The notes under the pieces were generated by a model. It saw only the letters and a program-made list of their open reading frames with translations, ran no database searches and was not told the origin of the DNA. The position numbers and the translations under genes were made by a program. 64,000 nucleotides of DNA, taken from assembly GCF_030028105.1 (NCBI RefSeq), contig NC_092379.1:9136272-9200271 (forward strand), read 5' to 3'. Origin of the DNA: Mobula birostris. Its lineage: Eukaryota. Every line of letters begins with the position of its first letter. The first letter of the stretch is position 1. This document shows, piece by piece, positions 1-64,000 of this stretch.

Positions 1-1125
1 GAACACATTTTACAAATAAATTAGTGCAGGGACTGAAGGAAGCATTGGAGATCCAGTGGAAATTGCATCGCCACTACCAGCTCTAGTCCTTAGGTACAGT
101 GGAAAGAATAAACGGAGAAATGAAAGCAGCTTTAACAAAACTTTGTCGGCAAAACGGCCTCAGGTGGCTGGAGGCATTATCCTTAGTAATGTAGACTCTG
201 CGAAACAAGAAGAATAGAAATTTAGGACTTACCCCTGATGAAACTTTGATGGGCAACCTATGACAGCAGGAACTAAGCCTCCCATGTACCCTGAAAAGGT
301 TGCGCCAATATGGAATGATGAAAAGACATTGAAATACGCACAAGCGTTGTGTCAGGAGGCAAGAAAATTCTATGACAAGGTCCGGCAAGCCCAGGATTTT
401 TACTGACGGTAACATGCATCCGTTTAAGCCGGGAGCTATAATATATGCGAGATCAATAAATAAAGGTTCTTTCTTTCCCATGTGGAAATGTCTCTACCTA
501 GTGTTGCTGGCACTTCGTACAGCTGTTAAGGTGAAGGTGAAACATGAAACTATAGAGGGATTCGCCCTTGGAAAAGTATTTGACTGGTGATCTCACAGAA
601 CAGAATGGCCTAGACTATGTTTCAGCCAGAGAAAGAGTGCATTAGTGGGAAAAGCATGCTGCGCCAACCTACCCGATGTTTCAGAAAATATGACCCATGT
701 GTTAGAGCATATGATCCAGCTGCGAGATGAATACATAGACTGAACTCTCAAGCCCCCACCCCCGCCCCAGAAGGCTGGGATTTACCTAGGTGGGTTAAAT
801 CAGCGTTAGGATATGGAATATTTCCTTGTTTACAGTCCCTCTTTTACGGGCTCATTGCCTTGATCTGCTTAGCGGTGGTCGATCATTGTCTCATACGACC
901 ATACCATCTCTGGGTCTGCGCCCCTCCCAATTCAAAACCAGAGGAGACGGTAGCATTATTCTATTGGCGATCTCACAACGCGGGAGAGGGGTAAGAAGAC
1001 GGAAGTTACTCTGAAGAGGAATGTTTAAGATTGCCTCCTTACCCAGTGAGTTATGAGTCATTCTTTCAGAAAGAAGGGAATACGAATATTTAGGTGTTCA
1101 TCAGAAAGATCCATAAGGAGGGATT
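1..1125 (+). mobile_element. Degenerate endogenous retrovirus, 3' internal part (integrase C-terminal half and env TM remnant)
   Basis: Interrupted translation gives GTVERINGEMKAALTKLCRQNGLRWLEAL..GLTPDETLMG (retroviral integrase core end) and LYLVLLALRTAVKVK (ORF 372-590, integrase C-terminus). An env-TM-like QNGLDYVSA..GKACC..LPD segment lies at ~600-700, and purine tract AAGGAGGGA sits just before 1126. Stops and frameshifts are present. Confidence 0.75.
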
Positions 1126-1617
1126 TGTGATAGAAATGGTTAAAACTGGTGTATGATGGGACTCTCGAGCAGCTGTACTTACGACTGCTGATGCGAATCG
1201 AGAATAAGCTTCGATGATATATGCAGTGCGAGGAATTCAGATAAAAAATACGAGACCCCTGTGATCAGGAGAAAGGATGCGTCTGGGAGTAAATTATGAG
1301 TCCTGATAACAGCGAACATAGAGAACTGTTAGACTCACAAGAGAACTGTTAGACTCACACTGACAGACAATTTACATATCTTTTCAGCGATTGATTATGT
1401 TTTGACTGTGGGATGCTAAACAAAGTTATGCGGAAGTTGTTTGCCGTGCTGTATCAATATAAGCTCCGTATAATCAAAACTTCAGAGCTCGGGTGGCGGT
1501 GGAGACTGCTGCAGTCTCTTCATGATATCTTAAAACGAAACTCGAAGTCACTCTGATGTTCTTAGTGTTTCCACCACAACAATAAACTTGACTTTGGCGT
1601 TGACAGTGATTATTCCA
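1126..1617 (+). mobile_element. 3' LTR of the ERV
   Basis: Begins TG directly after the polypurine tract, has AATAAA at 1581-1586 and ends CA at 1617. Contains a perfect 20-bp tandem duplication AGAGAACTGTTAGACTCACA (1320-1359). Confidence 0.65.
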
Positions 1618-1705
1618 TGAACTAAATGCAATGGGTTCTTTCGTTTTGCAATGTCAAAGACATCGTGTTCCACATTGCTGTTTCAATAGGCCAAGGATAG
1701 AATTC

Positions 1706-1955
1706 CCCAATTATATCCAGCCTCTGAGACTGCCGTTGTTTTCTCTGGACTATTGAGAAGCAGGATTACACAATATACATAATTATTGATGAAAAATATT
1801 TTCACATCAGCAGTTTTAAGAGGTTTGTTTCAATTAATGTATAGAGCATAAGAACCAATGATGCATTTCTAATAAGGTCCCTGGTGACTCATGTTAAGTA
1901 TAAATATAAGAAACTCTGAATGCAGTGTACTGTATGCTGAAAAATTTCAATAGCA
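1706..1955 (+). promoter_or_regulatory. Conserved proximal promoter of GPCR gene A
   Basis: Block homologous to the upstream regions of all other first exons (closest to 63690-63931). Contains CAATTA 1831-1836, TCCCTGGTGA 1878-1887 overlapping TGACTCA 1885-1891, and TATAAA 1899-1904. Confidence 0.65.
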
Positions 1956-2025
1956 ATGCATGGAGTTCCACGAATCTTGGGTTTGGCTATTTACTATTGC
2001 ATGATTGCAGTTATCGGCATTCCCG
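1956..2025 (+). CDS. GPR139/GPR142-like class A GPCR, gene A, exon 1 (MHGVPRILGLAIYYCMIAVIGIP+G)
   Basis: ATG at 1956, 23 codons + 1 nt, donor G|GTAAAG at 2025/2026. Splices in phase to AG|CT at 2688/2689 to give the TM1 motif GIPAN. Confidence 0.9.
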
Positions 2026-2688
2026 GTAAAGTACGAGTTTTGAGTTTGAATCTTCAAAATGTTGTGCGAATTGTATCACGGCTGTGTTTACAAGCATTTA
2101 TATTCTCTATCAACTATAGATATTCTTCCAAGAGTTTTAACTGTTTTCTCCCATTTGTAACGTTTTTTGAATACTTTATTCCTATTAATTTTTAATATAA
2201 TTTTAATACAAATTATTGCAATTAGTGATGAATGGTATTATTGCACGGTTTCTCTTCTACAGATGGACGTTTCAGAAAGATCCAAAATCATGATGGAATT
2301 CTTAATGGGGAATATTTTGTCAACTCACATCAAATGTCAAAGCAACAACATTTACCGTCACGTACAATTTTAGCTGTGAATTCCAGTTTTACCTCTTGGT
2401 AAAACACACAATTTCTAGAATAAAATTTACAACACAAACGAAAAACAAACTGTAAATTGAAATTTAATATAAATGACACGCAGAAAATACACAGCATATA
2501 AAATATAGAACATGCAAACACACAAACACATTCACCACACACAAATGCACACAGCACTCTCACATATAAACATACACACGCATATTGCCACACGCACGCT
2601 CTCACAAGCTCATTCACACTAGGTGAAGAATCAGACACATACAGCATTCGTAACCTGACCGCGCTCACTCTGTCTTCCTCTGTTTCAG

Positions 2689-3590
2689 CTAACTTCGTCG
2701 TGATTGGGGTGATGCTCCGCAGACGATGCGGTCTCTCCAGATGTATCACTGTCTACCTGCTGTCGATGGCTTTGACGGATGTCCTGGTCATTATCACGGG
2801 CGTGATATTAATCCGGATTGTTCCCATGAATTATCCGTCCACCTTCCTGAACTTCTCGCCCGGCTGCAATGTGAATGTCGCGGTAACTCACGCCGTAAGA
2901 GACTGCTCCGTCTGGGTGATGGTGATGTTCACCTTTGATCGTTTTGTGGCAATCTGCTGCCAAGAATTGAAAACGAAATATTCCACGGAACGAACGGCGG
3001 CAGTGGTGATCGGAACGGTTGTTGCCCTGAGCTGTTTCAAAAACATATTTAAGTATTTTATATATGAACCTTCATACAAAACTGAGTTAAAGCCTTGCAT
3101 ACTCAAAACAGCATTTTATACCCCGCCTGGCTGGATAGCATATGACTGGATTGACAGAATTTTAATCCCTTGTCTTCCACTGGTTCTAATATTGCTGTTC
3201 AACTTCATTACCATCAGTTTCATTGTTAGGGCCATGAGAATCCGCAGGCGACTCCAAAGCGGCGGGATCAGCGAGAGGCAGAATGACCCGGAGATGGACA
3301 GCCGCAGGAGGTCCATCGTCCTGCTCCTAAGTATCTCCGGTGTCTTCGTCCTCTTCTGGATAATGGCTCTGGCATCTTTCCTCTATGTTCGCATTGCCAG
3401 TGTCTCATACTTTTCGGGCTCCAATTTCAGTGAATCACATTTTCCGCTGGAAGAAAGTGGTTACGCTCTTCAGTTCCTATGTTCCTGCGCGAACCCCCTC
3501 ATTTATGCCTGGACACACAGTAAGATCAGAGACGAGATAAAACTGGCGCTGAAATATCCACTGACTCTGTTCAGAAAAATTGGTAAATAA
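2689..3590 (+). CDS. GPR139/GPR142-like class A GPCR, gene A, exon 2 (323-aa spliced product)
   Basis: Polypyrimidine tract + CAG acceptor. 7TM motifs: YLLSMALTD (TM2), DCSVWVMVMFTFDRFVAIC (TM3), PCLP (TM5), SIVLLLSISGVFVLFW (TM6), NPLIY and SKIRDEIK (TM7/H8). Open to TAA at 3590. Confidence 0.92.
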
Positions 3591-4019
3591 AAAAAATAAA
3601 CAATTTTTATTCTTGGGGATCAGTCCATGTTGCGAACCTTCTTCATCTAGTTTTCCATCATCTGGACACCCCAGTCGTAAAGCCAACAACATTATGTACA
3701 AGCACACATATGTGCAGGTGAAATGGATGTCTTGCTTGAAGCAGCATCAAACGTACGTAATATCAGATATGCAACATTCACACGGTAAATAAATTAAACA
3801 TACGGTTTGACACAAGAAAGAGTACATTAGAACGTTTTAGTTCAAAGTGATTCAAGTGGTCATAATGCTGGCAAACTATAGGGATGCTTGAACATGTAGC
3901 CGCGGACTTTTAGCCATCCGTATGCACATCCTGCCGATGACAAGAGCGAGGAGATGGTATGGCCTGGAGGGTGGTGATGTCTGATAATGGATGCTGCCTT
4001 CTTCAGGCAGCCGTCGAGT

Positions 4020-4540
4020 CAAGGGACCCCAGCGGTCAGACTTGAACATGGTTATTACTGTCTAGATACTCAAGCCTCGGCGGTACGTTATGGAGAGCAA
4101 CCTTTTGCCCATGTAGCAAGCTCCCCATCTCCACGCATCTGATGAACCCAAAGAAACGGCAGAGATCGATGCAGTTTGGTACCAGCAGCGTCACAGCAGT
4201 TACCAGTCAGCATTGAACTCAAAGAAAGACTGCTTTAGCGGACTTTTCACTCGGGGTTTACTTGCGAAGCCTTCCCCATGAGTTGGTATAGCCGCAAGGC
4301 GGTGGAGGTTTGAGAGTAGTGTTTTCCTTTTCCAAGATGAGCTGCTAACTACGGTTGTAGAGCCCCATATGCCCGAAGTGACTGGTTTTGAGGCAGTAAC
4401 CCGCCTTTGCCTCTTCTCCTCTCAGTCAAAAAGGTTCCTCCGAGATTAGTAACTAAGCCCTACGTGAAGGACAGGAACTAGACTTGGTTGTCAGAGGTTA
4501 TTTGAGACGCACGCCTTTAGAAGCATTTGATAGGTAGCGG
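4020..4540 (-). mobile_element. Interspersed repeat, probably the non-coding 5' part of an RTE-type retroposon
   Basis: Shares motifs (CAGTTTGG..CCAGC, GGGTTTACT..AGCCTTC..CCCA) with 43690-44045; no coding potential. Confidence 0.35.
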
Positions 4541-4929
4541 AAGCTTGTCCATCCACGATTACAATATCCTGAAGGAAACACCTACTGTAGATACTACCAA
4601 TGCGGTGATGGGATGTGTCATTGATGTATTGGACGGAGTCCACTGCACTCTGCAGATTCTGGTATTGCTGTACATTAAAATTGGCGCAGCAGATCATGAC
4701 ACATCCAGTCTCATTACCGGTACTGAAAATATTTCTGCCCTAGATTATCCTCGGACTGTGGTTTTGGTTGATGTAAAAGACCAAATTCACTGTATGCCTG
4801 GATGTGCCAATGTACATGTGTCAAATAAAGCTAATCTTACATTTATTTTATAAAATACTAGATGCTTGTCCATCAAGAGCCCACTTATATTAATCGCCTT
4901 TTTATTCTCTCCAAGCTCCATAATCCCCC

Positions 4930-5110
4930 CAGATTCAACCATACAGCTACATATCAAGGGCCATTTCGTGGCAAAGCATCGTACCGACTTCCACATGTTT
5001 GTAGTGTGGGTGGAAACCCATGTAATGACATAGAAAACGAGAAGCTTCCACACAGACAGCACTTGAGTTCAGGATCAAACCTGGTTCTTTGAATTTGCTG
5101 TCCGAATGTT
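4930..5110 (-). mobile_element. Degenerate tRNA-derived SINE (V-SINE/HE1-like core)
   Basis: TGTGGG..GGAAACC..CACACAGACAGCAC..CAGGATC(G/A)AACC pattern, repeated at ~16630-16810, 26830-27060, 37330-37500 and, on the opposite strand, 39370-39570. Confidence 0.5.
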
Positions 5111-6159
5111 CCGTCCACTTGAAACATTATACAGTAGATGAATCAGACTACAGCGGTAAAAACTACAGGCTGGCACAATGTGAGAATGTGCGTGGTTGGT
5201 TGTTCCATATTTCACTGCACACAGAATTAACCCTGTACTTTTCTGTCCCTTTCATGCAGAATGAAAGTCAACTCCAGCAGTTCTGCCATCACAGAATCAG
5301 AATATATAGACCTGCAGTATTCGCCATCTTCTGAGTCTCTACAATCCCTGTCTATTTAACCATCTTGCGTTTTACACCTGATCCTATTTGAAAGATAATT
5401 AATTTTTTGTAATCTTCCTTCTAATATCTCATTTGTTGCACAGCACTGTAAGTCCCACGCTTGGCTGACTGTCCAAAATACATCACCTTTCATTATCTCA
5501 GTGGGCACCCATTCACCATTCCTTATTCTCTCTAATGGTTGCAATTCTTTGTAACATACATTCATATCTAAATCATTTACAAAAACAATGATTTCATATA
5601 TTAATCCATCGCTGAATTTTCTCATCCCTCTTTTCCTGCCTTCCACTTGCAATTCTTAAACCCCTTACCGATCTGAACAAAAAATAGCACGTCTGCCTTA
5701 AATACACCCAATATAACTTGGTCTACTTAATTATTTGGCAACGAATTCCTCAGAATCACAACATCTGTTTGAAATTAACATCCTTTCCTGCTATCCATTT
5801 CTTTCATATCCGGTACATTTCAATGCGATATTTCGACTCTTTCGACTCCATCGAAAACAGATCCAGAAAGATCAAACGATCTCACAGGGTAAACCTCTCA
5901 TTCCTGGAATAATTCTTGGCAACTTCCTCTGGACGTTCTCCAGGTCCAGCACATCCTTCTTCGATATGCTACTCAAAATTGCACACAATGTCTGACCAAA
6001 ACCTTATAAAATCTCTAAAGTCCGCCCTTGCTTTTAAGTTTGAGTCATCCCGAAATAAACGGAAGATATCCACTCATCTTCCTTTTATCCAATCATCCTT
6101 CAAATGAAAAACTTCAGGAAAACCAGCATTAGCACACCAAGACGAGAAACTCTGCACAT

Positions 6160-6830
6160 GTGGGTACCCATGAAACGCACAGAATATGCTGGAGGAACTC
6201 AGAAACCCAGGAAGCCCTGGTAAAGAGTTATTAGTGGACGATTCGGGACAAGACCCTTCATTAGGACTGGAAAAAAAAAATAAGAAATTAGAGCAAGTGG
6301 GTAGAAGGGGAGGAAGAAGTAAAAGGCGGTAAGTGATAGGTGAAACCGGGAGACGGTGAGAGGTAAAGTAAAGAGATAAATGGCTGGAGAAAGGAGGAAT
6401 CTGGTAGGAGAGGGCAAAGGACCAAGGAAGAAAGGCAAGCGGTAGGAACACGGGAAATAGGTGATGAACAGGCAAGGAGATAGTTTGAGAGAGCGAAACC
6501 GGAATGGGGATGGTGAAGAGGAGTGGGCCAAGGAAGAGGAAGTCATTAAATACATCCAAAGCGTAGTGATGATGATGGGCTGGTACTTAGTGGGGTCTTG
6601 CTCGAGATGTAAGTAACAGAAAGCCTCTGAGAGTTCTCGCTTGGCCTCAGCAAAGTAGAGATCAGTAGAGTCCGCCAGACTACTACAGCATCCTCTTTAC
6701 CTGCGGGTTTGATGGTGAGATTAGGATTATAATGGAGAGAGTGGGGAGGATTGTGTTCGGATGTAGTTAAATTGGAATTGGAGAGAGGCCTTTGACACAG
6801 GCCCACATGGGAAGTTGATTAAGAAAGGCT
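6160..6830 (-). mobile_element. Penelope-like element fragment (terminal repeat plus RT remnant)
   Basis: Same terminal repeat family as 52718-53590, with a degenerate hammerhead at ~6233-6268. ORF 6546-6806 has TIKPAGKEDAVVVW (PLE IKPADKG.AVVVW motif). Confidence 0.65.
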
Positions 6831-7425
6831 AACCTTTTGTCATTCAAGATGAGGTAAATTTGAATGGACATTAATTTCAGGGGAATCCAGAGGGTCATGG
6901 TATATGGTTACTTTGTTGACTGGAGGACTTTGACTAGTCGTGTGCTGTAGGGTTCAATGGTGTCCTCGTTGTTATTTGGTCATCGATATCAATGATCTGG
7001 ATGATAATGTATTAAGCTGCGGGTGTATTGAGAAAGGGGTTGTAGTGGACAACGAGTAAGTCTAGAAAAGTTTTCGGGGGGACCTGGAACAGCTGGAAAA
7101 TTGGCTAAACTGGCAGATGAAATTTAATGCATTTAATGCAACGTGCACGAGGTGTTGCACATTGTGAGAACAATCCACGGTTGGACTTAAATGGTGAATT
7201 ATGGGGCACTGCGGGGTGCATTTCAACAGAGGGATCTGGAAATACAGATCCAGGATCTTCGAAAGTGGGGGCATTACAGTTAGGTAGGGTCGTAAGGCAA
7301 GTTTTTTTTGGCACATTGGCCTTCGTAGATCAAAGTATTAATTAAAAGAGCAGGGGTGTTAGGTTGAAGTTGATTCATAGGTCTGTCGTGTCTAATTTGG
7401 AGTATTATGTGCAGTTGTGGTCACC
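6830..7425 (+). mobile_element. Degenerate CR1 LINE RT fragment, split by the Gypsy insertion (continues ~14092-14570)
   Basis: CR1 motifs (WQMKFN..C.VLH, LEYYVQLWSP). The sequence resumes with GGAAAGATG after the LTR end at 14091. Confidence 0.65.
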
Positions 7426-8283
7426 TGTCAGTGAGTATAGATAAAGCCTGACCCAAACGCAGCGCAGGAGAGGTGATTTAACAGTAAGTGATCACTTTAA
7501 CAACAAACTGCAAAATAACAAGCCACAAAAGAATCACGGAACAAGAGAGGACAGATAACTGAACACAAGGCAGCAGGGTATCTGAAGGCTAGGAGCAGTT
7601 GGGTGAGGTCGCTGTTTCGATCGATGAACAAGGGCTGTATCTGACAAATTGGCTTAAATGGGTTTAAGTGGGCTGCAGGCAATGTATGAGACTAGTGGCG
7701 GCTAGATGGAGACTGGGAAGTTCCCGTCTGTATATGATAGTTAGATGCTCTCACCGCACCCTCCCCACCAGCCCTCGCGGGGTCACCTGACGGCCCGGGA
7801 CAATCCGTAAGGGTCTGGTGGAACTCCTCCATGAGGGATGTATCTAAGATGAATAGTAGCCAAGACTTCCCCTTTGGGCCGTACCCTTCAATGACGACCT
7901 GAATACCTTCACCAGCAAACAAAGTAGACTGGGCCATATTCCACTATCCTTTGTTCCGGAGGTGCAGACTCACGTGCGTTGAGTGGTCCATGGACAACGG
8001 GCTTGGGCAGGATCCTAAGGGTCAGTGGAAACTGCATACGGGAAGTGACTGGATTGATGCGACCAGTAATCTTAAAGGGACCGAGGAACGGGGCGATAAC
8101 TTGCGGAAGTCGGTGCGTAAGGTCAGATTTCGAATGGGCAGCCAAACACTCCAGGCGGCAACCGGCGCTGTTAGCAGCTAGATCGCCCTCCCTGCACTCT
8201 TCCAAGCATTCGGATTGGTTAATTTTGCTTTCGCGGAAGGGATCTCCACCTTCGATTCAGCTTAGTTGAACTGTCGAGACAGG

Positions 8284-8317
8284 GTCCTGACGAAGGGTCT
8301 CAGCCTGAAACGTCGAC
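8284..8317 (+). ncRNA. Minimal type I hammerhead ribozyme motif in a short Penelope-derived insertion
   Basis: GTC-CTGACGA-AGG(GTCTCAG)CCT-GAAA-C-GTC-GAC: intact core, stem II AGG/CCT, stem I GTC/GAC, GUC cleavage triplet. Confidence 0.7.
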
Positions 8318-8415
8318 TGCACCTCTTCCTACAGATGCTGCCTGGCCTGCTGCGTTCACCAGCAACTTTGATGTGTGTTGCTTGAATTTCCAGCATCTGC
8401 AGAATTCCTGTTGTT
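8286..8415 (+). mobile_element. 130-bp Penelope terminal-repeat insertion
   Basis: Near-identical to the 3' end of 53455-53590. Flanked by the perfect 14-bp direct repeat TGTCGAGACAGGGT (8272-8285, 8416-8429). Confidence 0.8.
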
Positions 8416-9819
8416 TGTCGAGACAGGGTGTCCGCTTTAGTGTACTTACAGCTTGGTCGGTAAGAGATAACGAAGATGGATTCTTCTAAGAAGAGAGCCC
8501 AGCGAGAGTGGCGTATTGACGGGTCTGCTGTCTGGATACGAAGCTTCAATTGTCAGTTTGGGTCAGGAAGGAACCGATGATCACATGGTTCTCAATTCCT
8601 CTAGGCTCTAAAGCCCAATTGTCGTCGTCTCCTTCACAAATGTCGGAACTGATATGGTGAAGAAGACCAAAGCCCGAGTCTTCCACTTCGGAAGAGGCTA
8701 GGCTCGGCTCTCTCGTAAATTATATCCAACTTTAGCGCAAAAAGTCCAAAGAGGCTCAGATGGCGGATAATGAGAGCAGTCGTGAAGCATTTCTTGAAAT
8801 TTTGGAAAGCGGGGTGGACTAGGTTATGCTGAGGTAGGTGATTTGGTGAAGGCAATGAAAAAGCGGCATTTTGGTTGTAGTTCCTGGCAAAAACGGCGAT
8901 CGAAGTTGGGGAAGCACCTGCAAGGAGCGCAGTCGCGGTCATACAAAGACAGTCCGCAATTTCACTGGGTTCATGGTTATGCCCTGGACGTGAACCAGAA
9001 AGGAAATAACAGGGGTGTAGGGCTGGTATCTTTCTAACTTGAAGTCGAGTTATTTTCCGTAGAGGCGCCGAAGGAGTGAATGGGGTGTGACAGATGTTAT
9101 TTTGGGAACACTTGGAGATGATGAGAATGTTGTCGGGGTAGACGAACACAAAAATGTGTGCCAAGTTGCGGATGATCTCTTTGATGAAGAGAAAAACAGC
9201 TGTACTGTTGGAAGTTCTAAATGACGTCAACAAGTAATCGTAGTGGCCAGTTGGTGGTATGAGCCCTGACCTTCACTTATCTTCCTGACGAATGTGGATG
9301 AGCTTATACGCGCTCCGTAGATTCATTTTGGTGAAGATCTTTGCCTCACTGCGTGATTCAAATGAGCTATCCTTCAAGGTGAGGGGGTAACAGTTCTTAT
9401 TTGTTATTTTATAGAGTCAGAGCTTCAGCGATGTAGTTATTCATAGCTTGGGTCTCAGGTGGGGAGAGGCAGTGCCCGCGGGGTAGTCGATCGCGCAGTC
9501 ATGATCTGCAGGGTGCTGACTTCCATTTTACTGAAGGCGATGGCTAATTGGTGGCATTCTTGTGTTAATTCTGAGTTAGTTCCAGGGCTTGGTCCATCTG
9601 TTTGGATTTTTGGGATCAAGTCAACTGAAGTTTCAGTCAGGTGATCCAGCAGGTGGGTTCCCAACTAAGCAGTGAACAGGACGACTAGGGTAGTGAGGGT
9701 CGTGACGGAAAGCCCAGGGTAACCTGAGATGAGAGGACCGTCCGATGAGTCAAAAGGAGCAATTGGATAGTCTCGCCGTGCTCATGTGCAGACTCTCTTT
9801 CCATTCTAAACCCCAAGGT

Positions 9820-10595
9820 TATAAAGATAGCGACAGAGGGCGAATTCTTCCAGTTCATCTGCCAAACAATTTAAATTCTTCTCTTTGGTGTCCATTCCTT
9901 CCTTTTCAAAGTAGCTGGGTTTATGTCGGAGTCCATGATCTACAGCCGCATTCAAACTGCGGTTCTTCACGGCGGTGGTTTCACGATCTGGGAGCTCGCC
10001 GAGCGGCCGATCATTTTCGATATCTCCAGGCGACGTGCACCTTCGGGGGTGCGGCCCTGCGGCCCTATGGACGAGTCGGTTAATCGGCCGTACCGCCGAC
10101 TAAAGCGTCAGAGGAGATCGAAATTCCAGACAGCAGTGTACGCTGCTCTCGACGTAAACGACGCTCCAAATTGTAACATCGAAACTCGGGAGACCGACCG
10201 AATTGTTGGTCTCCTCTCTCGGCAGATTTACCTCTTTCTCCCTCGTTAGCGACAGAGAGAGCATGTTTGATGTCAACGGGATGAAACGTCTACTTTTGAT
10301 GGACTCTAAATCATGGTCTCTCTGGAGAGTTTGCTCGATTGCATGGCGGGTGTTATGATTTTGCCGAGTCAGGCGAGGGAAGGGGAGTGGATGATTTAAT
10401 ACTCTGCTATACTCTGCTGCTACTTTTGCGTGCTGGGGGGAGGTGAATGGGAGCTTAGAGGGTTCTATCATTTTTTCCGTCGTTCATTCTTTGGGATTTT
10501 TCTTCTGTTTCAATTTAAAATTTCAAGCAAAATATTCAGGGTATATAGTTTATACATTCTCTGATATTAAATGGAACCATTGAACCAAATGAATC
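9820..10595 (+). mobile_element. Non-coding interspersed retroposon (AAGAT(G/A)GCG-headed family) nested in Gypsy copy 1
   Basis: Homologous to 16900-17760 and 54356-54935; shared 3' end GATATTAAA..GGAACCATTGAA. Confidence 0.55.
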
Positions 10596-11805
10596 AATGG
10601 ATATGATGCAAAAGAGGTGAGAGATAGGCTTGTTAGTGAGTCCAGGCTGCACACTCAGAGACGGGTCTAGAAAGTTGCCAGTTACGTTGGAATTCACCAG
10701 AGTTTCCTATGTGCATCGAACTGTGGGAGTGTGCAGGAGGAGTGAATTGGGCTATGAATCTCCAACGAGAGACCGGGGAAATTTGCTAAGTAGAAGGACC
10801 TTCATCTCTAACTGGTGGTGTTGATTTTTCCGGACGCCGTGGGCATTTGATATGTAGGTGATTGGCACCTCCGCAGTGACTGCAAAACTTGTTGCTCCAC
10901 CGAAGCTCACGCTCTTGTGGAGGGAGGAGGGCGGCTAAGGGAGCTCTCTCCAGCTGTATGGGTTTCGGAGCCGTTGATAATCAAGGTCTTGCAGCCTGAA
11001 TTGGTTCTTGGAAAGGAACGGGTGTTCTCGATGATGTTATGGAGGGCTATTCCTTAAGATGCTTGTAATTCGGACAGTTATTTCACGGTCGTTGAGCATC
11101 TCCCTGGTAAGCAGGTCGACTTTCAAGCGCTCCGAGAAGCCGTGATGGTAATGGGCCGAGGCGGGTCTACATTCCCACCACCCTCCGCCGGAGGGTCCCG
11201 AATTCTACTGTATAATCCAGCACCGATCGTGAGCCTTGTCGCAGGTAAAGTATTCTATCTGCTGCCCCATTCCACTTCGCGGATGGTCGAAAAGCTGGCG
11301 CACCTCAGGGGTATATTCCTCATATTTACTGCAAATGGTAGTTTTATTTTCCCAGTTAGCGGCGGCCCAAGTTACAGATCGCTGAGCCAAAAGAGAAATG
11401 ATGAAGGTGAGAATGGCTCGGTCTGTAACATACATACTGTATATATATCGCTGGAGATCGAAAATTTAGACGCACTGGGGCAGAGTGTTGCAGAGTCGGT
11501 TGTAGATTCATTGAAGCATTTGGACACCTGAATCCGGGGCTGCGTGGGCGGAGAGTTACTGGCACATGGAACTGTTTCGAAATGGACAGACCATCGATGG
11601 TTTCCTGCTGGATCGTGTGCCTCTGTTAACGAACGTTCTTTTAGACGAACTGAGTCAGTGGATGTTTCACCCATCCTGTCAGGGAATGTAGAGGAGGCTT
11701 GACTCAAACGCAGAACAGCGGGGACGATTTGGAGTTCAGCGAAAACTTTAATAATAAAAAAAACGCCACGAGGGGTCAGGAAACAAGAGAGAAGAGATAC
11801 ATCGC

Positions 11806-13900
11806 AGGATAAATTTGTGGATGATACCAAGATTGGGGGTATAGCAGACAGCGAGGAAGACACCTGGACAAGCCAGCGAGCACCGTGAGGGTCATGTTTT
11901 TTGACTTCTTCAGTGCGTTCAACACCATCCGCCCTACTCTGCTGTGGGAGAAGCTGACATCGATGCAGGTGGATGCTTTCTTGGTGTCATGGATTATTAA
12001 TTACCTGACTGGCAGACCACAGTACGTGTGCTTGGAACACTGTGTGTCAGACAGAGTGATCAGCAGCACTGGGGCTCCACAGGGGACTGTCTTGTCTCCC
12101 TTTCTCTTCACTATTTATACCCTGGACTTCAACTGCTGCACAGAGCCTTGCCATCTTCAAAAGTTCTCTGATGACTCTTCCACAGTTGGATGCATCAGCA
12201 AGGGAGATGAGGCTGAGTGCAGGGTTGCGGTAGGAAACTTATTCTGCAGCTTAATGTGAAAAAGACTAAGGAGCTGGTGGTGGACCTGAGGAGAGCTAAG
12301 GTACTGGTGACCCTTGTTTCCATCCAGGGGGTCAGTGTGGACATGGTGGAGGATTACAAATACCTGGGGATACGAATTGACAATAAACTGAACTGGTCAA
12401 AGAACACTGAGGCTGTCTACAAGAAGGGTCAGAGCCGTGTCTATTTCCTGAGGAGACTGAAGTTCTTTTAACATCTGTCGGACGATGCTGAGGATGTTCT
12501 GGCCAGTGCTATCATGTTTGCTGTTGTGTGCTGGGGCAGCAGGCTGAGGGTAGCAGACACCAACAGAATCAACAAACACATTCGTAAGGCCAGTGATGTT
12601 GTGGGGATGGAACTGGACTCTCTGACGGTGGTGACTGAAAAGGGGATGCTGTCCAAGTTGCACGTCATCTTGGACAATGTTTCCCATGCACTACATAATG
12701 TACTGGGTGGGCACAGGAGTACATTCAGCCAGAGACTCATTCCACCGAGATGCAACACTGAACGTCATAGGAAGTCATTCCTGCCTTTGGCCATCAAACT
12801 TTACAACTCCTCCGCTGGAGGGTCAGACACCCTGAGCCAATAGGCTGGTCCTGGACTTATTTCCTGGCATAATTTACATATTATTATTTAATTATTTATG
12901 CTTTTATATTGCTATATTTATACTCTATTCTTGGTTGGTGCAACTGTAACGAAACCCAGTTTTCCTCGGGATCAATAAAGTATGACTATGAATATGATTA
13001 TGACTATCTCGGTCTGCAGAGGGATCTGCATCAGCTTGAAATATGTGCTGCAAAATGGCAGATTGAATTCAATGCAGACAAGTGCAAAGTTTTACACTTT
13101 GATAGGACAAATCAGGGAATGTTTGACACAGTAAACGGTAGGGCATTGAAGAGTGTGGTTGAACAAAGCGATCTAGGAATACAGGTCCATAATTCATTGA
13201 AAATGGTGTCATAGGTAGCTAAGGTCGTAAAGAAAGCTTTCTACACATTGCCCTTCACAAATCTATGTATTTAGTACAGAAGATAGGATGCTATGTTGAA
13301 GTCGTATAAAGCATTGGCGCGGCTTAATTTGGAGTATTGTGCACAGATATAATAAGACCATAGGACCATAATCAGCTAGTTCACAGGAAAATGTAAATAA
13401 GTTTGAAAGAGTGCAAAGAAACATTTCAAAGATGCTGTCGGGTCTCGGGGACCCGCGATTTTAATGCAAGATTGAATAGATTAGGACTGTAATCTTTTGA
13501 GTATAGAATATCAAGAGGATATTTGTGTGAGGTATAAATGGTTATGAGGGATACATATAACGTAAATGCCAGCAGCGTTTTTACACTGGGTGGAACTACA
13601 ACCAGAGGTCAGAGAATGAAAGGTGGAAAATGTAAGGGGAGCATGAGGGAAAACTTCTTCACTCAGAGGGTCACGAGAGTGTGGACTGAGTTTCCAGCAC
13701 AAGTGGTGCATTCGAGCTAGATTTCAATGCGTAAGAGGAATTCGGATCGGTACATGAATATATGGATAGTAGCGATATGGACGGCTATGGCCACGGTGCA
13801 GGTCGATGGCTGTACGCGATTTAAATTGTTTTGGCGTAGATTAGATGAGTTGAAGGTTCCTGTTTCTGTGCTGTATTTCTAAATGTCTCTATGATTCTAT
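11806..13900 (+). mobile_element. CR1 LINE 3' part inserted in the Gypsy LTR and interrupted by Rex1
   Basis: KFVDDTKIGG at ~11810 resumes at 13008 with LQRDL..WQIEFNADKCKVLHF, then ENFFTQRV..VW, ending in a CTATG-type tail at ~13890. Confidence 0.8.
11861..13007 (+). mobile_element. Rex1/Babar-clade LINE, 5'-truncated
   Basis: RT motifs RVMFFDFFSAFNTI, STGAPQGTVLSPFLF, LQKFSDDS, YKYLG and C-terminal TERHRKSFLP. Ends in a (TATGAC)n-like tail. Inserted in a CR1. Confidence 0.88.
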
Positions 13901-14689
13901 GACAAGGTAGCGAGGTAACTAAAGGCTAGGAACTGCCCGTAGAGGCTGGGTGTTTCGATGGACAAACATGGGTTGTATATGAGAGCGAGGTTCAAATAGG
14001 CTGCAGACTATGAGCTGGAAACGACTGGCAGGTGACTACAGTTAGCTGGGTTGAGTCTTGTTTGGTGCCTGCCTGTGCACACTTGATGTCAGGAAAGATG
14101 CCTTTAATATTGGAAGAGTGTAGAAAACATACAAGAATGTTGCAAGGGCTTGAGGACCTAGGTTATAGGAAGTTTGAATGAGATAGGACTTTATTTCTTA
14201 CAGCGTAGGACAATGAGGGGATATTTAATAGTATACAAAATTATGAGTGGTATGTACCGGGTAAATGCAAAAAGGCTTTCTCCACTGAGGCTGGGTGATT
14301 CTAGAACGAGAATGAAAGACGAAATGTTTGAGGAAACATAATGGGGGACTTCTTCAATCAGAGGATGGTAAGACTGTGGAACGAGCTGCCAGCGGACTTT
14401 CTGGAAGCGTGTTCGATTTCAACACAAGAGAAATGTAGATAGATACATGCACGCATGGGAGATGCATAGAGGACAATGAGATGGGTGCAGGTCGAAGGGA
14501 CTAGGCAGGTTAAATGTTCTGCGCGGTGTGTATGGGTCGAAGGGACTGGCTCTGCGCTGTCGTCTTCTATGGCTCTATATCAAGGGCACAAGTCTCCACA
14601 CCATCGACAGCATTACAAGAGGCACTGCCACAAGGAAGCTACATCCAACTTCAAACATGTCTACCATGCAAGCTATGATTACCTCCCGA

Positions 14690-15600
14690 CCTCACACATC
14701 ATGAAGACTGCAAACAGGCTGGTCCCGGCTCACCTCCGACCGCTGGTCAGATCAGCCCCCGTTCCCCAGCAGTTTACCTACTATGAGCATATTGGAGTCG
14801 ACGATTCATCATCTACCTGCTGAACGGAGCCTACTTCCATTTGGACATGAAGGGAGCACGGTAGGATCATATTTTTTTGATTTCTGAAGTGCCTTTAATA
14901 CCATACAGCCCTTATTACTGGGGAAAATTCTCTGTTCAATGCAGGTCGACAGTTCCAATGTATCCTGGTTTATGGACGACATGACTGGCAGACCACAGTT
15001 TGTGCCACTTCAGAGCTGTGGGTCATACGTGGGTATAAGCAGCATTGTGGCCCCACAGGGGACTGTATTGGTTCCCTTCCAGTTTACCCTGTATACCCCA
15101 GACTTGAGATACAACGCTGAGTCATGTCATCTGCAGAAATTCTCTAATGACTCAGTAATAGTTGGGTTTAGAAATGGACGAGAGGAGGATGAATGCAGGT
15201 GGAGGTTTTTCTCGTATATTACAAGCGGAATAACCAGCAACTCAACATCAGTAAGACAAAGGAGATTTTAATGGAATTCAGGAACAGCAATCCTGAACCG
15301 CGCCCTATTCCTGTTGATGGTTAGGGCGTGGATGTGGTGAGGACCTACAACTACTTAGTGCTGCACCTGAACGACAGACGTGGGTGGAGCACCAACACGG
15401 AAACTGTGAAAGGGAAGGGCCAGAATTACTTCTACTTCTTGAGTAGACTGAGGTATTTTGGAGTATGCAAGCCTCTCCTTCACACGTTCTACCAGTCTGT
15501 TATCGCCAGCACAATCTTCCATGGGATGGTGTGCTGGGATAATGGCATCAAAACCGGTGATGTCAAAAGACTCAATAAACCGATTAGAGTGTTGCAAACT
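14690..15600 (+). mobile_element. Degenerate Rex1/Babar LINE fragment
   Basis: VAPQGTVLVPFQFTLYT..HLQKFSNDS and YNYLVLHLND..YFLSRLR motifs, with frameshifts. Confidence 0.8.
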
Positions 15601-15939
15601 TCGTCAGTTCTTACCCAGGGACAATCCGCTCCGCCATCAAGCGGTATTGACTCAAGAAAGGAATATCAATCATTACGAACCCCTACCATCCGGTACATGC
15701 ACTGTTCTCGTAGCACCGCCAGGGAAGAGCTACAGGAGCCTGAAGAGCCACCTCCAACAATTGAGAAACAGAATATTTCTGAACACATGCACAGCAGTCA
15801 TTGAGCTTTTTAAGGTATTTGTTCATTTTTGAGTTTATAGCAAATTTATGTCTTTCTTCTTTACTGCTTCATCGAAGCAACAAATTTCACATCACAAAAA
15901 ATAACGATAATAAATTTGATTCTGATTCTGAAATCCGAT

Positions 15940-16250
15940 TTTAACCTTGGCATCAGTTATTTTGGGAATTATCTGTTCCACATACGGAAGTGCTTCACGG
16001 AACTTTCTGTGTCTTGTGAAACAGATTCCATCCTGGCAGTCTTGAACCCAATAATTCTGCTTCTCTCTTTGACAAATCCAAGTCTCTGATCAGGTTAGTT
16101 AATTCAGACTGAGTTAACAGATGAGGCTCACTCGACAAAAAGGGTTCAATATCTGAATCAGTGTCAGCGTTTTCTATTCCTGGACTGGACATCATGGCAC
16201 CTTTGTCTGCCTCCCATAGACTGTATGTCCTGATTTTCTGAAACCGGTCA
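15940..16250 (-). mobile_element. DNA transposase fragment (possibly TcMar-m44-like)
   Basis: ORF 15995-16195 PHLLTQSELTNLIRDLDLSKREAELLGSRLPGWNL matches a motif I recognise from animal DNA transposases. The family assignment is uncertain. Confidence 0.5.
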
Positions 16251-16899
16251 TGCCATTTATAAATCGGGTTGAATTTGCCTGCATTTGGCCCATATCATCG
16301 TGAATCCTTTGTATGAATATACCTGCCTAAATATCCCTTAAATGCTTTTACTATTCCCACTTCTACAACTTCCTCTGGCAATTCTTTCCTTATACTCACC
16401 ACTATTTTTCCTCACTCTTGGATTCATACTGCATTGTGTTGGAACTTTCCTCGATCCAGATTTATCTTCATCTTGTTTTCTACTATCTCGCCCGCTCAGA
16501 CATACAAAGGTATGTACTGGATACAAACCCTTTAGCTTACCATCTACTTGCCAAGCTATTTCGATGAATCTATAGTATATATTTATTTCCTCCATATTCC
16601 CAACAGCTTCACCCAGTTTCTGCCACTGACTTACAAATTAGGGCAAACTTATTGAGAACAATTAGCCCACCAGGTTTGACGTGTTTCTGGAGTGAGAAAA
16701 AATTCACAAAGTCCTGGAGACAACGTGTAAATTCCTCACAGCTGGCACTGGGGGTCGCGATCTAAAACAAGGCCTTTGTAAGGCAACAGCAGGAAATTCT
16801 GTCCCACTCTGCCATTTATTTGCAACAAGGTAGACGAAGTAGCAGGATCAAGAGGGTTAATCTGTTGGATATTATTGAGGTCTGGTCAGAAAAGTGCAG

Positions 16900-17760
16900 A
16901 GCTAAAGATGGCGCCAGATAGCGACTTCACTCCGCCCATGAGCGAAACATTTAAATTCTCCTATTCTATGGTCTATTTCCCTTTTGAGGGTGGCTGCGTC
17001 CTGTCAGTGTCTTCGATCTACAGCAGCACTCAAACAGCGGTTCTCTACTGCAGCGTGTTCCCGTACTTGGAGCTCGCCGATCGACCGCGATTTTGTTATG
17101 TCCAGGTTTGGTCTGAAGTCGGACGCGTTCGGGGTGCGGCCTTGCGCGGTTCTGTGGACACTAATTCCCGCGGGCGTCGGACACTGAAGCGTAGCGGGAG
17201 CTGGAACATCGAAGTCAGTGTGAGCGGTTGTTGGAGGCCTCTGCACTCCGGAATTGATCTCTCGCTTTCTCTCTCTTCTCGACGGCGAGTGCGAATTTGC
17301 TGCCGTTTCGCGATAAGGGGAAATCGAAGTAAAATAAAGCAACAACAACATTTCAGACTGACGATAACCTCGAAACAGCGACTGTTTGTCTCCCCTCTCG
17401 CTGTGGAAGGAAGAATCTCTCTCTCTCTCCCTACTTAGTGTGACAGAGAGATCCTGAGCGTTGTTAAAATTTTGGGATAAAATTAGCTTTGGATGTACAG
17501 TAGACTATTGTGTTTTCTGGAGGCTTTGGCGTTGCCTGCATGGTGGGTAATGGGAATGCTGATGCTTCATGCCCGAACAAGTTAATGCTGCTTGCTGTAG
17601 CTTGTGCGTCGGAGGAGGGTCGGGGGCTTTGGGGTTCTTAGGATTTTTTGCTGTCATTCATTCCTTGTTTTTCTTTCTGTTTCGACAATGTTTGCGGATA
17701 GTGAGAATTTCGGGTCGTATATTGTATATTTGCTTTGATATTAAACGGAACCATTGAAGG
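16900..17760 (+). mobile_element. Non-coding interspersed retroposon (AAGATGGCG-headed family)
   Basis: Starts with the YY1-like AAGATGGCG at 16905, has a CpG-rich body, and ends GATATTAAACGGAACCATTGAA. Homologs at 9820-10595 and 54356-54935. Confidence 0.55.
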
Positions 17761-17906
17761 ATTGAAGACACAGTGCTGAATGAGCGCAGTATTTATTAAT
17801 GTTACACGAAGTTTTGTAGATTTACCGGTAGGAGAAGTAGCTTTGCAGGGTCGGTCTGGTAACGCAGTGATATTAGGACACATGCAAGAAAATAACATGA
17901 AGCATT

Positions 17907-18414
17907 TGTCATGATCCGGTCCGGGAAGTCCGCATTCCGGTTCCTGGTACGGTCCGTGGAGTCAGGACTCCGGATCTTCCAGCTGTCCCTTGTTTCAGTT
18001 GGGTTAATAATAGGCACCTGATTCCCATCTTAGGGCTTGAAATATAATTAGCCTTGGGGTCGAGTGTGGGGTTTGGTTTGTCTTGTCAAGATTCCCTGGG
18101 AGCAACCTGCCTGTGGAAGGCTAGAGCGGCCACTTGCCATCTTTAGGTCGCGTTGGAGAACCATCGCTTCATGGAGCCTTGCTGTCGGTAGTCTGAGCTG
18201 TCTTTGCGGTATGGATTCGGCCGTTTTCCGGGCCAGCTGAGTGGCCGTCAGCCACTCCGAGCTAGGTAGGGATCCGGCTGTTTCGGTAACCAGCCGAGGT
18301 TGCTGGCCGTAACTGCGACTCGGAGTAACCACGATGCAGAGATGGAACTGTCTGTAGTACTTCAGTGTCTGTGCCTTACATTTGGGTCCGTTCCCAACGC
18401 CTCCCATTGTGACA
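17907..18414. mobile_element. Solo LTR (Gypsy-type)
   Basis: TGTCA...TGACA inverted termini, 508 bp, 5-bp target duplication GCATT/GTATT (1 mismatch). Confidence 0.75.
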
Positions 18415-19087
18415 GTATTAGCAATTCGAATCATGTTAGGCGATAAAGGGTGAGAAAAAAATAAACTGATAGCTCTCCTGTTAACTAGATCAAGAAGAGA
18501 ATTGGGGCCTAAAGTCAGGGTAAATCAATCGTTACGCACTCGACTTGGACTTTTAAATTTCATCCACCGATTCATCTGGAGTCGTCGATCTTCTCCAGAA
18601 GTTTATGTGTTGCTCCACATTCGAGCAATTCCAGTTTATAGTATGTCATGTCTTAACATTCTGTTGGCTGATTGGCAAATTTGCTTTAAGGAGGATGGTT
18701 TAGTGCATGCTGGTGGGACTGTTTCCATGAACGTAATTTTGGAGGTGCAATCGGAAGTAGGCTAACCAAATATTAATAAGACTCAAAAATAAAGAAACTG
18801 AAAATGCCGGAAATAAAATCATAAGACATAGGGGCAGAGTTAATCGATTTGGGTTGTTGACTCTACTCTGCCATTCCATCATGGCTGATCGTTACCCCAC
18901 TCATCCCTAATCTGCTTCCTTCTCCCCATGACCGTTGACTCCCTTACCAGTCAATAACCTATCACCCTATACTTTAAACATATCCATTGACTTCGCATCC
19001 ATAGCCACCTCCAACAAAGAATTCCACAGATTCACTAACATCTGGCTAAAGACAATCCTCCTCATCTCCGTTCTAAATGAAAGTCTC

Positions 19088-19325
19088 ATGTTCCCTTTAA
19101 TCTGCACAAGTGTGTGGCTGCCCAGAGACTGAAATGCTCTGGCACACATAGCACGTTGCTGCACAGCTGGAACTTCTTTTTAGATAATGTTTTATTAAAG
19201 TGCCACACAGTTTTCAGGTGTTGTGAAACTGTCCTGTCCAGAGCAATGGTTGGTCACCACAAATGCAAAAATGGAGCATTTCAGTTTCCGGACAGCCACA
19301 CACTTGTGCAGCTTAAAGGGAACAT
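19088..19325. mobile_element. MITE with ~52-bp terminal inverted repeats (hAT-like ends)
   Basis: ATGTTCCCTTTAATCTGCACAAGTGTGTGGCTG..GAAATGCTC (19088-19139) is the reverse complement of 19274-19325 with few mismatches. Confidence 0.75.
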
Positions 19326-20819
19326 TATTATGATTATGAAGATACGCAGTCCTCTTTTATTGTCATTTAGTAATGCATGCATTAAGAAATGATACATTAT
19401 TTCCTCCGGTATGATATCACAAAACACAGGACAAACCAAGACTGAAAAAACTGACAAAACCACATAATTATAACATATAGTTACAAGCAGTATAACAATA
19501 CCATAACTTGATGAAGAAGTCCATGAGCACAGTAAAGTTCAAAGTCTCTCAAATATCCCACATCTCACGCAGAGGGGAGAAGGAAGAAAAACTCTCCCTG
19601 TCATGTCGACCACAATCCGACTCCGAGTCATCCGAAAACTTCGAGCTCTGATCAGCTCTCCGACACCGAGTACTGAGCGCCATCTCTGTCCGAACAATTC
19701 GACCTCCTTCTCGGTCGCCAAAAGCAGGCAAGGCCGGGGATTTTGAGGCCTACCCTCCGAACGATTCACGACCACGCAGTAAGAACAGCAGCGAACGGGC
19801 GTTTCAGAAATTTCTCCAGATGTTCCTCTGTGCTTTCACGTCCATTCTCCATCAAATCAGAATTGTCCACGGCCCCTAGACTTCTTGATTGTAAGTTACC
19901 CTGCAAAATTTTTCATTTGCTGTAGGTAATCAGGCATGAAAGAAAGCCATATTAACGTTCAGCAAACTGCCTGTGGAAATTCCTTCTATGTGTCAAAATT
20001 CAGTCAGATATCTTGTTCCACTTGACTTTGCTTTGATTCAAAGCTGATTATTTCGATATCTTGTATTTCACTCTGCTCGACATGAATGGCACTTGCACTG
20101 CCTAGCCTCCTACCTCACTGGATTCGGAAACGCCATCGAAAGGAAGGTTCGCAGCCAACCATGTCACAACCTAGCAAGGGGCTGGTTAAACCGGAGACTA
20201 CTTACCCTTCAAGGTGACGTTCAAAAGTCCAGCTATCCTGCACATTTCCGTGTCACTACACCTCACCAAATGCAGACAAAAACATAAAAGCAAGACTGCA
20301 TCTTGAACTTTAAAATGCATTTCGCATCCTGGTATTGTTCTCTCCACCCTGTTGAAGGAGTCTCAACTATTCAGTGTTTGTGTGAAGGAAAGTCAACTGC
20401 ACAGTTCTGCCCCCATAAAATATAATATCTAGCCCTGTAAAACTCGCAATCCGCTGATTCTTTACAGTACCAGATGATCAATTAATCTTTCTTAGGTTTT
20501 AAGCCATCTCTATATCTCATGCTGATGAATTTTCTTTATATCTCCAAGCTTCCTTCACTTATTGATTTCATAAGTATTGCAATAAATAATTATTACACTT
20601 TGAATCATTGAACTGTTCCCCCTGCTGTCTTTAATTATTTGCAATGATGAATCTTGTTCTCTCCAAAATCCAATTTTCCAAAATTTGAATCTTGAACAGT
20701 AAGTTAACTTTTACAATCCTTCTTCTAATACTGCATTACAATCATGCACAGGCATCTTTCTGACTACTTTCAAAAAGTAAATCAAATGTGTTTGTTCAGT
20801 TGTGAATGCCAAAATGGAA

Positions 20820-21041
20820 TCAGGATTGCGCAGTTTATACATTATTCATCAAAAACTATTAATGACAACTGCTTTTAGCTTCGTGTTCAAATTAATTTAA
20901 TTAGCATCGATTAGCAATGATACCTTGGTAACATTCTCCCTGGTGAACGATACTGACTATAAAAATAATACACAGAGAATGCAGTGTATAGGCTACTTAA
21001 AGAATCCTGTATGTATTGGCTACTTAAGGAATCCTGTAGCA
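20820..21041 (+). promoter_or_regulatory. Conserved promoter cassette of GPCR gene B
   Basis: TAATTA at ~20898, TCCCTGGTGA 20937-20946, TATAAA at ~20958, and a 27-bp tandem duplication at 20985-21038. Confidence 0.55.
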
Positions 21042-21111
21042 ATGCATGCGCCTCCAAAGATTTTGTGGTTTGTCGTCTACTATTACACCATTGCAATAAT
21101 CGGCATTCCTG
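21042..21111 (+). pseudogene. GPR139-like GPCR gene B, exon 1 (MHAPPKILWFVVYYYTIAIIGIP+G)
   Basis: Same length and phase as gene A exon 1; donor G|GTAGAG. Confidence 0.85.
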
Positions 21112-21489
21112 GTAGAGTATTGGTGTTGCTTATCAGCCTCCAATATTTTGTGAACTGTTGTATTGCTGATGTATTTACTATTATTGTTGGTTCCTGCTAA
21201 ATGTAGATATTTACCCATTTGCCATTCTCTAAGTATCATTAGTACACTTTAATAGTTTTGGTCTTTTGCTTATACCATTTCAACTGAATATATATCTCTT
21301 TTAATTTTTATATAGTTATAGTGCATTTTAGAATATTTAGTTGCATACTTTTAAACCTTCTAATTTTTTTAATGATTTTCATACGTATCGTATCCTCTGT
21401 TCTCATCCTGATGGTAAGCAGTCAAGTCAAATCGAGGTATTTATGTTCTTCTGTTACTCGTTACATAAACTTGTTTGGGTGCATTCTCC

Positions 21490-22250
21490 AGTTACCTTAT
21501 AAGGTAACCGTAGCCTTCAGCCAGGAGCAGATGCCATCAGGTGGTTGCCAACCTTCACCGAGTGTTTCGACCCTTAACCACGACATTCTCCAGTTGGTGG
21601 GCCGGCAGTGGTGGCCAAATCACTGCCCATCTGCTCCTGGCTTCCAGTTCCCCTCCTCTCACCTACTGCAAATCCAACAAGAGGCTCGCTCTGCCTCTTC
21701 CCCCATCCTACGAGCTGCTTGTTTTTTGCTCCTTTCGTCCAGGCCCAGACCTGACAACAACCGCCATGCTGATTTGGCTGGGAAACCTCTGCAGCCGATC
21801 TCCACAGGGAACAACCGTGCCTGCCATCCCTTGTCTTTATACTCCTGCAGTAAGGGCTGGTACTTCAAGGCCTTTCTCTCGTGGGCCTCTTCCCATCCCT
21901 CCGCCCACGGAATAGTCAACTCAACCAGAATTATTTTCTTGTCTTCAGTTGACCACAGTACAATGTCCGGGCGTAGGGTTGTGTGCACCACATCCGGGAA
22001 CTGCAACCTCCTACCCGCATCGACCCTCATCTCCCAGGACCTGGCCGTTAGCAGCAGATTGGGCTTTGGTTGTTTGGTTACGAAAGGTCTATCTCCCTCT
22101 TTGATGAAGCTGATGGCCTTCCTCAAATCTGTGCCAGCCTTCCTCTTCTTGCACCTCTCCCGCTCTAGTGTGTCAGCAAGAGCCAGAAGCACCTTATCAT
22201 GGCGCCACCTGTATCGTCCTTGAGTTAGGGCTGTTTTACACCCGGACAGT
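21490..22250 (-). mobile_element. HERO/R2-like non-LTR retrotransposon 3' fragment with restriction-like endonuclease
   Basis: ORF 21659-22303: ILSGC..GRYRWRHDKVL, LRPDIVLWS, ILVELTIPW, KALKY, PVEIGCRGF (RHD, PD..E..K REL motifs). Confidence 0.85.
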
Positions 22251-23439
22251 ATGATTTTGAGTATTAAGGTAAAATAAGCATTAAGAATATTGAAACAACT
22301 CATCTGAGTATTCAGCTGGTCATTAACGATAGGGTGACGGCTATTATTATTACATTATTATTAGTTGTTATTATTACATTAAAACGATGATTGCAGTGGA
22401 GGGGATGCAGAGATTTACTGGGATGGTGAGTTTCCCTTATGAGGAGAAACTACATACACTGATTTTGTATTCCTTGAACAGAGAAGACTGAAGGGATGCT
22501 GGAGGTAAAAGTAGGATAGACATTACCCCATAGCAGAAGTAGTACAAAAAAGAGGGTGTAGATTTGAGGAAAATTATGAGGTCTAGAATAGATCTGCGGA
22601 AGATCATTTTCAGTTTCATGTTTGTTGGAGACTTGAAAACACTGCCCGAGAGGATAGTGGCGACAGGAGCCCTCGCAGCATTTAAGAATGGCCCAGTTGG
22701 GCATTTGAATTACCAAGTCATAGCAGTCTACAAATTGCGCTGGTGATTGGAAATAGTGCGGAGGAGTGTCTGTTGGTTGGCACAGACGTAGTTAGTTTAA
22801 GGACCCGACTCCCTCATCTACAGCTCTAAATGAACGAAGTGTTATTTTTAAAGGGATGAATTAACCGATTTTGAGGACCTGGTGGAACTGAAAGTTTTTC
22901 ATTTGCGTGATCTTCAGACAGGTCATTTAACATATAAGTAGATCAACGTAGTAGTGAGGAAAATAGAATTGAGGATATAATGTTTCTGCGGCAGAGGAAG
23001 TAAAGTTGAGGCAACTAAGTAAGAAGTCAGGGGCACGTTAGATCAAAAGATATCGTGTTCAATCTTTACCGTATGAGAGGGATCTTAACCTATTTGATAA
23101 CAGTGAGACAGAATTTATCATTGTGCTTAAGCTGAACATGTTCTCAAGTTATTGTATCTTCCGCCTGACTGGAGCAAGGAGGTGAACGAATGACTGGGGC
23201 GGGAGATTAGTTGCCATTTTACCTAGGCAGCAGAAAGTGTAGAAAGATCATGCAGGGCAGGCTGGGAGGTTGGTCCGCTTGACGGACTGATTTGCATTCA
23301 TAACTCCTCTCATGACATTGTGATGGTGAGCAGAGCACTTCACAACATCATGAGCTATAAGAGCACTATTAGGACATTCAGCTCATAGGCTCAGCACATT
23401 GAAGGGCAGCCGATCTGTCATTTAATCATGTGTCAAGTT

Positions 23440-24180
23440 ATGAAAAGGGGAAGTACAACGAGATCTAGGTGGCCTTGTTCATCAGTCACTGAAAGTAGGC
23501 ATGCAGGTACAGCAGGCAGTGAAGAAAGCTAATGGGATGTTGGCCTTCATAACAAGGAGAGTTGAGTATAGGAGAAAAGAGGTCCTTCTGCAGCTGTACA
23601 GGGCCCTGGTGAGACCACACCTGGAGTACTGTGTGCAGTTTTGGTCTCCAGATTTGAGGAACGACAGTCTTGCTATTGAGGGAGTGCAGCGTAGCTTCAC
23701 AAGGTTAATTCCCGGGATGGCGGGACTGTCATATGTCGAAAGATTGGAGCGACTGGGCTTGTATACACTGGAATTTAGAAGGATGAGAGGGGATCTGATT
23801 GAAACATATAAGATTATTAAAGGATTGGACACGCTAGAGACAGGAAACATGTTCCCGATGTTGTGGGAGTCCAGAACCAGGGGCCGGAATTTGTGAATAA
23901 GGGGTAGGCCATTTAGAACGGAGTTGAGGAAAAACTTTTTCACCCAGGGAATGTGGATCTGTGGAATGCTCTGCCTCAGAAGGCAGTGGAGGCCAATTCT
24001 CTGGATGCTTTCAAGAAAGAGTTAGATAGGGCTCTTAAAAATAGCGGAGTGAAGGGATATGGGGAGAAGGCAGGAACGGGGTACTGATTGTGGATGATCA
24101 GCCATAATGACAGTGAATTGCGGTGCTGGCTCGAAGGGCCGAATGGCCTACTCCTGCACCTATTGTCTATTGCCTATTGT
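23440..24180 (+). mobile_element. CR1 LINE 3' end, well preserved
   Basis: QVQQAVKKANGMLAFI..LYRALVRPHLEYCVQFWSP..LEFRRMRGDLIETYKI; 3' UTR ends in a (CTATTG)n-like tail. Confidence 0.9.
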
Positions 24181-25749
24181 GTGATGAAGTCATTCATTAA
24201 CCTTTAACAGAGACAGGCGATTGAACCAACTTGTCCATGCGGACTAGAGCATTCTCCCTGCAAGTCTAGGTGCCATACCGGTCCATGTTCCTATCTAAAT
24301 GTACCTTAAACGTTACAGTTATACCGGCCTCGACAAGCTCCTCTTACAGCTTATTTTTGGTACTCAATACCCTCGTGCAAAGAAGTTACCTTTCAGATAT
24401 CTTTTACATCTCTCTCCTCTTAACTTGCATCCGTGCTCTCTGGTTGTGGATTCTCAAACACCAAGGAAATGGCAATTAAAGTCCACCTTATGCATTCTTC
24501 TCATGATGCTATAAAGTTGTATGAGCCATTCCTCATTCTCCTGCGCTCCAGGGAATAAAACGCCAGTGTGGACAACCTCTCCTCAAAAATAAGAGATTTC
24601 AGTCCAGTCCACATCCTCCTGAATCTCCTTTACACCCTCTCCAGCTTGACAATGTATTTCTTGTAACAGAGTATCCAGAACTGTATATAATACTTTAAGT
24701 GCAGACTCACCAACATTTTATGCATTTACTCCTAAATTTGATGCCCTAACTTATGTAGACTAGAGAACAACCCTTTCTTTACTACATTGTCCACTTGTGT
24801 GTCAGCTTTAGGCGAACTGTACTCTTATACCCTTGGGTTCTTCTGTTCTACAACACTAGTCTGTGTCCTGTCAGTCACTGTAAAAGTCCCACTCTAGCTT
24901 ATCTGCATAAAATGCATTAGGTCACACTTTTCTAAGTAGACATCAGTTTACCATTCCCCTTTCTTCCTCACTAATCAAAATCTCTCCGCAATCCGTTGTA
25001 ACCCATCAAATTATCAACAAGACGGTCTAATCTAGTATCCTCAAAACTCTTCTTAATTGCGCCATGTACATAAACCTCCATATAATTTACATAAATATTG
25101 AATAATCACAGATGGCTAAATTTTTGTTCAACTCTATTTCTCTCCCACTTCTCCCTATAACTACATTATTAATCAAAAACAGATCATCTCTGCCTTAAAT
25201 ATACCCAAGTAATTGGCTACAAGCTTCAATAACAACGAATTTCACAGATTAAATAACTACTGGAGTAAAAATTCCTCATCATTTGCTCTAAAGACATCCA
25301 TTTACATGGAAGCTCTGACCTGAGATTCAATTCTTCTACTAATAGAAACCTTCTCTCCAATCCACCCTGATCAGGTCCTGGCGATTTCAATGAGATGCTC
25401 CCCCGCCATTCTGAACTCCGTCAAGTATATGTCCAGAGACATCAAAGTCTCCTCCTGGTTTATGTTTTCATTCCTGGGATTACTCTGGTAAAATTTCTCT
25501 GGACTCCAGGGCCAGCAGGTCCTTGCTTTGATAAGTAGCCCAAAGTCTCTCATATTATTACGCATATGAACTCACCACATATTATAAGGCCATAAGACTA
25601 TGTAACATATGAGCAAAGTTAGGACACTCGGTCCATTCAGTTTGTTCTGCTATTCCATCATTATCTTGTCTTCTACACGTAACCTTTGATGCCATAGTGA
25701 ATCAAGAACGTATCAAACTCCGCGTTAAATGTACTTGATGAATTGACCT

Positions 25750-26800
25750 CTGCAGCCATGCTTTGGCTAAAGAAAATCCTTCTTCTCTCGGTTCTAAATG
25801 GACAGTACCATCAAATACTTCCCACATGTTAACACTTTCACTCCCCTCATAGTTCTCCTGAACTTCCTCTGGACCCTTTCCAATGTCAGCACATTTTGGA
25901 TAAAGGGCCCGAAACTGCTCACGGTAGTCCAGGTGCGGTCTGACGAATGCCGTAAAGCCTCTGCATCACATCGTTGCACTTATATGATCGTGCTCTCTAA
26001 AAAACGTTGACATTACATTTCCCTTCCTTACCACTAACACAACCTGCCAGTAAACCTTTAGGGTATTCTGCGCAAGAACTCCTGAGTCCCTTTGTACCCC
26101 TGATTTTAGAATTTTCTCTCTGTTTAGAAAAAAAACGGTTTTGCCATATTCCTTTCACCAAAGTGTAGGACCATACATTTCCACACACAATATTCCATTT
26201 GCCAATTCTTCCAATCTGCCTAAGTCCTTCTGCAGACACCCTTGTTCCTCAAAGCTGCATAACCCTCCACATATCTTCATACCGTCTGCAAATTTGGTCA
26301 TGAAGACAGCAATAACTTCATCCAAATTGTTGACGTACGACGTGATAGGAAGCGGTTCCAACACCGACCCCGGCAGAGCACCACTAATTAGAGGCAGCCA
26401 GCCAGAGTAGGCCCTCTTTATTCCCACTCTTTGCGTCCTGCCAGATAGCTAATCTTTTATCCCTACTAGTAGCTTTACTGTACCACCACGGGCTCTTTTC
26501 TTGTTGAGCCGCATCCTGTATAGTATCTTATCAAAGGTCTTCTGAAAAATCCGAGTAAATAACATCATCCAATTCTCCTTTGTCTATTCTGCTTATAGTT
26601 CCTCAAAGATTTGGAACAGATTTGCCAGGAAAGCTCTCCCCATACGAAACCATGCTGACGTCGCCTATTTTGTCATGTGGCCTTAAGTATCCCGAAACAT
26701 CATCCTTAATAATGGACTCCAATATCTTCCCAACCAGAGAAGTCAGACCAACTAGCCTATAATTTCCTTTCTTCTTCCTTCCCTTTTCTTAAATGGTGGA
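25750..26800 (-). mobile_element. Degenerate CR1 LINE RT region
   Basis: SGALPGSVLEP..YVNNLDE..KFADGMKICG..LQKDLGRL on the minus strand. Confidence 0.75.
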
Positions 26801-27403
26801 GGAACATTTACAATTTTGAGCTCCTTTGGTCCTTCCAGTCACGCTGCCCCAGCAAACCCATAAACCGATTAACCCTAACCTAACCATAGGACAATTTACA
26901 ATGATCAATTCACCTACCCAGTAAATCTTTGGAATGTGGGGAAAATAGTGGGACCAGGAGAACACCTACGGGATGGAGGTACGTACGGTCCTTACAGAAG
27001 AGCTTGGAATTCAATTCCGAACTCCGAACGCCCGAGCCTTCTGCTATGCTGTGCGCCGTCAAGTAAGAAAGATTATCTGAGATTTCCACTGTGTTACTCG
27101 TTTTTTCACACATAGTGTATGCTCACACACGCACAAGATAAGACACAAACCAGTCTCACACCCGAAACACAACACGCACAAATACTAGCACACACAGGCC
27201 CACTCACTTTCCTCATCTATTTAAGCTAACGCACACACTCCATCGCATAAAAATACATGGCGCACATCATACACCCACAAATATAAACGCACCGCACTTT
27301 ATCTCCCTCCTCCACATCCTTCCCCTCCACCCCCCGCATACACAAGCTCACTCCGTTGTCACGCCACTGACACTGAAACCCCCTCCGTCTTGCTCTGTTG
27401 CAG

Positions 27404-28304
27404 TTAACTTGACCGTGATTGGGGTAATGCTTCGCAGACGATGTGGCCTCTCCAGGTGTATCACTGTCTACCTACTGGCGATGGCCGTGACAGATCTCCT
27501 GGTCATCTTCACGGGGGTCATTTTAAACCGGATTGCTCCCATCAATTTGCCATATAATTTCTTGACCATCATTCCGGCCTGCATTGTGAACTGCGCTGTA
27601 GTTTACGCAGTAAGGGAGTGCTCCGTCTGGGTGACGGTGATGTTCACGTTTGATCGCCATGTGGCTATTTACTGTCAAAAACGGAAAGCAAAGTATTGCA
27701 CAGAGCGAACTGCGGCTTTGGTCATCGGGACTGTTATTATCGTCAGCTGTCTCAAAAATGTATTTTATGGTTTTATATATGAAGCCCCACATAAAACAGA
27801 GCCTACACCGTGCATCATTAAGTCATCGTATTATACCTCGCCTGTTGGATAACATTTGACTGGATCGATATCATTCTAACCCCTTGTCTGGCATTCGTTT
27901 CAATTTTGCTGCTCAATTTGTTAACCATCAGACACATTTTAAGCGCCATCAGAATCCGCAGGACACTCCAGGGCGGCGGGAAGGGTAATGTACAGAGCGA
28001 CCCCGAGACGGACAGCCGCTGGAAGTCTATCGTACTGATACTAAGTATCTCGGGCATCTTCATCCTCTTGTGGTTGTTGGTAGTAATAACTTTCCTTTAT
28101 ATTCGCTTTGCCAGTGTCTCTTATTCTGCAGGATCCAATTTCAAGAACTCGATTTTCGCTTTGGAAGAAAGCGGATATGCGCTTCAGTTCCTCTGTTCCT
28201 GCGTGAACCCATTTATTTATGCAGGGACACAGAGTAAGATCAGAGACGAGATAAAGTTGGGGCTGAAATATCCACTGACGCTCTGTGATAGATTGCTAAG
28301 TTAG
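27404..28304 (+). pseudogene. GPR139-like GPCR gene B, exon 2 with a single 1-bp deletion (pseudogene or assembly error)
   Basis: CAG|TT AAC acceptor gives GIPVN. ORFs 27409-27852 and 27906-28304 join into a full 7TM protein if one base is restored at ~27844 (CCT G-T TGG ATA versus paralog CCT GGC TGG ATA). Confidence 0.88.
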
Positions 28305-30742
28305 ACAACTTTTTTCATTGGGAACAGTTTATGTTGCAAATCAGCCTTATTTACTTTTTTTTATCAATAGGGTGGACTTTGATTTGTATTACGTCTCTAT
28401 AGCCGAGGAGTCAAGGAACGGCATAATAAAAATCAAATTCCAATGTATTGATCTATTGCCAAGTACATGGATGCACAGATCCTTTGGAAACCCTTTTTTC
28501 AACAAGATTACAGGCACATAGGGCCAGACTGTGAATTGCTTTACTGATGCCCTGTGTTCCCAGGTAGAGCGAAAACCTTTGTTTTGCAAGCTGCGCATAA
28601 GATGATTTTATTTTAAGAGCATACTCAGGCAGTGCTAGGGCAAACAATGATAGAATTCAGAATAAAGGACGCCGTGGTCAAGGAGATCAGTTCAGAATAG
28701 AGATGAAGAGGATTTTTTTTTTTAGCCTGGGGTGATGAAACTATGCAATTCATTGCAACTGGCTGATGGGAGGGCAAAAGACATTGGGCATATTTAAAGC
28801 AAGGGTTCATAGATTCTTGATTAGTAAGTGAGCAAAAGGTTACGGGGAGAAGGTAGGAATAATGGGGTCGAGAAGGAACATAAATCAGCCATAATCGAAA
28901 GACCGAAGAGACACAACTGCTAAAATTGACCAATTCTGCTTCTATTTCTTACGCTCTTCGGAAGTGTTACACTTACAGATAAAGTGCAGTACACAAGAAA
29001 TTCTGGAGGAACTTAGCAGGCCAGGTAGCATCTACGGAAAGGAGTAAACAATCGATCTTTCGGGCGCGCTGAGGTCTTTTATCAAGATTCGTGAAAGGAA
29101 AGGTCTCGGCCGAAATGTCAACGGTTTACTCTTTTCCATAGATGTGGTCTGGCCTGCTGTGTTCCACCAGCAGTTTGTGTGGATTACTTTGATTACCAAC
29201 ATCTGCATAGTTTCTCTTGTTTGAGATAACGTGCAGTGCAGGTTAATAAATGAAGTACAAGGGACTCGACGAGGTAGATGAGAGATCAAGAGCTGGTCGT
29301 TATCATATAAGAGACCAGTTGAAGATTCTGACAACAGCGGGGTAGATGGTGTCCTCAATTCCTCGGAATCGTACTGTCATGCTTTTGTATCTTCTGCCTA
29401 ATGGAGAAGTGGAGAAGAGAGAATGTCTGCAATGAATGTCTGCTTTGATTCCGTCGTCCCCTTGACATAGGCTGCGAGGTGTAGGCAGAGTCCGTAGAAA
29501 CGTTGGTGATTTCCCTGATGTACTGAGCGGTATGCCGAGGTTTCTGCACTTTCTGTTTGCTGTAGCTGACGAAGGAATTACGTTCCGGTCGGATGATTTC
29601 TATAGACTATTAATAAATAATAGACAGGACCAAATGGGCCATAACAACTTTAATTAGATCATGTGAAAGTATAGGCGCAAATGTACGCCCTTGACCATGG
29701 CGTCAACGTCGTTGCACTGGCGCTTGGTGATTCCCACTCCTGGGAACATGGAGCATCCAATACTCTTTACCTCAGCACTGTTGATATAGATAGTTACTGC
29801 CGCACAAGCGTCAGGATCTTGAACAAAAAGGGACTCCACTAACAACATTGAGATAATAATCTTACTTTAATCAACCAATAAGCTCACTTTAAGGAATCTT
29901 TATCTTCTAATCTCCTGTTCTCTTTACTTATTGCTATTTATTTATATTTGCATTTGCGCAGTTTGCTGTTTTCGGGACTCTGATTGATATTCTATCGATC
30001 CTGTTATAGATGCAATTGAACGGATTTACTCAGCATACCCACAGGAAAGCGAATACCAGGGTTGTATTTGTGATAGATACGTACTTTGATAATAAAAATT
30101 ACTTTCACTTATTTTATTTTTTACTTTGACAGGAGCGTGTGTACCAACCATGCCCGACCCCCCTTCTGAAGAAAAAGACTAGCCTTATCCTTTTTCTGAC
30201 ATTGGAATAAAGACTATTTCCCCCACTGTCATAGATTGCCCAGATTCGCAATTTTTCACACAAAACATATACTAACAGCTTGAATTGTACAAAAATATAG
30301 CAGACAGATCACAATTCACCTAACGTGAAGAAATTCAAGTCTACTGGAGTACGATGCGGTTAAAGTGGTTTCATGGTGTTTTTTATGATGTAGCGACTAG
30401 GGTTCTGCAAGTTGTGACAAGATCCCAGTGGATGAAGGAGGTAGCTGTTTTTGAACTTGGTGGTTTAGGACTTTAGGCATCTGTAACTCCTGCCCAATGG
30501 TATCTGTTAGAGCATGGCATGGCCTGGCTAGTGGGGATATTTGATGATAGATGTGCTTTCTGAATGCCTGATGTAGATGGTTAGGAATGGAGTGCTCGTG
30601 AAGTATTGGGTTGTGTCTATTAATATTTGCTGTTTTATTTCGGTGGTGCTACAATTCAACATGTCATAGGGAACATTTTGTGATCGGTTCGGATAGGTTC
30701 AGCAGTACATCTGTAGAAGTTTGTTCATGTAATCAGTGATTT

Positions 30743-32046
30743 TGCAAAGTGCTTTGAGAGACTGGTTCTGTCACATCTGAAATCCTATCTGCCCACTACC
30801 CTGGACCCCATCAATTGGCCTATCGCACCAACAGGTCAACAGAGGACTCTCCACGGCACTTCACTATGCCGTGACCCACCTGGACACCCCCAACTCTTAT
30901 GTCAGAATGCTGTTCATTGCCTTTAGTTCGGAATTCAGTACTGTGATCCCCTCCAAGCTGATCGCCAAACTTCGCCAGCTTGGTATCAGCTCATCCCTCT
31001 GCAATTGGACCTTGGACTTTCTGACTAACAGACCCCAATCAGTTAAGTTAGACAACCTCTTCTCCTCCACTCTCACCCTGAACACCGGCGTGCCTCAAGG
31101 CTGTGTGCTGAGCTCTCTTCCGTACTCCCTTTTCACCTATGACTGCATTCCTGTACATGGTTCTAACTCTATAACCAAGTTCGCAGACGACACCACGGTG
31201 GTTGGCCTGATCAGAGGGGATGACGAGACGGCCTACAGGGACGAGGTCCAGCACCTGGCCGTGTGGTGAGCCGACACCAATCTGGCCCTTAACACCCAGA
31301 AGACCAAGGAGAACATTGTAGAATTCAGGCATGCTAGGAGTCACACTCACATCAACAGAACTGTAGTGGAGCGTGTATCAAGCTTCAAATTCCTTGGTGT
31401 CCACATTTCCCAGGGTCTCACCTGGTCCCTGAACTCCTGCATCCTGATCAAAAAGGCACAATGGCGCCTTTATTTCCTGCGGAGCATCAAGAAAGCTCAC
31501 TTCTGCCCCAGGATACTGACGGACTTTTACTGCTGTACCATTGAGAGCATACTCACCAACTGCATCTCAGTGTGGTATGGCAATTGTCCCGTATGGGACC
31601 GCAAAGCACTCCAGCGTGTGGTGAAATCACCCAGCGGATTATCGGCACCCAATTGCCCACCATTGAGAACATCTACCATAAACGCTACCTGGGCAGGGCG
31701 AAAAGCATGATCAAGGATGCACTCACCCTAACCATGGACTTTTTACTCTCCTCCCATCCGGTAGGCGCTACAGGAGCCTCCGCTCCCGCACCAGCAGGCA
31801 CAGGAAGAGCTTCTTCCCTGAGGCTGTGACGCTGCTGAACCTCTCATCACGGCACTAAGCAGTATTGCATCCATATTGTACTGTCTCAGTACTTTTATAT
31901 TTATTGTGCTGTAGCACTTTTTTATTCGCAGTTATTTTGTAAATAACACTATTCTTTGCATTTCTGGTTAGATGCTAACTGCATTTCATTGGCTTTGTAC
32001 CTGCACTCGGCACAATGACAATAAAGTTAAATCTAATCTAATCTAA
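30743..32046 (+). mobile_element. Rex1/Babar-clade LINE, 5'-truncated
   Basis: SYVRMLFIAFSS, NTGVPQGCVLS, KFADDTTVVGLI, SFKFLGVHI, IESILTNCISVWYG; (AATCT)n tail at ~32030-32046. Confidence 0.9.
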
Positions 32047-33979
32047 TTTGTTGAACACCCTTAATCTAAAAAGGTAAAGGCGCTTGCTCGATCAGTGCCC
32101 ATTATACTGTTTCAATTGCATTTAAAAAGGTTGCGGTGAACCACCCTGCTGGTGGAAAACTCCAAAAATGCTTGATTGTAATTTAGACCCAACGGCTGTG
32201 AAGGATCTGTAACATATCTCTTGGTGTTCTCTCACACTGTGATATGGTATGAGAAATTTCTCAGTCAAGTTGTATTGCGATGTTGAAGGGACAGCAGCAG
32301 GGATAGTATTTGCCTCTGTTTGTAACTTCCTTACTGGCGAAGATTGTGATCGATGAACCTACTAATCTGTTTGTCTTTGTCATGTGGGAGGAAACCAGAG
32401 CAGTGGAAGGAAATCAACATGGTCTCAACATGCGCTAGCTAGTACACTACAATGCGACCACAAAATGTTATTTTCCGAGATTTAGTTATTTCCCTTTCGA
32501 CGTTGCCGAGGGAGTAGCTTGGGAACACCACATTTTATAGATGTTACAGAATAATTAGGTGTTTAGTGCATGAGCTGACATAAAATAGGTTGCTTTGTCC
32601 TGAAGTATATTGGAGCTGCTCCGATCCAGAGAGCAGTACTGGTGCAGGGGATCGGCAGTGGTAATTCCAGCCGTAATTGCTTAGATTCTGTTTTGTTAGA
32701 TCTGATCACTGCCTGCCTGGCCCTTGTGTGCCGTGCATATTTACTGCTGACTGCAATGTTGCATTTGCAAAGACCTGTCCATTGTGTCGTCACCGCAGGT
32801 ATATCCATCTATGTTTTCCTGCACCACGACCGTGGGATTCAAGTCAAGCTTGAGTGCGAGCCATATCTTCCTTCTGTGTATGTTATAACTTCTTGACTAA
32901 ATATTTAATTGTCCAGTTTTAACTAATTTGTTCTTTTTATTCCGAAAAATTATGAGAAATGGATATTTCTGTCATTTATCTGCCAGTTTAGTTCAGGATT
33001 TCATTACATATATAGACTGAACAGACACGTGTGTCCACGCCCTTGTTATTAGCAACTCTGGCCGTACCTTTAAGAAGAAAAAAATCAAGCAGCTACAGTG
33101 AATAAGAGACAGAGCTCGATACATCAGGGCCACACCCCTTCCCACTATGTGTGCTATATACTGGAGGTAAGTACTTTATACTTTTCTTACTCACCGACTT
33201 TACCTCTCACCTTCCAGATATTCCCCCGCCATCTTTTTATTCTGGCATATTTACCCTTCCTTCATAATCCTCAGGAAGAGTCTCGGTCCAAAACATCATC
33301 TGTTTATCATTTCCCCAGATGGTGCCTGACCTGCTGGGTTCCTCCAGTACTGGACGTGTATTGCTTTAGATTACCAGCTACTGCAGAATTTCTCGTGTTT
33401 ATAACATACTGGAGGGATTGCCTCTGTAAAGATCACGAAAAGTTTCACCATTCGTGCCATCTGATCTTTTCAGAGCTGCGATTAGGCAGGAGTTACAGAA
33501 GCCTGAAGTGCCACACAACCAGTTCAAGTACAGCTACTTCCCTACAACTATTTGGTTCTGGAACCAGCTGGCAGAAGCCTATTCGCTTGACTGTACCAAC
33601 ACTATGATTTCTTCAATCATTTTGTACTAACATTAACTCCTTTCTTGCACTAGCTGTGTTCTTTCTTCCAAGAATGTATGCTCATTACATTTTTATTGAG
33701 AATGATACATAAAAGATGCTATGCATCTGTGATGTTGCTGAATGTCAATTTTCCAGTGCACATGTGCGTTTCGAACTTGTTAGTGTAACAATGACCTCAA
33801 TTTTGATGTTAACAATAAACATGTAATCACACCTTTTCAGAGATATCTACTTTCTTCCACCCATCCAAAAACTCCACATATTCTTCAACTTAACAATTGT
33901 TAATATTTTTTAATGTTAACATTAACTTTTTCCTGGTCATGGTGTTCAGCAGCCTGAAGATAGATTTCACCTGTACTGC

Positions 33980-34185
33980 CATCCTTTCAGAAGGCCTTAT
34001 GTGTTTAGAAGTGGGCTTACACAATCTTCACGATTATTCATTAAAACCGTTAGAGGCATCAGCTGTTTTAAGTTGCTTTATCAATTAATGTAAGTAGCAA
34101 CAAAACAATTTTGCCTTCCTAATATACTCCCTGGGGACTGATGTGGATGCAATCTAACAAGCTGTGATTCAAATTGCCAATTATT
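33980..34185 (+). promoter_or_regulatory. Promoter cassette in front of the orphan GPCR exon 1
   Basis: Homologous to 1720-1955; CAGCTG at ~34060, CAATTA 34082-34087, and TCCCTGGGGA 34128-34137 (EBF/Olf-1 consensus core). Confidence 0.55.
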
Positions 34186-34255
34186 ATGCACAGAGTTTCA
34201 CAAATCTTGTGGTTGCCTAGTTGTTATTGCATTATTGAAATTATTGATAGTCCTG
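34186..34255 (+). pseudogene. Orphan, degenerate GPR139-like exon 1 (MHRVSQILWLPSCYCIIEIIDSP+G)
   Basis: Exactly 70 nt from ATG to G|GT, aligns with the other first exons, and is followed by homologous intron sequence. No matching exon 2 before 40634. Confidence 0.8.
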
Positions 34256-34611
34256 GTACAATACTGCTATTGATAATTAATCCGAAAAATGTTGTGAAAT
34301 TTTGCAGCACTGCCGTGCTTTCCATTATTGCTGTTTTAATTCAATTGTAGATATTTCACTTCTTTGCTATTCTCTCCGTCTCGTTAATATCCATTAATTT
34401 TTATCTCTCATTGATTGTATCATTTGAGTGTTTTACACCTTTCAAATTTAATTTCTTTATCGTGCATTTTTATCACAAATAGCCTTAAAGTTTATTCCTT
34501 ATACTACTAATAGGCAACAAATTTGATATATATTGTCATAACGATGATAGTAGCAACTTCTATTCTTTTGTCACTTGTATGAGTAGTTCAACAAAAATGT
34601 CACCAAATCTA

Positions 34612-35415
34612 CATTCATCGTCATCATCAGGTGCCGTGCCCAGTATGAGCTTTGACTGCCATAGCCAACACACCTCCTGTTTCGTGTCAAGTGGATCAAT
34701 TCATTGGTATTCTTTTCCAGTTCTCTGGCTGCTGTCTTCATCATCATTTGTCTTTGTCTTCCTGTTGTTTTCTTCCCTTCAATCTTTCCCATAATCACCG
34801 TGCATTCTAACTCCTCTTTCCTAATCACATGTCCAATGAAGTTACGTTGCGTTTTCATGATCTCATACATTATTTCTCTTTTTGTATTTGCTCTGTTCAT
34901 GACATCCTCTTTAGATATTCGTTTCGTCCATGATATTCCTTGCATCCTCCTCAAAAACCACATCTCTGCTGCTTCAATTCGTTTCCTCACGTTACTAGAT
35001 ATTGTCCAACATCCTGAGCCATATAACATCACTGGATAAACGTAACATTTCAGTACTCTGAAGCGGGCTGTCATGCCTACTTTAGTATTGGTCAGTATAC
35101 TCTTCATTATTGTAAAGCTGTCTTTTGCCATCCCTATTCTTCTTTTGATGTCCATGTCACACCTGCTATCTGATCTCACCCAGCTTCCTAAGTAGCAAAA
35201 GTTCTGTACTTGTTTTATGTCTTCCACGTTTATTCTCTGTCTGTCTGTCTGTGTCTTGTTTTACGGCGGTTGGCATCCAGCTTAATGATGCATTACTGCC
35301 ACAACGTTTATTCTCAACCTGCAGATAGGATTGCCCTTCTTTTTGGATATCACCATACATTCTGTCTTTTTTTGCAATTGATAGATAGATCCATTTTTGC
35401 ACTTTCTTCAACAAT
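34612..35415 (-). mobile_element. RTE-clade LINE 3' fragment
   Basis: IKQVQNFCYLGS..DIKRRIGMAK..VYPVMLYGSGCWT..IEAAEMWFLRRM..ISWT; (GAT)n-like tail at ~34615-34628. Confidence 0.85.
35238..35303 (-). mobile_element. 66-bp extremely truncated LINE 3' end with (GACA)n tail, inside the RTE
   Basis: Flanked by the perfect 12-bp direct repeat ACGTTTATTCTC (35226-35237, 35304-35315). Confidence 0.7.
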
Positions 35416-36771
35416 TATATCATTTATATCAAATCTATATTAAGGTGTTTAAAACACGATGTGAACTGTTAAACAAGGACGAAAATATTGAAATAGCTGA
35501 CAGAGTATCCAGGATATCCATAACTGTTGGATGACGTTTTGACCATGGAAATATTGTACATATTGATCTGATCTCTACACTACGACTGGGAACTGATTTC
35601 ACGGAAGAGTTTGGCGAGCCGGTTCACCAAGATGTTGCCTGAGATATTGAGTATCAGTTAGGAGGAGACTCTGTATAAGAAGAGCTTGTATTCCTTCAGC
35701 AAAGTGACCGGAAGAGATCCTGATTGATGTGTAAGCAGTATAGATAGAAGGAAATGTTTTCTCGTAGCAGAGGTATGGTTCAGGATAAAAGCTTTACAAT
35801 GGATATATGGAAAAACTTTTTCAGTTTCCGGAACCCGGAACAGGCTGGCGTGAGAGGTTGATGGTGCCAGGAACTCTCGCAGTATCTAAGAAATATGTAG
35901 TTTGGCACTTGAATCACCAAGAAATGCAAGTCCTCAACCTGTGCTGGTTATTGGACATAGCGTATACATGCGCCTCTTGGGCAGCACAGACGTTGTGGTA
36001 TAAAGGGCCAGTTTCCATCCTATACTAGGCGTAGTCATTAAGTAATATATCTGATGAGTAATTTGCCTGTACTGGATGAACTATTGGAGTTAGTTTTTTA
36101 TTGTAGTACGTATTTGACATTCAGCAGGAAGAGTTGTAGGCTTGGCATTCTGTCAAATTATTCCATATATCGAGGTGATATGAAGAAAACCGGATGCATA
36201 ATACAGTGTTATAGATAATTGAAAATGCAGTGCAAGTAGGCTAATAAAGTACAATGGCCAAGATGAAAGAGAATGGGAGCTCAAGATGTCTTCTATCGGC
36301 ATACGAGAGGTCCCCTGATGAGTTGGAAAATGAGTCATAGAAGCTGTAATTGAGCTTGCTGACATGTGTTCTCGAGCTTCTTTGTCATCTGGCAAACAAG
36401 AGGGAAGGGGCGATGGAATTACCAGGGCGGGAGAGGTATTTGGTTATGTTGCTTCTTTCCCAGAGCATCGGGCAGGCCGACAGTGTTAATGCAGGGGAGG
36501 CTGGTTTGTGTGATGAACTGGGTCTTGGTTATAACCCTCTGCATTTCCTGTCGATATTGTGAAACAATGAATAAATAATGGTTAATTTAAAGCATATTCT
36601 GCCGCTATTCAGGTCACTCGTCCGAGTGCTACTGGTACCTTGTAACCCAGTACTACCTGTCATATGGTCGGGTGGTCGGCGAATAAACTGGCTCCTCCAC
36701 CAGGCTTGCCTAGTGAGGAGGGTGGCTAAACCCCACTAACTGACTGAAAGGAACCATCATCATCCTATGGA

Positions 36772-36776
<5 letters not shown>

Positions 36777-36812
<36 letters not shown>
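36777..36812. repeat. (GA)n microsatellite
   Basis: Uninterrupted GA dinucleotide run. Confidence 0.95.
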
Positions 36813-36815
<3 letters not shown>

Positions 36816-36829
36816 GATTATCGTTATTT

Positions 36830-37290
36830 ATGGAACACAAAAAAAAATGCCGGAGGAATTCATCTGGTCCGACAGCATCTATGGAGAGGTATAGGCTGTG
36901 GACGTTTCGGGCCAAAGCTCTTCATTGGGATTGGAAAGGAAGGGGGAAGATGCCATAGTAAAGAGGGAGGGGAGTGTAAGGTGTACAAGCTAGAAGGTGA
37001 TAGGTGAAGCTAGATGGGTGAAGGAACGGAGCTGGAGATGAAGAGTAAGAAGCTAGGAGGACATAGGCGGAAAAGATAAAGGGCTGCAGAAGGAATCTGC
37101 TACAAGAAGAGGCTATGGGAGAAAGGGAAGTCAGAGGAAAACAAGAAAGTGATAGGTTTCTTAGAAGAAGAATGAAAAGGGTGACAGAGTGGTAAAAGGA
37201 AGCAGCGGCTAACCGGATGTGGAAATATTACCGGAAATAGGTGAAATCGATGTTTATGGCATCAGGTTGGAGGCTTCCTAGACGGAGTGT
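36830..37290 (-). mobile_element. Degenerate Penelope-like terminal repeat and GIY-YIG end
   Basis: Homologous to 6160-6540 and 58230-58660; contains ATGTTTATGGCATCAGGTTGGAGGCT (antisense of the LQP.GMN-like end). Confidence 0.6.
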
Positions 37291-37639
37291 CTTAGTCTGT
37301 CACGTGTCACCACACTTCCGGCACCAAAAACGCATGCCCACAACTCACTAACCCTGCACTAACTGTACGTCTTTGGAAAGTGAGAGGAAACCTGCGCACC
37401 CGGTGGAAACCCACACAGTCATGGGAAAGTCGTAGAAACTCCTTAAAGAAATCCGACCAGTAATTCCTGGAGGAGTAAAGTAATTGCGCTGACTATTACT
37501 TTACCATGCCCTACCATAGCAGTGCCTTGCTTTTAGTACCATGGGTCGCGGCTGACAGATTCATGACAGCTTCGTCCCACGCATAATGCTTGTTTTCATT
37601 CAGAGGAGTTGCATCAGCGCTCTCATGCCAAGCCATCTC

Positions 37640-38400
37640 ATGGGCAAAGTGTCAACCCCAGCCTAAACTTGAATCTACGAAGAATGCTCGACAGTTGTGG
37701 CAAGGGTTGAATGCTATACCTCTTATCAAGTAAAATCAAGGGATATAGCGGCAATAGGGCTTCGCTTTCAGATGTCCTCAATGGTTTCTCTGCTCGATTT
37801 GACTGTCAAATTCGGGAGGAACCATTGCGAGCTCTCCCGGCCCCCGATGACTGTGTGATTTCAATCTCTGAGGCTGACGTGCGAACAGCCTTCAGGGGGG
37901 TGAACCCACGAAAACCAATGTACCCGGCCCAGTTCTAAAGACCTGTGTTGTTCAATTAACTGCAGTGTTCACTGAAATCTTTCGTCGCACGCTTCCGCAG
38001 TATATTGTACCAACCTGCTCCAAACGATCTTCTCTTATACCGGTGTATAAGAAGAACGTGACAACCTGCCTCAGTGACTATCGTCCACAGTGATGAAGTG
38101 TTGTGAGAGATTGTTGATGAAACATATCAACTTTTGCGTGAGAAGCGACTTGGATCCACAGCAATTTGCCCACCAACGCAACGGGTCTACAGGAAGTGCC
38201 ATTTCTTTGGATCTTTACTGAACGCTGGAGAACTGGACAGCAGCGATGTACACATCAGATTCATGTTTATCGACTACAGATTGACATTGAGTGCTATAAT
38301 CCCCTCAAAACTAATCAATAATCTTCAAGACCTTGGCCTTGAAATTAGATTAATACAATTAGATCTTCGAATCCCTCCCTTGCAGATCCCAATCAGTTCG
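37640..38400 (+). mobile_element. Degenerate Rex1/Babar LINE fragment
   Basis: LNGFSARFD..ISEADVRTAFRGVNPRK and HIRFMFIDY..IIPSKLI motifs. Confidence 0.7.
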
Positions 38401-39579
38401 CATTGGCAACAACAACTCCACGCACTCTCCAGATGTTGCTCCGTGCTTCTCACGGCTGTCTCCATCAAATCAGGATTGTTCACGGCATCCTACTTCACAA
38501 ATACGATATCGTTTCGGAGCGGCCGCGCGAGCTGCGTCGCGCCGCCACCTTCTCCTCCCCTCTATTTCAACGACAGCTGACGTATTATGTTGTCTGTGAA
38601 TGGCACCCCGTAAGTTCAGATTTCACTCACCTGTGAGGACAAGAATTGGATGATTTAGCAGATGAATCCGTGTTTGAGGAACTGCAGGATAGGGCATAGC
38701 TTCAACTTTCTAGTTCCAAGCGATCTCTTCTGGGAATCCATGATCTGTACAAAAGAGGGATGGGATCATCTGAACCCGATGGGAACAAATCTCCTTGCTG
38801 GCGTATTTGCTAGAGCTGTTGGGAATAGAGTAAATTAACTTGACAGCGAGTTGGGAGCCCGAATAATGGGGCTGGGAATGACACAGTTTGTATACACTTA
38901 TATGCTTGTATGGTGAGACTGTGAGGAAGAACATTCAGGTTATAGGGAAAATTTCAGTGAATGGGATGAATTGAAGTCTACCATGGAAGCAAACTCAAAA
39001 AGAGTGATGAACACTGGACTGATAGTGTTTTAATTAAATGAACGTAGTATATGGAATAAGGTCGATAATCTCGTAGTACAATTCGAGATTGGCAGGCACG
39101 GCGTTGTGCATGTTATTGAGTCGTGGCTGAAGGGAGATCATAGCTGTGAGCTTTATATCCAAGGATACAGCTTGTATGAAAAGGACAGACAGGAAAGCAG
39201 AAGGAGTGGGGCGGCACAGTTGGTAAAGAGAAATATGAAATCAAATCCGCAGAAAGGGGTAGCATAGATTTAGAAGATGTAGAATCCATGTGGGTTGAGT
39301 TAAGAAACTGCAAGGGTAAAATGACACTACTGGTAGTCCTCCAAATACTAGCTAGGATGTGAGATAGAACTCTGGAATTCGGAGTTCAATTCCGATGGCA
39401 TCTCTGTGGATTCTTACCAGCATACGTCCTCCAAGTTGGTTTTGCTCTGGTGCTTCAATCTCCCCCGACAGTTCTGTAGGTTAGTTGGTCATTTTAAATA
39501 CTCCTGTGATTAGGTTAGGCTTATTTCCAGTTTGTCTTGGGTTGTGGGGTGATGTGGCGCGAAGGACCAGAAGGATATC

Positions 39580-40010
39580 ACTATCTCCTTAGTCTTTTTC
39601 ACATTAAGCTGCAGATATTTCTGCTCACACCATGTGACAAAGTTTCCTATTGTAGCCCTGTACTCAGCTTCATCTCCCTTGCTGATACATCCAACTATGG
39701 CAGAGTCATCAGAAAACTTCTGAAGATGCAAGACTCTGTACAGTAGTTGAAGTCCGAGGTGCAATGGTGAAGAGAAAGGGAGACACGATAGTCCCCTGTG
39801 GAGCCCCAGTGCTGCTGATCACTCTGTGGGACACACAGTGTTGCAAGCACATGTACCGTGGTCTGCCAGTCAGGTAATCAATAATCCATGCCAGCATGAA
39901 AGCATCCACCTGCATCGCTGTCAGCTTTTCCCCCAGCAGAGCAGGGCGGATGGTGTCGAACGCACTGGAGAATTCAAAAAACATGACCCTCACAGTGCTC
40001 GCTGGCTTGT
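39580..40010 (-). mobile_element. Rex1/Babar LINE RT fragment (same subfamily as 11861-13007)
   Basis: RVMFFEFSSAFDTIRP..STGAPQGTIVSPFLF..LQKFSDDS. Confidence 0.85.
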
Positions 40011-40439
40011 CTAATCATCCTATTCCTATCTCGTGGCACCGCAATCAGCTTAGAGATTACTACCTTACTGATTATGAAGTGTTTGAATTATTCAGCGACT
40101 TCCACTGTTTTCTCTTATTCAGTGCGGTTATAGCTTTCTTCATCTGATGCTTGGACCTTATTCTCTAATATTCAGTTTGCCAAAATTGAAAGTTTTAATA
40201 TTAAATTTTAGCTTTTTCTCCTTTTCTTTTAATATTAACTACTTATCATGGTTAGCACCTTTTTACCTACTTTGTCCAATTCAGTATCATTCCAGAAACG
40301 CACTCCAATGTGGCTGTTAATTTCATCATGCCAAGAATGTTTTGTTCCAGCTCGCTATGCTCAATGGGCTCAGGTGAGCTTCATCAGTTGCATTCACCCT
40401 TTAGGGAGTTCATGTCTTTTCATCAAATATTACAGCGAG

Positions 40440-40633
40440 GTTACTGATTATGCAGAAGTATTCATTAAAAGAATTAAATGCACCAGCTGCTTTTAGCTGC
40501 TTTTTTGTAAATAACGTCATTAACTTAAATAAATAATGACGCCCACATAATATTTTTCCAGGTGACTAACGTTGGGTATAATTATAATAAAGTTTGAATG
40601 CAGTGCATTGGACACCAATAGCTTTCAACAACC
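40440..40633 (+). promoter_or_regulatory. Conserved promoter cassette of GPCR gene C
   Basis: CAGCTG at ~40484, TCATTA 40517-40522, TAATGA 40534-40539, TTCCAGGTGA 40556-40565 (78 nt before the ATG) and TATA-like TATAATTATAA. Confidence 0.55.
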
Positions 40634-40703
40634 ATGCACTCACCGCCAAAAATATTGGGCTTGGTCGTTTACTATACCATCATCGCAGTTATCGGCATTC
40701 CTG
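40634..40703 (+). CDS. GPR139/GPR142-like GPCR gene C, exon 1 (MHSPPKILGLVVYYTIIAVIGIP+G)
   Basis: ACCATG start, 70 nt, donor G|GTAAAG. Confidence 0.9.
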
Positions 40704-41388
40704 GTAAAGTATTACTGTTTAATGTCAATATGCAAAATATGCAAAATTGTATAACTGCTGTGGTTGCTGGTATTGTTACTTTCTAAGTGTTGAAGTCATT
40801 TTATCCCATATGTTTCTCCCATTCTTATTGGTACATTATGATCTTTTGTTTCATTGGCGCTACTAATGTAATTGGACACATTTTTCCTTTAAATTTTATT
40901 TTTATAGCACATTTTGTCACAAATACTCGCTAGATTACAGCATCACAGCGTAGTAAATCGCATGATATAATTCCAAAATTGAGTAAGTCTATTTCGACTG
41001 TTAAGTCAATATAAGTCACATTGAATACTGTGAAGGGCAAGATTTAACACAGAGTTCTGCTGCTTTAATTATTTGTCACATACTTAGAATCATTCACTCA
41101 CCAAACGAAACACAAAAACATGGGGGGAAAAAAAACACCAGATCAATTGTATTTGCGCCACCTATACGCCGAGACACACTAGCACACATGCGCGCGTACA
41201 CAGATCATATAAGCAGATGCACCGCATGCAACACCAAGACCCACACACAACCACTATCTTCCTGATTTGCAGCTTGCGCCACACAGACATACCAAACATA
41301 AACGTAACCGTAACACACATGCGCCGCTCATAAACATGCACAATTATCACTCTGTACCTCAGTCCACACACACGCTCACAGCATTATC

Positions 41389-41391
<3 letters not shown>

Positions 41392-41422
<31 letters not shown>
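41392..41422. repeat. (CA)n microsatellite near the 3' end of the gene C intron
   Basis: CA run ~45 nt upstream of the acceptor. Confidence 0.9.
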
Positions 41423-41423
<1 letters not shown>

Positions 41424-41467
41424 TGTCGTTAAAATTGACGCACTTCCTTGGTCTTTCTCTATTTCAG

Positions 41468-42369
41468 CTAACTTGGCAGTGATTGCCGTGATGCTCCGCA
41501 GACGATGCGGTCTTTCCAGATGTATCACTGTCTACCTGCTGGCCATGGCGGTGACGGATCTTCTGGTTCTTATTACGGGCGTGGTATTAAACCGGATCGT
41601 GCCCATGCTTTTACCCTTCAACATTTTGACCATCGTTCCGGGCTGCAATATGAATTTAGTGCTAGCATTCATCATAAGGGACTGCTCCGTTTGGGTGACT
41701 GTGATGTTCACATTTGATCGGTATGTTGCTATTTGCTGCCAGAAATTAAAGATGAAGTATTGCACGGAGCGAACAGCCATTGTGGTGATCGGAACGGTTA
41801 GTGCTATCAGCTGTTTCAAAAATGTAGTTAATGTTTTTATATATAAAGTTCCAACTAATAATGAGCCCACACCATGCGTGCATAAAGCAGAGTATTATAC
41901 CTCACTTGCCTGGATAGCATTTGACATGATGGAGAGCATCTTAACCCCATGTTTGCCATTCTTTCTAATTTGCTTGTTCAATTTCCTGACCGTCAGACAT
42001 ATTTTGAGGGCCATTAGAATCCGCAGGAGACTCCATAACGGCGGGAACACTGAGAATGAGAATGACCCGGAGGTGAGCAATCGTAGGAAGTCTATCGTCC
42101 TGCTGCTAAGTATCTCGGGCATCTTTATCCTCTTGTGGCTGATACCGCTGGTAACCTTCCTCTACATTCGCATTGCCGATGTCGCTTACTTTACAGGCTC
42201 CAATTTCAGTGAATCAGTTCTTCCTTTGGAAGAAAGCGGTTTCGTGCTTCAGTTCTTATGTCCCTGCCAGAATCCATTTATTTATGCTGGGACACAGAGT
42301 AAGATCAGAGACGAGATAAAGCAGGGGTTGAAATATCCACTTACTCTCATTAATAAATTACGGCAATAA
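41468..42369 (+). CDS. GPR139/GPR142-like GPCR gene C, exon 2 (323-aa spliced product)
   Basis: TTTCAG|CT AAC acceptor; intact DCSVWVTVMFTFDRYVAIC, PCLP, SISGIFILLW, NPFIY and SKIRDEIK; stop at 42369. Confidence 0.92.
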
Positions 42370-44565
42370 TCAATACTTACTCTTTGTCAAATTGTTGTTT
42401 ATTTTGCAAATCATGTGCAGCGTCTGATTTACTATCCCATGTACTCAGGTCTGCAATATACTAATGCTGTTCTGAAGTACCGATGGAGGCCCACGGCGAA
42501 AGCTGTTCATGCCGACCTACTTGCATTACTCAGTTGGTCCCATTTATTGGCATTTGCCCCATTTCAGAAAGGTTGGAAGATTCACCATTGGAAAGATTCA
42601 GCTGGGCAAGGTTGGTCTGAAAATAAAACGCTGCGAGGATGTTGCTAAGAAGGGAACGTGAATTATTGGAACCTGAAATCGTTTTGACGCGTTATCGGGA
42701 AATGATGTATATAACAATCTGTTCACTTGTTCCGCCAATCTTTCCGATCCACGTACCCATCTAATGTATGTCAAACTTTGTAATTGTTCTCATCTCTGCC
42801 AGTTCATCCGGCAGGTCGTTCCATACACTCACCAGCCGTTGCCGTCACTATTGATCGATGTTGAAGCAGCACTACCTGCTGTCCCGCTGTTCCACCCTCT
42901 TGTTACGTTAGGTAAAGTAGTAGTAGGGAGAGACGTTAGCCTAGTGGAATTACAGAGCTCTGGCTACAAGGCAGATAATTTGAGGCACGGGAATATTTAT
43001 TAATGTTCCAAAAAACTTGGCAAATTCCGAATCGGAAAGAACATCATTGCCAGGTCGGTCTGATCACACAGCGGCATGAGGGCACTGGTAAGAACGGAAC
43101 ATGAATTATTAGAACGTGGAATCGTTTTATGGGTACCCGGAAAAGGACAGAAACCCTACTGTTGGTTCACCTACTCAATACCAATAAAATATGCAGTACT
43201 CTACAAAAGTGATAGACGCGTTTATGCTGAATGCAACTCCCACTGTATTGACGATCAACCTTTTTTTTTTAAACACGAAATGAACTTTCTTCATTAATTG
43301 AAATACTCACTGAATTTTCAGAATGCTGTGAAGGAAATTTATCAAAACGCTTTGTGAACACAGCAACCCGGACCAAGATAATATCGGCACTAAACATAAC
43401 CGTTCTCTTTGGATTTACTTGCGGTGTGGGGTATTGAGTAAAGGGGAGAGATAGGTGCAACGCATGATAGCATTTCAGTATCAGATGGAAAACAGTAAAA
43501 GGTGAATAATTGTTGAAAATATAAGTTCAGAACTGGACATTAGACTTTGCAAGTCTGAAGTCGAAGTGATCAGGATTTAAACAATTATTTATTCGAATAA
43601 TTGGGTAACAGTAAATAAGATTTTGACCTTGACCTGCAGCTGCAATGGGACCCGTTCTCGGGGCTCACCCACAGGCCGCTTTTCGATATCCCAAGGGCAC
43701 GTTTACCTTACGTCAATCAGGTTGGACTTATAACTCGTAACTGCTGCCACCCATGTTGGTTTTGCTGCTTTGCAGCAGCACCGGAGTGACCTCTCCGGGG
43801 CGCAGACCTGGGCGATGAATATGGAGATCCTGGGCTGCCCAGACATCAAGATCCCCCTCTCGGCCTCGCAGATGTGGTCCGAAGAAATGCGAAGCAGTAC
43901 ATTTGGCGTCAGCTCGGCTGCAGAAGCTGCCGGGAGGTGACGTGGTACGTCATCCAACCGCCTTAGGGCTCCACTCCAGATTTGTGGCGGGTTTACTCCT
44001 TAGCCTTCTCTTCTCCCGAAGATACCCACAAGGCAGTGGGATTTGTAACCCTGGATAGGGGTCCATACCAGGTACTGTCAGCCGGAGCCAGCTGAGCCCG
44101 GGACTCGTGTAAGGCACGGTCGTCACGCCCTGTAGTAGTGACATATGGAGCCACTGCCCATATAGAAATTTCTATATTCTATAGTCTATGTTCATCACGT
44201 GACAGGACCTAATGTAGTCTTGTAGTATTTCTTAAACGTAGAAATGTATCTCTAATATTGAATTGTCATCATCATCAGTACCTATCTCCTTATTTAGCTC
44301 AATTATGGATCATTTCTGACACTAAATCCAGAATTTCGTTTTTCAGTTTTAATACTAAAAATGGAAACGGTATTACAGAATTTGTACAATTTGTACAATT
44401 ATTCATCAGAACATTTATCCTGCTTTCAGCTGCGTGTTTCAATTTATTTAATTAAAATAAATAAACAACGATACCTTCAGTATGTTCTCTCTAGTGACTG
44501 ATATTCTGCATAAATATAACAGAAAATGAATGCAGTGCATTTGGCACTTATAGAGTTCAGTAGCA

Positions 44566-44635
44566 CTGCATGCGCCTCCAAAGATCTTGACGTTGTTTAT
44601 TTACTATTCTATCATTGCAGTCATCGGCATTATTG
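44566..44635 (+). pseudogene. GPR139-like GPCR gene D, exon 1 with ATG>CTG (LHAPPKILTLFIYYSIIAVIGII+G)
   Basis: Aligns with the other first exons and the donor G|GTAAAG is intact, but the start codon is CTG. Upstream cassette TCTCTAGTGA at 44488-44497. Confidence 0.85.
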
Positions 44636-47456
44636 GTAAAGTATTGGTATTTATTATCCATCTGCCGAAAGTTGTGAATGGTCGTGCCTCTGATGTATTT
44701 ACCGGTATTGTTGGTTTCTCTGTACTATAGATTTTTACCCATTTGACAGTCTCCAGGTCTCGTTACTACATTTTGATAGTTGTCGCCCTTTACTGCACCC
44801 TTTCAATTGCACATTTATCACTTTAAATTCTATTTATTTATAATGCATTTTATCACAGTTAGTTGTAGAGTTTTTATTTCTTTAAAGCTTCTAACCTTCA
44901 ATGGTTTTGATAATTATTATATCATATATCCTTAGTTTGAAGGTAAACACCCAAGTGAAATCGGAGCAACTTCAATTGTCATTTTATTATTTATGACGTG
45001 CGTTAGTCAAGATTTAGTATCAAATCCACGTTAGGAGTTTAAAATGTTATGGAGAGTATCCAGATTGTCAGTAAGTACACAATCGTAACTTGATGCGTTA
45101 ATTTTGTCCATACCTTTCTAATTATATCACTGTAAATGGGAGTGAATTGCATTGGCAAGAGTGCAAAAAGAATTCAAAAGGTTCTGTGCTAGTGAATTTC
45201 AGATATGAGGAAAACTAGATAAATGAGTTTGTATTGCATGAGCAGAAAGGGCGAAGGAGATTGTGATGGGGGTATAAGTTGGACAGACATTTGGAAAATA
45301 TTCCTCATGTGGCAGAATCACGTTATGGTGGATGGTTTAAGTTTAGTGTAAAGGAGAAGAGCTTTAGAATGGATCTGAGAAAGAGCACTTTCAGCTTGTG
45401 GTTGGTTGGAGGCCGGAACAGCATTACCCAGAGGGTAGTACTGGCAGGCACACCCACAGCATTCAATGCATATCGAGTTGGGTATTTGAATTGCTGCGAC
45501 GCAGAAATCTACAAAACATACTGATGATTGGTAATAGGGGCCCTGTTAATCGGCCTGAACGTGGTGGAATGAAGTATTAATTTCCAACGTGTACAACTCG
45601 GAATGAGTGAAGTGTTTTTTTTTCACTGTATTTCCTGATTTGGATGAAATTGTACAATTGGCTTATTTTTGTCACAAGTTCCAAGATACTTGTCTGTAAC
45701 GACTGTTTTAAATACACCCAACAACTTTGCCTTCACACTCCTCTGTGAAAAGAGTCTCCACAGATTCCTCCTCGTCTGTTTTAAATGTACTCCAACTTAT
45801 TTGTTGGCTGCAGTTCCGATACCGGGATTAATTATCGTCAACATATCTACTCAATCCAGACTTCTCACTATCTGATAGGTTTCAATGTGACTACGCCAAC
45901 CCACCAATCATTTTTAACTCCTTGGAGCACAGGCTCAGATACAGCAAACATTCTTCACAGGTTAAACTTTTCACTCCTGGAATAAAGGATTCTCTGCATC
46001 ATATGCCGTGCCAGTTTATTATATCATTAATACGGGGCCAGAAATTGCTCACAATATGCAGAATATGATTTCCCCAAAACGTTATAAAGCTTCAGTAGAA
46101 TAGCTTTACTTTTCTATCCCAGTTCTTTCAAAATGAATGCTTACATTGCATTTACATTCTTTTCTGCCCACGCAACCTAACAGATAAACTTGAGAGAACC
46201 TTGCGCTAAAAATCCCAACTCATTTTGCAAAACGGAGTTCAGATCTTCTTTTTCGCTATATAGGAAACATTCTACAGCGTTATTCTTCCTACCGAATTGC
46301 ACAACTCCACATTTCACTGCATTGTACTCCATCTGCCTATTCTTTGTCCACTCCCCTAGCTCCTAACTCTCTGCAGGCTCCCTGTAACTGGAACACAAGC
46401 TGTTCCTCCACCATTCTTGTTATCTTCAAACATGATCACCATAAGAACATCCATTTCGGTCTCTAATTACATGCAGCCAATCTGGAAGGCACACCACACT
46501 GACTTTTCCTATTCAGCCAATGCAGCACCCGTGCAAGTACTACTTCTAACATGATGGTCTCAAATTTGGTTTTTTAGCCTTTAATGCACCATTGTCAAAG
46601 GTCTTTTGAGAATCCAAGAAAGAGAGATCTACCGAATCTCTTTTATCTAACCTGCTTTTTACGTCATTAAGGATTTCTAAATGATGGTTAAGAAAACTAC
46701 ACTGAAAAAAGTATAGTTAAAGAAACTATACTGTCTATTGCATTTTATTATGTAGTTCCAAGTACTCTAAACTTCCATCCTCAGTAACTGACTCATCTAG
46801 GTACGGAATTGTTAAAGGATGCAAGGGCTTATAGTGTGGAGCTTGTGGTTTTCTTTTCCAGTCATCCTTGGCCACAGGGGAGGGTGCTGGGATGATATCA
46901 GAAGAAGAAGAATAGATTCCAGTGTTTAAATAAGGAGGGAACGGCGCACCATGTAATTCCAGAGCAGACAGACGGCATTCACTGATGTGACGATTGTATT
47001 TCAGCTTCTTCTCCAACGATCTGGGGAAATAAAAAAAAAATCTCAGCGATTCAAAGTAATAACAAATGAACAAAGTTGTTAAATCAATGAAAAAAAAACA
47101 ATTACAGAAGGTATTATTGTTCCTCATTTATTTCCACAGAAAGGTACTCCCCAGTAAGATTCAGAGTGAAGAGTGTTGCAACATCACAATGCAGTCAATC
47201 ACATGATCCTGAAGTACCGTACAGTTTGTCAATTTACGGTGAAGTGTCAAAGCATAAAGGGTCGCACTGAATAACGGCAACTACCAGGTCTGTTTGTGAT
47301 TTCCATTATTTTACGTTTTTGTCGAATGCACATACATATACGCAGAAAAGAGAAGCACACCGCGGATACTAAATATGCACGCACAATTGTCACACCACGC
47401 ACACACACACACACAAATATACACACACTCACTGCTTCTGTCTTCCTCGATTACAG

Positions 47457-48344
47457 CTAATTTGACCGTTATTGTAATACTGTTGTGCAGACGATGCGGT
47501 CTCTCCAGATGTATCACTGCCTACTTACTGGCTATGGCGGTGACGGATCTCCTGGTCATTATCACCAATGTGATATTAAACCGAATAGCTCCGATGGATT
47601 TCCCGTCGGGTGCCTTGACCACCATTCCGGCCTGTAATGTGAACTTCATGCTAGGTTACGCGGCAAAAGACTGCTCCGCCTTGGTGAAGGTGATGTTCAC
47701 CTTTGATCGCTTTGTGGCTATGTGCTGCCAAACATTGAAAACAAAATATTGTACGGAGCGAACGGCGTCTATTGTGATCGGAACGGTCTGTACAGTAGAT
47801 AGTCTGAAAAATATATTTATGGCTTTTATATATGAATCTGCACATAAAACAGACCCCGGACCATGCATAATTATGTCAACATATTATACCTCGCCTGGCT
47901 GGATGGCAAACATTTCAAATCCCTGCCTGCCATTCGCTTTAATTTTGCTGTTTAATTTTTTAACTGTGAGACCCGTTGTAGTGACCATTAGAATTCGCAG
48001 GGGACTCCAGCGCGGCGGGAACAGTGAAAGGCAGAACGACCCGGAGACGGACAGTCGCATGAAGTCTATTGCCCTGCTCCTAAGTATATCAGGTATTCTC
48101 ATCTTTTTGTGGATGCTTGAACTGATAACCTTCCTCTACATTCGTATTGCTGACTCCGCTTACTTCCCAGGTTCTAATATCAGAGACTTGATTTTCCCTC
48201 CTGGAAGAAAGCGGATACGCGCTTCAATTCCCATGTTCCTGTGTGAACCAGTTTATTTATGGAGGGACCCAGAGTAAGATCAGATATGAGATAAAGCTGG
48301 GGCTGAAATATCCACTGACTCTCATTAATAAAATAATAAAATAA
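47457..48344 (+). pseudogene. GPR139-like GPCR gene D, exon 2 (disabled)
   Basis: TTACAG|CT AAT acceptor. Lesions: 5-codon deletion in TM5 (WMA-----NISNP), extra C at ~48200 shifting the frame before TM7, NPxxY>NQFIY and SVW>SAL. Ancestral stop at 48342-48344. Confidence 0.88.
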
Positions 48345-49199
48345 ATATATTTATTCTTTTTAAGCAATTAATGTTGCAAATCTTCCTCATCTTCCTTCCT
48401 GTCTTCCTGCTTGCTCATTATAAAGTTGAAATCAAAGCTAAGGTCGTGATCGTTGACGAAAGTACAGGTACATGCAGCAGCATTGCAGGCGTAAAACATA
48501 GACTCAGTAACTTGTGTTTTTGATTGTCACATGTTTGAACGTACAGTCCAAGGTTTTTCTTTGCATGTCATCACAAGATTACGTTAATTCAATAATGCTT
48601 TGAAGTTATACAAGTTAACACGATGGTAGAATACAGAATAAAGTGCAGTGTAGGTCAACAAATAAAATGCGTCGCTCATTGGAGGTAGAGCTTGTCTTTA
48701 TTGTATAAGGGCTCTGTTCAAGAATGTGATAACATTGAGACTGAAGCAATCCCTGAGCATTGTGGTATGTACTTCTTCTGGCTCATAGAAGGAGAAAGGA
48801 GAGACAAAGTCTCGGTCTGTGGCGTCTCTGATTATGTTGTCTGCTTTTCAGAGACAGCGAGGTGTCGATAGATAGGAGTTCGACTGCATGATGTAATGAG
48901 CAGTGTCTACAATTCTCTGCGGGTTTTTTTTTTTGATTCGAGATCGGAGCATTGCTAGCAGTTCATGAGCACCAAAGGTGTCACGCCCAATTTCATTCGC
49001 TTGGTGAGAAAATTAACATGAGACTTTCATGTTTGTAACGTCCGTATGGATACTTCCTCCGAGGAACTAGAAGCTTTCATCCTTTCCCATTTCAGCATTG
49101 TTAATGTAAACAGGAGTAATGCACCAACACTACCTCCATACCACTCCGGAAGTCAATAATCAGCTGTCTATTTTCCTGATAATACGCAACGTTCACAGC

Positions 49200-49950
49200 A
49201 AAAGCATAAGAGTATTGAGAATAAGAGCTGGAATGTTATGATGAAGTTGTATTATTGAGTATAAGAGCTGGAATGTTATGATGAGGTTGTATTGTTGAGT
49301 ATACGAGCTGGAAAGTTATGATGAGTTTGTATTATTGAGTATAAGAGCTGGAATGTTATGTATAATGAGGTTGTATAAGGCATTGGTGAGGCCGAATCTG
49401 GAGTATTGTGTTCAGTTTTGGTCATCAAATTACAGGAAGGATATAAATAAGGTTGAAAGAGTGCAGAGAAGGTTTACAAGGATGTTGCCGGGACTTGAGA
49501 AACTCAGTTACAGAGAAAGGTTGAATAGGTTAGGACTTCATTCCCTGGAGCGTAGAAGAATGAGGGGAGATTTGATAGAGGTATATAAAATTATGATGGG
49601 TATAGATAGAGTGAATGCAAGCAGGCTTTTTCCACTGAGGCAAGGGGAGAAAAAAAAAACAGAAGACATGGGTTAAGGATGGGGGGGGGGAAGTTTAAAG
49701 GGAACATTAGGGCGGGCTTCTTCACACAGAGAGTGGTGGGAGTATGGAATGACCTGCCAGACGAGGTGGTAAATGCGGGTTCTTTTTTAACATTTAAGAA
49801 TAAATTGGACAGATACATGGATGAGAGGTGTATGGAGGGATATGGTCCGTGTGCAGGTCAGTGGGACTAGGCAGAAAATGGTTCGGGACAGCCAAGAAGG
49901 GCCAAAAGGCCTGTTTCTGTGCTGTAGTTTTTCTATTGTTTCTATGGTTT
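49200..49950 (+). mobile_element. CR1 LINE 3' end
   Basis: LYKALVRPNLEYCVQFWS..LERRRMRGDLIEVYKIM..FFTQRVVGVWNDLP; tail of TTTCTAT(G/T)G-like units. Confidence 0.9.
49214..49376 (+). repeat. 40-bp tandem repeat x4 at the 5' truncation point of a CR1
   Basis: Unit ATTGAGTATAAGAGCTGGAATGTTATGATGAGGTTGTATT starting at 49214, 49254, 49294 and 49334. Confidence 0.9.
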
Positions 49951-52779
49951 ATATAAATTAATAACATATTGATATTCCAGAAAGAACATAATTTGAATAC
50001 AACCATATCTATTTTAGTACAAAGTAGTCAACATGATCTCAAGATTACCGTACTGTGCTAGTGAATGGGGTTCTAAATGTTTGATTAAGGACTGAATCGG
50101 TGACGGGAAGTAGCTTTTCTTGAACCTTGTGGTGTGGGACCTAAGGATTCTGTAGCCTCTACCCAATGATTTTCGTTGATAGATGTTACCCGTGTTCCTT
50201 CCTCTGTAAATGGATGCAAGGCTTTCTCATCAGTAGACCTCCAGTGGGGATTCGTAACAACATCACCTCCTCGCTGATCATTAATACAGGTAGGCGCACC
50301 GCAGGATTGCGTGCTTAGCTCCCTGCTCTACTTTATGTACACACATAGTGTGGCTAAGCACAGTTCAATATACAAAAATTCAGAGGGCTCTGCTGTTGTT
50401 GGACGAATCACAGATGCTGACGATTCAGTTTACCAGAGAGAGGGATGATGCCTGGTTGAGTGGGGTTGCAGTGATAGCCTCTCACTCATTGTCAGTCGAA
50501 CTACAGAGATTTCAAAAAGGGAAAATAGAGTGACGGTCTACATTGGCGATAAGCGGTAGAGAGTGTCACCAGGTTTATGTCCGGATAACATATCGGTTGA
50601 GCTTGCCTGGGCCCTGCACATAAATGTAATCACAAAGAATCCGCGGCTGTAACTTAACTTGGATGGAAGGATAAAATGGTTCAGCTTGTGCTCTACCATA
50701 CTTCTTCTCTGAAGCGAAACTATTAGTTGCAATTATTTTGAGAGGATGCAATTCAAATGTGCAAATGCAAAGATTCTAAATGTACGAATCTGCAGAGAAC
50801 AGTGGATTCTGCCCAAAATATAATCCACATAGTGTGCGACGAATTTAGCAAGGCTTTTGATACGTTTCCACATGTGAGTTTGGTTAAGGAGGTCCACCCT
50901 TTTGGCATTCAAAATGAGGCAGTAAATTGGATTCGACGGTCATTTCAGGGAGAAGCCAGAGATTCAAAGTAACTGGTTGTTTAGCTGACTGGAGGACTGT
51001 GACTAGTGTTTTGCCACAGGCATCAGTGTTGCGCTTGTTGTTTTTTGATCATATATATCAACGTTCTGGATGATAATGTAGCAAACTGGGTAAGCATATC
51101 TGCGGATGACACTGAGAATGGGGCTGTAGTGGACAGCGAGTAGGTCTATTGAAGCTTTCAGTGGGACCCGGGACAGCTGGAAAATGGACTAAAATGGCAG
51201 ATGGGATGTAACCCATACAAGTATGAGATATTGCACTTTGTGAGAACAAATAGCAGGACCTACACGGTGAAAGGTAGGGCAATGCAGAGAGGGTTGTCGA
51301 AATACAGATCCATAATCTTCGAAAGCAACATTATAGTTAGGTAGGGTCGTGAAGAAAGCTTTTGGCACATTGGCCTTCATAAACCAAAGTGCTGAGTAAA
51401 GGAGTAGGGATATTATGTTGAAGTTGCATTACAAGTTTGTAATGCCCAATTTGGAGCACTGTGTGCAGTTTTGGTCTGCTGTCAGGAAATGCAGAGGAAG
51501 CTTGACCCAGACGCAGAACAGCAGAGACGATTTCCAGTAACTGTTAATTTTAATAACAACTGCAAAATAAAAGGCCATGAGGAGGTCACGAAACACTAGA
51601 GGACAGATACTAAGTATAACAAGGCATCAGGGTAGCTGATGGCTAGGAGTAACTGGATCAGGCTGGCTGTTTCGGTAAGCCAAAAAGCTGTGGATGAGAA
51701 ATGAGCTTACATGGGTTTAAGTGGGCTGCGGGCGATGTCTGAAAGGAGTGGAAGCCGGACGGAGACTGGGAAGTGTATAGGTTTGTTGGACCCCCCCCCC
51801 CCCACTTCTTCCCATTCCACGCTCCATGGGGTCACCAGACGGCCCAGGATAATACGGATGGGTCTGGTGGAACGCCTCAATGATCAATGGATCTAAGATA
51901 AATAGTAGGCACACCTCTCCTCTCGGCCGTCCCCTTCCCGGTCGAGAAGGTACTGCATACCATGTCCATGACGGAGTGAATGCATTAACTTGCAAACCAT
52001 GTAGACTGGACCACGTTCCACCATCCTTCGTTCCGGAGGTGAAGTCTCACGTGGGTAGAGGCAGTACATATTGAAAGTAGGAGTTATCCCGAGGTACACT
52101 GGCAAGTGATTGAGGAAGTGACTGCATTAATGCAATGAATAATCTTAAAAGGAGCAATTACTGGGCGCCAGCTTTCAGGAGTCGACGCACAGGGTCAGAT
52201 CTCGGTTGGGCAACCAGCCACGGTCTTAAGGCCGCAGGTCAGCCAGACGGTAATCGGCGCGGTTAGCTCTTCCAAACATCTCCATATCGGTGAACAGTGC
52301 CCTCGCGAGCGGGACCTCGACTATTGGCTCCACTGTGGGGAAACCACGGGGACTGGTAGACATAACATAGTTCAAAGTGTGAAATGCCCGCAGCAGAGGA
52401 GGTGGGTAGATTATGGCATAATTTGGCCAGAACACACAGTTCTTCCATGCGGGAAGGTTACAGACAGTGAAGCAGCGCAGGAAATTCTGCAATTTTTGAT
52501 TGGCTTTTCTGACTGACTGCTGGTCTGCGGATGATAGCGAGAGAGCAAACTCACTCAGGTGCGAAGGAGGGAGCAGACGGCTCTCCAGAAGCGCAGGACG
52601 ATTTCTGGGCCTCGGTCCAACATAATGTCCTGACGAAAAGCGTGGAGGCGAAATATATGTTGGAGATCAAGGTCCACTGTCTCAGCGCCTTGTGGAAGCC
52701 TGGGGAGAACAGTGAAGAAACACACATCAAAGTTGCTGGTGAACGCAGCAAGTCAGGCAGCATCTCTAGGAAGAGGTAC

Positions 52780-52815
52780 AGTCGACGTTTCGGGCCAAGA
52801 CCCTTCGTCAGGACT
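52780..52815 (-). ncRNA. Minimal hammerhead ribozyme motif (Penelope pLTR)
   Basis: Reverse complement reads AGTC-CTGACGA-AGGGTCTTGGCCC-GAAA-C-GTC-GACT. Confidence 0.7.
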
Positions 52816-53454
52816 AACTGAAAGAAGGGATAGTAAGAGATTTAAAAGTGGGAGGGGGAGAGGGAGAGCCGAAATGATATAAGAAGACAGGCGGGGGAGG
52901 GATGGAGCTAAGAGCTGGAAAGTTGATTGGCAAAAGGGATATGAGATGTTCATGGGACAGGGGGCCCAGGGAGAAAGAAAAGGGGGAGGAGGGAAAAAAC
53001 CAAAAGGATGGGCAAGGGGTGTAGTGAGAGGGACAGAGGGAGAAAAAAGAGAGGGAGAAAAAAAGAATCACACTCAGGTTGGAGGAACAACACCTTATAT
53101 TCCGTCTGGGTAGCCTCCAACCTGATGGCATGAACATTGACTTCTCAAACTTCCGCTAATGCCCCACCTCCCCCTCGTACCCCATCCGTTATTTATTTAT
53201 ATACATACATTATTTTGTCTCCCTCTCCTTTTTCTCCCTCTGTCCCTCTCGCTATACCCCTTGCCCATCGCCTGGGTTCCCCCTCCCCCTTTTCTTTCTC
53301 CCTAGGCCTCCTGTCCCTTGATCCTCTCATATCCCTTTTGCCAATCACCTGTCCAGCTCTTGGCTCCATCCCTCCCCCTCCTGTCTTCTCCTATCATTTC
53401 GGATCTCCCCTCCCCCTCCCACTTTCAATTCTCTTACTAGCTCTTCTTTCAATT

Positions 53455-53490
53455 AGTCCTGACGAAGGGTCTCGGCCTGAAACGTCGACT
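53455..53490 (+). ncRNA. Minimal hammerhead ribozyme motif (Penelope pLTR)
   Basis: AGTC-CTGACGA-AGG(GTCTCGG)CCT-GAAA-C-GTC-GACT; stem I AGUC/GACU, intact catalytic core. Confidence 0.75.
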
Positions 53491-56400
53491 GTACCTCTTC
53501 CTAGAGATGCTGCCTGGCCTGCTGCGATCAACAGCAACTTTGATATGTGTTTCTTGAATTTCCAGCATCTGCAGATTTCCTCGTGTTTGCGGAGAACAAT
53601 GAAGTTGGCTGCCTTGGAGAACCGGTCCACCGTGGTCATAATCACCGTGACCCCATTGAAAGTTGGTGAACCAGTAGGGGCGCAGGAGCCCAGAGGGTCA
53701 CTGGTTGGAGGAATAGGAATGGAGGCATTAAGGGAAGCTGCGACGAACTGACGTACATCGGCAATCATGCTGAGCCATCAGAACCAGTGTTCCAGAAAAT
53801 CCAGAGTCCGTAGTGCCCCGGCTGTCCGTACAGAGTGAGGAGTGATCGCACGGCGGCCGGCACCTAAATCCGGTTGGCAGGTGTTACGACTGGAGCAGAT
53901 TCGTGTTTTGGGGTATACGGATCTGGTTCTCAAGATCCCAGACGTTCGTGGCGAGGATCAGCGAATAAAATAACAAGCTGCGGGTCGATATCCGTTTCGC
54001 TGAATAGGACTGTCGCGATAGGGCGTCCGCTTTATTGTACATAGAGTTGGGTCGGTACGATATAGTGCAGTTGAATTCTTCTCTCTGAGAGGACCCAGCG
54101 AGATTGACAACTGTAGGTTGATTTGCTGGGTCTGTTGTATTGATATAAGGTATCGATGGTCAATCTAGATCAAGAAGGGCTCGGTGTTTACAATCAGCCG
54201 ATGTCTCCATTTCTCGAGGGCCCATTTCTCCCGGTCTCCAACTCCATAACGGCACTGAGTTTGCGCAAGAAAAAGGTCAAAACGTGTGACCTCCCGTCTG
54301 GGGCACGCTGGGAGGGGAAGACCCCAAGCGGAAGACCGTCGGAAGACGCAATACAGCTAAAGATAGCGCCAGAAGCCGACTGCCTCCAGATCATGTGCGA
54401 AATAGTTTAAATTGTTCTATTTAATGTCTCTTCTATCCTTTTCAATGCGGCTGGGGTCTTGTCGGAGTTTTATTGTTCTAGATATAGAAAACTGCAAAAA
54501 GTTCCCTTTCGGGGTGAGGCCCTGCAGCCCTTTGGACAACGTGATTCACGGCTGGTGTCGCCGAGAGCTCGGATTATCAGAACAGCCAGATAGCAGTGTA
54601 AGCTGATGTCGAAATAAAAGACGCTGCAGACTGTAATATGGAAACAGCGAGTTGTTGGTCTCCCCTTTCGGCAAGAGTGAAACATCAATCTCCTTCATTT
54701 GCGACAGGGTTGAACAGTTTTTTAATGGATTCTGGATCATGGTCTCTTTGGGGGCTTTGCTGTTGCTTGCTTGACAGTTGGTGGTGAGGGGCTGTGTGAT
54801 TTGATGCTTTGCTGCTGCTTGTGCGTGGGAGGGTGGTGTAGGACTTTGGGGATCGAAAAGTTTTTCTGTCATACATTCTTCGGGGCTTTTCTACTGTAAT
54901 ATTAAGCAGAACCATTAAACCAATGAACCAATGAGTCAATAGCCATGATACGAAAGAGGTGATAGATAGGCTTGGTAAGGACTCAACACAGAGACCGGAG
55001 CAGGAATTCACCATAGCCTCCTACGTGCGTAGAACCGTGGGAGTGTTGAGAAGGTCAGAGAAAGTGAATTGGGCTACGATGCTCCATGGAAAGATCAGGT
55101 GAAACTTAGTACATAGAGGGCCACTCATCTCTAACTGACGGTGGTGAATTCTGTAGATGTGGTGGGCACTTCATCGGCGACTCCGCAGTAATTGCAGAAC
55201 TTGTTTCTCCGCACGCTCTTGGGGAACGAGGTGGTGGCGGTTAGGGCCGCACTCTGTGGTCTGGAGGCATTGATGATCAGGGTCTGGCAGTCTGAAATGT
55301 TTTTTTGGAATGGAACGGGCGTTCTGGCTGATGAACTGGAACGTCATTTCTGAAGGTGCTTGACAATTCGGAGAGTCATTCTGATGAAACCTGATCGGTG
55401 GACATCTCCCTGATAAGATAACTGGACTTTGAAGCACTGTGCTAGACAGTCATGGTGATGGGCCAGAGGCACTTCTGCATTCCAAACACATTTCGCTGCG
55501 AGGGTCCTGAATTCCAGCACCGATCGTGGGCCTTGTCGCAGGAGAAAATATATCCTATCCGCTGCCCTATTGCATCTCCCGGATGGTCGAAAACCCGACG
55601 CGTTTCAGGGCTGAATTCCTTCTATTTAGAGCAAATGGTAGTTAGCGGGGTTCCAGATCAGAGACTGCTGAGTGAAGATAATTTTGGTTCGGTCTGAACA
55701 TACAGATATAGCTGGAGCTCGAATTTTTAGACGCATTTGGGCAGGAAGTTGCATTACCCGGTTGTGAATTCATTGAAGCATTCGGGCTCCGCGTGAAGAG
55801 CTGGCCGGCACATGTAGCTGTTTCACTGTGGAGAGAAGACTGACAGTGATATCGGTTTCTTGCTGCTTTTGCACTGTGTGCTCATGTCAGTGAACAACTT
55901 CCTTTAGACAAGTACTCTGCTGATTCAGTCGCTGTTTCACCCATCATATCAGGAATGGTAGAGGAGGCTTGACTCAAGCGCAGAGCAGTGGAGAAGATTT
56001 AGCGGTGAGCAACTATTTTAGTAGTAAACTGCAAGTTACTAAAAGCCACGAGGGTGCACAAAACAAGAGAACACGACAAATTTGCGGATGACACCGAGAT
56101 TGGGGGTGTAGTGGAGAGCGAGGCAGGCTACCATGGTTTGCAGAGGGTTCTGCATCAGCTGGAAAGAAATGGGCTAAAAGTGGCTGATGAAATGCAATGC
56201 AGTCAAGTGCAAGGTTTTGAAATTTGGTACGACCAACCAGGGAAGGTATTATACAGTGAAGAGCAGGACACTGAGCAGTATGGTTGAGCAAAGGGATCTG
56301 GTAATATAGGTACATAATTCAAAGAAAGTGGTGTCACAGGTAGACAGGGTTGTAAAAAAAGCATTTGGCACTTTGCCCTCCAGAAATCAATGTACTGAGC

Positions 56401-58224
56401 ACAGAAGATGGGATGATATGTTGAATTTGTATCAGATGTTGGTTGGGCCTAATTTGGAGTTTTGCGAGCAGATTCCATCAGCTACCTACAAGTAAGATAT
56501 AAACAACGTTGAAAGAGTTCTAAGAGCATATTCAGGGTTGTTGATAGGGGTATACAGAATTATGAGGGGTATATATAAGGTAAATGCAAGCAGGTCTTTT
56601 CCACTGAGGTCATGGGTTAAGGTGAAAGGTGGTAAATTTAAGGGGAATATGATGGGAAAATTCTGCACTCAGAGTTTTGGGAGAGTGTGGACTGAGATTC
56701 CAGCACATGTGGTGCATGCGAGCTCGATTTCAACAGTTAAGAGAAGTTTGGATAGGTGCATAGATAGCTAGATTGTAGGGAAACGCATGGTTGTGGTCCC
56801 GCGGGAAGTCGATGGGAGTAGGTAGCTTAAATGATCTTTGCATGGACTAGATGGGCCGTAACTTCCTGTGTTGTATTTATCCATGACTCGATAACAAGGC
56901 AGCAAGGTAACTAAAGGCTAGGAGCAAGTGATTGAGGCTGGTTGGTTCGTTGCACATATATGGGCTCCGTATGAGGGCTGGGTTCAAATAGACGGCATGT
57001 GATGAGCTTGAACGATTGGCAGTTGACCAGTGTTAGCTGGGTGGGGACTGGTGGGAGCCTGCCTGTGCAGGTCCGATGACAGGAAACAGTGTAGGAAACA
57101 ATTGCAACGGTTTTTCAAGACTGAAGGACCTGAGTTACAGGAAGTTTGAGTACGATAGAACTTTATTTCCTAGAGCGTAGGAGAATGAGGGGATGTTTAA
57201 AAGTACACAAAATCATGAGAGGTATATATCGGGTACATGCATGCAGGCTTTCTCCACTGAGGCTGGGTGATTCTAAAACGAAAATGAAACTTGAAACGCT
57301 TAGGGAGCATGAGAGGGAACTTCTCTCAGAGGATGGTAAGAGCGTGGACGAGCTGTCGGTGCAATTTCTTCTTGCGGGTTCAAACTCAAAACCTAAGATA
57401 AATGTAGGTACATAGATGGATGGGAGGGGTATAGAGGACAATAGGACGGATTCAGATCGAAGGGGTAAGGTGCATTTAGAGTTCAGCACGGACTATATGG
57501 ACTGAAGGGACAGTTTCTGTGCTATGGTGTTCTATGACTATATCAAGGGCACATCCCTCCACACCATCCACAGCATTACAAGATACACTGCCTCAAGAAA
57601 GCTGCATCCAACCTCCAGCACATCTACCATACAATACCATATAATCTTCATTGCTGGGGTAACGTACTTTCGAATCTTAATATCAGTAAGACACATCGAT
57701 GGTGATGCACTTTAGGAAGACTATACCTGCAAATATCCCTGTTACTATTGATGCAGAGGGCGTACAAGTAGCTGGAAGTGCACCTCGTCTACAGATTTGA
57801 GTGGAACACCAACACGGAGGCTGTGAACAAGCAGGACCAGACCCGCTTCTACTTCCTGACAAGACTGAGTTACTTTGCAGGATACAAGCCTCTCCTTCAC
57901 ATGTTCTACTGGTCTGTGGTTGATGATACAATCTTCTAGTCGTTGGTACAATCTCCTAATCAGTGGCATCAACACCGATGATGTCAACAGGCTGAATACA
58001 CTGATTGGAAGGCAAATGATTGGATGCTCTGGTAGAACAAAAAAAAACTCTGTTAAAATCCTGACAATTCTGGACATGGATTCTCAGTCTCTGAATCCCA
58101 ATTTGGTACACTTTCCGCAGTAGAATAGACAACTGCTCTGCTCCAAAAGCGCTACGAGAGGTCATTCATACCTTCGGCCATTAACATCTAAAATGAGGCA
58201 ACCTAAAGTCGAAGAAGTGAAGAG

Positions 58225-60300
58225 CACAAACCAGAGAAAATTTTCAGATTCTAGAAATCCAAGCAACACACTCAACATGCTCGAGAATCTCAGCAGGCCA
58301 GACAGCATTGATGGAAAACAGTTCAGTCGGCGTTTCGGGCAAAGACACTTCATCACGACTGGACGAAAAAAAAGTGAGGAGTCAGAAATAAGGAAGAAAC
58401 ACAAGGTTATAAGTTAAACTGGGAGGGGGGATGGGTGAAGTAAAAAGCTTGGAAGTTGATTGGTGAACGAGATACAGAGCTGGAGAAGGAGGTATCGAAT
58501 AGTGGAGGAAAAAAGGCCATGGGATAAAGGGGAAGGAGCACCAGAGGAGGGCAATGGGAAGGCAAGTAAATAAGGTGAGAGATGGAAAAGGGGTTGGGTA
58601 ATAGAGAAAGAGGGGGGCGCATTACGAGTTCAGGAAATTGATGTTCATGTGATCTGTCTAGAGTCTACATAAATTGGATATATAATATTGCTCCTCTGAA
58701 CAGAGTGTGGCCTCATTGTGACAGTAGTGGAGGCCATGGATGGACATGTCGGAATGGGAATGGGAGGTGGAATTAACATGGGTGGCTACTAGGAGATCCC
58801 GCTTTTTCTGGTGGACAGAGCGGAGTTGCTCGGCGAAGCGGTCCCCCAACCTATGTCGGGTCTCACCGATATATAAGAAGTCACAGCGGGGGTACAGGAT
58901 GAATAGGTGACCTCAACAGACTCACAGGTGAACCGTCGCCTCACTTGCAAGTACTATTTGGGGCCCTGAATGGTAGTGAGGGAGGAGGTCTATGTAGCAC
59001 TTGTTCCACTTGCAAAGATGTGCGAGGAAGGATGTGCCAGCGGCGAGGGAAGACTGTACAAGGGACTAGTGCAGGGAGCTATTACCGCAGAAAGCAGAAT
59101 GTGGGTGTAGGGGGAGGGAGGGGGTGTTGTTGCTGGTGGTATCCCGCTGGAGATAGCAGGTTAAGGGGAATTATGTGCTAGACGCCATGGCTGGTGGGGT
59201 GACAGATGAGGACAAGAGGAACCCTATCCCTGGTGCGGTGGCGGAAGTTTGGGCTGAAGGCAGATGTGTGCGAAATGGAATACATGGGTTTAAGGGCATG
59301 GTTGAAGCTGGACAAAGGGAAGTCCCTTTATGTGAAGAAGGAAGTCACCTCCTTCATCCTTGATTGACATTCCTCATCCTGAGAGCAGATGTGGCGGACA
59401 CAAAGGAACTAAAAGAAGGGGGTGACATTTTTTATAAGCAGCAGGGTGGGAGCAGGTATAATCTACGAAGCTGTGAGAGTCAGTCGATTTCTAATAGCTA
59501 TCACTGGATAGGCCGTCTCCAGAGATAGGGACTGAGCGATCTTAAAAGTGAAGGAAATTGTCGGAAATAGACCAGGTAAATTTGAGGGAGAATGGAAGAA
59601 GGATGTAATGTTAATGAAATTGACGAACTCGGCATGGGTGCTGGAAGCAGCACCAACGCGGTTGTGGATGTGACGTCGGAAAGGTGGTGGTGGGACACTG
59701 GTGTAGGCTTGTAACATAGACTGCTCCACGTAGTAGACAAAAAAAAGAAGCAGGGATAGCTGGGAGCCATACGAGTAATCATGGCTACACCTTTTGTTTG
59801 AAGGAAGTTGGAGGAACAAAGGAGAAATTATTGAGAGTGATGATGTTCCGCTCGATAGAGGAGAGGGGTGGCGGAGGTGATCTAGTTGGGCGTGGTGTCC
59901 GGAAAGAAACAAAGAGTTTTAGGCCCTCGTGGTGGTGAACCAAGATGTATAGAGACTGGACATCCAGGATGGCAATAAGAAGCTTGTGGCCAGAGAACTT
60001 GAAATTATGGAAAAGATCACGAGCGTCACGGATATAGATAAAGAGGGACCGAAACGATGGGGGGGGGGGGGGTGATGGGAGGCAGGTGTGATAAAACTGA
60101 GTCGGGGTATGCAAATACTGTATGAGTTCAGTGGAGCAGGAAAAAAAAGTTGTATCAATGTGTCTACCTAGAACAGCCTTGTTGATGTATAAACAGAAGG
60201 TGCGGGTTGAGGGAACTATGAGTTTTGTGGCAGAGAATGGGAGATCCCCAGAGTTAATATGGTCGGTGATGCTGTGCATTGATGCCAAGGAACTCCTCCC
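58225..60300 (-). mobile_element. Degenerate Penelope-like element (RT + GIY-YIG endonuclease + terminal repeat)
   Basis: LDVQSLY, ITLNNFSF, TRMAPSY and YVEQSMLQAY (PLE RT); GDRFAEQLRSV..VATHVNSTSHSHSDMSIHGL (GIY-YIG); many frameshifts. Confidence 0.85.
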
Positions 60301-60813
60301 TATTTCAAGACAGTTCTGGACATTGTTAATGTGGAATGCTGAAGTTCTGATTCACTGAATTATTGGCAGACAGTAGGCGCGGTGGTGGGGATTGTGCGCG
60401 CCTCTGGCGTAGCAACGACTAAGTCTCAAGGCATGGTGTCTAAGCTTGCGTCGGTGCCGCCCTCCCCACCGCAGTGTATTTGCTCAATAGAAGGCAAACT
60501 GTAATGTGGTTGACTGCAGATTTCTGCAACACTTACGTACTCAGTGTCTGAGCTACGGAGTCGTCTGTTTACGGGTACTGTACCAGGAGAGAAGCGTCGG
60601 AGCTGCTGTCAGTGCAGACCCCCAGTGTTTGCCCAGTAGAAGACAAGCTACGTTGTGATTAACTGCTGCTTCCTTCGGCATTCATAGACTGAGAATCTGT
60701 CTTATTGTCCTACAAATAGACAAGAGTCTCTTGTAAGATACAGACTTAAGAAAGTTACAATATTTCCGCACAGTTATTCATACGGAATTCTTAAATGGAC
60801 TAACTGTTTGTCA

Positions 60814-61717
60814 ACACACATCAAATTTGCTGGTGAACGCAGCAGGCCAGGCAGCACCTCTAGGAAGAGGTACAGTCGACGTTTTGGGCCGAGACCCTTC
60901 GTCAGGACTATCTGAAGGAAGAGCTAGTAAGAGATTTGAAAGTGGGAGGGGTGAAGGGGAGGTCCAAATTGATAGGAGAAGACAGGAGGGGGAGGGATGG
61001 AGCCAAGAGCTGGACAGATGATTGGCAAAAGGGATATGAGAGAATCATGGGACGGGAGCCCCAGGGAGAAGGAAGGGGGGTAGGGGGGAAAACCCAGAGA
61101 AAGCAGGATCTCCCAGTGGCCACACATTTTAATTCCACATCCCATTCCCATTTTGAAAAGTCTATCCACGGCCTCCTCTGCTGTAAAGATGAAACCACAC
61201 TCATGTTGGAGGAACAACAGCTTATACTCCGTCTCGGTAGCCTCCAACCTGATGGCATGAACATCGACTTCTCTAAATTCCGCTAATGCCCCACCTCCAC
61301 CTCGTACCCCATCCGTTATTTATATACACACATTCTTTCTCTCTCTCTCTCTCCTTTTTCTCCCTCTGTCCCTCTGACTATACCGCTTGCCCATCCTCTG
61401 GGTTTTTCCACCCTCCCCGCTTTCCTTCTCCCCGGACCTCCTGTCCCATGATCCTCTCATAGCCCCTTTGCCAATCACCTGTCCAGCTCTTGGCTCCATC
61501 CCTCCCCCTCCTGTCTTCTCCTATCATTTTGCATCTCCCCCTCCCCCTCCCACTTTCAAATCTCTTACTAGCTCTTCCTTCAGTAAGTCGTGACGAAGGG
61601 TCTCGGCCTGAAACGTCGACTGTACCTCTTCCTAGAGATGCTGCCTGGCCTGCTGTGTTCACCAGCAGCTTTGATTTGTGTGGCTTGAATTTACAGCACC
61701 TGCAGAATTCCTCGTGT
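60814..61717 (+). mobile_element. Second palindromic Penelope-like insertion
   Basis: Inverted arms around DLPVATHFNSTSHSH..LEEQQLILRLGSLQPDGMNIDFSKFR*; 13-bp TSD TAACTG(T/C)TTGTCA (60801-60813, 61718-61730). The hammerhead motifs at 60874-60909 (-) and 61586-61621 (+) each carry one core mutation. Confidence 0.88.
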
Positions 61718-61913
61718 TAACTGCTTGTCACCCAGTTACAAATGTCAAAGCAATAAATGTCGCTCTGAAGACCATCAAGTGCAAATTTATCGTAGTTCCA
61801 CCATTTGGCATTGTCACAAACACTTATTCAGAAAACAAAATGTATACCAGACACATCACACACAGACAACACACAAACCATTCTCACCACACACATATAA
61901 CACGCACAAAAAT

Positions 61914-61937
61914 GCGCGCGCGCGCGCGCACACACAG

Positions 61938-61963
<26 letters not shown>
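61914..61963. repeat. (CG)n(CA)n compound microsatellite
   Basis: GCGCGC..CACACA run (alternating purine-pyrimidine). Confidence 0.9.
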
Positions 61964-61968
<5 letters not shown>

Positions 61969-62149
61969 CTCATGATAGCACAATGCATTTCCACTATTTC
62001 CTCATTGCCCAAAACACCACACATTCACACACCACAAATTAACGTAACAAGCACACCACCCTCACAAAATAGAAGCGTCACCACTCTTATGTCTGTCACA
62101 CACATACCAGAGCAATACTTATGCCATTATCACATAACGTCTTTACGTA

Positions 62150-63330
62150 ATGGCGGGAGACTTTAATCAAGCTCGCTTCAAATCTCTCGCTAACTAGCAA
62201 CTAGTGCCTGCATTACTGGAGGACTCAACACAGTTGACTGATTCTATTCCACCATCACAAACACAATCCACCGCCCACACTTTGGTAAATCCGAAACCTG
62301 GCTCTGCTTCATCTGCTTTTGTACAGGCAGGAAGTGAAGAGCGATAGGAAGACAATAAAGAGCTTGGTGGTAGAAACGAAGAGAATATTGGATGGATCAC
62401 GTTCAAGGATTCATTAATGGACCTAAAATACAAAAATTGACACTGACTTCAAGAGGATGTATGTGGATGTGTGTACACCCACAACATAAGTTCAATTCTT
62501 TCTATGACGGAGGCCCTGTATGATTAGGCTAGATCAAAGTGACATTTAGGACAGTTGCTTTAGAGTCAGATAACAAATCCACGTAATACGAGAAAAAGAA
62601 TACAATTTCGGACTAAATTGAATCACAGATTGACAGCTGACAGCTGTACCTGGGCTTGCACATTATCTCTTCCAACACGACGAGATCGCATAGCATAAAT
62701 GGTGACGACCCGTTACTCCCGGATGAGCTCGGGGCACCTTAAGCAGGATTTGACTGGAAGAGTTTTAACACACCCACTCGAACCTCTGATTTCTGATAAT
62801 CCTGCTATCCCTGTCTCCGAAGCTGACGTCCAGGCATTCCACAAAAATGAGAATTCAGGAAAAACAGACGGTTTAACAATTAGAGTACGAGCGATTTGCA
62901 AGGTCTAAATAGCTGGACTGCTCATGGACGACTTCCACCGCTCACTTCAGTAGCTCTGATTTGTCTGGCACTTCAGTCTGCTCCGAATCATCTGGATAAC
63001 ACACACTCCGTAGTCAGTCAGCTGTTCATCAACTAGCTTGGTATTCAACACAATCATACTATATAATCTCAACAGCTATATTCAACACTTAGTCCTCTGT
63101 GCCTCTCTGCGCACATGGGTACGTGAATAGTTTGCAGAACATCATAAGAATATTAATACAGACCACATTCAGTCAGACTTGGAAAAGAATAGTTCCTCAC
63201 TGACCATTAATATTGGTGCACTTCAAATCTACATTCTTACGCCCCTGCGTTTCACTCTAAACACACATGACTCCCGTACTAAACAAAGCTTCATAAATAA
63301 ACTCCATGATGACATCACGGTGATTGGATG
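62150..63330 (+). mobile_element. Highly degenerate Rex1-like LINE
   Basis: AGDFNQA endonuclease motif at ~62153, VSEADV, and LTINIGALQ..KLHDDITVIG. Confidence 0.55.
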
Positions 63331-63689
63331 TAAGACACAGAAAATGCTGGAGGAACTCAGCAAGTCCGGCAGCATCTACGGAAAACAGTAAATAGTGGAC
63401 GTTTCAGGCCGTGACCCTTCATGAGATGTTGCATGGCCTGCTGAGTTCCTCCAGTATTTTACTATGTTGCTTTACATTTCCAGCATCTGAGTCATCAGCT
63501 GTTAATACTTGGGAGCTCACATATCATATTATTATATTAGAATATTTTCCCTCTGCATCGGGATAGACTCAGATGGAGCGCACCACTGCGATTTTCCTTT
63601 CTTAAAAGGTTAAGGAAGTTTTGATAATTATATAAAAAATGTCATCTTGTGTAAGGTTGTTGGTTTCAGTGGGCTAAGGGTGGCTTTCA

Positions 63690-63931
63690 CCAATTATATC
63701 CGGCCTCTGAGACTTTGTTCGAATGAGAAGCAGGATTACACAATATATATAATTACTGATGAAAAATACATATTCATATCAGCAGTTTTAATTTGTTTGT
63801 TTCAATTAATATATGTAGCATAATAGCCGATGATGCCTTCCTATCTAATATGCTCCCTGGTGACTAATATTAGGGATAAGTATAAGAATCTCTGAATGCA
63901 GCGTAGTGTCTGTTGACAAGTGTCAATAGCA
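63690..63931 (+). promoter_or_regulatory. Promoter cassette of GPCR gene E (closest to gene A)
   Basis: Long near-identical stretches with 1706-1955; CAATTA 63803-63808 and TCCCTGGTGA 63854-63863. Confidence 0.65.
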
Positions 63932-64000
63932 ATGCATGGAGTTCCACGAATCTTCGAGTTGGTCGTTTGCTATTGCATCATAGCGCTAATCGGCATTCCT
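63932..64000 (+). CDS. GPR139-like GPCR gene E, exon 1 (MHGVPRIFELVVCYCIIALIGIP; runs off the window)
   Basis: 23 codons aligning with gene A exon 1; the donor site and exon 2 lie outside the window. Confidence 0.85.
   Translation, partial: MHGVPRIFELVVCYCIIALIGIP

What the first reader, a model, noticed from the sequence alone, without database searches (positions are those of the whole stretch)
1831..1910. Olfactory-receptor-like promoter grammar (homeodomain + O/E-like site) in front of every paralog
Seen: TCCCTGGTGA at 1878, 20937 and 63854, TTCCAGGTGA at 40556, TCTCTAGTGA at 44488 and a consensus TCCCTGGGGA at 34128. The motif starts 78 nt before the start codon in A, C, D and E (78+27 in B). 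A homeodomain-type site lies just upstream (CAATTA 1831/34082/63803; TCATTA 40517 and TAATGA 40534; TAATTA ~20898/44449), often with a CAGCTG E-box. Established: paired Lhx2-type (TAATTG/TAATGA) and Olf-1/EBF (YTCCCYRGGGAR) sites characterise vertebrate OR promoters. Inference: these genes may be wired into the olfactory sensory neuron programme. Caveats: shared spacing also follows simply from duplication, and in gene A the site overlaps an AP-1 TGACTCA.
Basis: partly seen in the sequence, partly recalled or inferred. Interest (0 to 1): 0.75.

Follow-up and report, generated by a model that had tools for sequence, protein, structure and literature searches.

The report
Olfactory-type promoters on shark orphan receptors
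Six copies of a large, unstudied shark-and-ray receptor gene family share a compact promoter whose best-kept element resembles the EBF site used by smell-receptor genes, so these receptors are possibly an overlooked set of smell sensors, though no expression data show it yet.

Summary
All six motifs are at the stated coordinates. They precede exon 1 of a tandem two-exon class A GPCR family: the elasmobranch 'probable GPR139-like' expansion, not odorant receptors. Only A and C are intact. D has CTG, not ATG, at +78; the perfect-consensus copy (34128) belongs to an exon-1-only relic.

The O/E-like 10-mer ranks 1 of 172 windows for conservation among the six promoters (0.83 vs 0.59; P 0.001-0.005 as a pre-specified site, 0.34 as a post hoc best window). 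It lies 21 nt before a TATA-like box. Every promoter has two or more homeodomain hexamers, at shifting positions (4% of AT-rich background). A mis-predicted horn-shark protein reads through its own promoter colinearly and fits the same site and TATA spacing. A zebra-shark model does not fit at the motif.

Against: five of six copies carry GTGA instead of GGGA, intact gene C has two mismatches, EBF also works in B cells and other cells, and no expression data were reachable.

Verdict: a constrained promoter, EBF site likely (about 0.6), olfactory expression about 0.4. If true, cartilaginous fishes have a fifth, much larger smell-receptor family.

The parts
1780..1785 (+). Gene A distal homeodomain-type hexamer TAATTA (-98 from the motif)
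1808..1820 (+). Conserved block CAGC(A/T)GTTTTAAG; an E-box only in some paralogs; function unknown
   Evidence: conservation peak at -70 to -58, (0.72 in A-D)
1831..1836 (+). Gene A proximal homeodomain-type hexamer CAATTA (-47)
   Evidence: second conservation peak, 0.79
1878..1887 (+). Gene A O/E(EBF)-like site TCCCTGGTGA, 1 mismatch to TCCCNNGGGA; overlaps AP-1-like TGACTCA at 1885
1899..1905 (+). Gene A TATA-like box TATAAAT, 21 nt after the motif start
   Evidence: Y-K codons at the same place in shark models P0043 and P0126
1917..1925 (+). Conserved TGAATGCAG block, likely the transcription start region (inferred)
   Evidence: 0.94 identity in A-D; Q-C codons in P0043
1956..2025 (+). 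Gene A coding exon 1 (MHGVPR..., very short N-terminus plus start of TM1)
2689..3590 (+). Gene A exon 2; spliced frame 323 aa with no stop; 7tm_1
20860..20964 (+). Gene B promoter: TAATGA 20860, TAATTA 20898, TCCCTGGTGA 20937, TATAAAA 20958
20985..21038 (+). 27-nt tandem duplication in the gene B leader
21042..28298 (+). Gene B: exon 1 21042-21111, exon 2 27404-28298 with a frame break near 27844 (pseudogene or assembly error)
34038..34260 (+). Relic P34: TCATTA 34038, CAGCTG 34060, CAATTA 34082, perfect-core TCCCTGGGGA 34128, decayed exon 1; no TATA, no exon 2 found
40462..40583 (+). Gene C promoter: TCATTA 40462, CAGCTG 40484, TCATTA 40517, TAATGA 40534, TTCCAGGTGA 40556 (2 mismatches), TATAA 40577
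40634..42369 (+). Gene C: exon 1 40634-40703, exon 2 41468-42369, intact 323 aa
44396..44515 (+). Gene D promoter: CAATTA 44396, CAGCTG 44427, TAATTA 44449, TCTCTAGTGA 44488 (2 mismatches), CATAAAT 44509
44566..48343 (+). Gene D: CTG at the start position, exon 2 47457-48343 with a frame break near 48200; likely pseudogene
63750..63890 (+). Gene E promoter: TAATTA 63750, CAATTA 63803, TCCCTGGTGA 63854, degenerate TATA region
63932..64000 (+). Gene E exon 1; the rest lies outside the window

Best explanation
Each gene of this ray GPR139-like receptor cluster carries an inherited compact promoter whose best-kept element is likely an EBF (Olf-1/COE) site, set 21 nt before a TATA-like box with likely homeodomain sites upstream, and this module would switch the receptors on in olfactory or similar chemosensory neurons. 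Shown: the layout, its conservation above the local background, HD hexamer turnover, and the family's identity. Inferred: that an EBF dimer binds the degenerate site (about 0.6); that an Lhx2/Emx2-type factor binds the hexamers (about 0.5); that transcription starts near 1924-1930; and that the cell is a microvillous olfactory neuron sensing amino acids or peptides (about 0.4).
For: Motif identity 0.83 vs mean 0.59, rank 1 of 172 windows, P 0.002 for 10 random columns. Neutral simulation on the local background tree gives P 0.0005-0.0015 for that identity, and P 0.00025-0.03 for 7 or fewer total EBF mismatches, depending on the assumed ancestor. Fourfold-degenerate sites of the same paralogs are only 0.55-0.69 identical. 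Positions 1, 4, 7, 9 and 10 never vary and both spacer bases do. The change at position 8 in P34 (G) and the inferred change in horn shark (A) break the AP-1-like TGACT but keep or improve the EBF match. The P34 copy equals the 10-nt core of the Omp Ebf probe, and a functional enhancer site carries GAGA (PMC5608512 supplement). All six promoters have at least 2 HD hexamers, against 4% of 990 AT-rich segments; P 0.006 in neutral simulation. Horn-shark model P0043 is colinear with the ray -78..-1 region (p 5e-5; 26.9 bits vs 12.4 for the best of 342 shuffles), with S-L-E on the motif codons and Y-K on the TATA box. The family behaves like a chemoreceptor repertoire: 1134 clusters at 90% identity, tandem copies, 2 of 6 copies shown intact, no N-glycosylation sequon in the first 25 aa in 0 of 121, variable pocket-facing stretches. 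Its nearest solved relative, GPR139, responds to aromatic amino acids. O/E-like sites also occur in all 39 V1R promoters studied (PMC3247230).
Against: As a post hoc best window the motif is not exceptional (P 0.34 with six genes, 0.92 with A-D). With A-D alone the pre-specified P is 0.04, and a 3'-flank 10-mer reaches 0.90. Without E the motif ranks 2 of 172. Five of six ray copies have T at position 8 where the consensus has G. Intact gene C has 2 mismatches, while the perfect copy sits in a dead relic that lost its TATA box. In P0043 the motif codons are not better kept than the rest of the stretch (P 0.17), and S and L are six-fold degenerate, so the DNA is only compatible with the site. 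Zebra-shark model P0126 is colinear from -23 but reads R-F-K on the motif codons (2 changes each): spliced in at that point, or the site is lost. The HD total is only marginal in simulation (P 0.054), and the -39 site marks one clade (B, C, D), so it is a single event. EBF is a B-cell factor and acts in many cell types (PMC4312928, PMC4512700). Catshark ORs are not expressed in the nose, and no GPCR is among the 50 top genes of the 'brain and olfactory epithelium' library.
Confidence: 0.42

Rival explanations
1. The EBF site is real but drives the genes in another EBF-expressing cell type, such as B-lineage or other immune cells, other sensory cells, or central neurons; the receptors would then be immune or tissue sensors.
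For: EBF1 is a key B-cell factor and co-occurs with E2A-bound regions (PMC4312928). CANNTG boxes lie 61-72 nt upstream in 4 of 6 promoters. COE factors bind the same motif in muscle and neuronal lineages (PMC4512700). Large birth-and-death GPCR clusters also occur in immunity (recalled).
Against: The E-box is missing in intact gene A and in E. The partner sites that persist in all six are homeodomain-type hexamers, the pairing reported for OR promoters (PMC3247239, PMC12547500).
Confidence: 0.22
2. The shared motifs are simply inherited: the six promoters descend from one ancestor that happened to hold an EBF-like 10-mer in AT-rich DNA, and only the general core promoter is constrained.
For: All copies are homologous and alignable over about 120-200 nt. 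Best-window permutation P is 0.34 (six genes) and 0.92 (A-D). The first 150 nt of the intron is still 0.58 identical, against 0.55 for the promoter columns outside the named blocks. The dead relic keeps the best site.
Against: The site was named for its EBF likeness, which shuffles give in only 0.3-1.4% of cases, and it coincides with the top conservation peak. Neutral simulation P is 0.0005-0.03. Spacing to TATA and start codon is kept in a horn-shark gene.
Confidence: 0.2
3. The conserved block is bound by another factor, for example a bZIP/AP-1-type protein on the overlapping TGACTNA or an E-box/ZEB-type protein on CAGGTG, and the EBF likeness is incidental.
For: T at position 8 is kept in 5 of 6 ray copies. 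TGACTNA follows in A, C, D and E, and windows shifted 1-5 nt to the right score 0.76-0.80. C holds CAGGTG inside the motif.
Against: Exact TGACTCA occurs in 1 of 6 and CAGGTG in 1 of 6. B, P34 and the horn-shark model break TGACT yet keep the left half TCCC.
Confidence: 0.16

Closest known systems
Mammalian odorant-receptor proximal promoters (O/E + homeodomain sites, TATA in a subset; PMC3247239, PMC12547500)
   Same: One O/E-like site and HD hexamers within 200 bp of the inferred start, not juxtaposed (33-45 nt gap); TATA-like box present; tandem receptor cluster.
   Different: The host genes are not ORs. The promoter abuts coding exon 1 (78 nt), whereas mouse OR starts lie on average 4.2 kb from the start codon. 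The right half-site is GTGA in 5 of 6. No binding or expression evidence.
Greek Island composite Lhx2/Ebf enhancer motif (PMC5608512)
   Same: Both site types are present; degenerate Ebf halves are tolerated there (TCCTTGGAGA).
   Different: In the composite probe the HD hexamer follows the Ebf site after 1 nt, and the spacing is strict. Here the HD hexamers lie 33-45 nt upstream, so this is not a composite motif.
V1R promoters (PMC3247230)
   Same: A non-OR chemoreceptor family whose promoters carry O/E-like sites near the start.
   Different: Different receptor family; the V1R-specific CNTCTGG-type motifs were not tested here.
GPR139/GPR142 and the fish/coelacanth subtypes named GPR210A/B (PMC6504862)
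   Same: Best solved-structure match of the family profile is GPR139 (E 1e-13). Relatives occur in salamanders, coelacanth, teleosts, a caecilian and amphioxus.
   Different: Far more distant than an ortholog would be, and expanded to more than a thousand clusters in elasmobranchs. Which GPR210 subtype is the ortholog was not determined.

Membership tests
OR-type O/E + homeodomain promoter | O/E site matching TCCCNNGGGA within 200 bp of the start | tested here: met
   0 mismatches in 1, 1 in 3, 2 in 2 of 6 copies; consensus from PMC4312928; no position-weight matrix was available
OR-type O/E + homeodomain promoter | O/E site better conserved than its flanks | tested here: inconclusive
   Rank 1 of 172, pre-specified P 0.001-0.005, but best-window P 0.34; only six paralogs
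OR-type O/E + homeodomain promoter | Homeodomain (Lhx2/Emx2-type) hexamers near the O/E site | tested here: met
OR-type O/E + homeodomain promoter | Binding by EBF and Lhx2/Emx2 | not testable with these tools
   Needs EMSA or CUT&RUN
OR-type O/E + homeodomain promoter | Sparse expression in olfactory sensory neurons | not testable with these tools
   No RNA holder listed; catshark tissue atlas supplement unreadable
Greek Island composite Lhx2/Ebf motif | HD hexamer directly next to the Ebf site at fixed spacing | tested here: not met
   Gap of 33-45 nt upstream vs 1 nt in the Sfaktiria probe
Odorant receptors (OR), V1R/ORA, T2R, TAAR | Pfam 7tm_4/V1R/TAS2R match or OR signature motifs | tested here: not met
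   0 of 38 members match these Pfam families at E 0.01; 0 of 121 carry any of four OR motifs, patterns recalled; no OR or TAAR among the best 60 of 265 PDB matches
Elasmobranch 'probable GPR139-like' expansion | High identity and shared clade with annotated members; short MH... exon 1 | tested here: met
   80% to Hypanus and 71% to Mobula proteins; 5-row batoid clade 100/100 inside the 47-row family clade 100/93
GPR139 or GPR142 proper (orthologs) | Orthology by tree and synteny | tested here: inconclusive
   Profile E is only 1e-13 to GPR139 vs 4e-55 to a salamander paralog, which points away from orthology; true GPR139/142 were not in the tree; synteny not testable

The most novel reading that the evidence does not exclude
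Cartilaginous fishes have a fifth olfactory receptor family: a GPR139/142-related class A lineage that expanded to a hundred or more genes per genome and took over the EBF + homeodomain promoter programme of smell neurons. It would outnumber their V2Rs and overturn the view that sharks and rays smell with only a few dozen receptors.
Probability: 0.38. Interest if true: 0.92.

Novelty: new variant of a known kind. Interest (0 to 1): 0.68.

Why it matters
Sharks and rays are reported to have very few olfactory receptors: 34 V2R/OlfC genes and 4-9 in each other family in the catshark, with ORs not expressed in the nose (PMC10116579). That sits oddly with their large olfactory organs. A family with 1134 sequence clusters lies unnoticed under the automatic name 'probable GPR139'. 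The promoter gives the first cis-regulatory clue to where these genes act, and it makes the question testable with existing catshark RNA data, one in situ experiment and a 250-nt reporter. It would also show that the EBF/homeodomain programme can be captured by an unrelated receptor lineage.

Tried and rejected
No genome is held for the window, so paralogs outside it could not be aligned. The prokaryote genome scan found nothing. No RNA holder listed. Three same-species contig sets of unknown tissue did not cover the gene, apart from one bin at 2872-2988 in two runs, which cannot be interpreted. A region search with the P0043 extension gave only 2 candidates. Of 342 proteins held, 13 had an N-terminal extension before an MH-type exon 1. 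Seven were tested for colinearity over 26 codons: 2 were colinear (P0043, P0126) and 5 were not (P0112, P0068, P0092, P0121, P0056). The other six were not tested that way, most being too short. The region upstream of -27 codons in P0043 was not significantly colinear (p 0.06-0.84). The catshark atlas supplement could not be read; it may hold tissue expression of this family. Rejected: OR, V1R, T2R or TAAR identity of the genes; a composite Lhx2/Ebf motif; the E-box as a shared element; single HD hexamers as evidence; counting the six copies as independent.

Full report
Observation. The six upstream regions align over about 120-200 nt, so they are homologous copies of one promoter. The start codon lies 78 nt after the motif start in A, C and E. 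It lies 105 nt after it in B because of a 27-nt tandem duplication. In D the codon at that place is CTG. CAGCTG occurs in 3 of 6 promoters and TGACTCA in 1 of 6. A further block, TGAATGCAG, lies about 18 nt beyond the start of the TATA box (0.94 identical in A-D), and I infer it to be near the transcription start.

The genes. They are two-exon class A GPCRs (7tm_1). A and C splice to open 323-aa frames, with dN/dS 0.39 between them. B and D have frame breaks in exon 2, the copy at 34128 is a decayed exon 1 with no exon 2, and E runs off the window. A protein search gave 1134 clusters at E 0.001 or better among 2219 candidates. All 120 listed are from sharks, rays or skates, mostly named 'probable GPR139'; about 75 are horn shark by hand count. 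The best are Hypanus (80%) and Mobula (71%), so the window is likely from a ray. The family profile's best solved relative is GPR139 at E 1e-13, and no OR or TAAR is among the best 60 of 265 matches. None of 38 members matches an olfactory, vomeronasal or bitter-taste Pfam family, and 0 of 121 carry any of four recalled OR motifs. In a 60-row tree (58 chosen from the 309 proteins then held, plus A and C; midpoint root; no true GPR139/142 or OR included), a 47-row family clade (100/93) is sister to salamander proteins (99/99). Coelacanth, teleost, caecilian and amphioxus relatives fall outside it. Not all 47 rows were named by a call.

Is the site more than inheritance? The O/E-like 10-mer has mean pairwise identity 0.83 against 0.59 for the aligned region and ranks 1 of 172 windows. 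The HD block at -47 and a block at -70 are the next peaks. Fourfold sites of the same paralogs are 0.55-0.69 identical. As a pre-specified site, P is 0.002-0.005 by column permutation and 0.0005-0.0015 by neutral simulation on a tree built from the surrounding columns. Against this: as the best of all windows P is 0.34; with only A-D it is 0.04 pre-specified and 0.92 post hoc; without E the motif ranks second; and a 10-mer in the 3' flank reaches 0.90. The fair reading lies in between. The site was chosen for its EBF likeness, which shuffles of these promoters give in 0.3-1.4% of cases, and it falls on the top conservation peak. Positions 1, 4, 7, 9 and 10 never vary and both spacer bases do. 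However, five of six copies have GTGA, intact gene C has two mismatches, and the perfect copy sits in the dead relic. That copy equals the core of the Omp Ebf probe, and a functional enhancer site reads TCCTTGGAGA (PMC5608512 supplement), so degenerate sites can work; whether GTGA does is untested. One HD hexamer means little (37% of AT-rich background segments). Two or more occur in 6 of 6 promoters against 4% of 990 segments, with P 0.006 in simulation, 0.054 for the total count, and 0.002 for random hexamer sets. The proximal hexamer sits at -46 to -51 in A, E and the relic and at -39 in the clade B, C, D, which looks like one turnover event.

Other species. No shark DNA was reachable, but some mis-predicted proteins extend upstream of the true start and so translate their own leader. 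Of 342 proteins held, 13 had such an extension and 7 were tested over 26 codons. Horn-shark P0043 is colinear with the ray -78..-1 region without indels (p 5e-5; 26.9 bits against 12.4 for the best of 342 shuffles). It reads S-L-E on the motif codons (0, 0 and 1 changes needed, implying A at position 8) and Y-K on the TATA box. This shows the layout predates the shark-ray split in at least one gene. It does not show extra constraint on the motif (P 0.17), and the DNA is inferred from degenerate codons. Zebra-shark P0126, a 3'-broken model, is colinear from codon -23 including the TATA codons but reads R-F-K on the motif. It was either spliced in there or has lost the site. The other five were not colinear.

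Mechanism. The most likely reading is a compact TATA promoter in which an EBF dimer binds just upstream of TATA and a homeodomain factor binds 33-45 nt further up. That matches OR promoters, where 78% of 314 hold a conserved O/E site within 200 bp, HD sites are enriched and TATA boxes occur in a subset (PMC3247239). It also matches V1R promoters (PMC3247230). It is not the juxtaposed enhancer composite. The step to olfactory neurons rests on this pairing plus the family's behaviour: huge tandem expansion, pseudogenes, a minimal N-terminus, and kinship to a receptor for aromatic amino acids (PMC8557429). EBF alone does not specify the cell (PMC4312928, PMC4512700). Catshark olfactory neurons are all microvillous and do not express ORs (PMC10116579), so the receptors would have to be in microvillous cells. 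I put the EBF site at about 0.6 and the full olfactory reading at about 0.4.

Novelty. The promoter grammar is known; its presence on this family is not reported in what I could search. Searches for GPR139 with shark (1 and 4 papers, none on this family by title), 'coupled receptor 139' with shark, GPR139/142 evolution, GPR210 and broader queries listed no description of the expansion or its promoters. The library lacks most subscription journals. The only naming of related subtypes I found is GPR210A/B in fishes and coelacanth (PMC6504862). The whale-shark paper speaks of a paucity of GPCRs in cartilaginous fishes (PMC8455134). An earlier unchecked note of this scan on another genome describes the same family as candidate chemosensors; it is not independent support.

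What I saw of each paper: passages of PMC3247239, PMC3247230, PMC12547500, PMC8455134, PMC6504862, PMC8557429, PMC10116579 (with abstract), PMC4312928, PMC7804114 and PMC4512700; passages plus supplementary files 22 and 27 and part of file 7 of PMC5608512; passages and section 11 of PMC11979771, whose supplement could not be read and may hold the decisive tissue expression; term searches without relevant hits in PMC10620051 and PMC7677710. The OR peptide motifs and the remark on immune GPCR clusters are recalled and come from no call.

Noticed in passing
window 3627-3637, 28332-28342, 42402-42412, 48372-48382: A 10-11-nt element AT(G/T)TTGC(A/G)AA lies about 30-40 nt after the stop codon in A, B, C and D (0.90 identity), as well kept as the promoter site; possibly a 3' UTR signal.
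   Followed up: no
window 1808-1820 and paralogs: Conserved block CAGC(A/T)GTTTTAAG about 70 nt upstream of the O/E-like site; it ranks first when E is left out. Its factor is unknown; it is not the AACTTTTTAATGA motif of OR enhancers.
   Followed up: partly
window 1917-1925 and paralogs: TGAATGCAG contains an ATG in frame with the receptor, followed by a stop in A, C, D and E; the two shark models have V at this codon. Likely start-site region rather than an upstream frame.
   Followed up: partly
P0043 residues 16-44; P0126 residues 24-46: Mis-predicted N-terminal extensions in public gene models translate the promoter and leader, which allows promoter comparison across species from protein databases alone.
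   Followed up: yes
P0216, P0271, P0274 (salamanders); P0226, P0237, P0262; P0254, P0268: Three separate bony-vertebrate lineages are all labelled 'probable GPR139'; the salamander one is sister to the cartilaginous-fish expansion.
   Followed up: partly
window 21116-21434 vs 44640-44963, and 22418-22756 vs 45184-45537: The introns of B and D share alignable segments (66-70%), marking them as sister copies.
   Followed up: no
window 11894-12843, 21659-22303, 23482-23896, 30907-31269, 34571-35155, 49353-49676: Fragments of LINE-type elements fill the spaces between genes and the long introns; one matched RVT_1, the others are judged by eye.
   Followed up: no
window 2872-2988: Contigs of runs X1 and X2 cover only this bin of exon 2 at 85% likeness or more (depth 21-26); this may be a transcribed paralog or an unrelated match.
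   Followed up: no

What the first reader, a model, noticed from the sequence alone, without database searches (positions are those of the whole stretch)
1956..64000. Tandem birth-and-death array of GPR139/GPR142-like receptors: candidate unrecognised chemosensory family
Seen: at least six same-strand gene units in 62 kb (2 intact, 2 frameshifted, 1 orphan exon, 1 running off the window), all with the same 70-nt exon 1, a very short N-terminus and divergent extracellular halves. Established: GPR139 and GPR142 are single-copy aromatic amino acid (Trp/Phe) sensors in mammals; tandem expansion with frequent pseudogenes is typical of OR/TAAR/V1R/T2R chemoreceptor clusters; cartilaginous fishes have small canonical OR repertoires. 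Inference: this lineage-expanded family may be an additional chemoreceptor class, for example for amino acids or peptides.
Basis: partly seen in the sequence, partly recalled or inferred. Interest (0 to 1): 0.88.

Follow-up and report, generated by a model that had tools for sequence, protein, structure and literature searches.

The report
Ray orphan receptor gene cluster
This stretch of a ray genome holds a row of working and dead copies of a very large, unstudied shark-and-ray receptor family whose ligand pocket has diversified as in smell receptors, but where the genes are used is still unknown.

Summary
The window carries six same-strand units of a two-exon class A GPCR gene. Two are intact (A, C). 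B has one frameshift. D has lost its start codon and has a frameshift and a 15-nt deletion. E is an orphan first exon. F is cut by the window end.

The copies sit inside a large family seen only in sharks and rays among the named rows I looked at: 437 database proteins at E<=1e-5. Human GPR139 is the nearest solved structure, but only weakly. The genes are not GPR139 orthologues and lack its ligand anchor residues. In my tree the sister group is a single-copy amphibian and sturgeon gene.

At 23 canonical pocket positions the family varies 1.8 times more than at other membrane positions. In two single-copy relatives the pocket is the most conserved part. A promoter block with TATA, O/E-like and homeodomain-like sites lies before all six units.

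Expression could not be tested, so "chemosensory" remains a hypothesis. Eight literature searches found no description. This scan had already noted the same family on other stretches of this genome.

The parts
1756..1955 (+). Proximal promoter and 5' UTR of unit A. It holds homeodomain-like CAATTAAT, the O/E-like TCCCTGGTGA at 1878-1887, and a TATA block 57 nt before the ATG.
   Evidence: Alignment of the six upstream regions. Identity is 0.62-0.64 against 0.38 for random segments.
1956..2025 (+). Unit A, coding part of exon 1 (70 nt, ATG at 1956, GT donor at 2026)
2689..3590 (+). Unit A, exon 2 with an open frame up to the stop codon. The intron 2026-2688 is 663 nt.
   Evidence: Pfam 7tm_1 E 9.8e-17. 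C122S and Q300H fall at family-invariant sites.
21042..21111 (+). Unit B, coding part of exon 1 (ATG kept, GT donor). The promoter O/E-like site lies at 20937-20946.
27404..28304 (+). Unit B, exon 2, a pseudogene. A 1-nt deletion near 27840-27845 leads to a stop ending at 27852 in the original frame. The intron is 6292 nt.
34186..34255 (+). Unit E, an orphan exon 1 with no exon 2 downstream. It has Glu and Asp inside the TM1 segment and a GTACAA donor. Its promoter holds TCCCTGGGGA at 34128-34137.
40434..40633 (+). Proximal promoter and 5' UTR of unit C, with the variant O/E-like site TTCCAGGTGA
40634..40703 (+). Unit C, coding part of exon 1
41468..42369 (+). Unit C, exon 2 with an open frame up to the stop codon. 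The intron is 764 nt.
   Evidence: Pfam 7tm_1 E 2.4e-20.
44566..44635 (+). Unit D, exon 1 with CTG in place of the start codon. The promoter site TCTCTAGTGA lies at 44488-44497.
47457..48344 (+). Unit D, exon 2, a pseudogene. It has a 15-nt deletion in TM5 and a 1-nt insertion near 48196-48200, and the original frame ends at 48277. NPxxY reads NQxxY. The intron is 2821 nt.
63932..64000 (+). Unit F, the first 69 nt of exon 1, cut by the window end. The promoter site lies at 63854-63863.

Best explanation
The window is one tandem cluster of a very large class A GPCR family. Among the named rows I looked at, that family occurs only in sharks and rays, and automatic annotation calls its members 'probable GPR139'.

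Shown here:
- The family grew by repeated tandem duplication and loss from a gene that is single-copy in amphibians and sturgeon.
- Its cytoplasmic face is nearly invariant: ICL1 RRxCGLS, DRF, the inner end of TM6, and NPxxY. This points to one common signalling partner.
- The residues lining the orthosteric pocket have diversified between paralogues.

Inferred:
- Each paralogue binds a different small ligand, and the array works as a repertoire of sensors for varied chemical cues, most likely external ones.
- The leading candidate site is a chemosensory epithelium (olfactory rosette or taste or solitary chemosensory cells). This would be driven by the short TATA promoter with O/E-like and homeodomain-like sites that lies before every unit.

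The tissue, the ligands and the G protein are not known.
For: Cluster anatomy.

Family size and range:
- 437 proteins at E<=1e-5 among 1145 candidates. The best 120 are all sharks or rays, 77 of them from Heterodontus francisci.
- 97 clusters at 50% identity reach E<=1e-30.

Placement:
- The four window copies fall in a ray clade with Hypanus, Mobula and Leucoraja proteins (SH-aLRT 100; 100/100).
- The elasmobranch family forms one clade (97/91). Its sister is the amphibian and sturgeon single-copy clade.

Selection:
- dN/dS is 0.30-0.40 between paralogues. For the intact pair it is 0.55 on the outer half and 0.29 on the inner half.
- Outer-side entropy is 1.38 against 0.90 on the inner side, p 2.5e-9. 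The conserved single-copy clade gives 1.32 against 1.25, p 0.46.
- At 23 pocket positions entropy is 1.78 against 0.97 at other membrane positions, and 0 of 5000 random position sets reach that value. The two single-copy controls give 0.74 against 1.06 and 0.05 against 0.46.

Compact build: about 323 aa, a 7-residue N-terminus and a short tail.

Promoter: conserved blocks before 6 of 6 units.

Background: the catshark has only 5-8 genes in each of the OR, ORA and TAAR families and no TAS2R (abstract of PMC6368271).
Against: - There is no expression evidence of any kind. None of the six listed runs holds the gene, and four runs laid on gene C gave zero contigs. The tissue of those runs is not on record, and they may not be RNA.
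- The catshark sensory-organ study says its 50 most specific genes of the 'brain & olfactory epithelium' library held no GPCR (section 11 of PMC11979771). Sparse one-receptor-per-cell genes would not be expected in such a list anyway.
- No dN/dS exceeds 1.
- The same evolutionary pattern is known from receptor families that are not olfactory, such as MRGPR and FPR (recalled).
- O/E (EBF) sites also work in B cells and other neurons (recalled). Four of the six sites differ from the recalled consensus by one base and C's by more; only E's fits it perfectly.
- The promoter as a whole is only a little more alike than neutral decay at dS about 0.65 would leave (my estimate, about 0.57 identity).
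- The pocket position list is recalled, and TM4 could not be anchored.
- The family alignment is dominated by one species, and its rows are not independent.
Confidence: 0.5

Rival explanations
1. The family is a diversified sensor repertoire, but not an olfactory or taste one. It is used in somatosensory neurons, mast cells or leukocytes, or at barrier surfaces, as the MRGPR and formyl-peptide receptor families are in mammals. There it would detect microbial, parasite or tissue-damage molecules.
For: - The same signatures fit this reading: tandem birth and death, pocket diversification and a conserved signalling face.
- The promoter's O/E-like site would also fit EBF-driven lymphoid expression (the role of EBF in B cells is recalled).
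- Earlier scan notes place family clusters beside T-cell-receptor V segments elsewhere in this genome (untested here).
- The family profile also matches chemokine receptors closely (CCR1 1.2e-14 against GPR139 4.6e-17).
Against: - There are no expression data either way.
- A family of hundreds of genes per species is larger than the known immune or somatosensory GPCR expansions (recalled).
- The homeodomain-like and O/E-like pairing is better known from odorant receptor promoters (recalled).
Confidence: 0.25
2. The genes are receptors for endogenous signals, such as neuropeptides or metabolites. They multiplied without taking on an environmental sensing role, and the pocket variation reflects relaxed constraint or co-evolution with internal ligands.
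For: - The nearest solved relatives are neuromodulator and peptide receptors: GPR139, PrRP receptor, NMUR2, CCK1R and NTSR1.
- The two single-copy sister genes are conserved like ordinary endogenous-ligand receptors.
- dN/dS is below 1 everywhere.
Against: - Pocket positions are the most variable part of the membrane domain, while the cytoplasmic face stays nearly invariant. Simple relaxation would affect both.
- Three of the five units in this window that can be judged are dead, and turnover between species is high. That is unusual for endocrine receptors.
- I know of no matching expansion of peptide ligands in sharks and rays (recalled, not searched).
Confidence: 0.15
3. This particular cluster is a decaying remnant, and the two open frames are not functional genes.
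For: - Three of the five units that can be judged are broken.
- Gene A has changes at two positions invariant in 98 of 98 family proteins.
- No transcript was found.
Against: - A and C keep full open frames, splice sites and promoter blocks after dS of about 0.55.
- dN/dS between A and C is 0.40 overall and 0.29 on the inner half.
- C deviates at 9 of 83 conserved sites and A at 10. Several of these changes are shared by the whole ray clade.
- A has a 79.7% identical, canonical counterpart in Hypanus.
Confidence: 0.07

Closest known systems
Human GPR139 (solved structures 7vug, 9m42)
   Same: - It is a class A GPCR and the best solved match to the family profile (E 4.6e-17, 65 bits).
- It is also the best solved match to both single-copy relatives.
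- The two share sequence habits in TM1-TM3, visible in the printed alignment.
- Neither has Pro at 6.50... correction: GPR139 keeps Pro at 6.50 in that alignment, while the family mostly has Leu there.
   Different: - They are not orthologous. A single window protein scores 25 bits, level with the PrRP receptor.
- The GPR139 ligand anchors Glu 3x32 and Arg 6x51 (passages of PMC12775434) are replaced by variable, mostly hydrophobic residues. The Asn 7x38-aligned site is Tyr or Phe in 84 of 98.
- GPR139 is described as highly conserved across vertebrates (abstract of PMC12208981). This family has hundreds of members.
- No true GPR139 or GPR142 sequence could be put into my trees.
Single-copy 'probable GPR139' gene of amphibians and sturgeon (P0237 clade)
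   Same: It is the sister group of the elasmobranch family in the careful tree (together 92/98). Its nearest non-amphibian relatives apart from sturgeon are family members at 32-33% identity.
   Different: There is one gene per species among the rows seen, at 66-74% identity across amphibians. Its pocket is almost invariant: entropy 0.05 against 0.46 at other membrane positions.
Conserved jawed-vertebrate 'probable GPR139' gene (P0234 Latimeria / P0279 catshark clade)
   Same: It is the next relative out, about 30% identical to the window proteins.
   Different: It has its own catshark, zebra shark and sawshark counterparts at 60-66% identity, so the expanded family is not its orthologue. Its pocket is more conserved than the rest of the membrane domain (0.74 against 1.06).
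Vertebrate chemoreceptor multigene families of class A type (OR, TAAR, ORA/V1R, T2R) and the MRGPR and FPR expansions
   Same: - Tandem arrays with many pseudogenes.
- A compact protein of about 320 residues.
- A variable pocket over a conserved signalling face.
- Origin from a conserved non-sensory-looking relative.
- A short promoter with homeodomain-like and O/E-like sites, as recalled for odorant receptor genes.
   Different: - There is no sequence membership in any of these families. Pfam gives only the general 7tm_1 model, and a sub-threshold Srx hit for A alone.
- The coding region is split by an intron inside TM1.
- Expression in sensory cells is not shown.

Membership tests
Class A (rhodopsin-like) GPCR | Seven transmembrane helices plus helix 8 | tested here: met
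   The AF2 model of the full-length homologue P0002 (68.7% identical to C) has pLDDT 85.4 and pTM 0.84, with seven long helices and a C-terminal helix. Foldseek gave at least 500 class A hits, the best at E 9e-9.
Class A (rhodopsin-like) GPCR | Match to Pfam 7tm_1 above the curated cut-off, plus the signature residues (N1.50, D2.50, DRY-type motif, NPxxY, the TM3-ECL2 cysteine pair) | tested here: met
   Three of three exon-2 ORFs pass, with 61.7, 73.6 and 44.9 bits against a cut-off of 30.5. D54, D107 and R108 are invariant. N25, C83, C160, N292 and Y296 are 90% conserved or more. Pro 6.50 is mostly Leu (67 of 98), and 6.48 is Tyr in 55 of 98.
GPR139/GPR142 subfamily (as orthologues) | Close sequence relationship to GPR139 that stands clearly apart from other class A receptors | tested here: not met
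   Window protein C gives GPR139 E 1.2e-4, behind the PrRP receptor at 1.1e-4. The family profile gives GPR139 first, at 65.1 bits against 57.3 for the next. That makes it the nearest solved relative, not a member.
GPR139/GPR142 subfamily (as orthologues) | Ligand-anchoring residues E3x32, R6x51 and N7x38 | tested here: not met
   The residues come from passages of PMC12775434. In the family, 3.32 is Ile 36, Asn 31 and Thr 7 of 98. Position 6.51 is Phe 43, Tyr 20 and Leu 14. The N7x38-aligned site is Tyr 56, Phe 28 and Asn 6. The window copies have T/V/A/G, A/V/P/E and Y/Y/F/Y at these three positions.
GPR139/GPR142 subfamily (as orthologues) | Placement inside the GPR139 and GPR142 clade in a tree | not testable with these tools
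   No true GPR139 or GPR142 sequence was returned as a usable protein id, and typing one from memory is barred. The trees hold only 'GPR139'-named relatives.
Elasmobranch expanded 'probable GPR139' family | Nested within the family clade with support | tested here: met
   winA pairs with Hypanus P0001 (100/98). The ray clade has 100/100 support and the whole elasmobranch family 97/91. The quick tree of 73 rows gives the same nesting.
Elasmobranch expanded 'probable GPR139' family | Family-invariant cytoplasmic motifs: ICL1 CGLS, DR of TM3, C122, D223, R229 and Q300 | tested here: met
   C keeps all 19 invariant positions. A lacks two of them (C122S, Q300H). B and D each lack one.
Vertebrate chemosensory receptor repertoire (functional class) | Tandem multigene family with frequent pseudogenes and species-specific turnover | tested here: met
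   The window holds six units, of which three of the five that can be judged are dead. Of the best 120 hits, 77 come from one shark species against 1-3 from each ray species.
Vertebrate chemosensory receptor repertoire (functional class) | Hypervariable ligand pocket with a conserved signalling face | tested here: met
   The pocket list is recalled, and the controls behave in the opposite way.
Vertebrate chemosensory receptor repertoire (functional class) | Expression in chemosensory cells, typically one or a few receptors per cell | not testable with these tools
Paper supplements were closed.
Vertebrate chemosensory receptor repertoire (functional class) | Activation by external chemical cues | not testable with these tools
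   This needs heterologous expression and ligand screening.

The most novel reading that the evidence does not exclude
Sharks and rays, which have almost no OR, TAAR or ORA genes and no T2R genes, may have built their own large class A chemoreceptor repertoire. It would derive from a GPR139-related orphan receptor that stays single-copy in amphibians and sturgeon. It would be switched on in sensory neurons through the same homeodomain plus O/E promoter logic that odorant receptor genes use. That would make it a further, so far undescribed vertebrate chemoreceptor family.
Probability: 0.3. Interest if true: 0.85.

Novelty: new variant of a known kind. Interest (0 to 1): 0.62.

Why it matters
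Cartilaginous fishes are known for acute chemical senses. Yet the catshark has only 5-8 genes in each of the OR, ORA and TAAR families and no TAS2R (abstract of PMC6368271). It is therefore unclear what detects small molecules in these animals apart from V2Rs.

Here is a family of hundreds of compact class A receptors. Its pocket has diversified while its signalling face stayed fixed. It is an obvious candidate to fill that gap, and it is directly testable with tissue RNA-seq, in situ hybridisation and ligand screens.

Even if the family turns out to be immune or somatosensory, it would be one of the largest lineage-specific GPCR expansions in vertebrates. Public records label it only 'probable GPR139', a name that the tests here do not support as orthology.

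The two conserved single-copy relatives in bony vertebrates are themselves unstudied orphan receptors. No mammal appeared among the rows I saw.

Tried and rejected
Expression.
- The look-up of sequencing runs on gene C listed six runs. None holds the stretch, and none is on record as RNA.
- Read laying on 40604-42500 with four of them laid nothing.
- This gives no information on expression. It is not evidence of silence.

Orthologous loci and species.
- The cross-species comparison of the cluster and its promoter, and a check of the species, were therefore dropped.
- An earlier scan note names the giant manta ray. I could not confirm this. The best protein match to A is 79.7% (Hypanus) and only 70.9% to M. 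hypostoma.

True GPR139 and GPR142 in the tree. None was obtainable as a protein id. P0265, a 355-aa candidate, turned out not to be GPR139.

Fold search. Foldseek against the PDB gave generic class A peptide receptors, with GPR139 third, and does not discriminate. The ESM Atlas added only two 'probable GPR139' clusters of 82 and 154 members.

Missing exon 2 of unit E. No remnant was found by DNA or protein profile.

Large ORFs between the genes. One of five has a Pfam hit (ALKBH8_N, at 15328-15801). I take that, from recall, to be a retroelement-type fragment. The other four have none.

Literature. Eight full-text searches found nothing on this family. For each paper I saw the following.
- PMC12294341: passages only.
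- 10.1101/2024.11.25.625254: a term search with zero hits.
- PMC11979771: passages and section 11.
- PMC12208981: passages only.
- PMC12775434: passages only.
- PMC6368271: abstract and outline only.
Supplementary dataset S8 of PMC11979771 (tissue-specific catshark genes) may bear on expression, but supplements were closed and I did not ask for them.

Rejected readings.
- Recent amplification: the copies are 73.5-76.5% identical in DNA.
- Orthology to the conserved P0234 gene: that gene has its own shark orthologues.

Mis-specified pattern. The search used a wrongly written motif, and its five hits mean nothing. One search repeats it correctly. That pattern was derived from the sites it finds, so its count against shuffles is circular. 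Only the shared position before the ATG is informative.

Full report
What is in the window.

The 64-kb window has no N runs. tblastn with the longest receptor ORF finds four exon-2 copies, all on the + strand:
- A at 2700-3581;
- B in two frames, at 27409-27840 and 27846-28295;
- C at 41473-42366;
- D in two frames, at 47462-48199 and 48201-48335.

DNA and protein profiles find the same four and nothing else on either strand.

Upstream of each lies a 70-nt coding first exon that starts at the ATG and ends at a GT donor. Two more copies of this exon exist. One, at 34186-34255, has no second exon. The other, at 63932, runs off the window.

Exon 1 ends one base into a codon. Each exon 2 follows a pyrimidine tract and CAG and supplies the other two bases, so the phases fit. 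The introns are 663, 6292, 764 and 2821 nt.

I did not build or search a joined exon 1 plus exon 2 product. Exon 2 encodes about 299 of about 323 residues and was searched on its own.

State of the copies.
- A and C have open frames.
- B has a single 1-nt deletion, and a stop follows at 27852.
- D has CTG for ATG, a 15-nt deletion in TM5, a 1-nt insertion near 48196-48200 and NQxxY for NPxxY.
- E is a lone first exon with Glu and Asp in the membrane segment.

So two of the five units that can be judged are intact. F cannot be judged.

The exon-2 copies are 73.5-76.5% identical in DNA, with dS 0.55-0.74. These are old duplicates, not a recent amplification. Outside the exons, likeness survives only from about 150-200 nt before the ATG to about 100-200 nt into the intron.

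One caveat: A carries Ser and His at two positions that are Cys and Gln in 98 of 98 family proteins.

What the genes are.

All three long ORFs pass Pfam 7tm_1. The word-indexed search found 437 proteins at E<=1e-5 among 1145 candidates. The best 120 all come from sharks or rays, and most are named 'probable G-protein coupled receptor 139' by NCBI. Others carry unrelated automatic names. Seventy-seven of the 120 are from Heterodontus francisci.

The exhaustive search of 50%-identity representatives found 656 at E<=1e-3, 157 at E<=1e-10 and 97 at E<=1e-30. The close representatives I looked up are all elasmobranch.

The best matches to A are a Hypanus sabinus protein (79.7%) and a Mobula hypostoma protein (70.9%). 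The genome is therefore a ray. An earlier scan note names the giant manta ray, which I could not check.

Trees.

In a quick tree of 73 rows, the four window copies form a ray clade with the Hypanus, Mobula and Leucoraja proteins (support 100). A pairs with the Hypanus protein (100) and not with its neighbours. The 73 rows were:
- 4 window copies;
- 51 of the 120 best hits, chosen as every non-Heterodontus row and every fifth Heterodontus row of 295-350 aa;
- 18 further relatives.

A careful tree of 40 hand-picked rows gives the same result. It also shows the elasmobranch family as one clade (97/91).

Relation to GPR139.
- A window protein alone barely reaches solved GPCRs: PrRP receptor 1.1e-4, GPR139 1.2e-4.
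- A profile of 98 family proteins puts GPR139 first at 4.6e-17 (65.1 bits). The PrRP receptor follows at 57.3 bits and CCR1 at 57.1. The 98 proteins are 87 of the 120 best hits plus 11 representatives, chosen by length.
- Foldseek does not discriminate.

Two conserved genes link the family to GPR139.
- The first is P0234 of the coelacanth. It has 50-66% identical counterparts in catshark, zebra shark, sawshark, sturgeon, teleosts, amphibians and reptiles. It hits GPR139 at 1.8e-18, with neurotensin receptor next at 2e-10.
- The second is P0237 of a salamander. It has 66-74% identical single counterparts in 19 other amphibian rows and a 46% one in sturgeon. Its next relatives are family members at 32-33%. 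It hits GPR139 at 2.6e-13.

In the careful tree the second clade is sister to the elasmobranch family (92/98) and the first branches outside both. So 'GPR139-like' is fair as a description of the nearest known relative, but the genes are not GPR139 orthologues. GPR142 could not be compared.

The GPR139 contact residues are named in passages of PMC12775434: Glu 3x32, Arg 6x51 and Asn 7x38, with Asp 2x61 and an ECL2 Trp. They are not kept.
- Position 3.32 is Ile, Asn or Thr.
- Position 6.51 is Phe, Tyr or Leu.
- The four window copies have four different residues at each of these two positions.

The analogy to an aromatic amino-acid sensor therefore has no support.

How the family evolves.

I folded the natural full-length homologue P0002 with the family alignment (pLDDT 85.4, pTM 0.84). 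I used its helices to split the protein into outer and inner halves.
- In the family, column entropy is 1.38 bits on the outer side (156 positions) and 0.90 on the inner side (167 positions), Mann-Whitney p 2.5e-9. Within the helices alone it is 1.35 against 0.79.
- In the first conserved clade the two sides do not differ: 1.32 against 1.25, p 0.46. This control used 91 of 119 rows, kept by length. Its overall divergence is similar (mean pairwise identity 0.58 against 0.65 in the family).
- At 23 positions that line the orthosteric pocket in class A receptors, the family has 1.78 bits against 0.97 at the other 196 membrane positions, and 0 of 5000 random position sets reach that value. The position list is recalled from memory, numbered from the x.50 anchors, and leaves out TM4.
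- The two single-copy clades show the reverse: 0.74 against 1.06, and 0.05 against 0.46.
- Between the window paralogues dN/dS is 0.30-0.40. For the intact pair A-C it is 0.55 on the outer half and 0.29 on the inner half (my own Nei-Gojobori script).

The cytoplasmic face holds most of the 19 invariant residues: ICL1 C-G-L-S, DR of TM3, Cys 122, Asp 223, Arg 229 and Gln 300.

Limits of these tests:
- the rows are related and one species dominates;
- no dN/dS exceeds 1;
- the control alignments to P0002 are at about 30% identity.

The promoter.

Aligning the 200 nt before each ATG shows blocks shared by all six units, the orphan exon included:
- a CAATTAAT-type homeodomain-like block;
- a TCCCTGGTGA block 78 nt before the ATG in A, D and F;
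- a TATAAATATAA block 57 nt before the ATG.

For the TCCCTGGTGA block, the site is displaced by a 27-nt duplication in B, reads TCCCTGGGGA in E and is the variant TTCCAGGTGA in C.

Mean pairwise identity is 0.62-0.64 there. It is 0.46 further upstream, 0.45 downstream of the genes and 0.38 for random segments. All five exact matches to the site's pattern in the window lie at these promoters. The pattern was taken from them, so only the shared position carries weight.

From memory, TCCCNNGGGA is the O/E (EBF) consensus, and homeodomain plus O/E pairs mark odorant receptor promoters. EBF also acts in B cells. This is suggestive only.

Interpretation.

Shown: this is a birth-and-death cluster of a huge family. 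Its pocket diversifies over a fixed signalling face, and it arose from a gene that stays single-copy elsewhere.

Inferred: the family is a repertoire of sensors for varied ligands. A chemosensory role is the leading reading. The evolutionary mode, the compact build, the promoter blocks and the very small OR, TAAR, ORA and T2R sets of the catshark all point that way (abstract of PMC6368271).

The reading rests on no expression data. An immune or somatosensory repertoire, or endogenous-ligand receptors, remain open.

Novelty.

Eight full-text searches found no description of the family.
- The catshark sensory-organ paper does not mention it in the passages and section I read.
- A 2025 GPR139 review has no passage on sharks or paralogues.

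The genes are in public annotation under a borrowed name. This scan has noted the same family many times on other stretches of this genome: 28 notes hold the word GPR139. Two earlier follow-ups reached the same reading, also without expression data.

- the two single-copy control clades and the sister-group placement;
- the pocket-position test with controls;
- the GPR139 anchor-residue test;
- the promoter alignment.

Noticed in passing
window 1-64000; exon 2s at 2689-3590, 27404-28295, 41468-42369, 47457-48335: CpG observed/expected is 0.61 over the whole window and 0.79-0.90 in the four exon 2s. That seems high for a vertebrate. An earlier scan note (s1-145410) reports that receptor clusters of this genome kept their CpG.
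   Followed up: partly
window 2689-3590 (gene A): The open frame of A has Ser for Cys 122 (ICL2) and His for Gln 300 (start of helix 8). Both positions are invariant in 98 of 98 family proteins, and its Hypanus counterpart keeps both. A may be impaired or may have changed its coupling.
   Followed up: partly
window about 21010-21041 (before exon 1 of B): A 27-nt tandem duplication lies in the 5' UTR region of B. It displaces the promoter blocks by 27 nt relative to the other units.
   Followed up: no
proteins P0234, P0279-P0396 and P0237, P0403-P0422 (not in the window): These are two separate, well-conserved single-copy orphan receptors of non-mammalian jawed vertebrates, both annotated 'probable GPR139'. 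Neither is a GPR139 orthologue by score. No mammal appeared among the rows listed.
   Followed up: partly
family alignment A1, P0002 positions 247 and 249: The CWxP motif of TM6 is altered in the family. Position 6.50 is Leu in 67 of 98 (Pro in 8), and 6.48 is Tyr in 55 and Trp in 35. The window copies all have Trp at 6.48 and none has Pro at 6.50.
   Followed up: no
window 39579-40011 and 11867-12279; 15328-15804: There is an inverted pair of 85% identical repeats about 430 nt long. There is also an ORF with a Pfam ALKBH8_N match, which I take from recall to be a retroelement fragment. The long intron of B and the gaps between genes look repeat-filled, but I did not annotate them.
   Followed up: no
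window 34256-40433: No trace of a second exon follows the orphan first exon E. Yet E keeps the promoter blocks, including the only perfect match to the recalled O/E consensus.
   Followed up: partly
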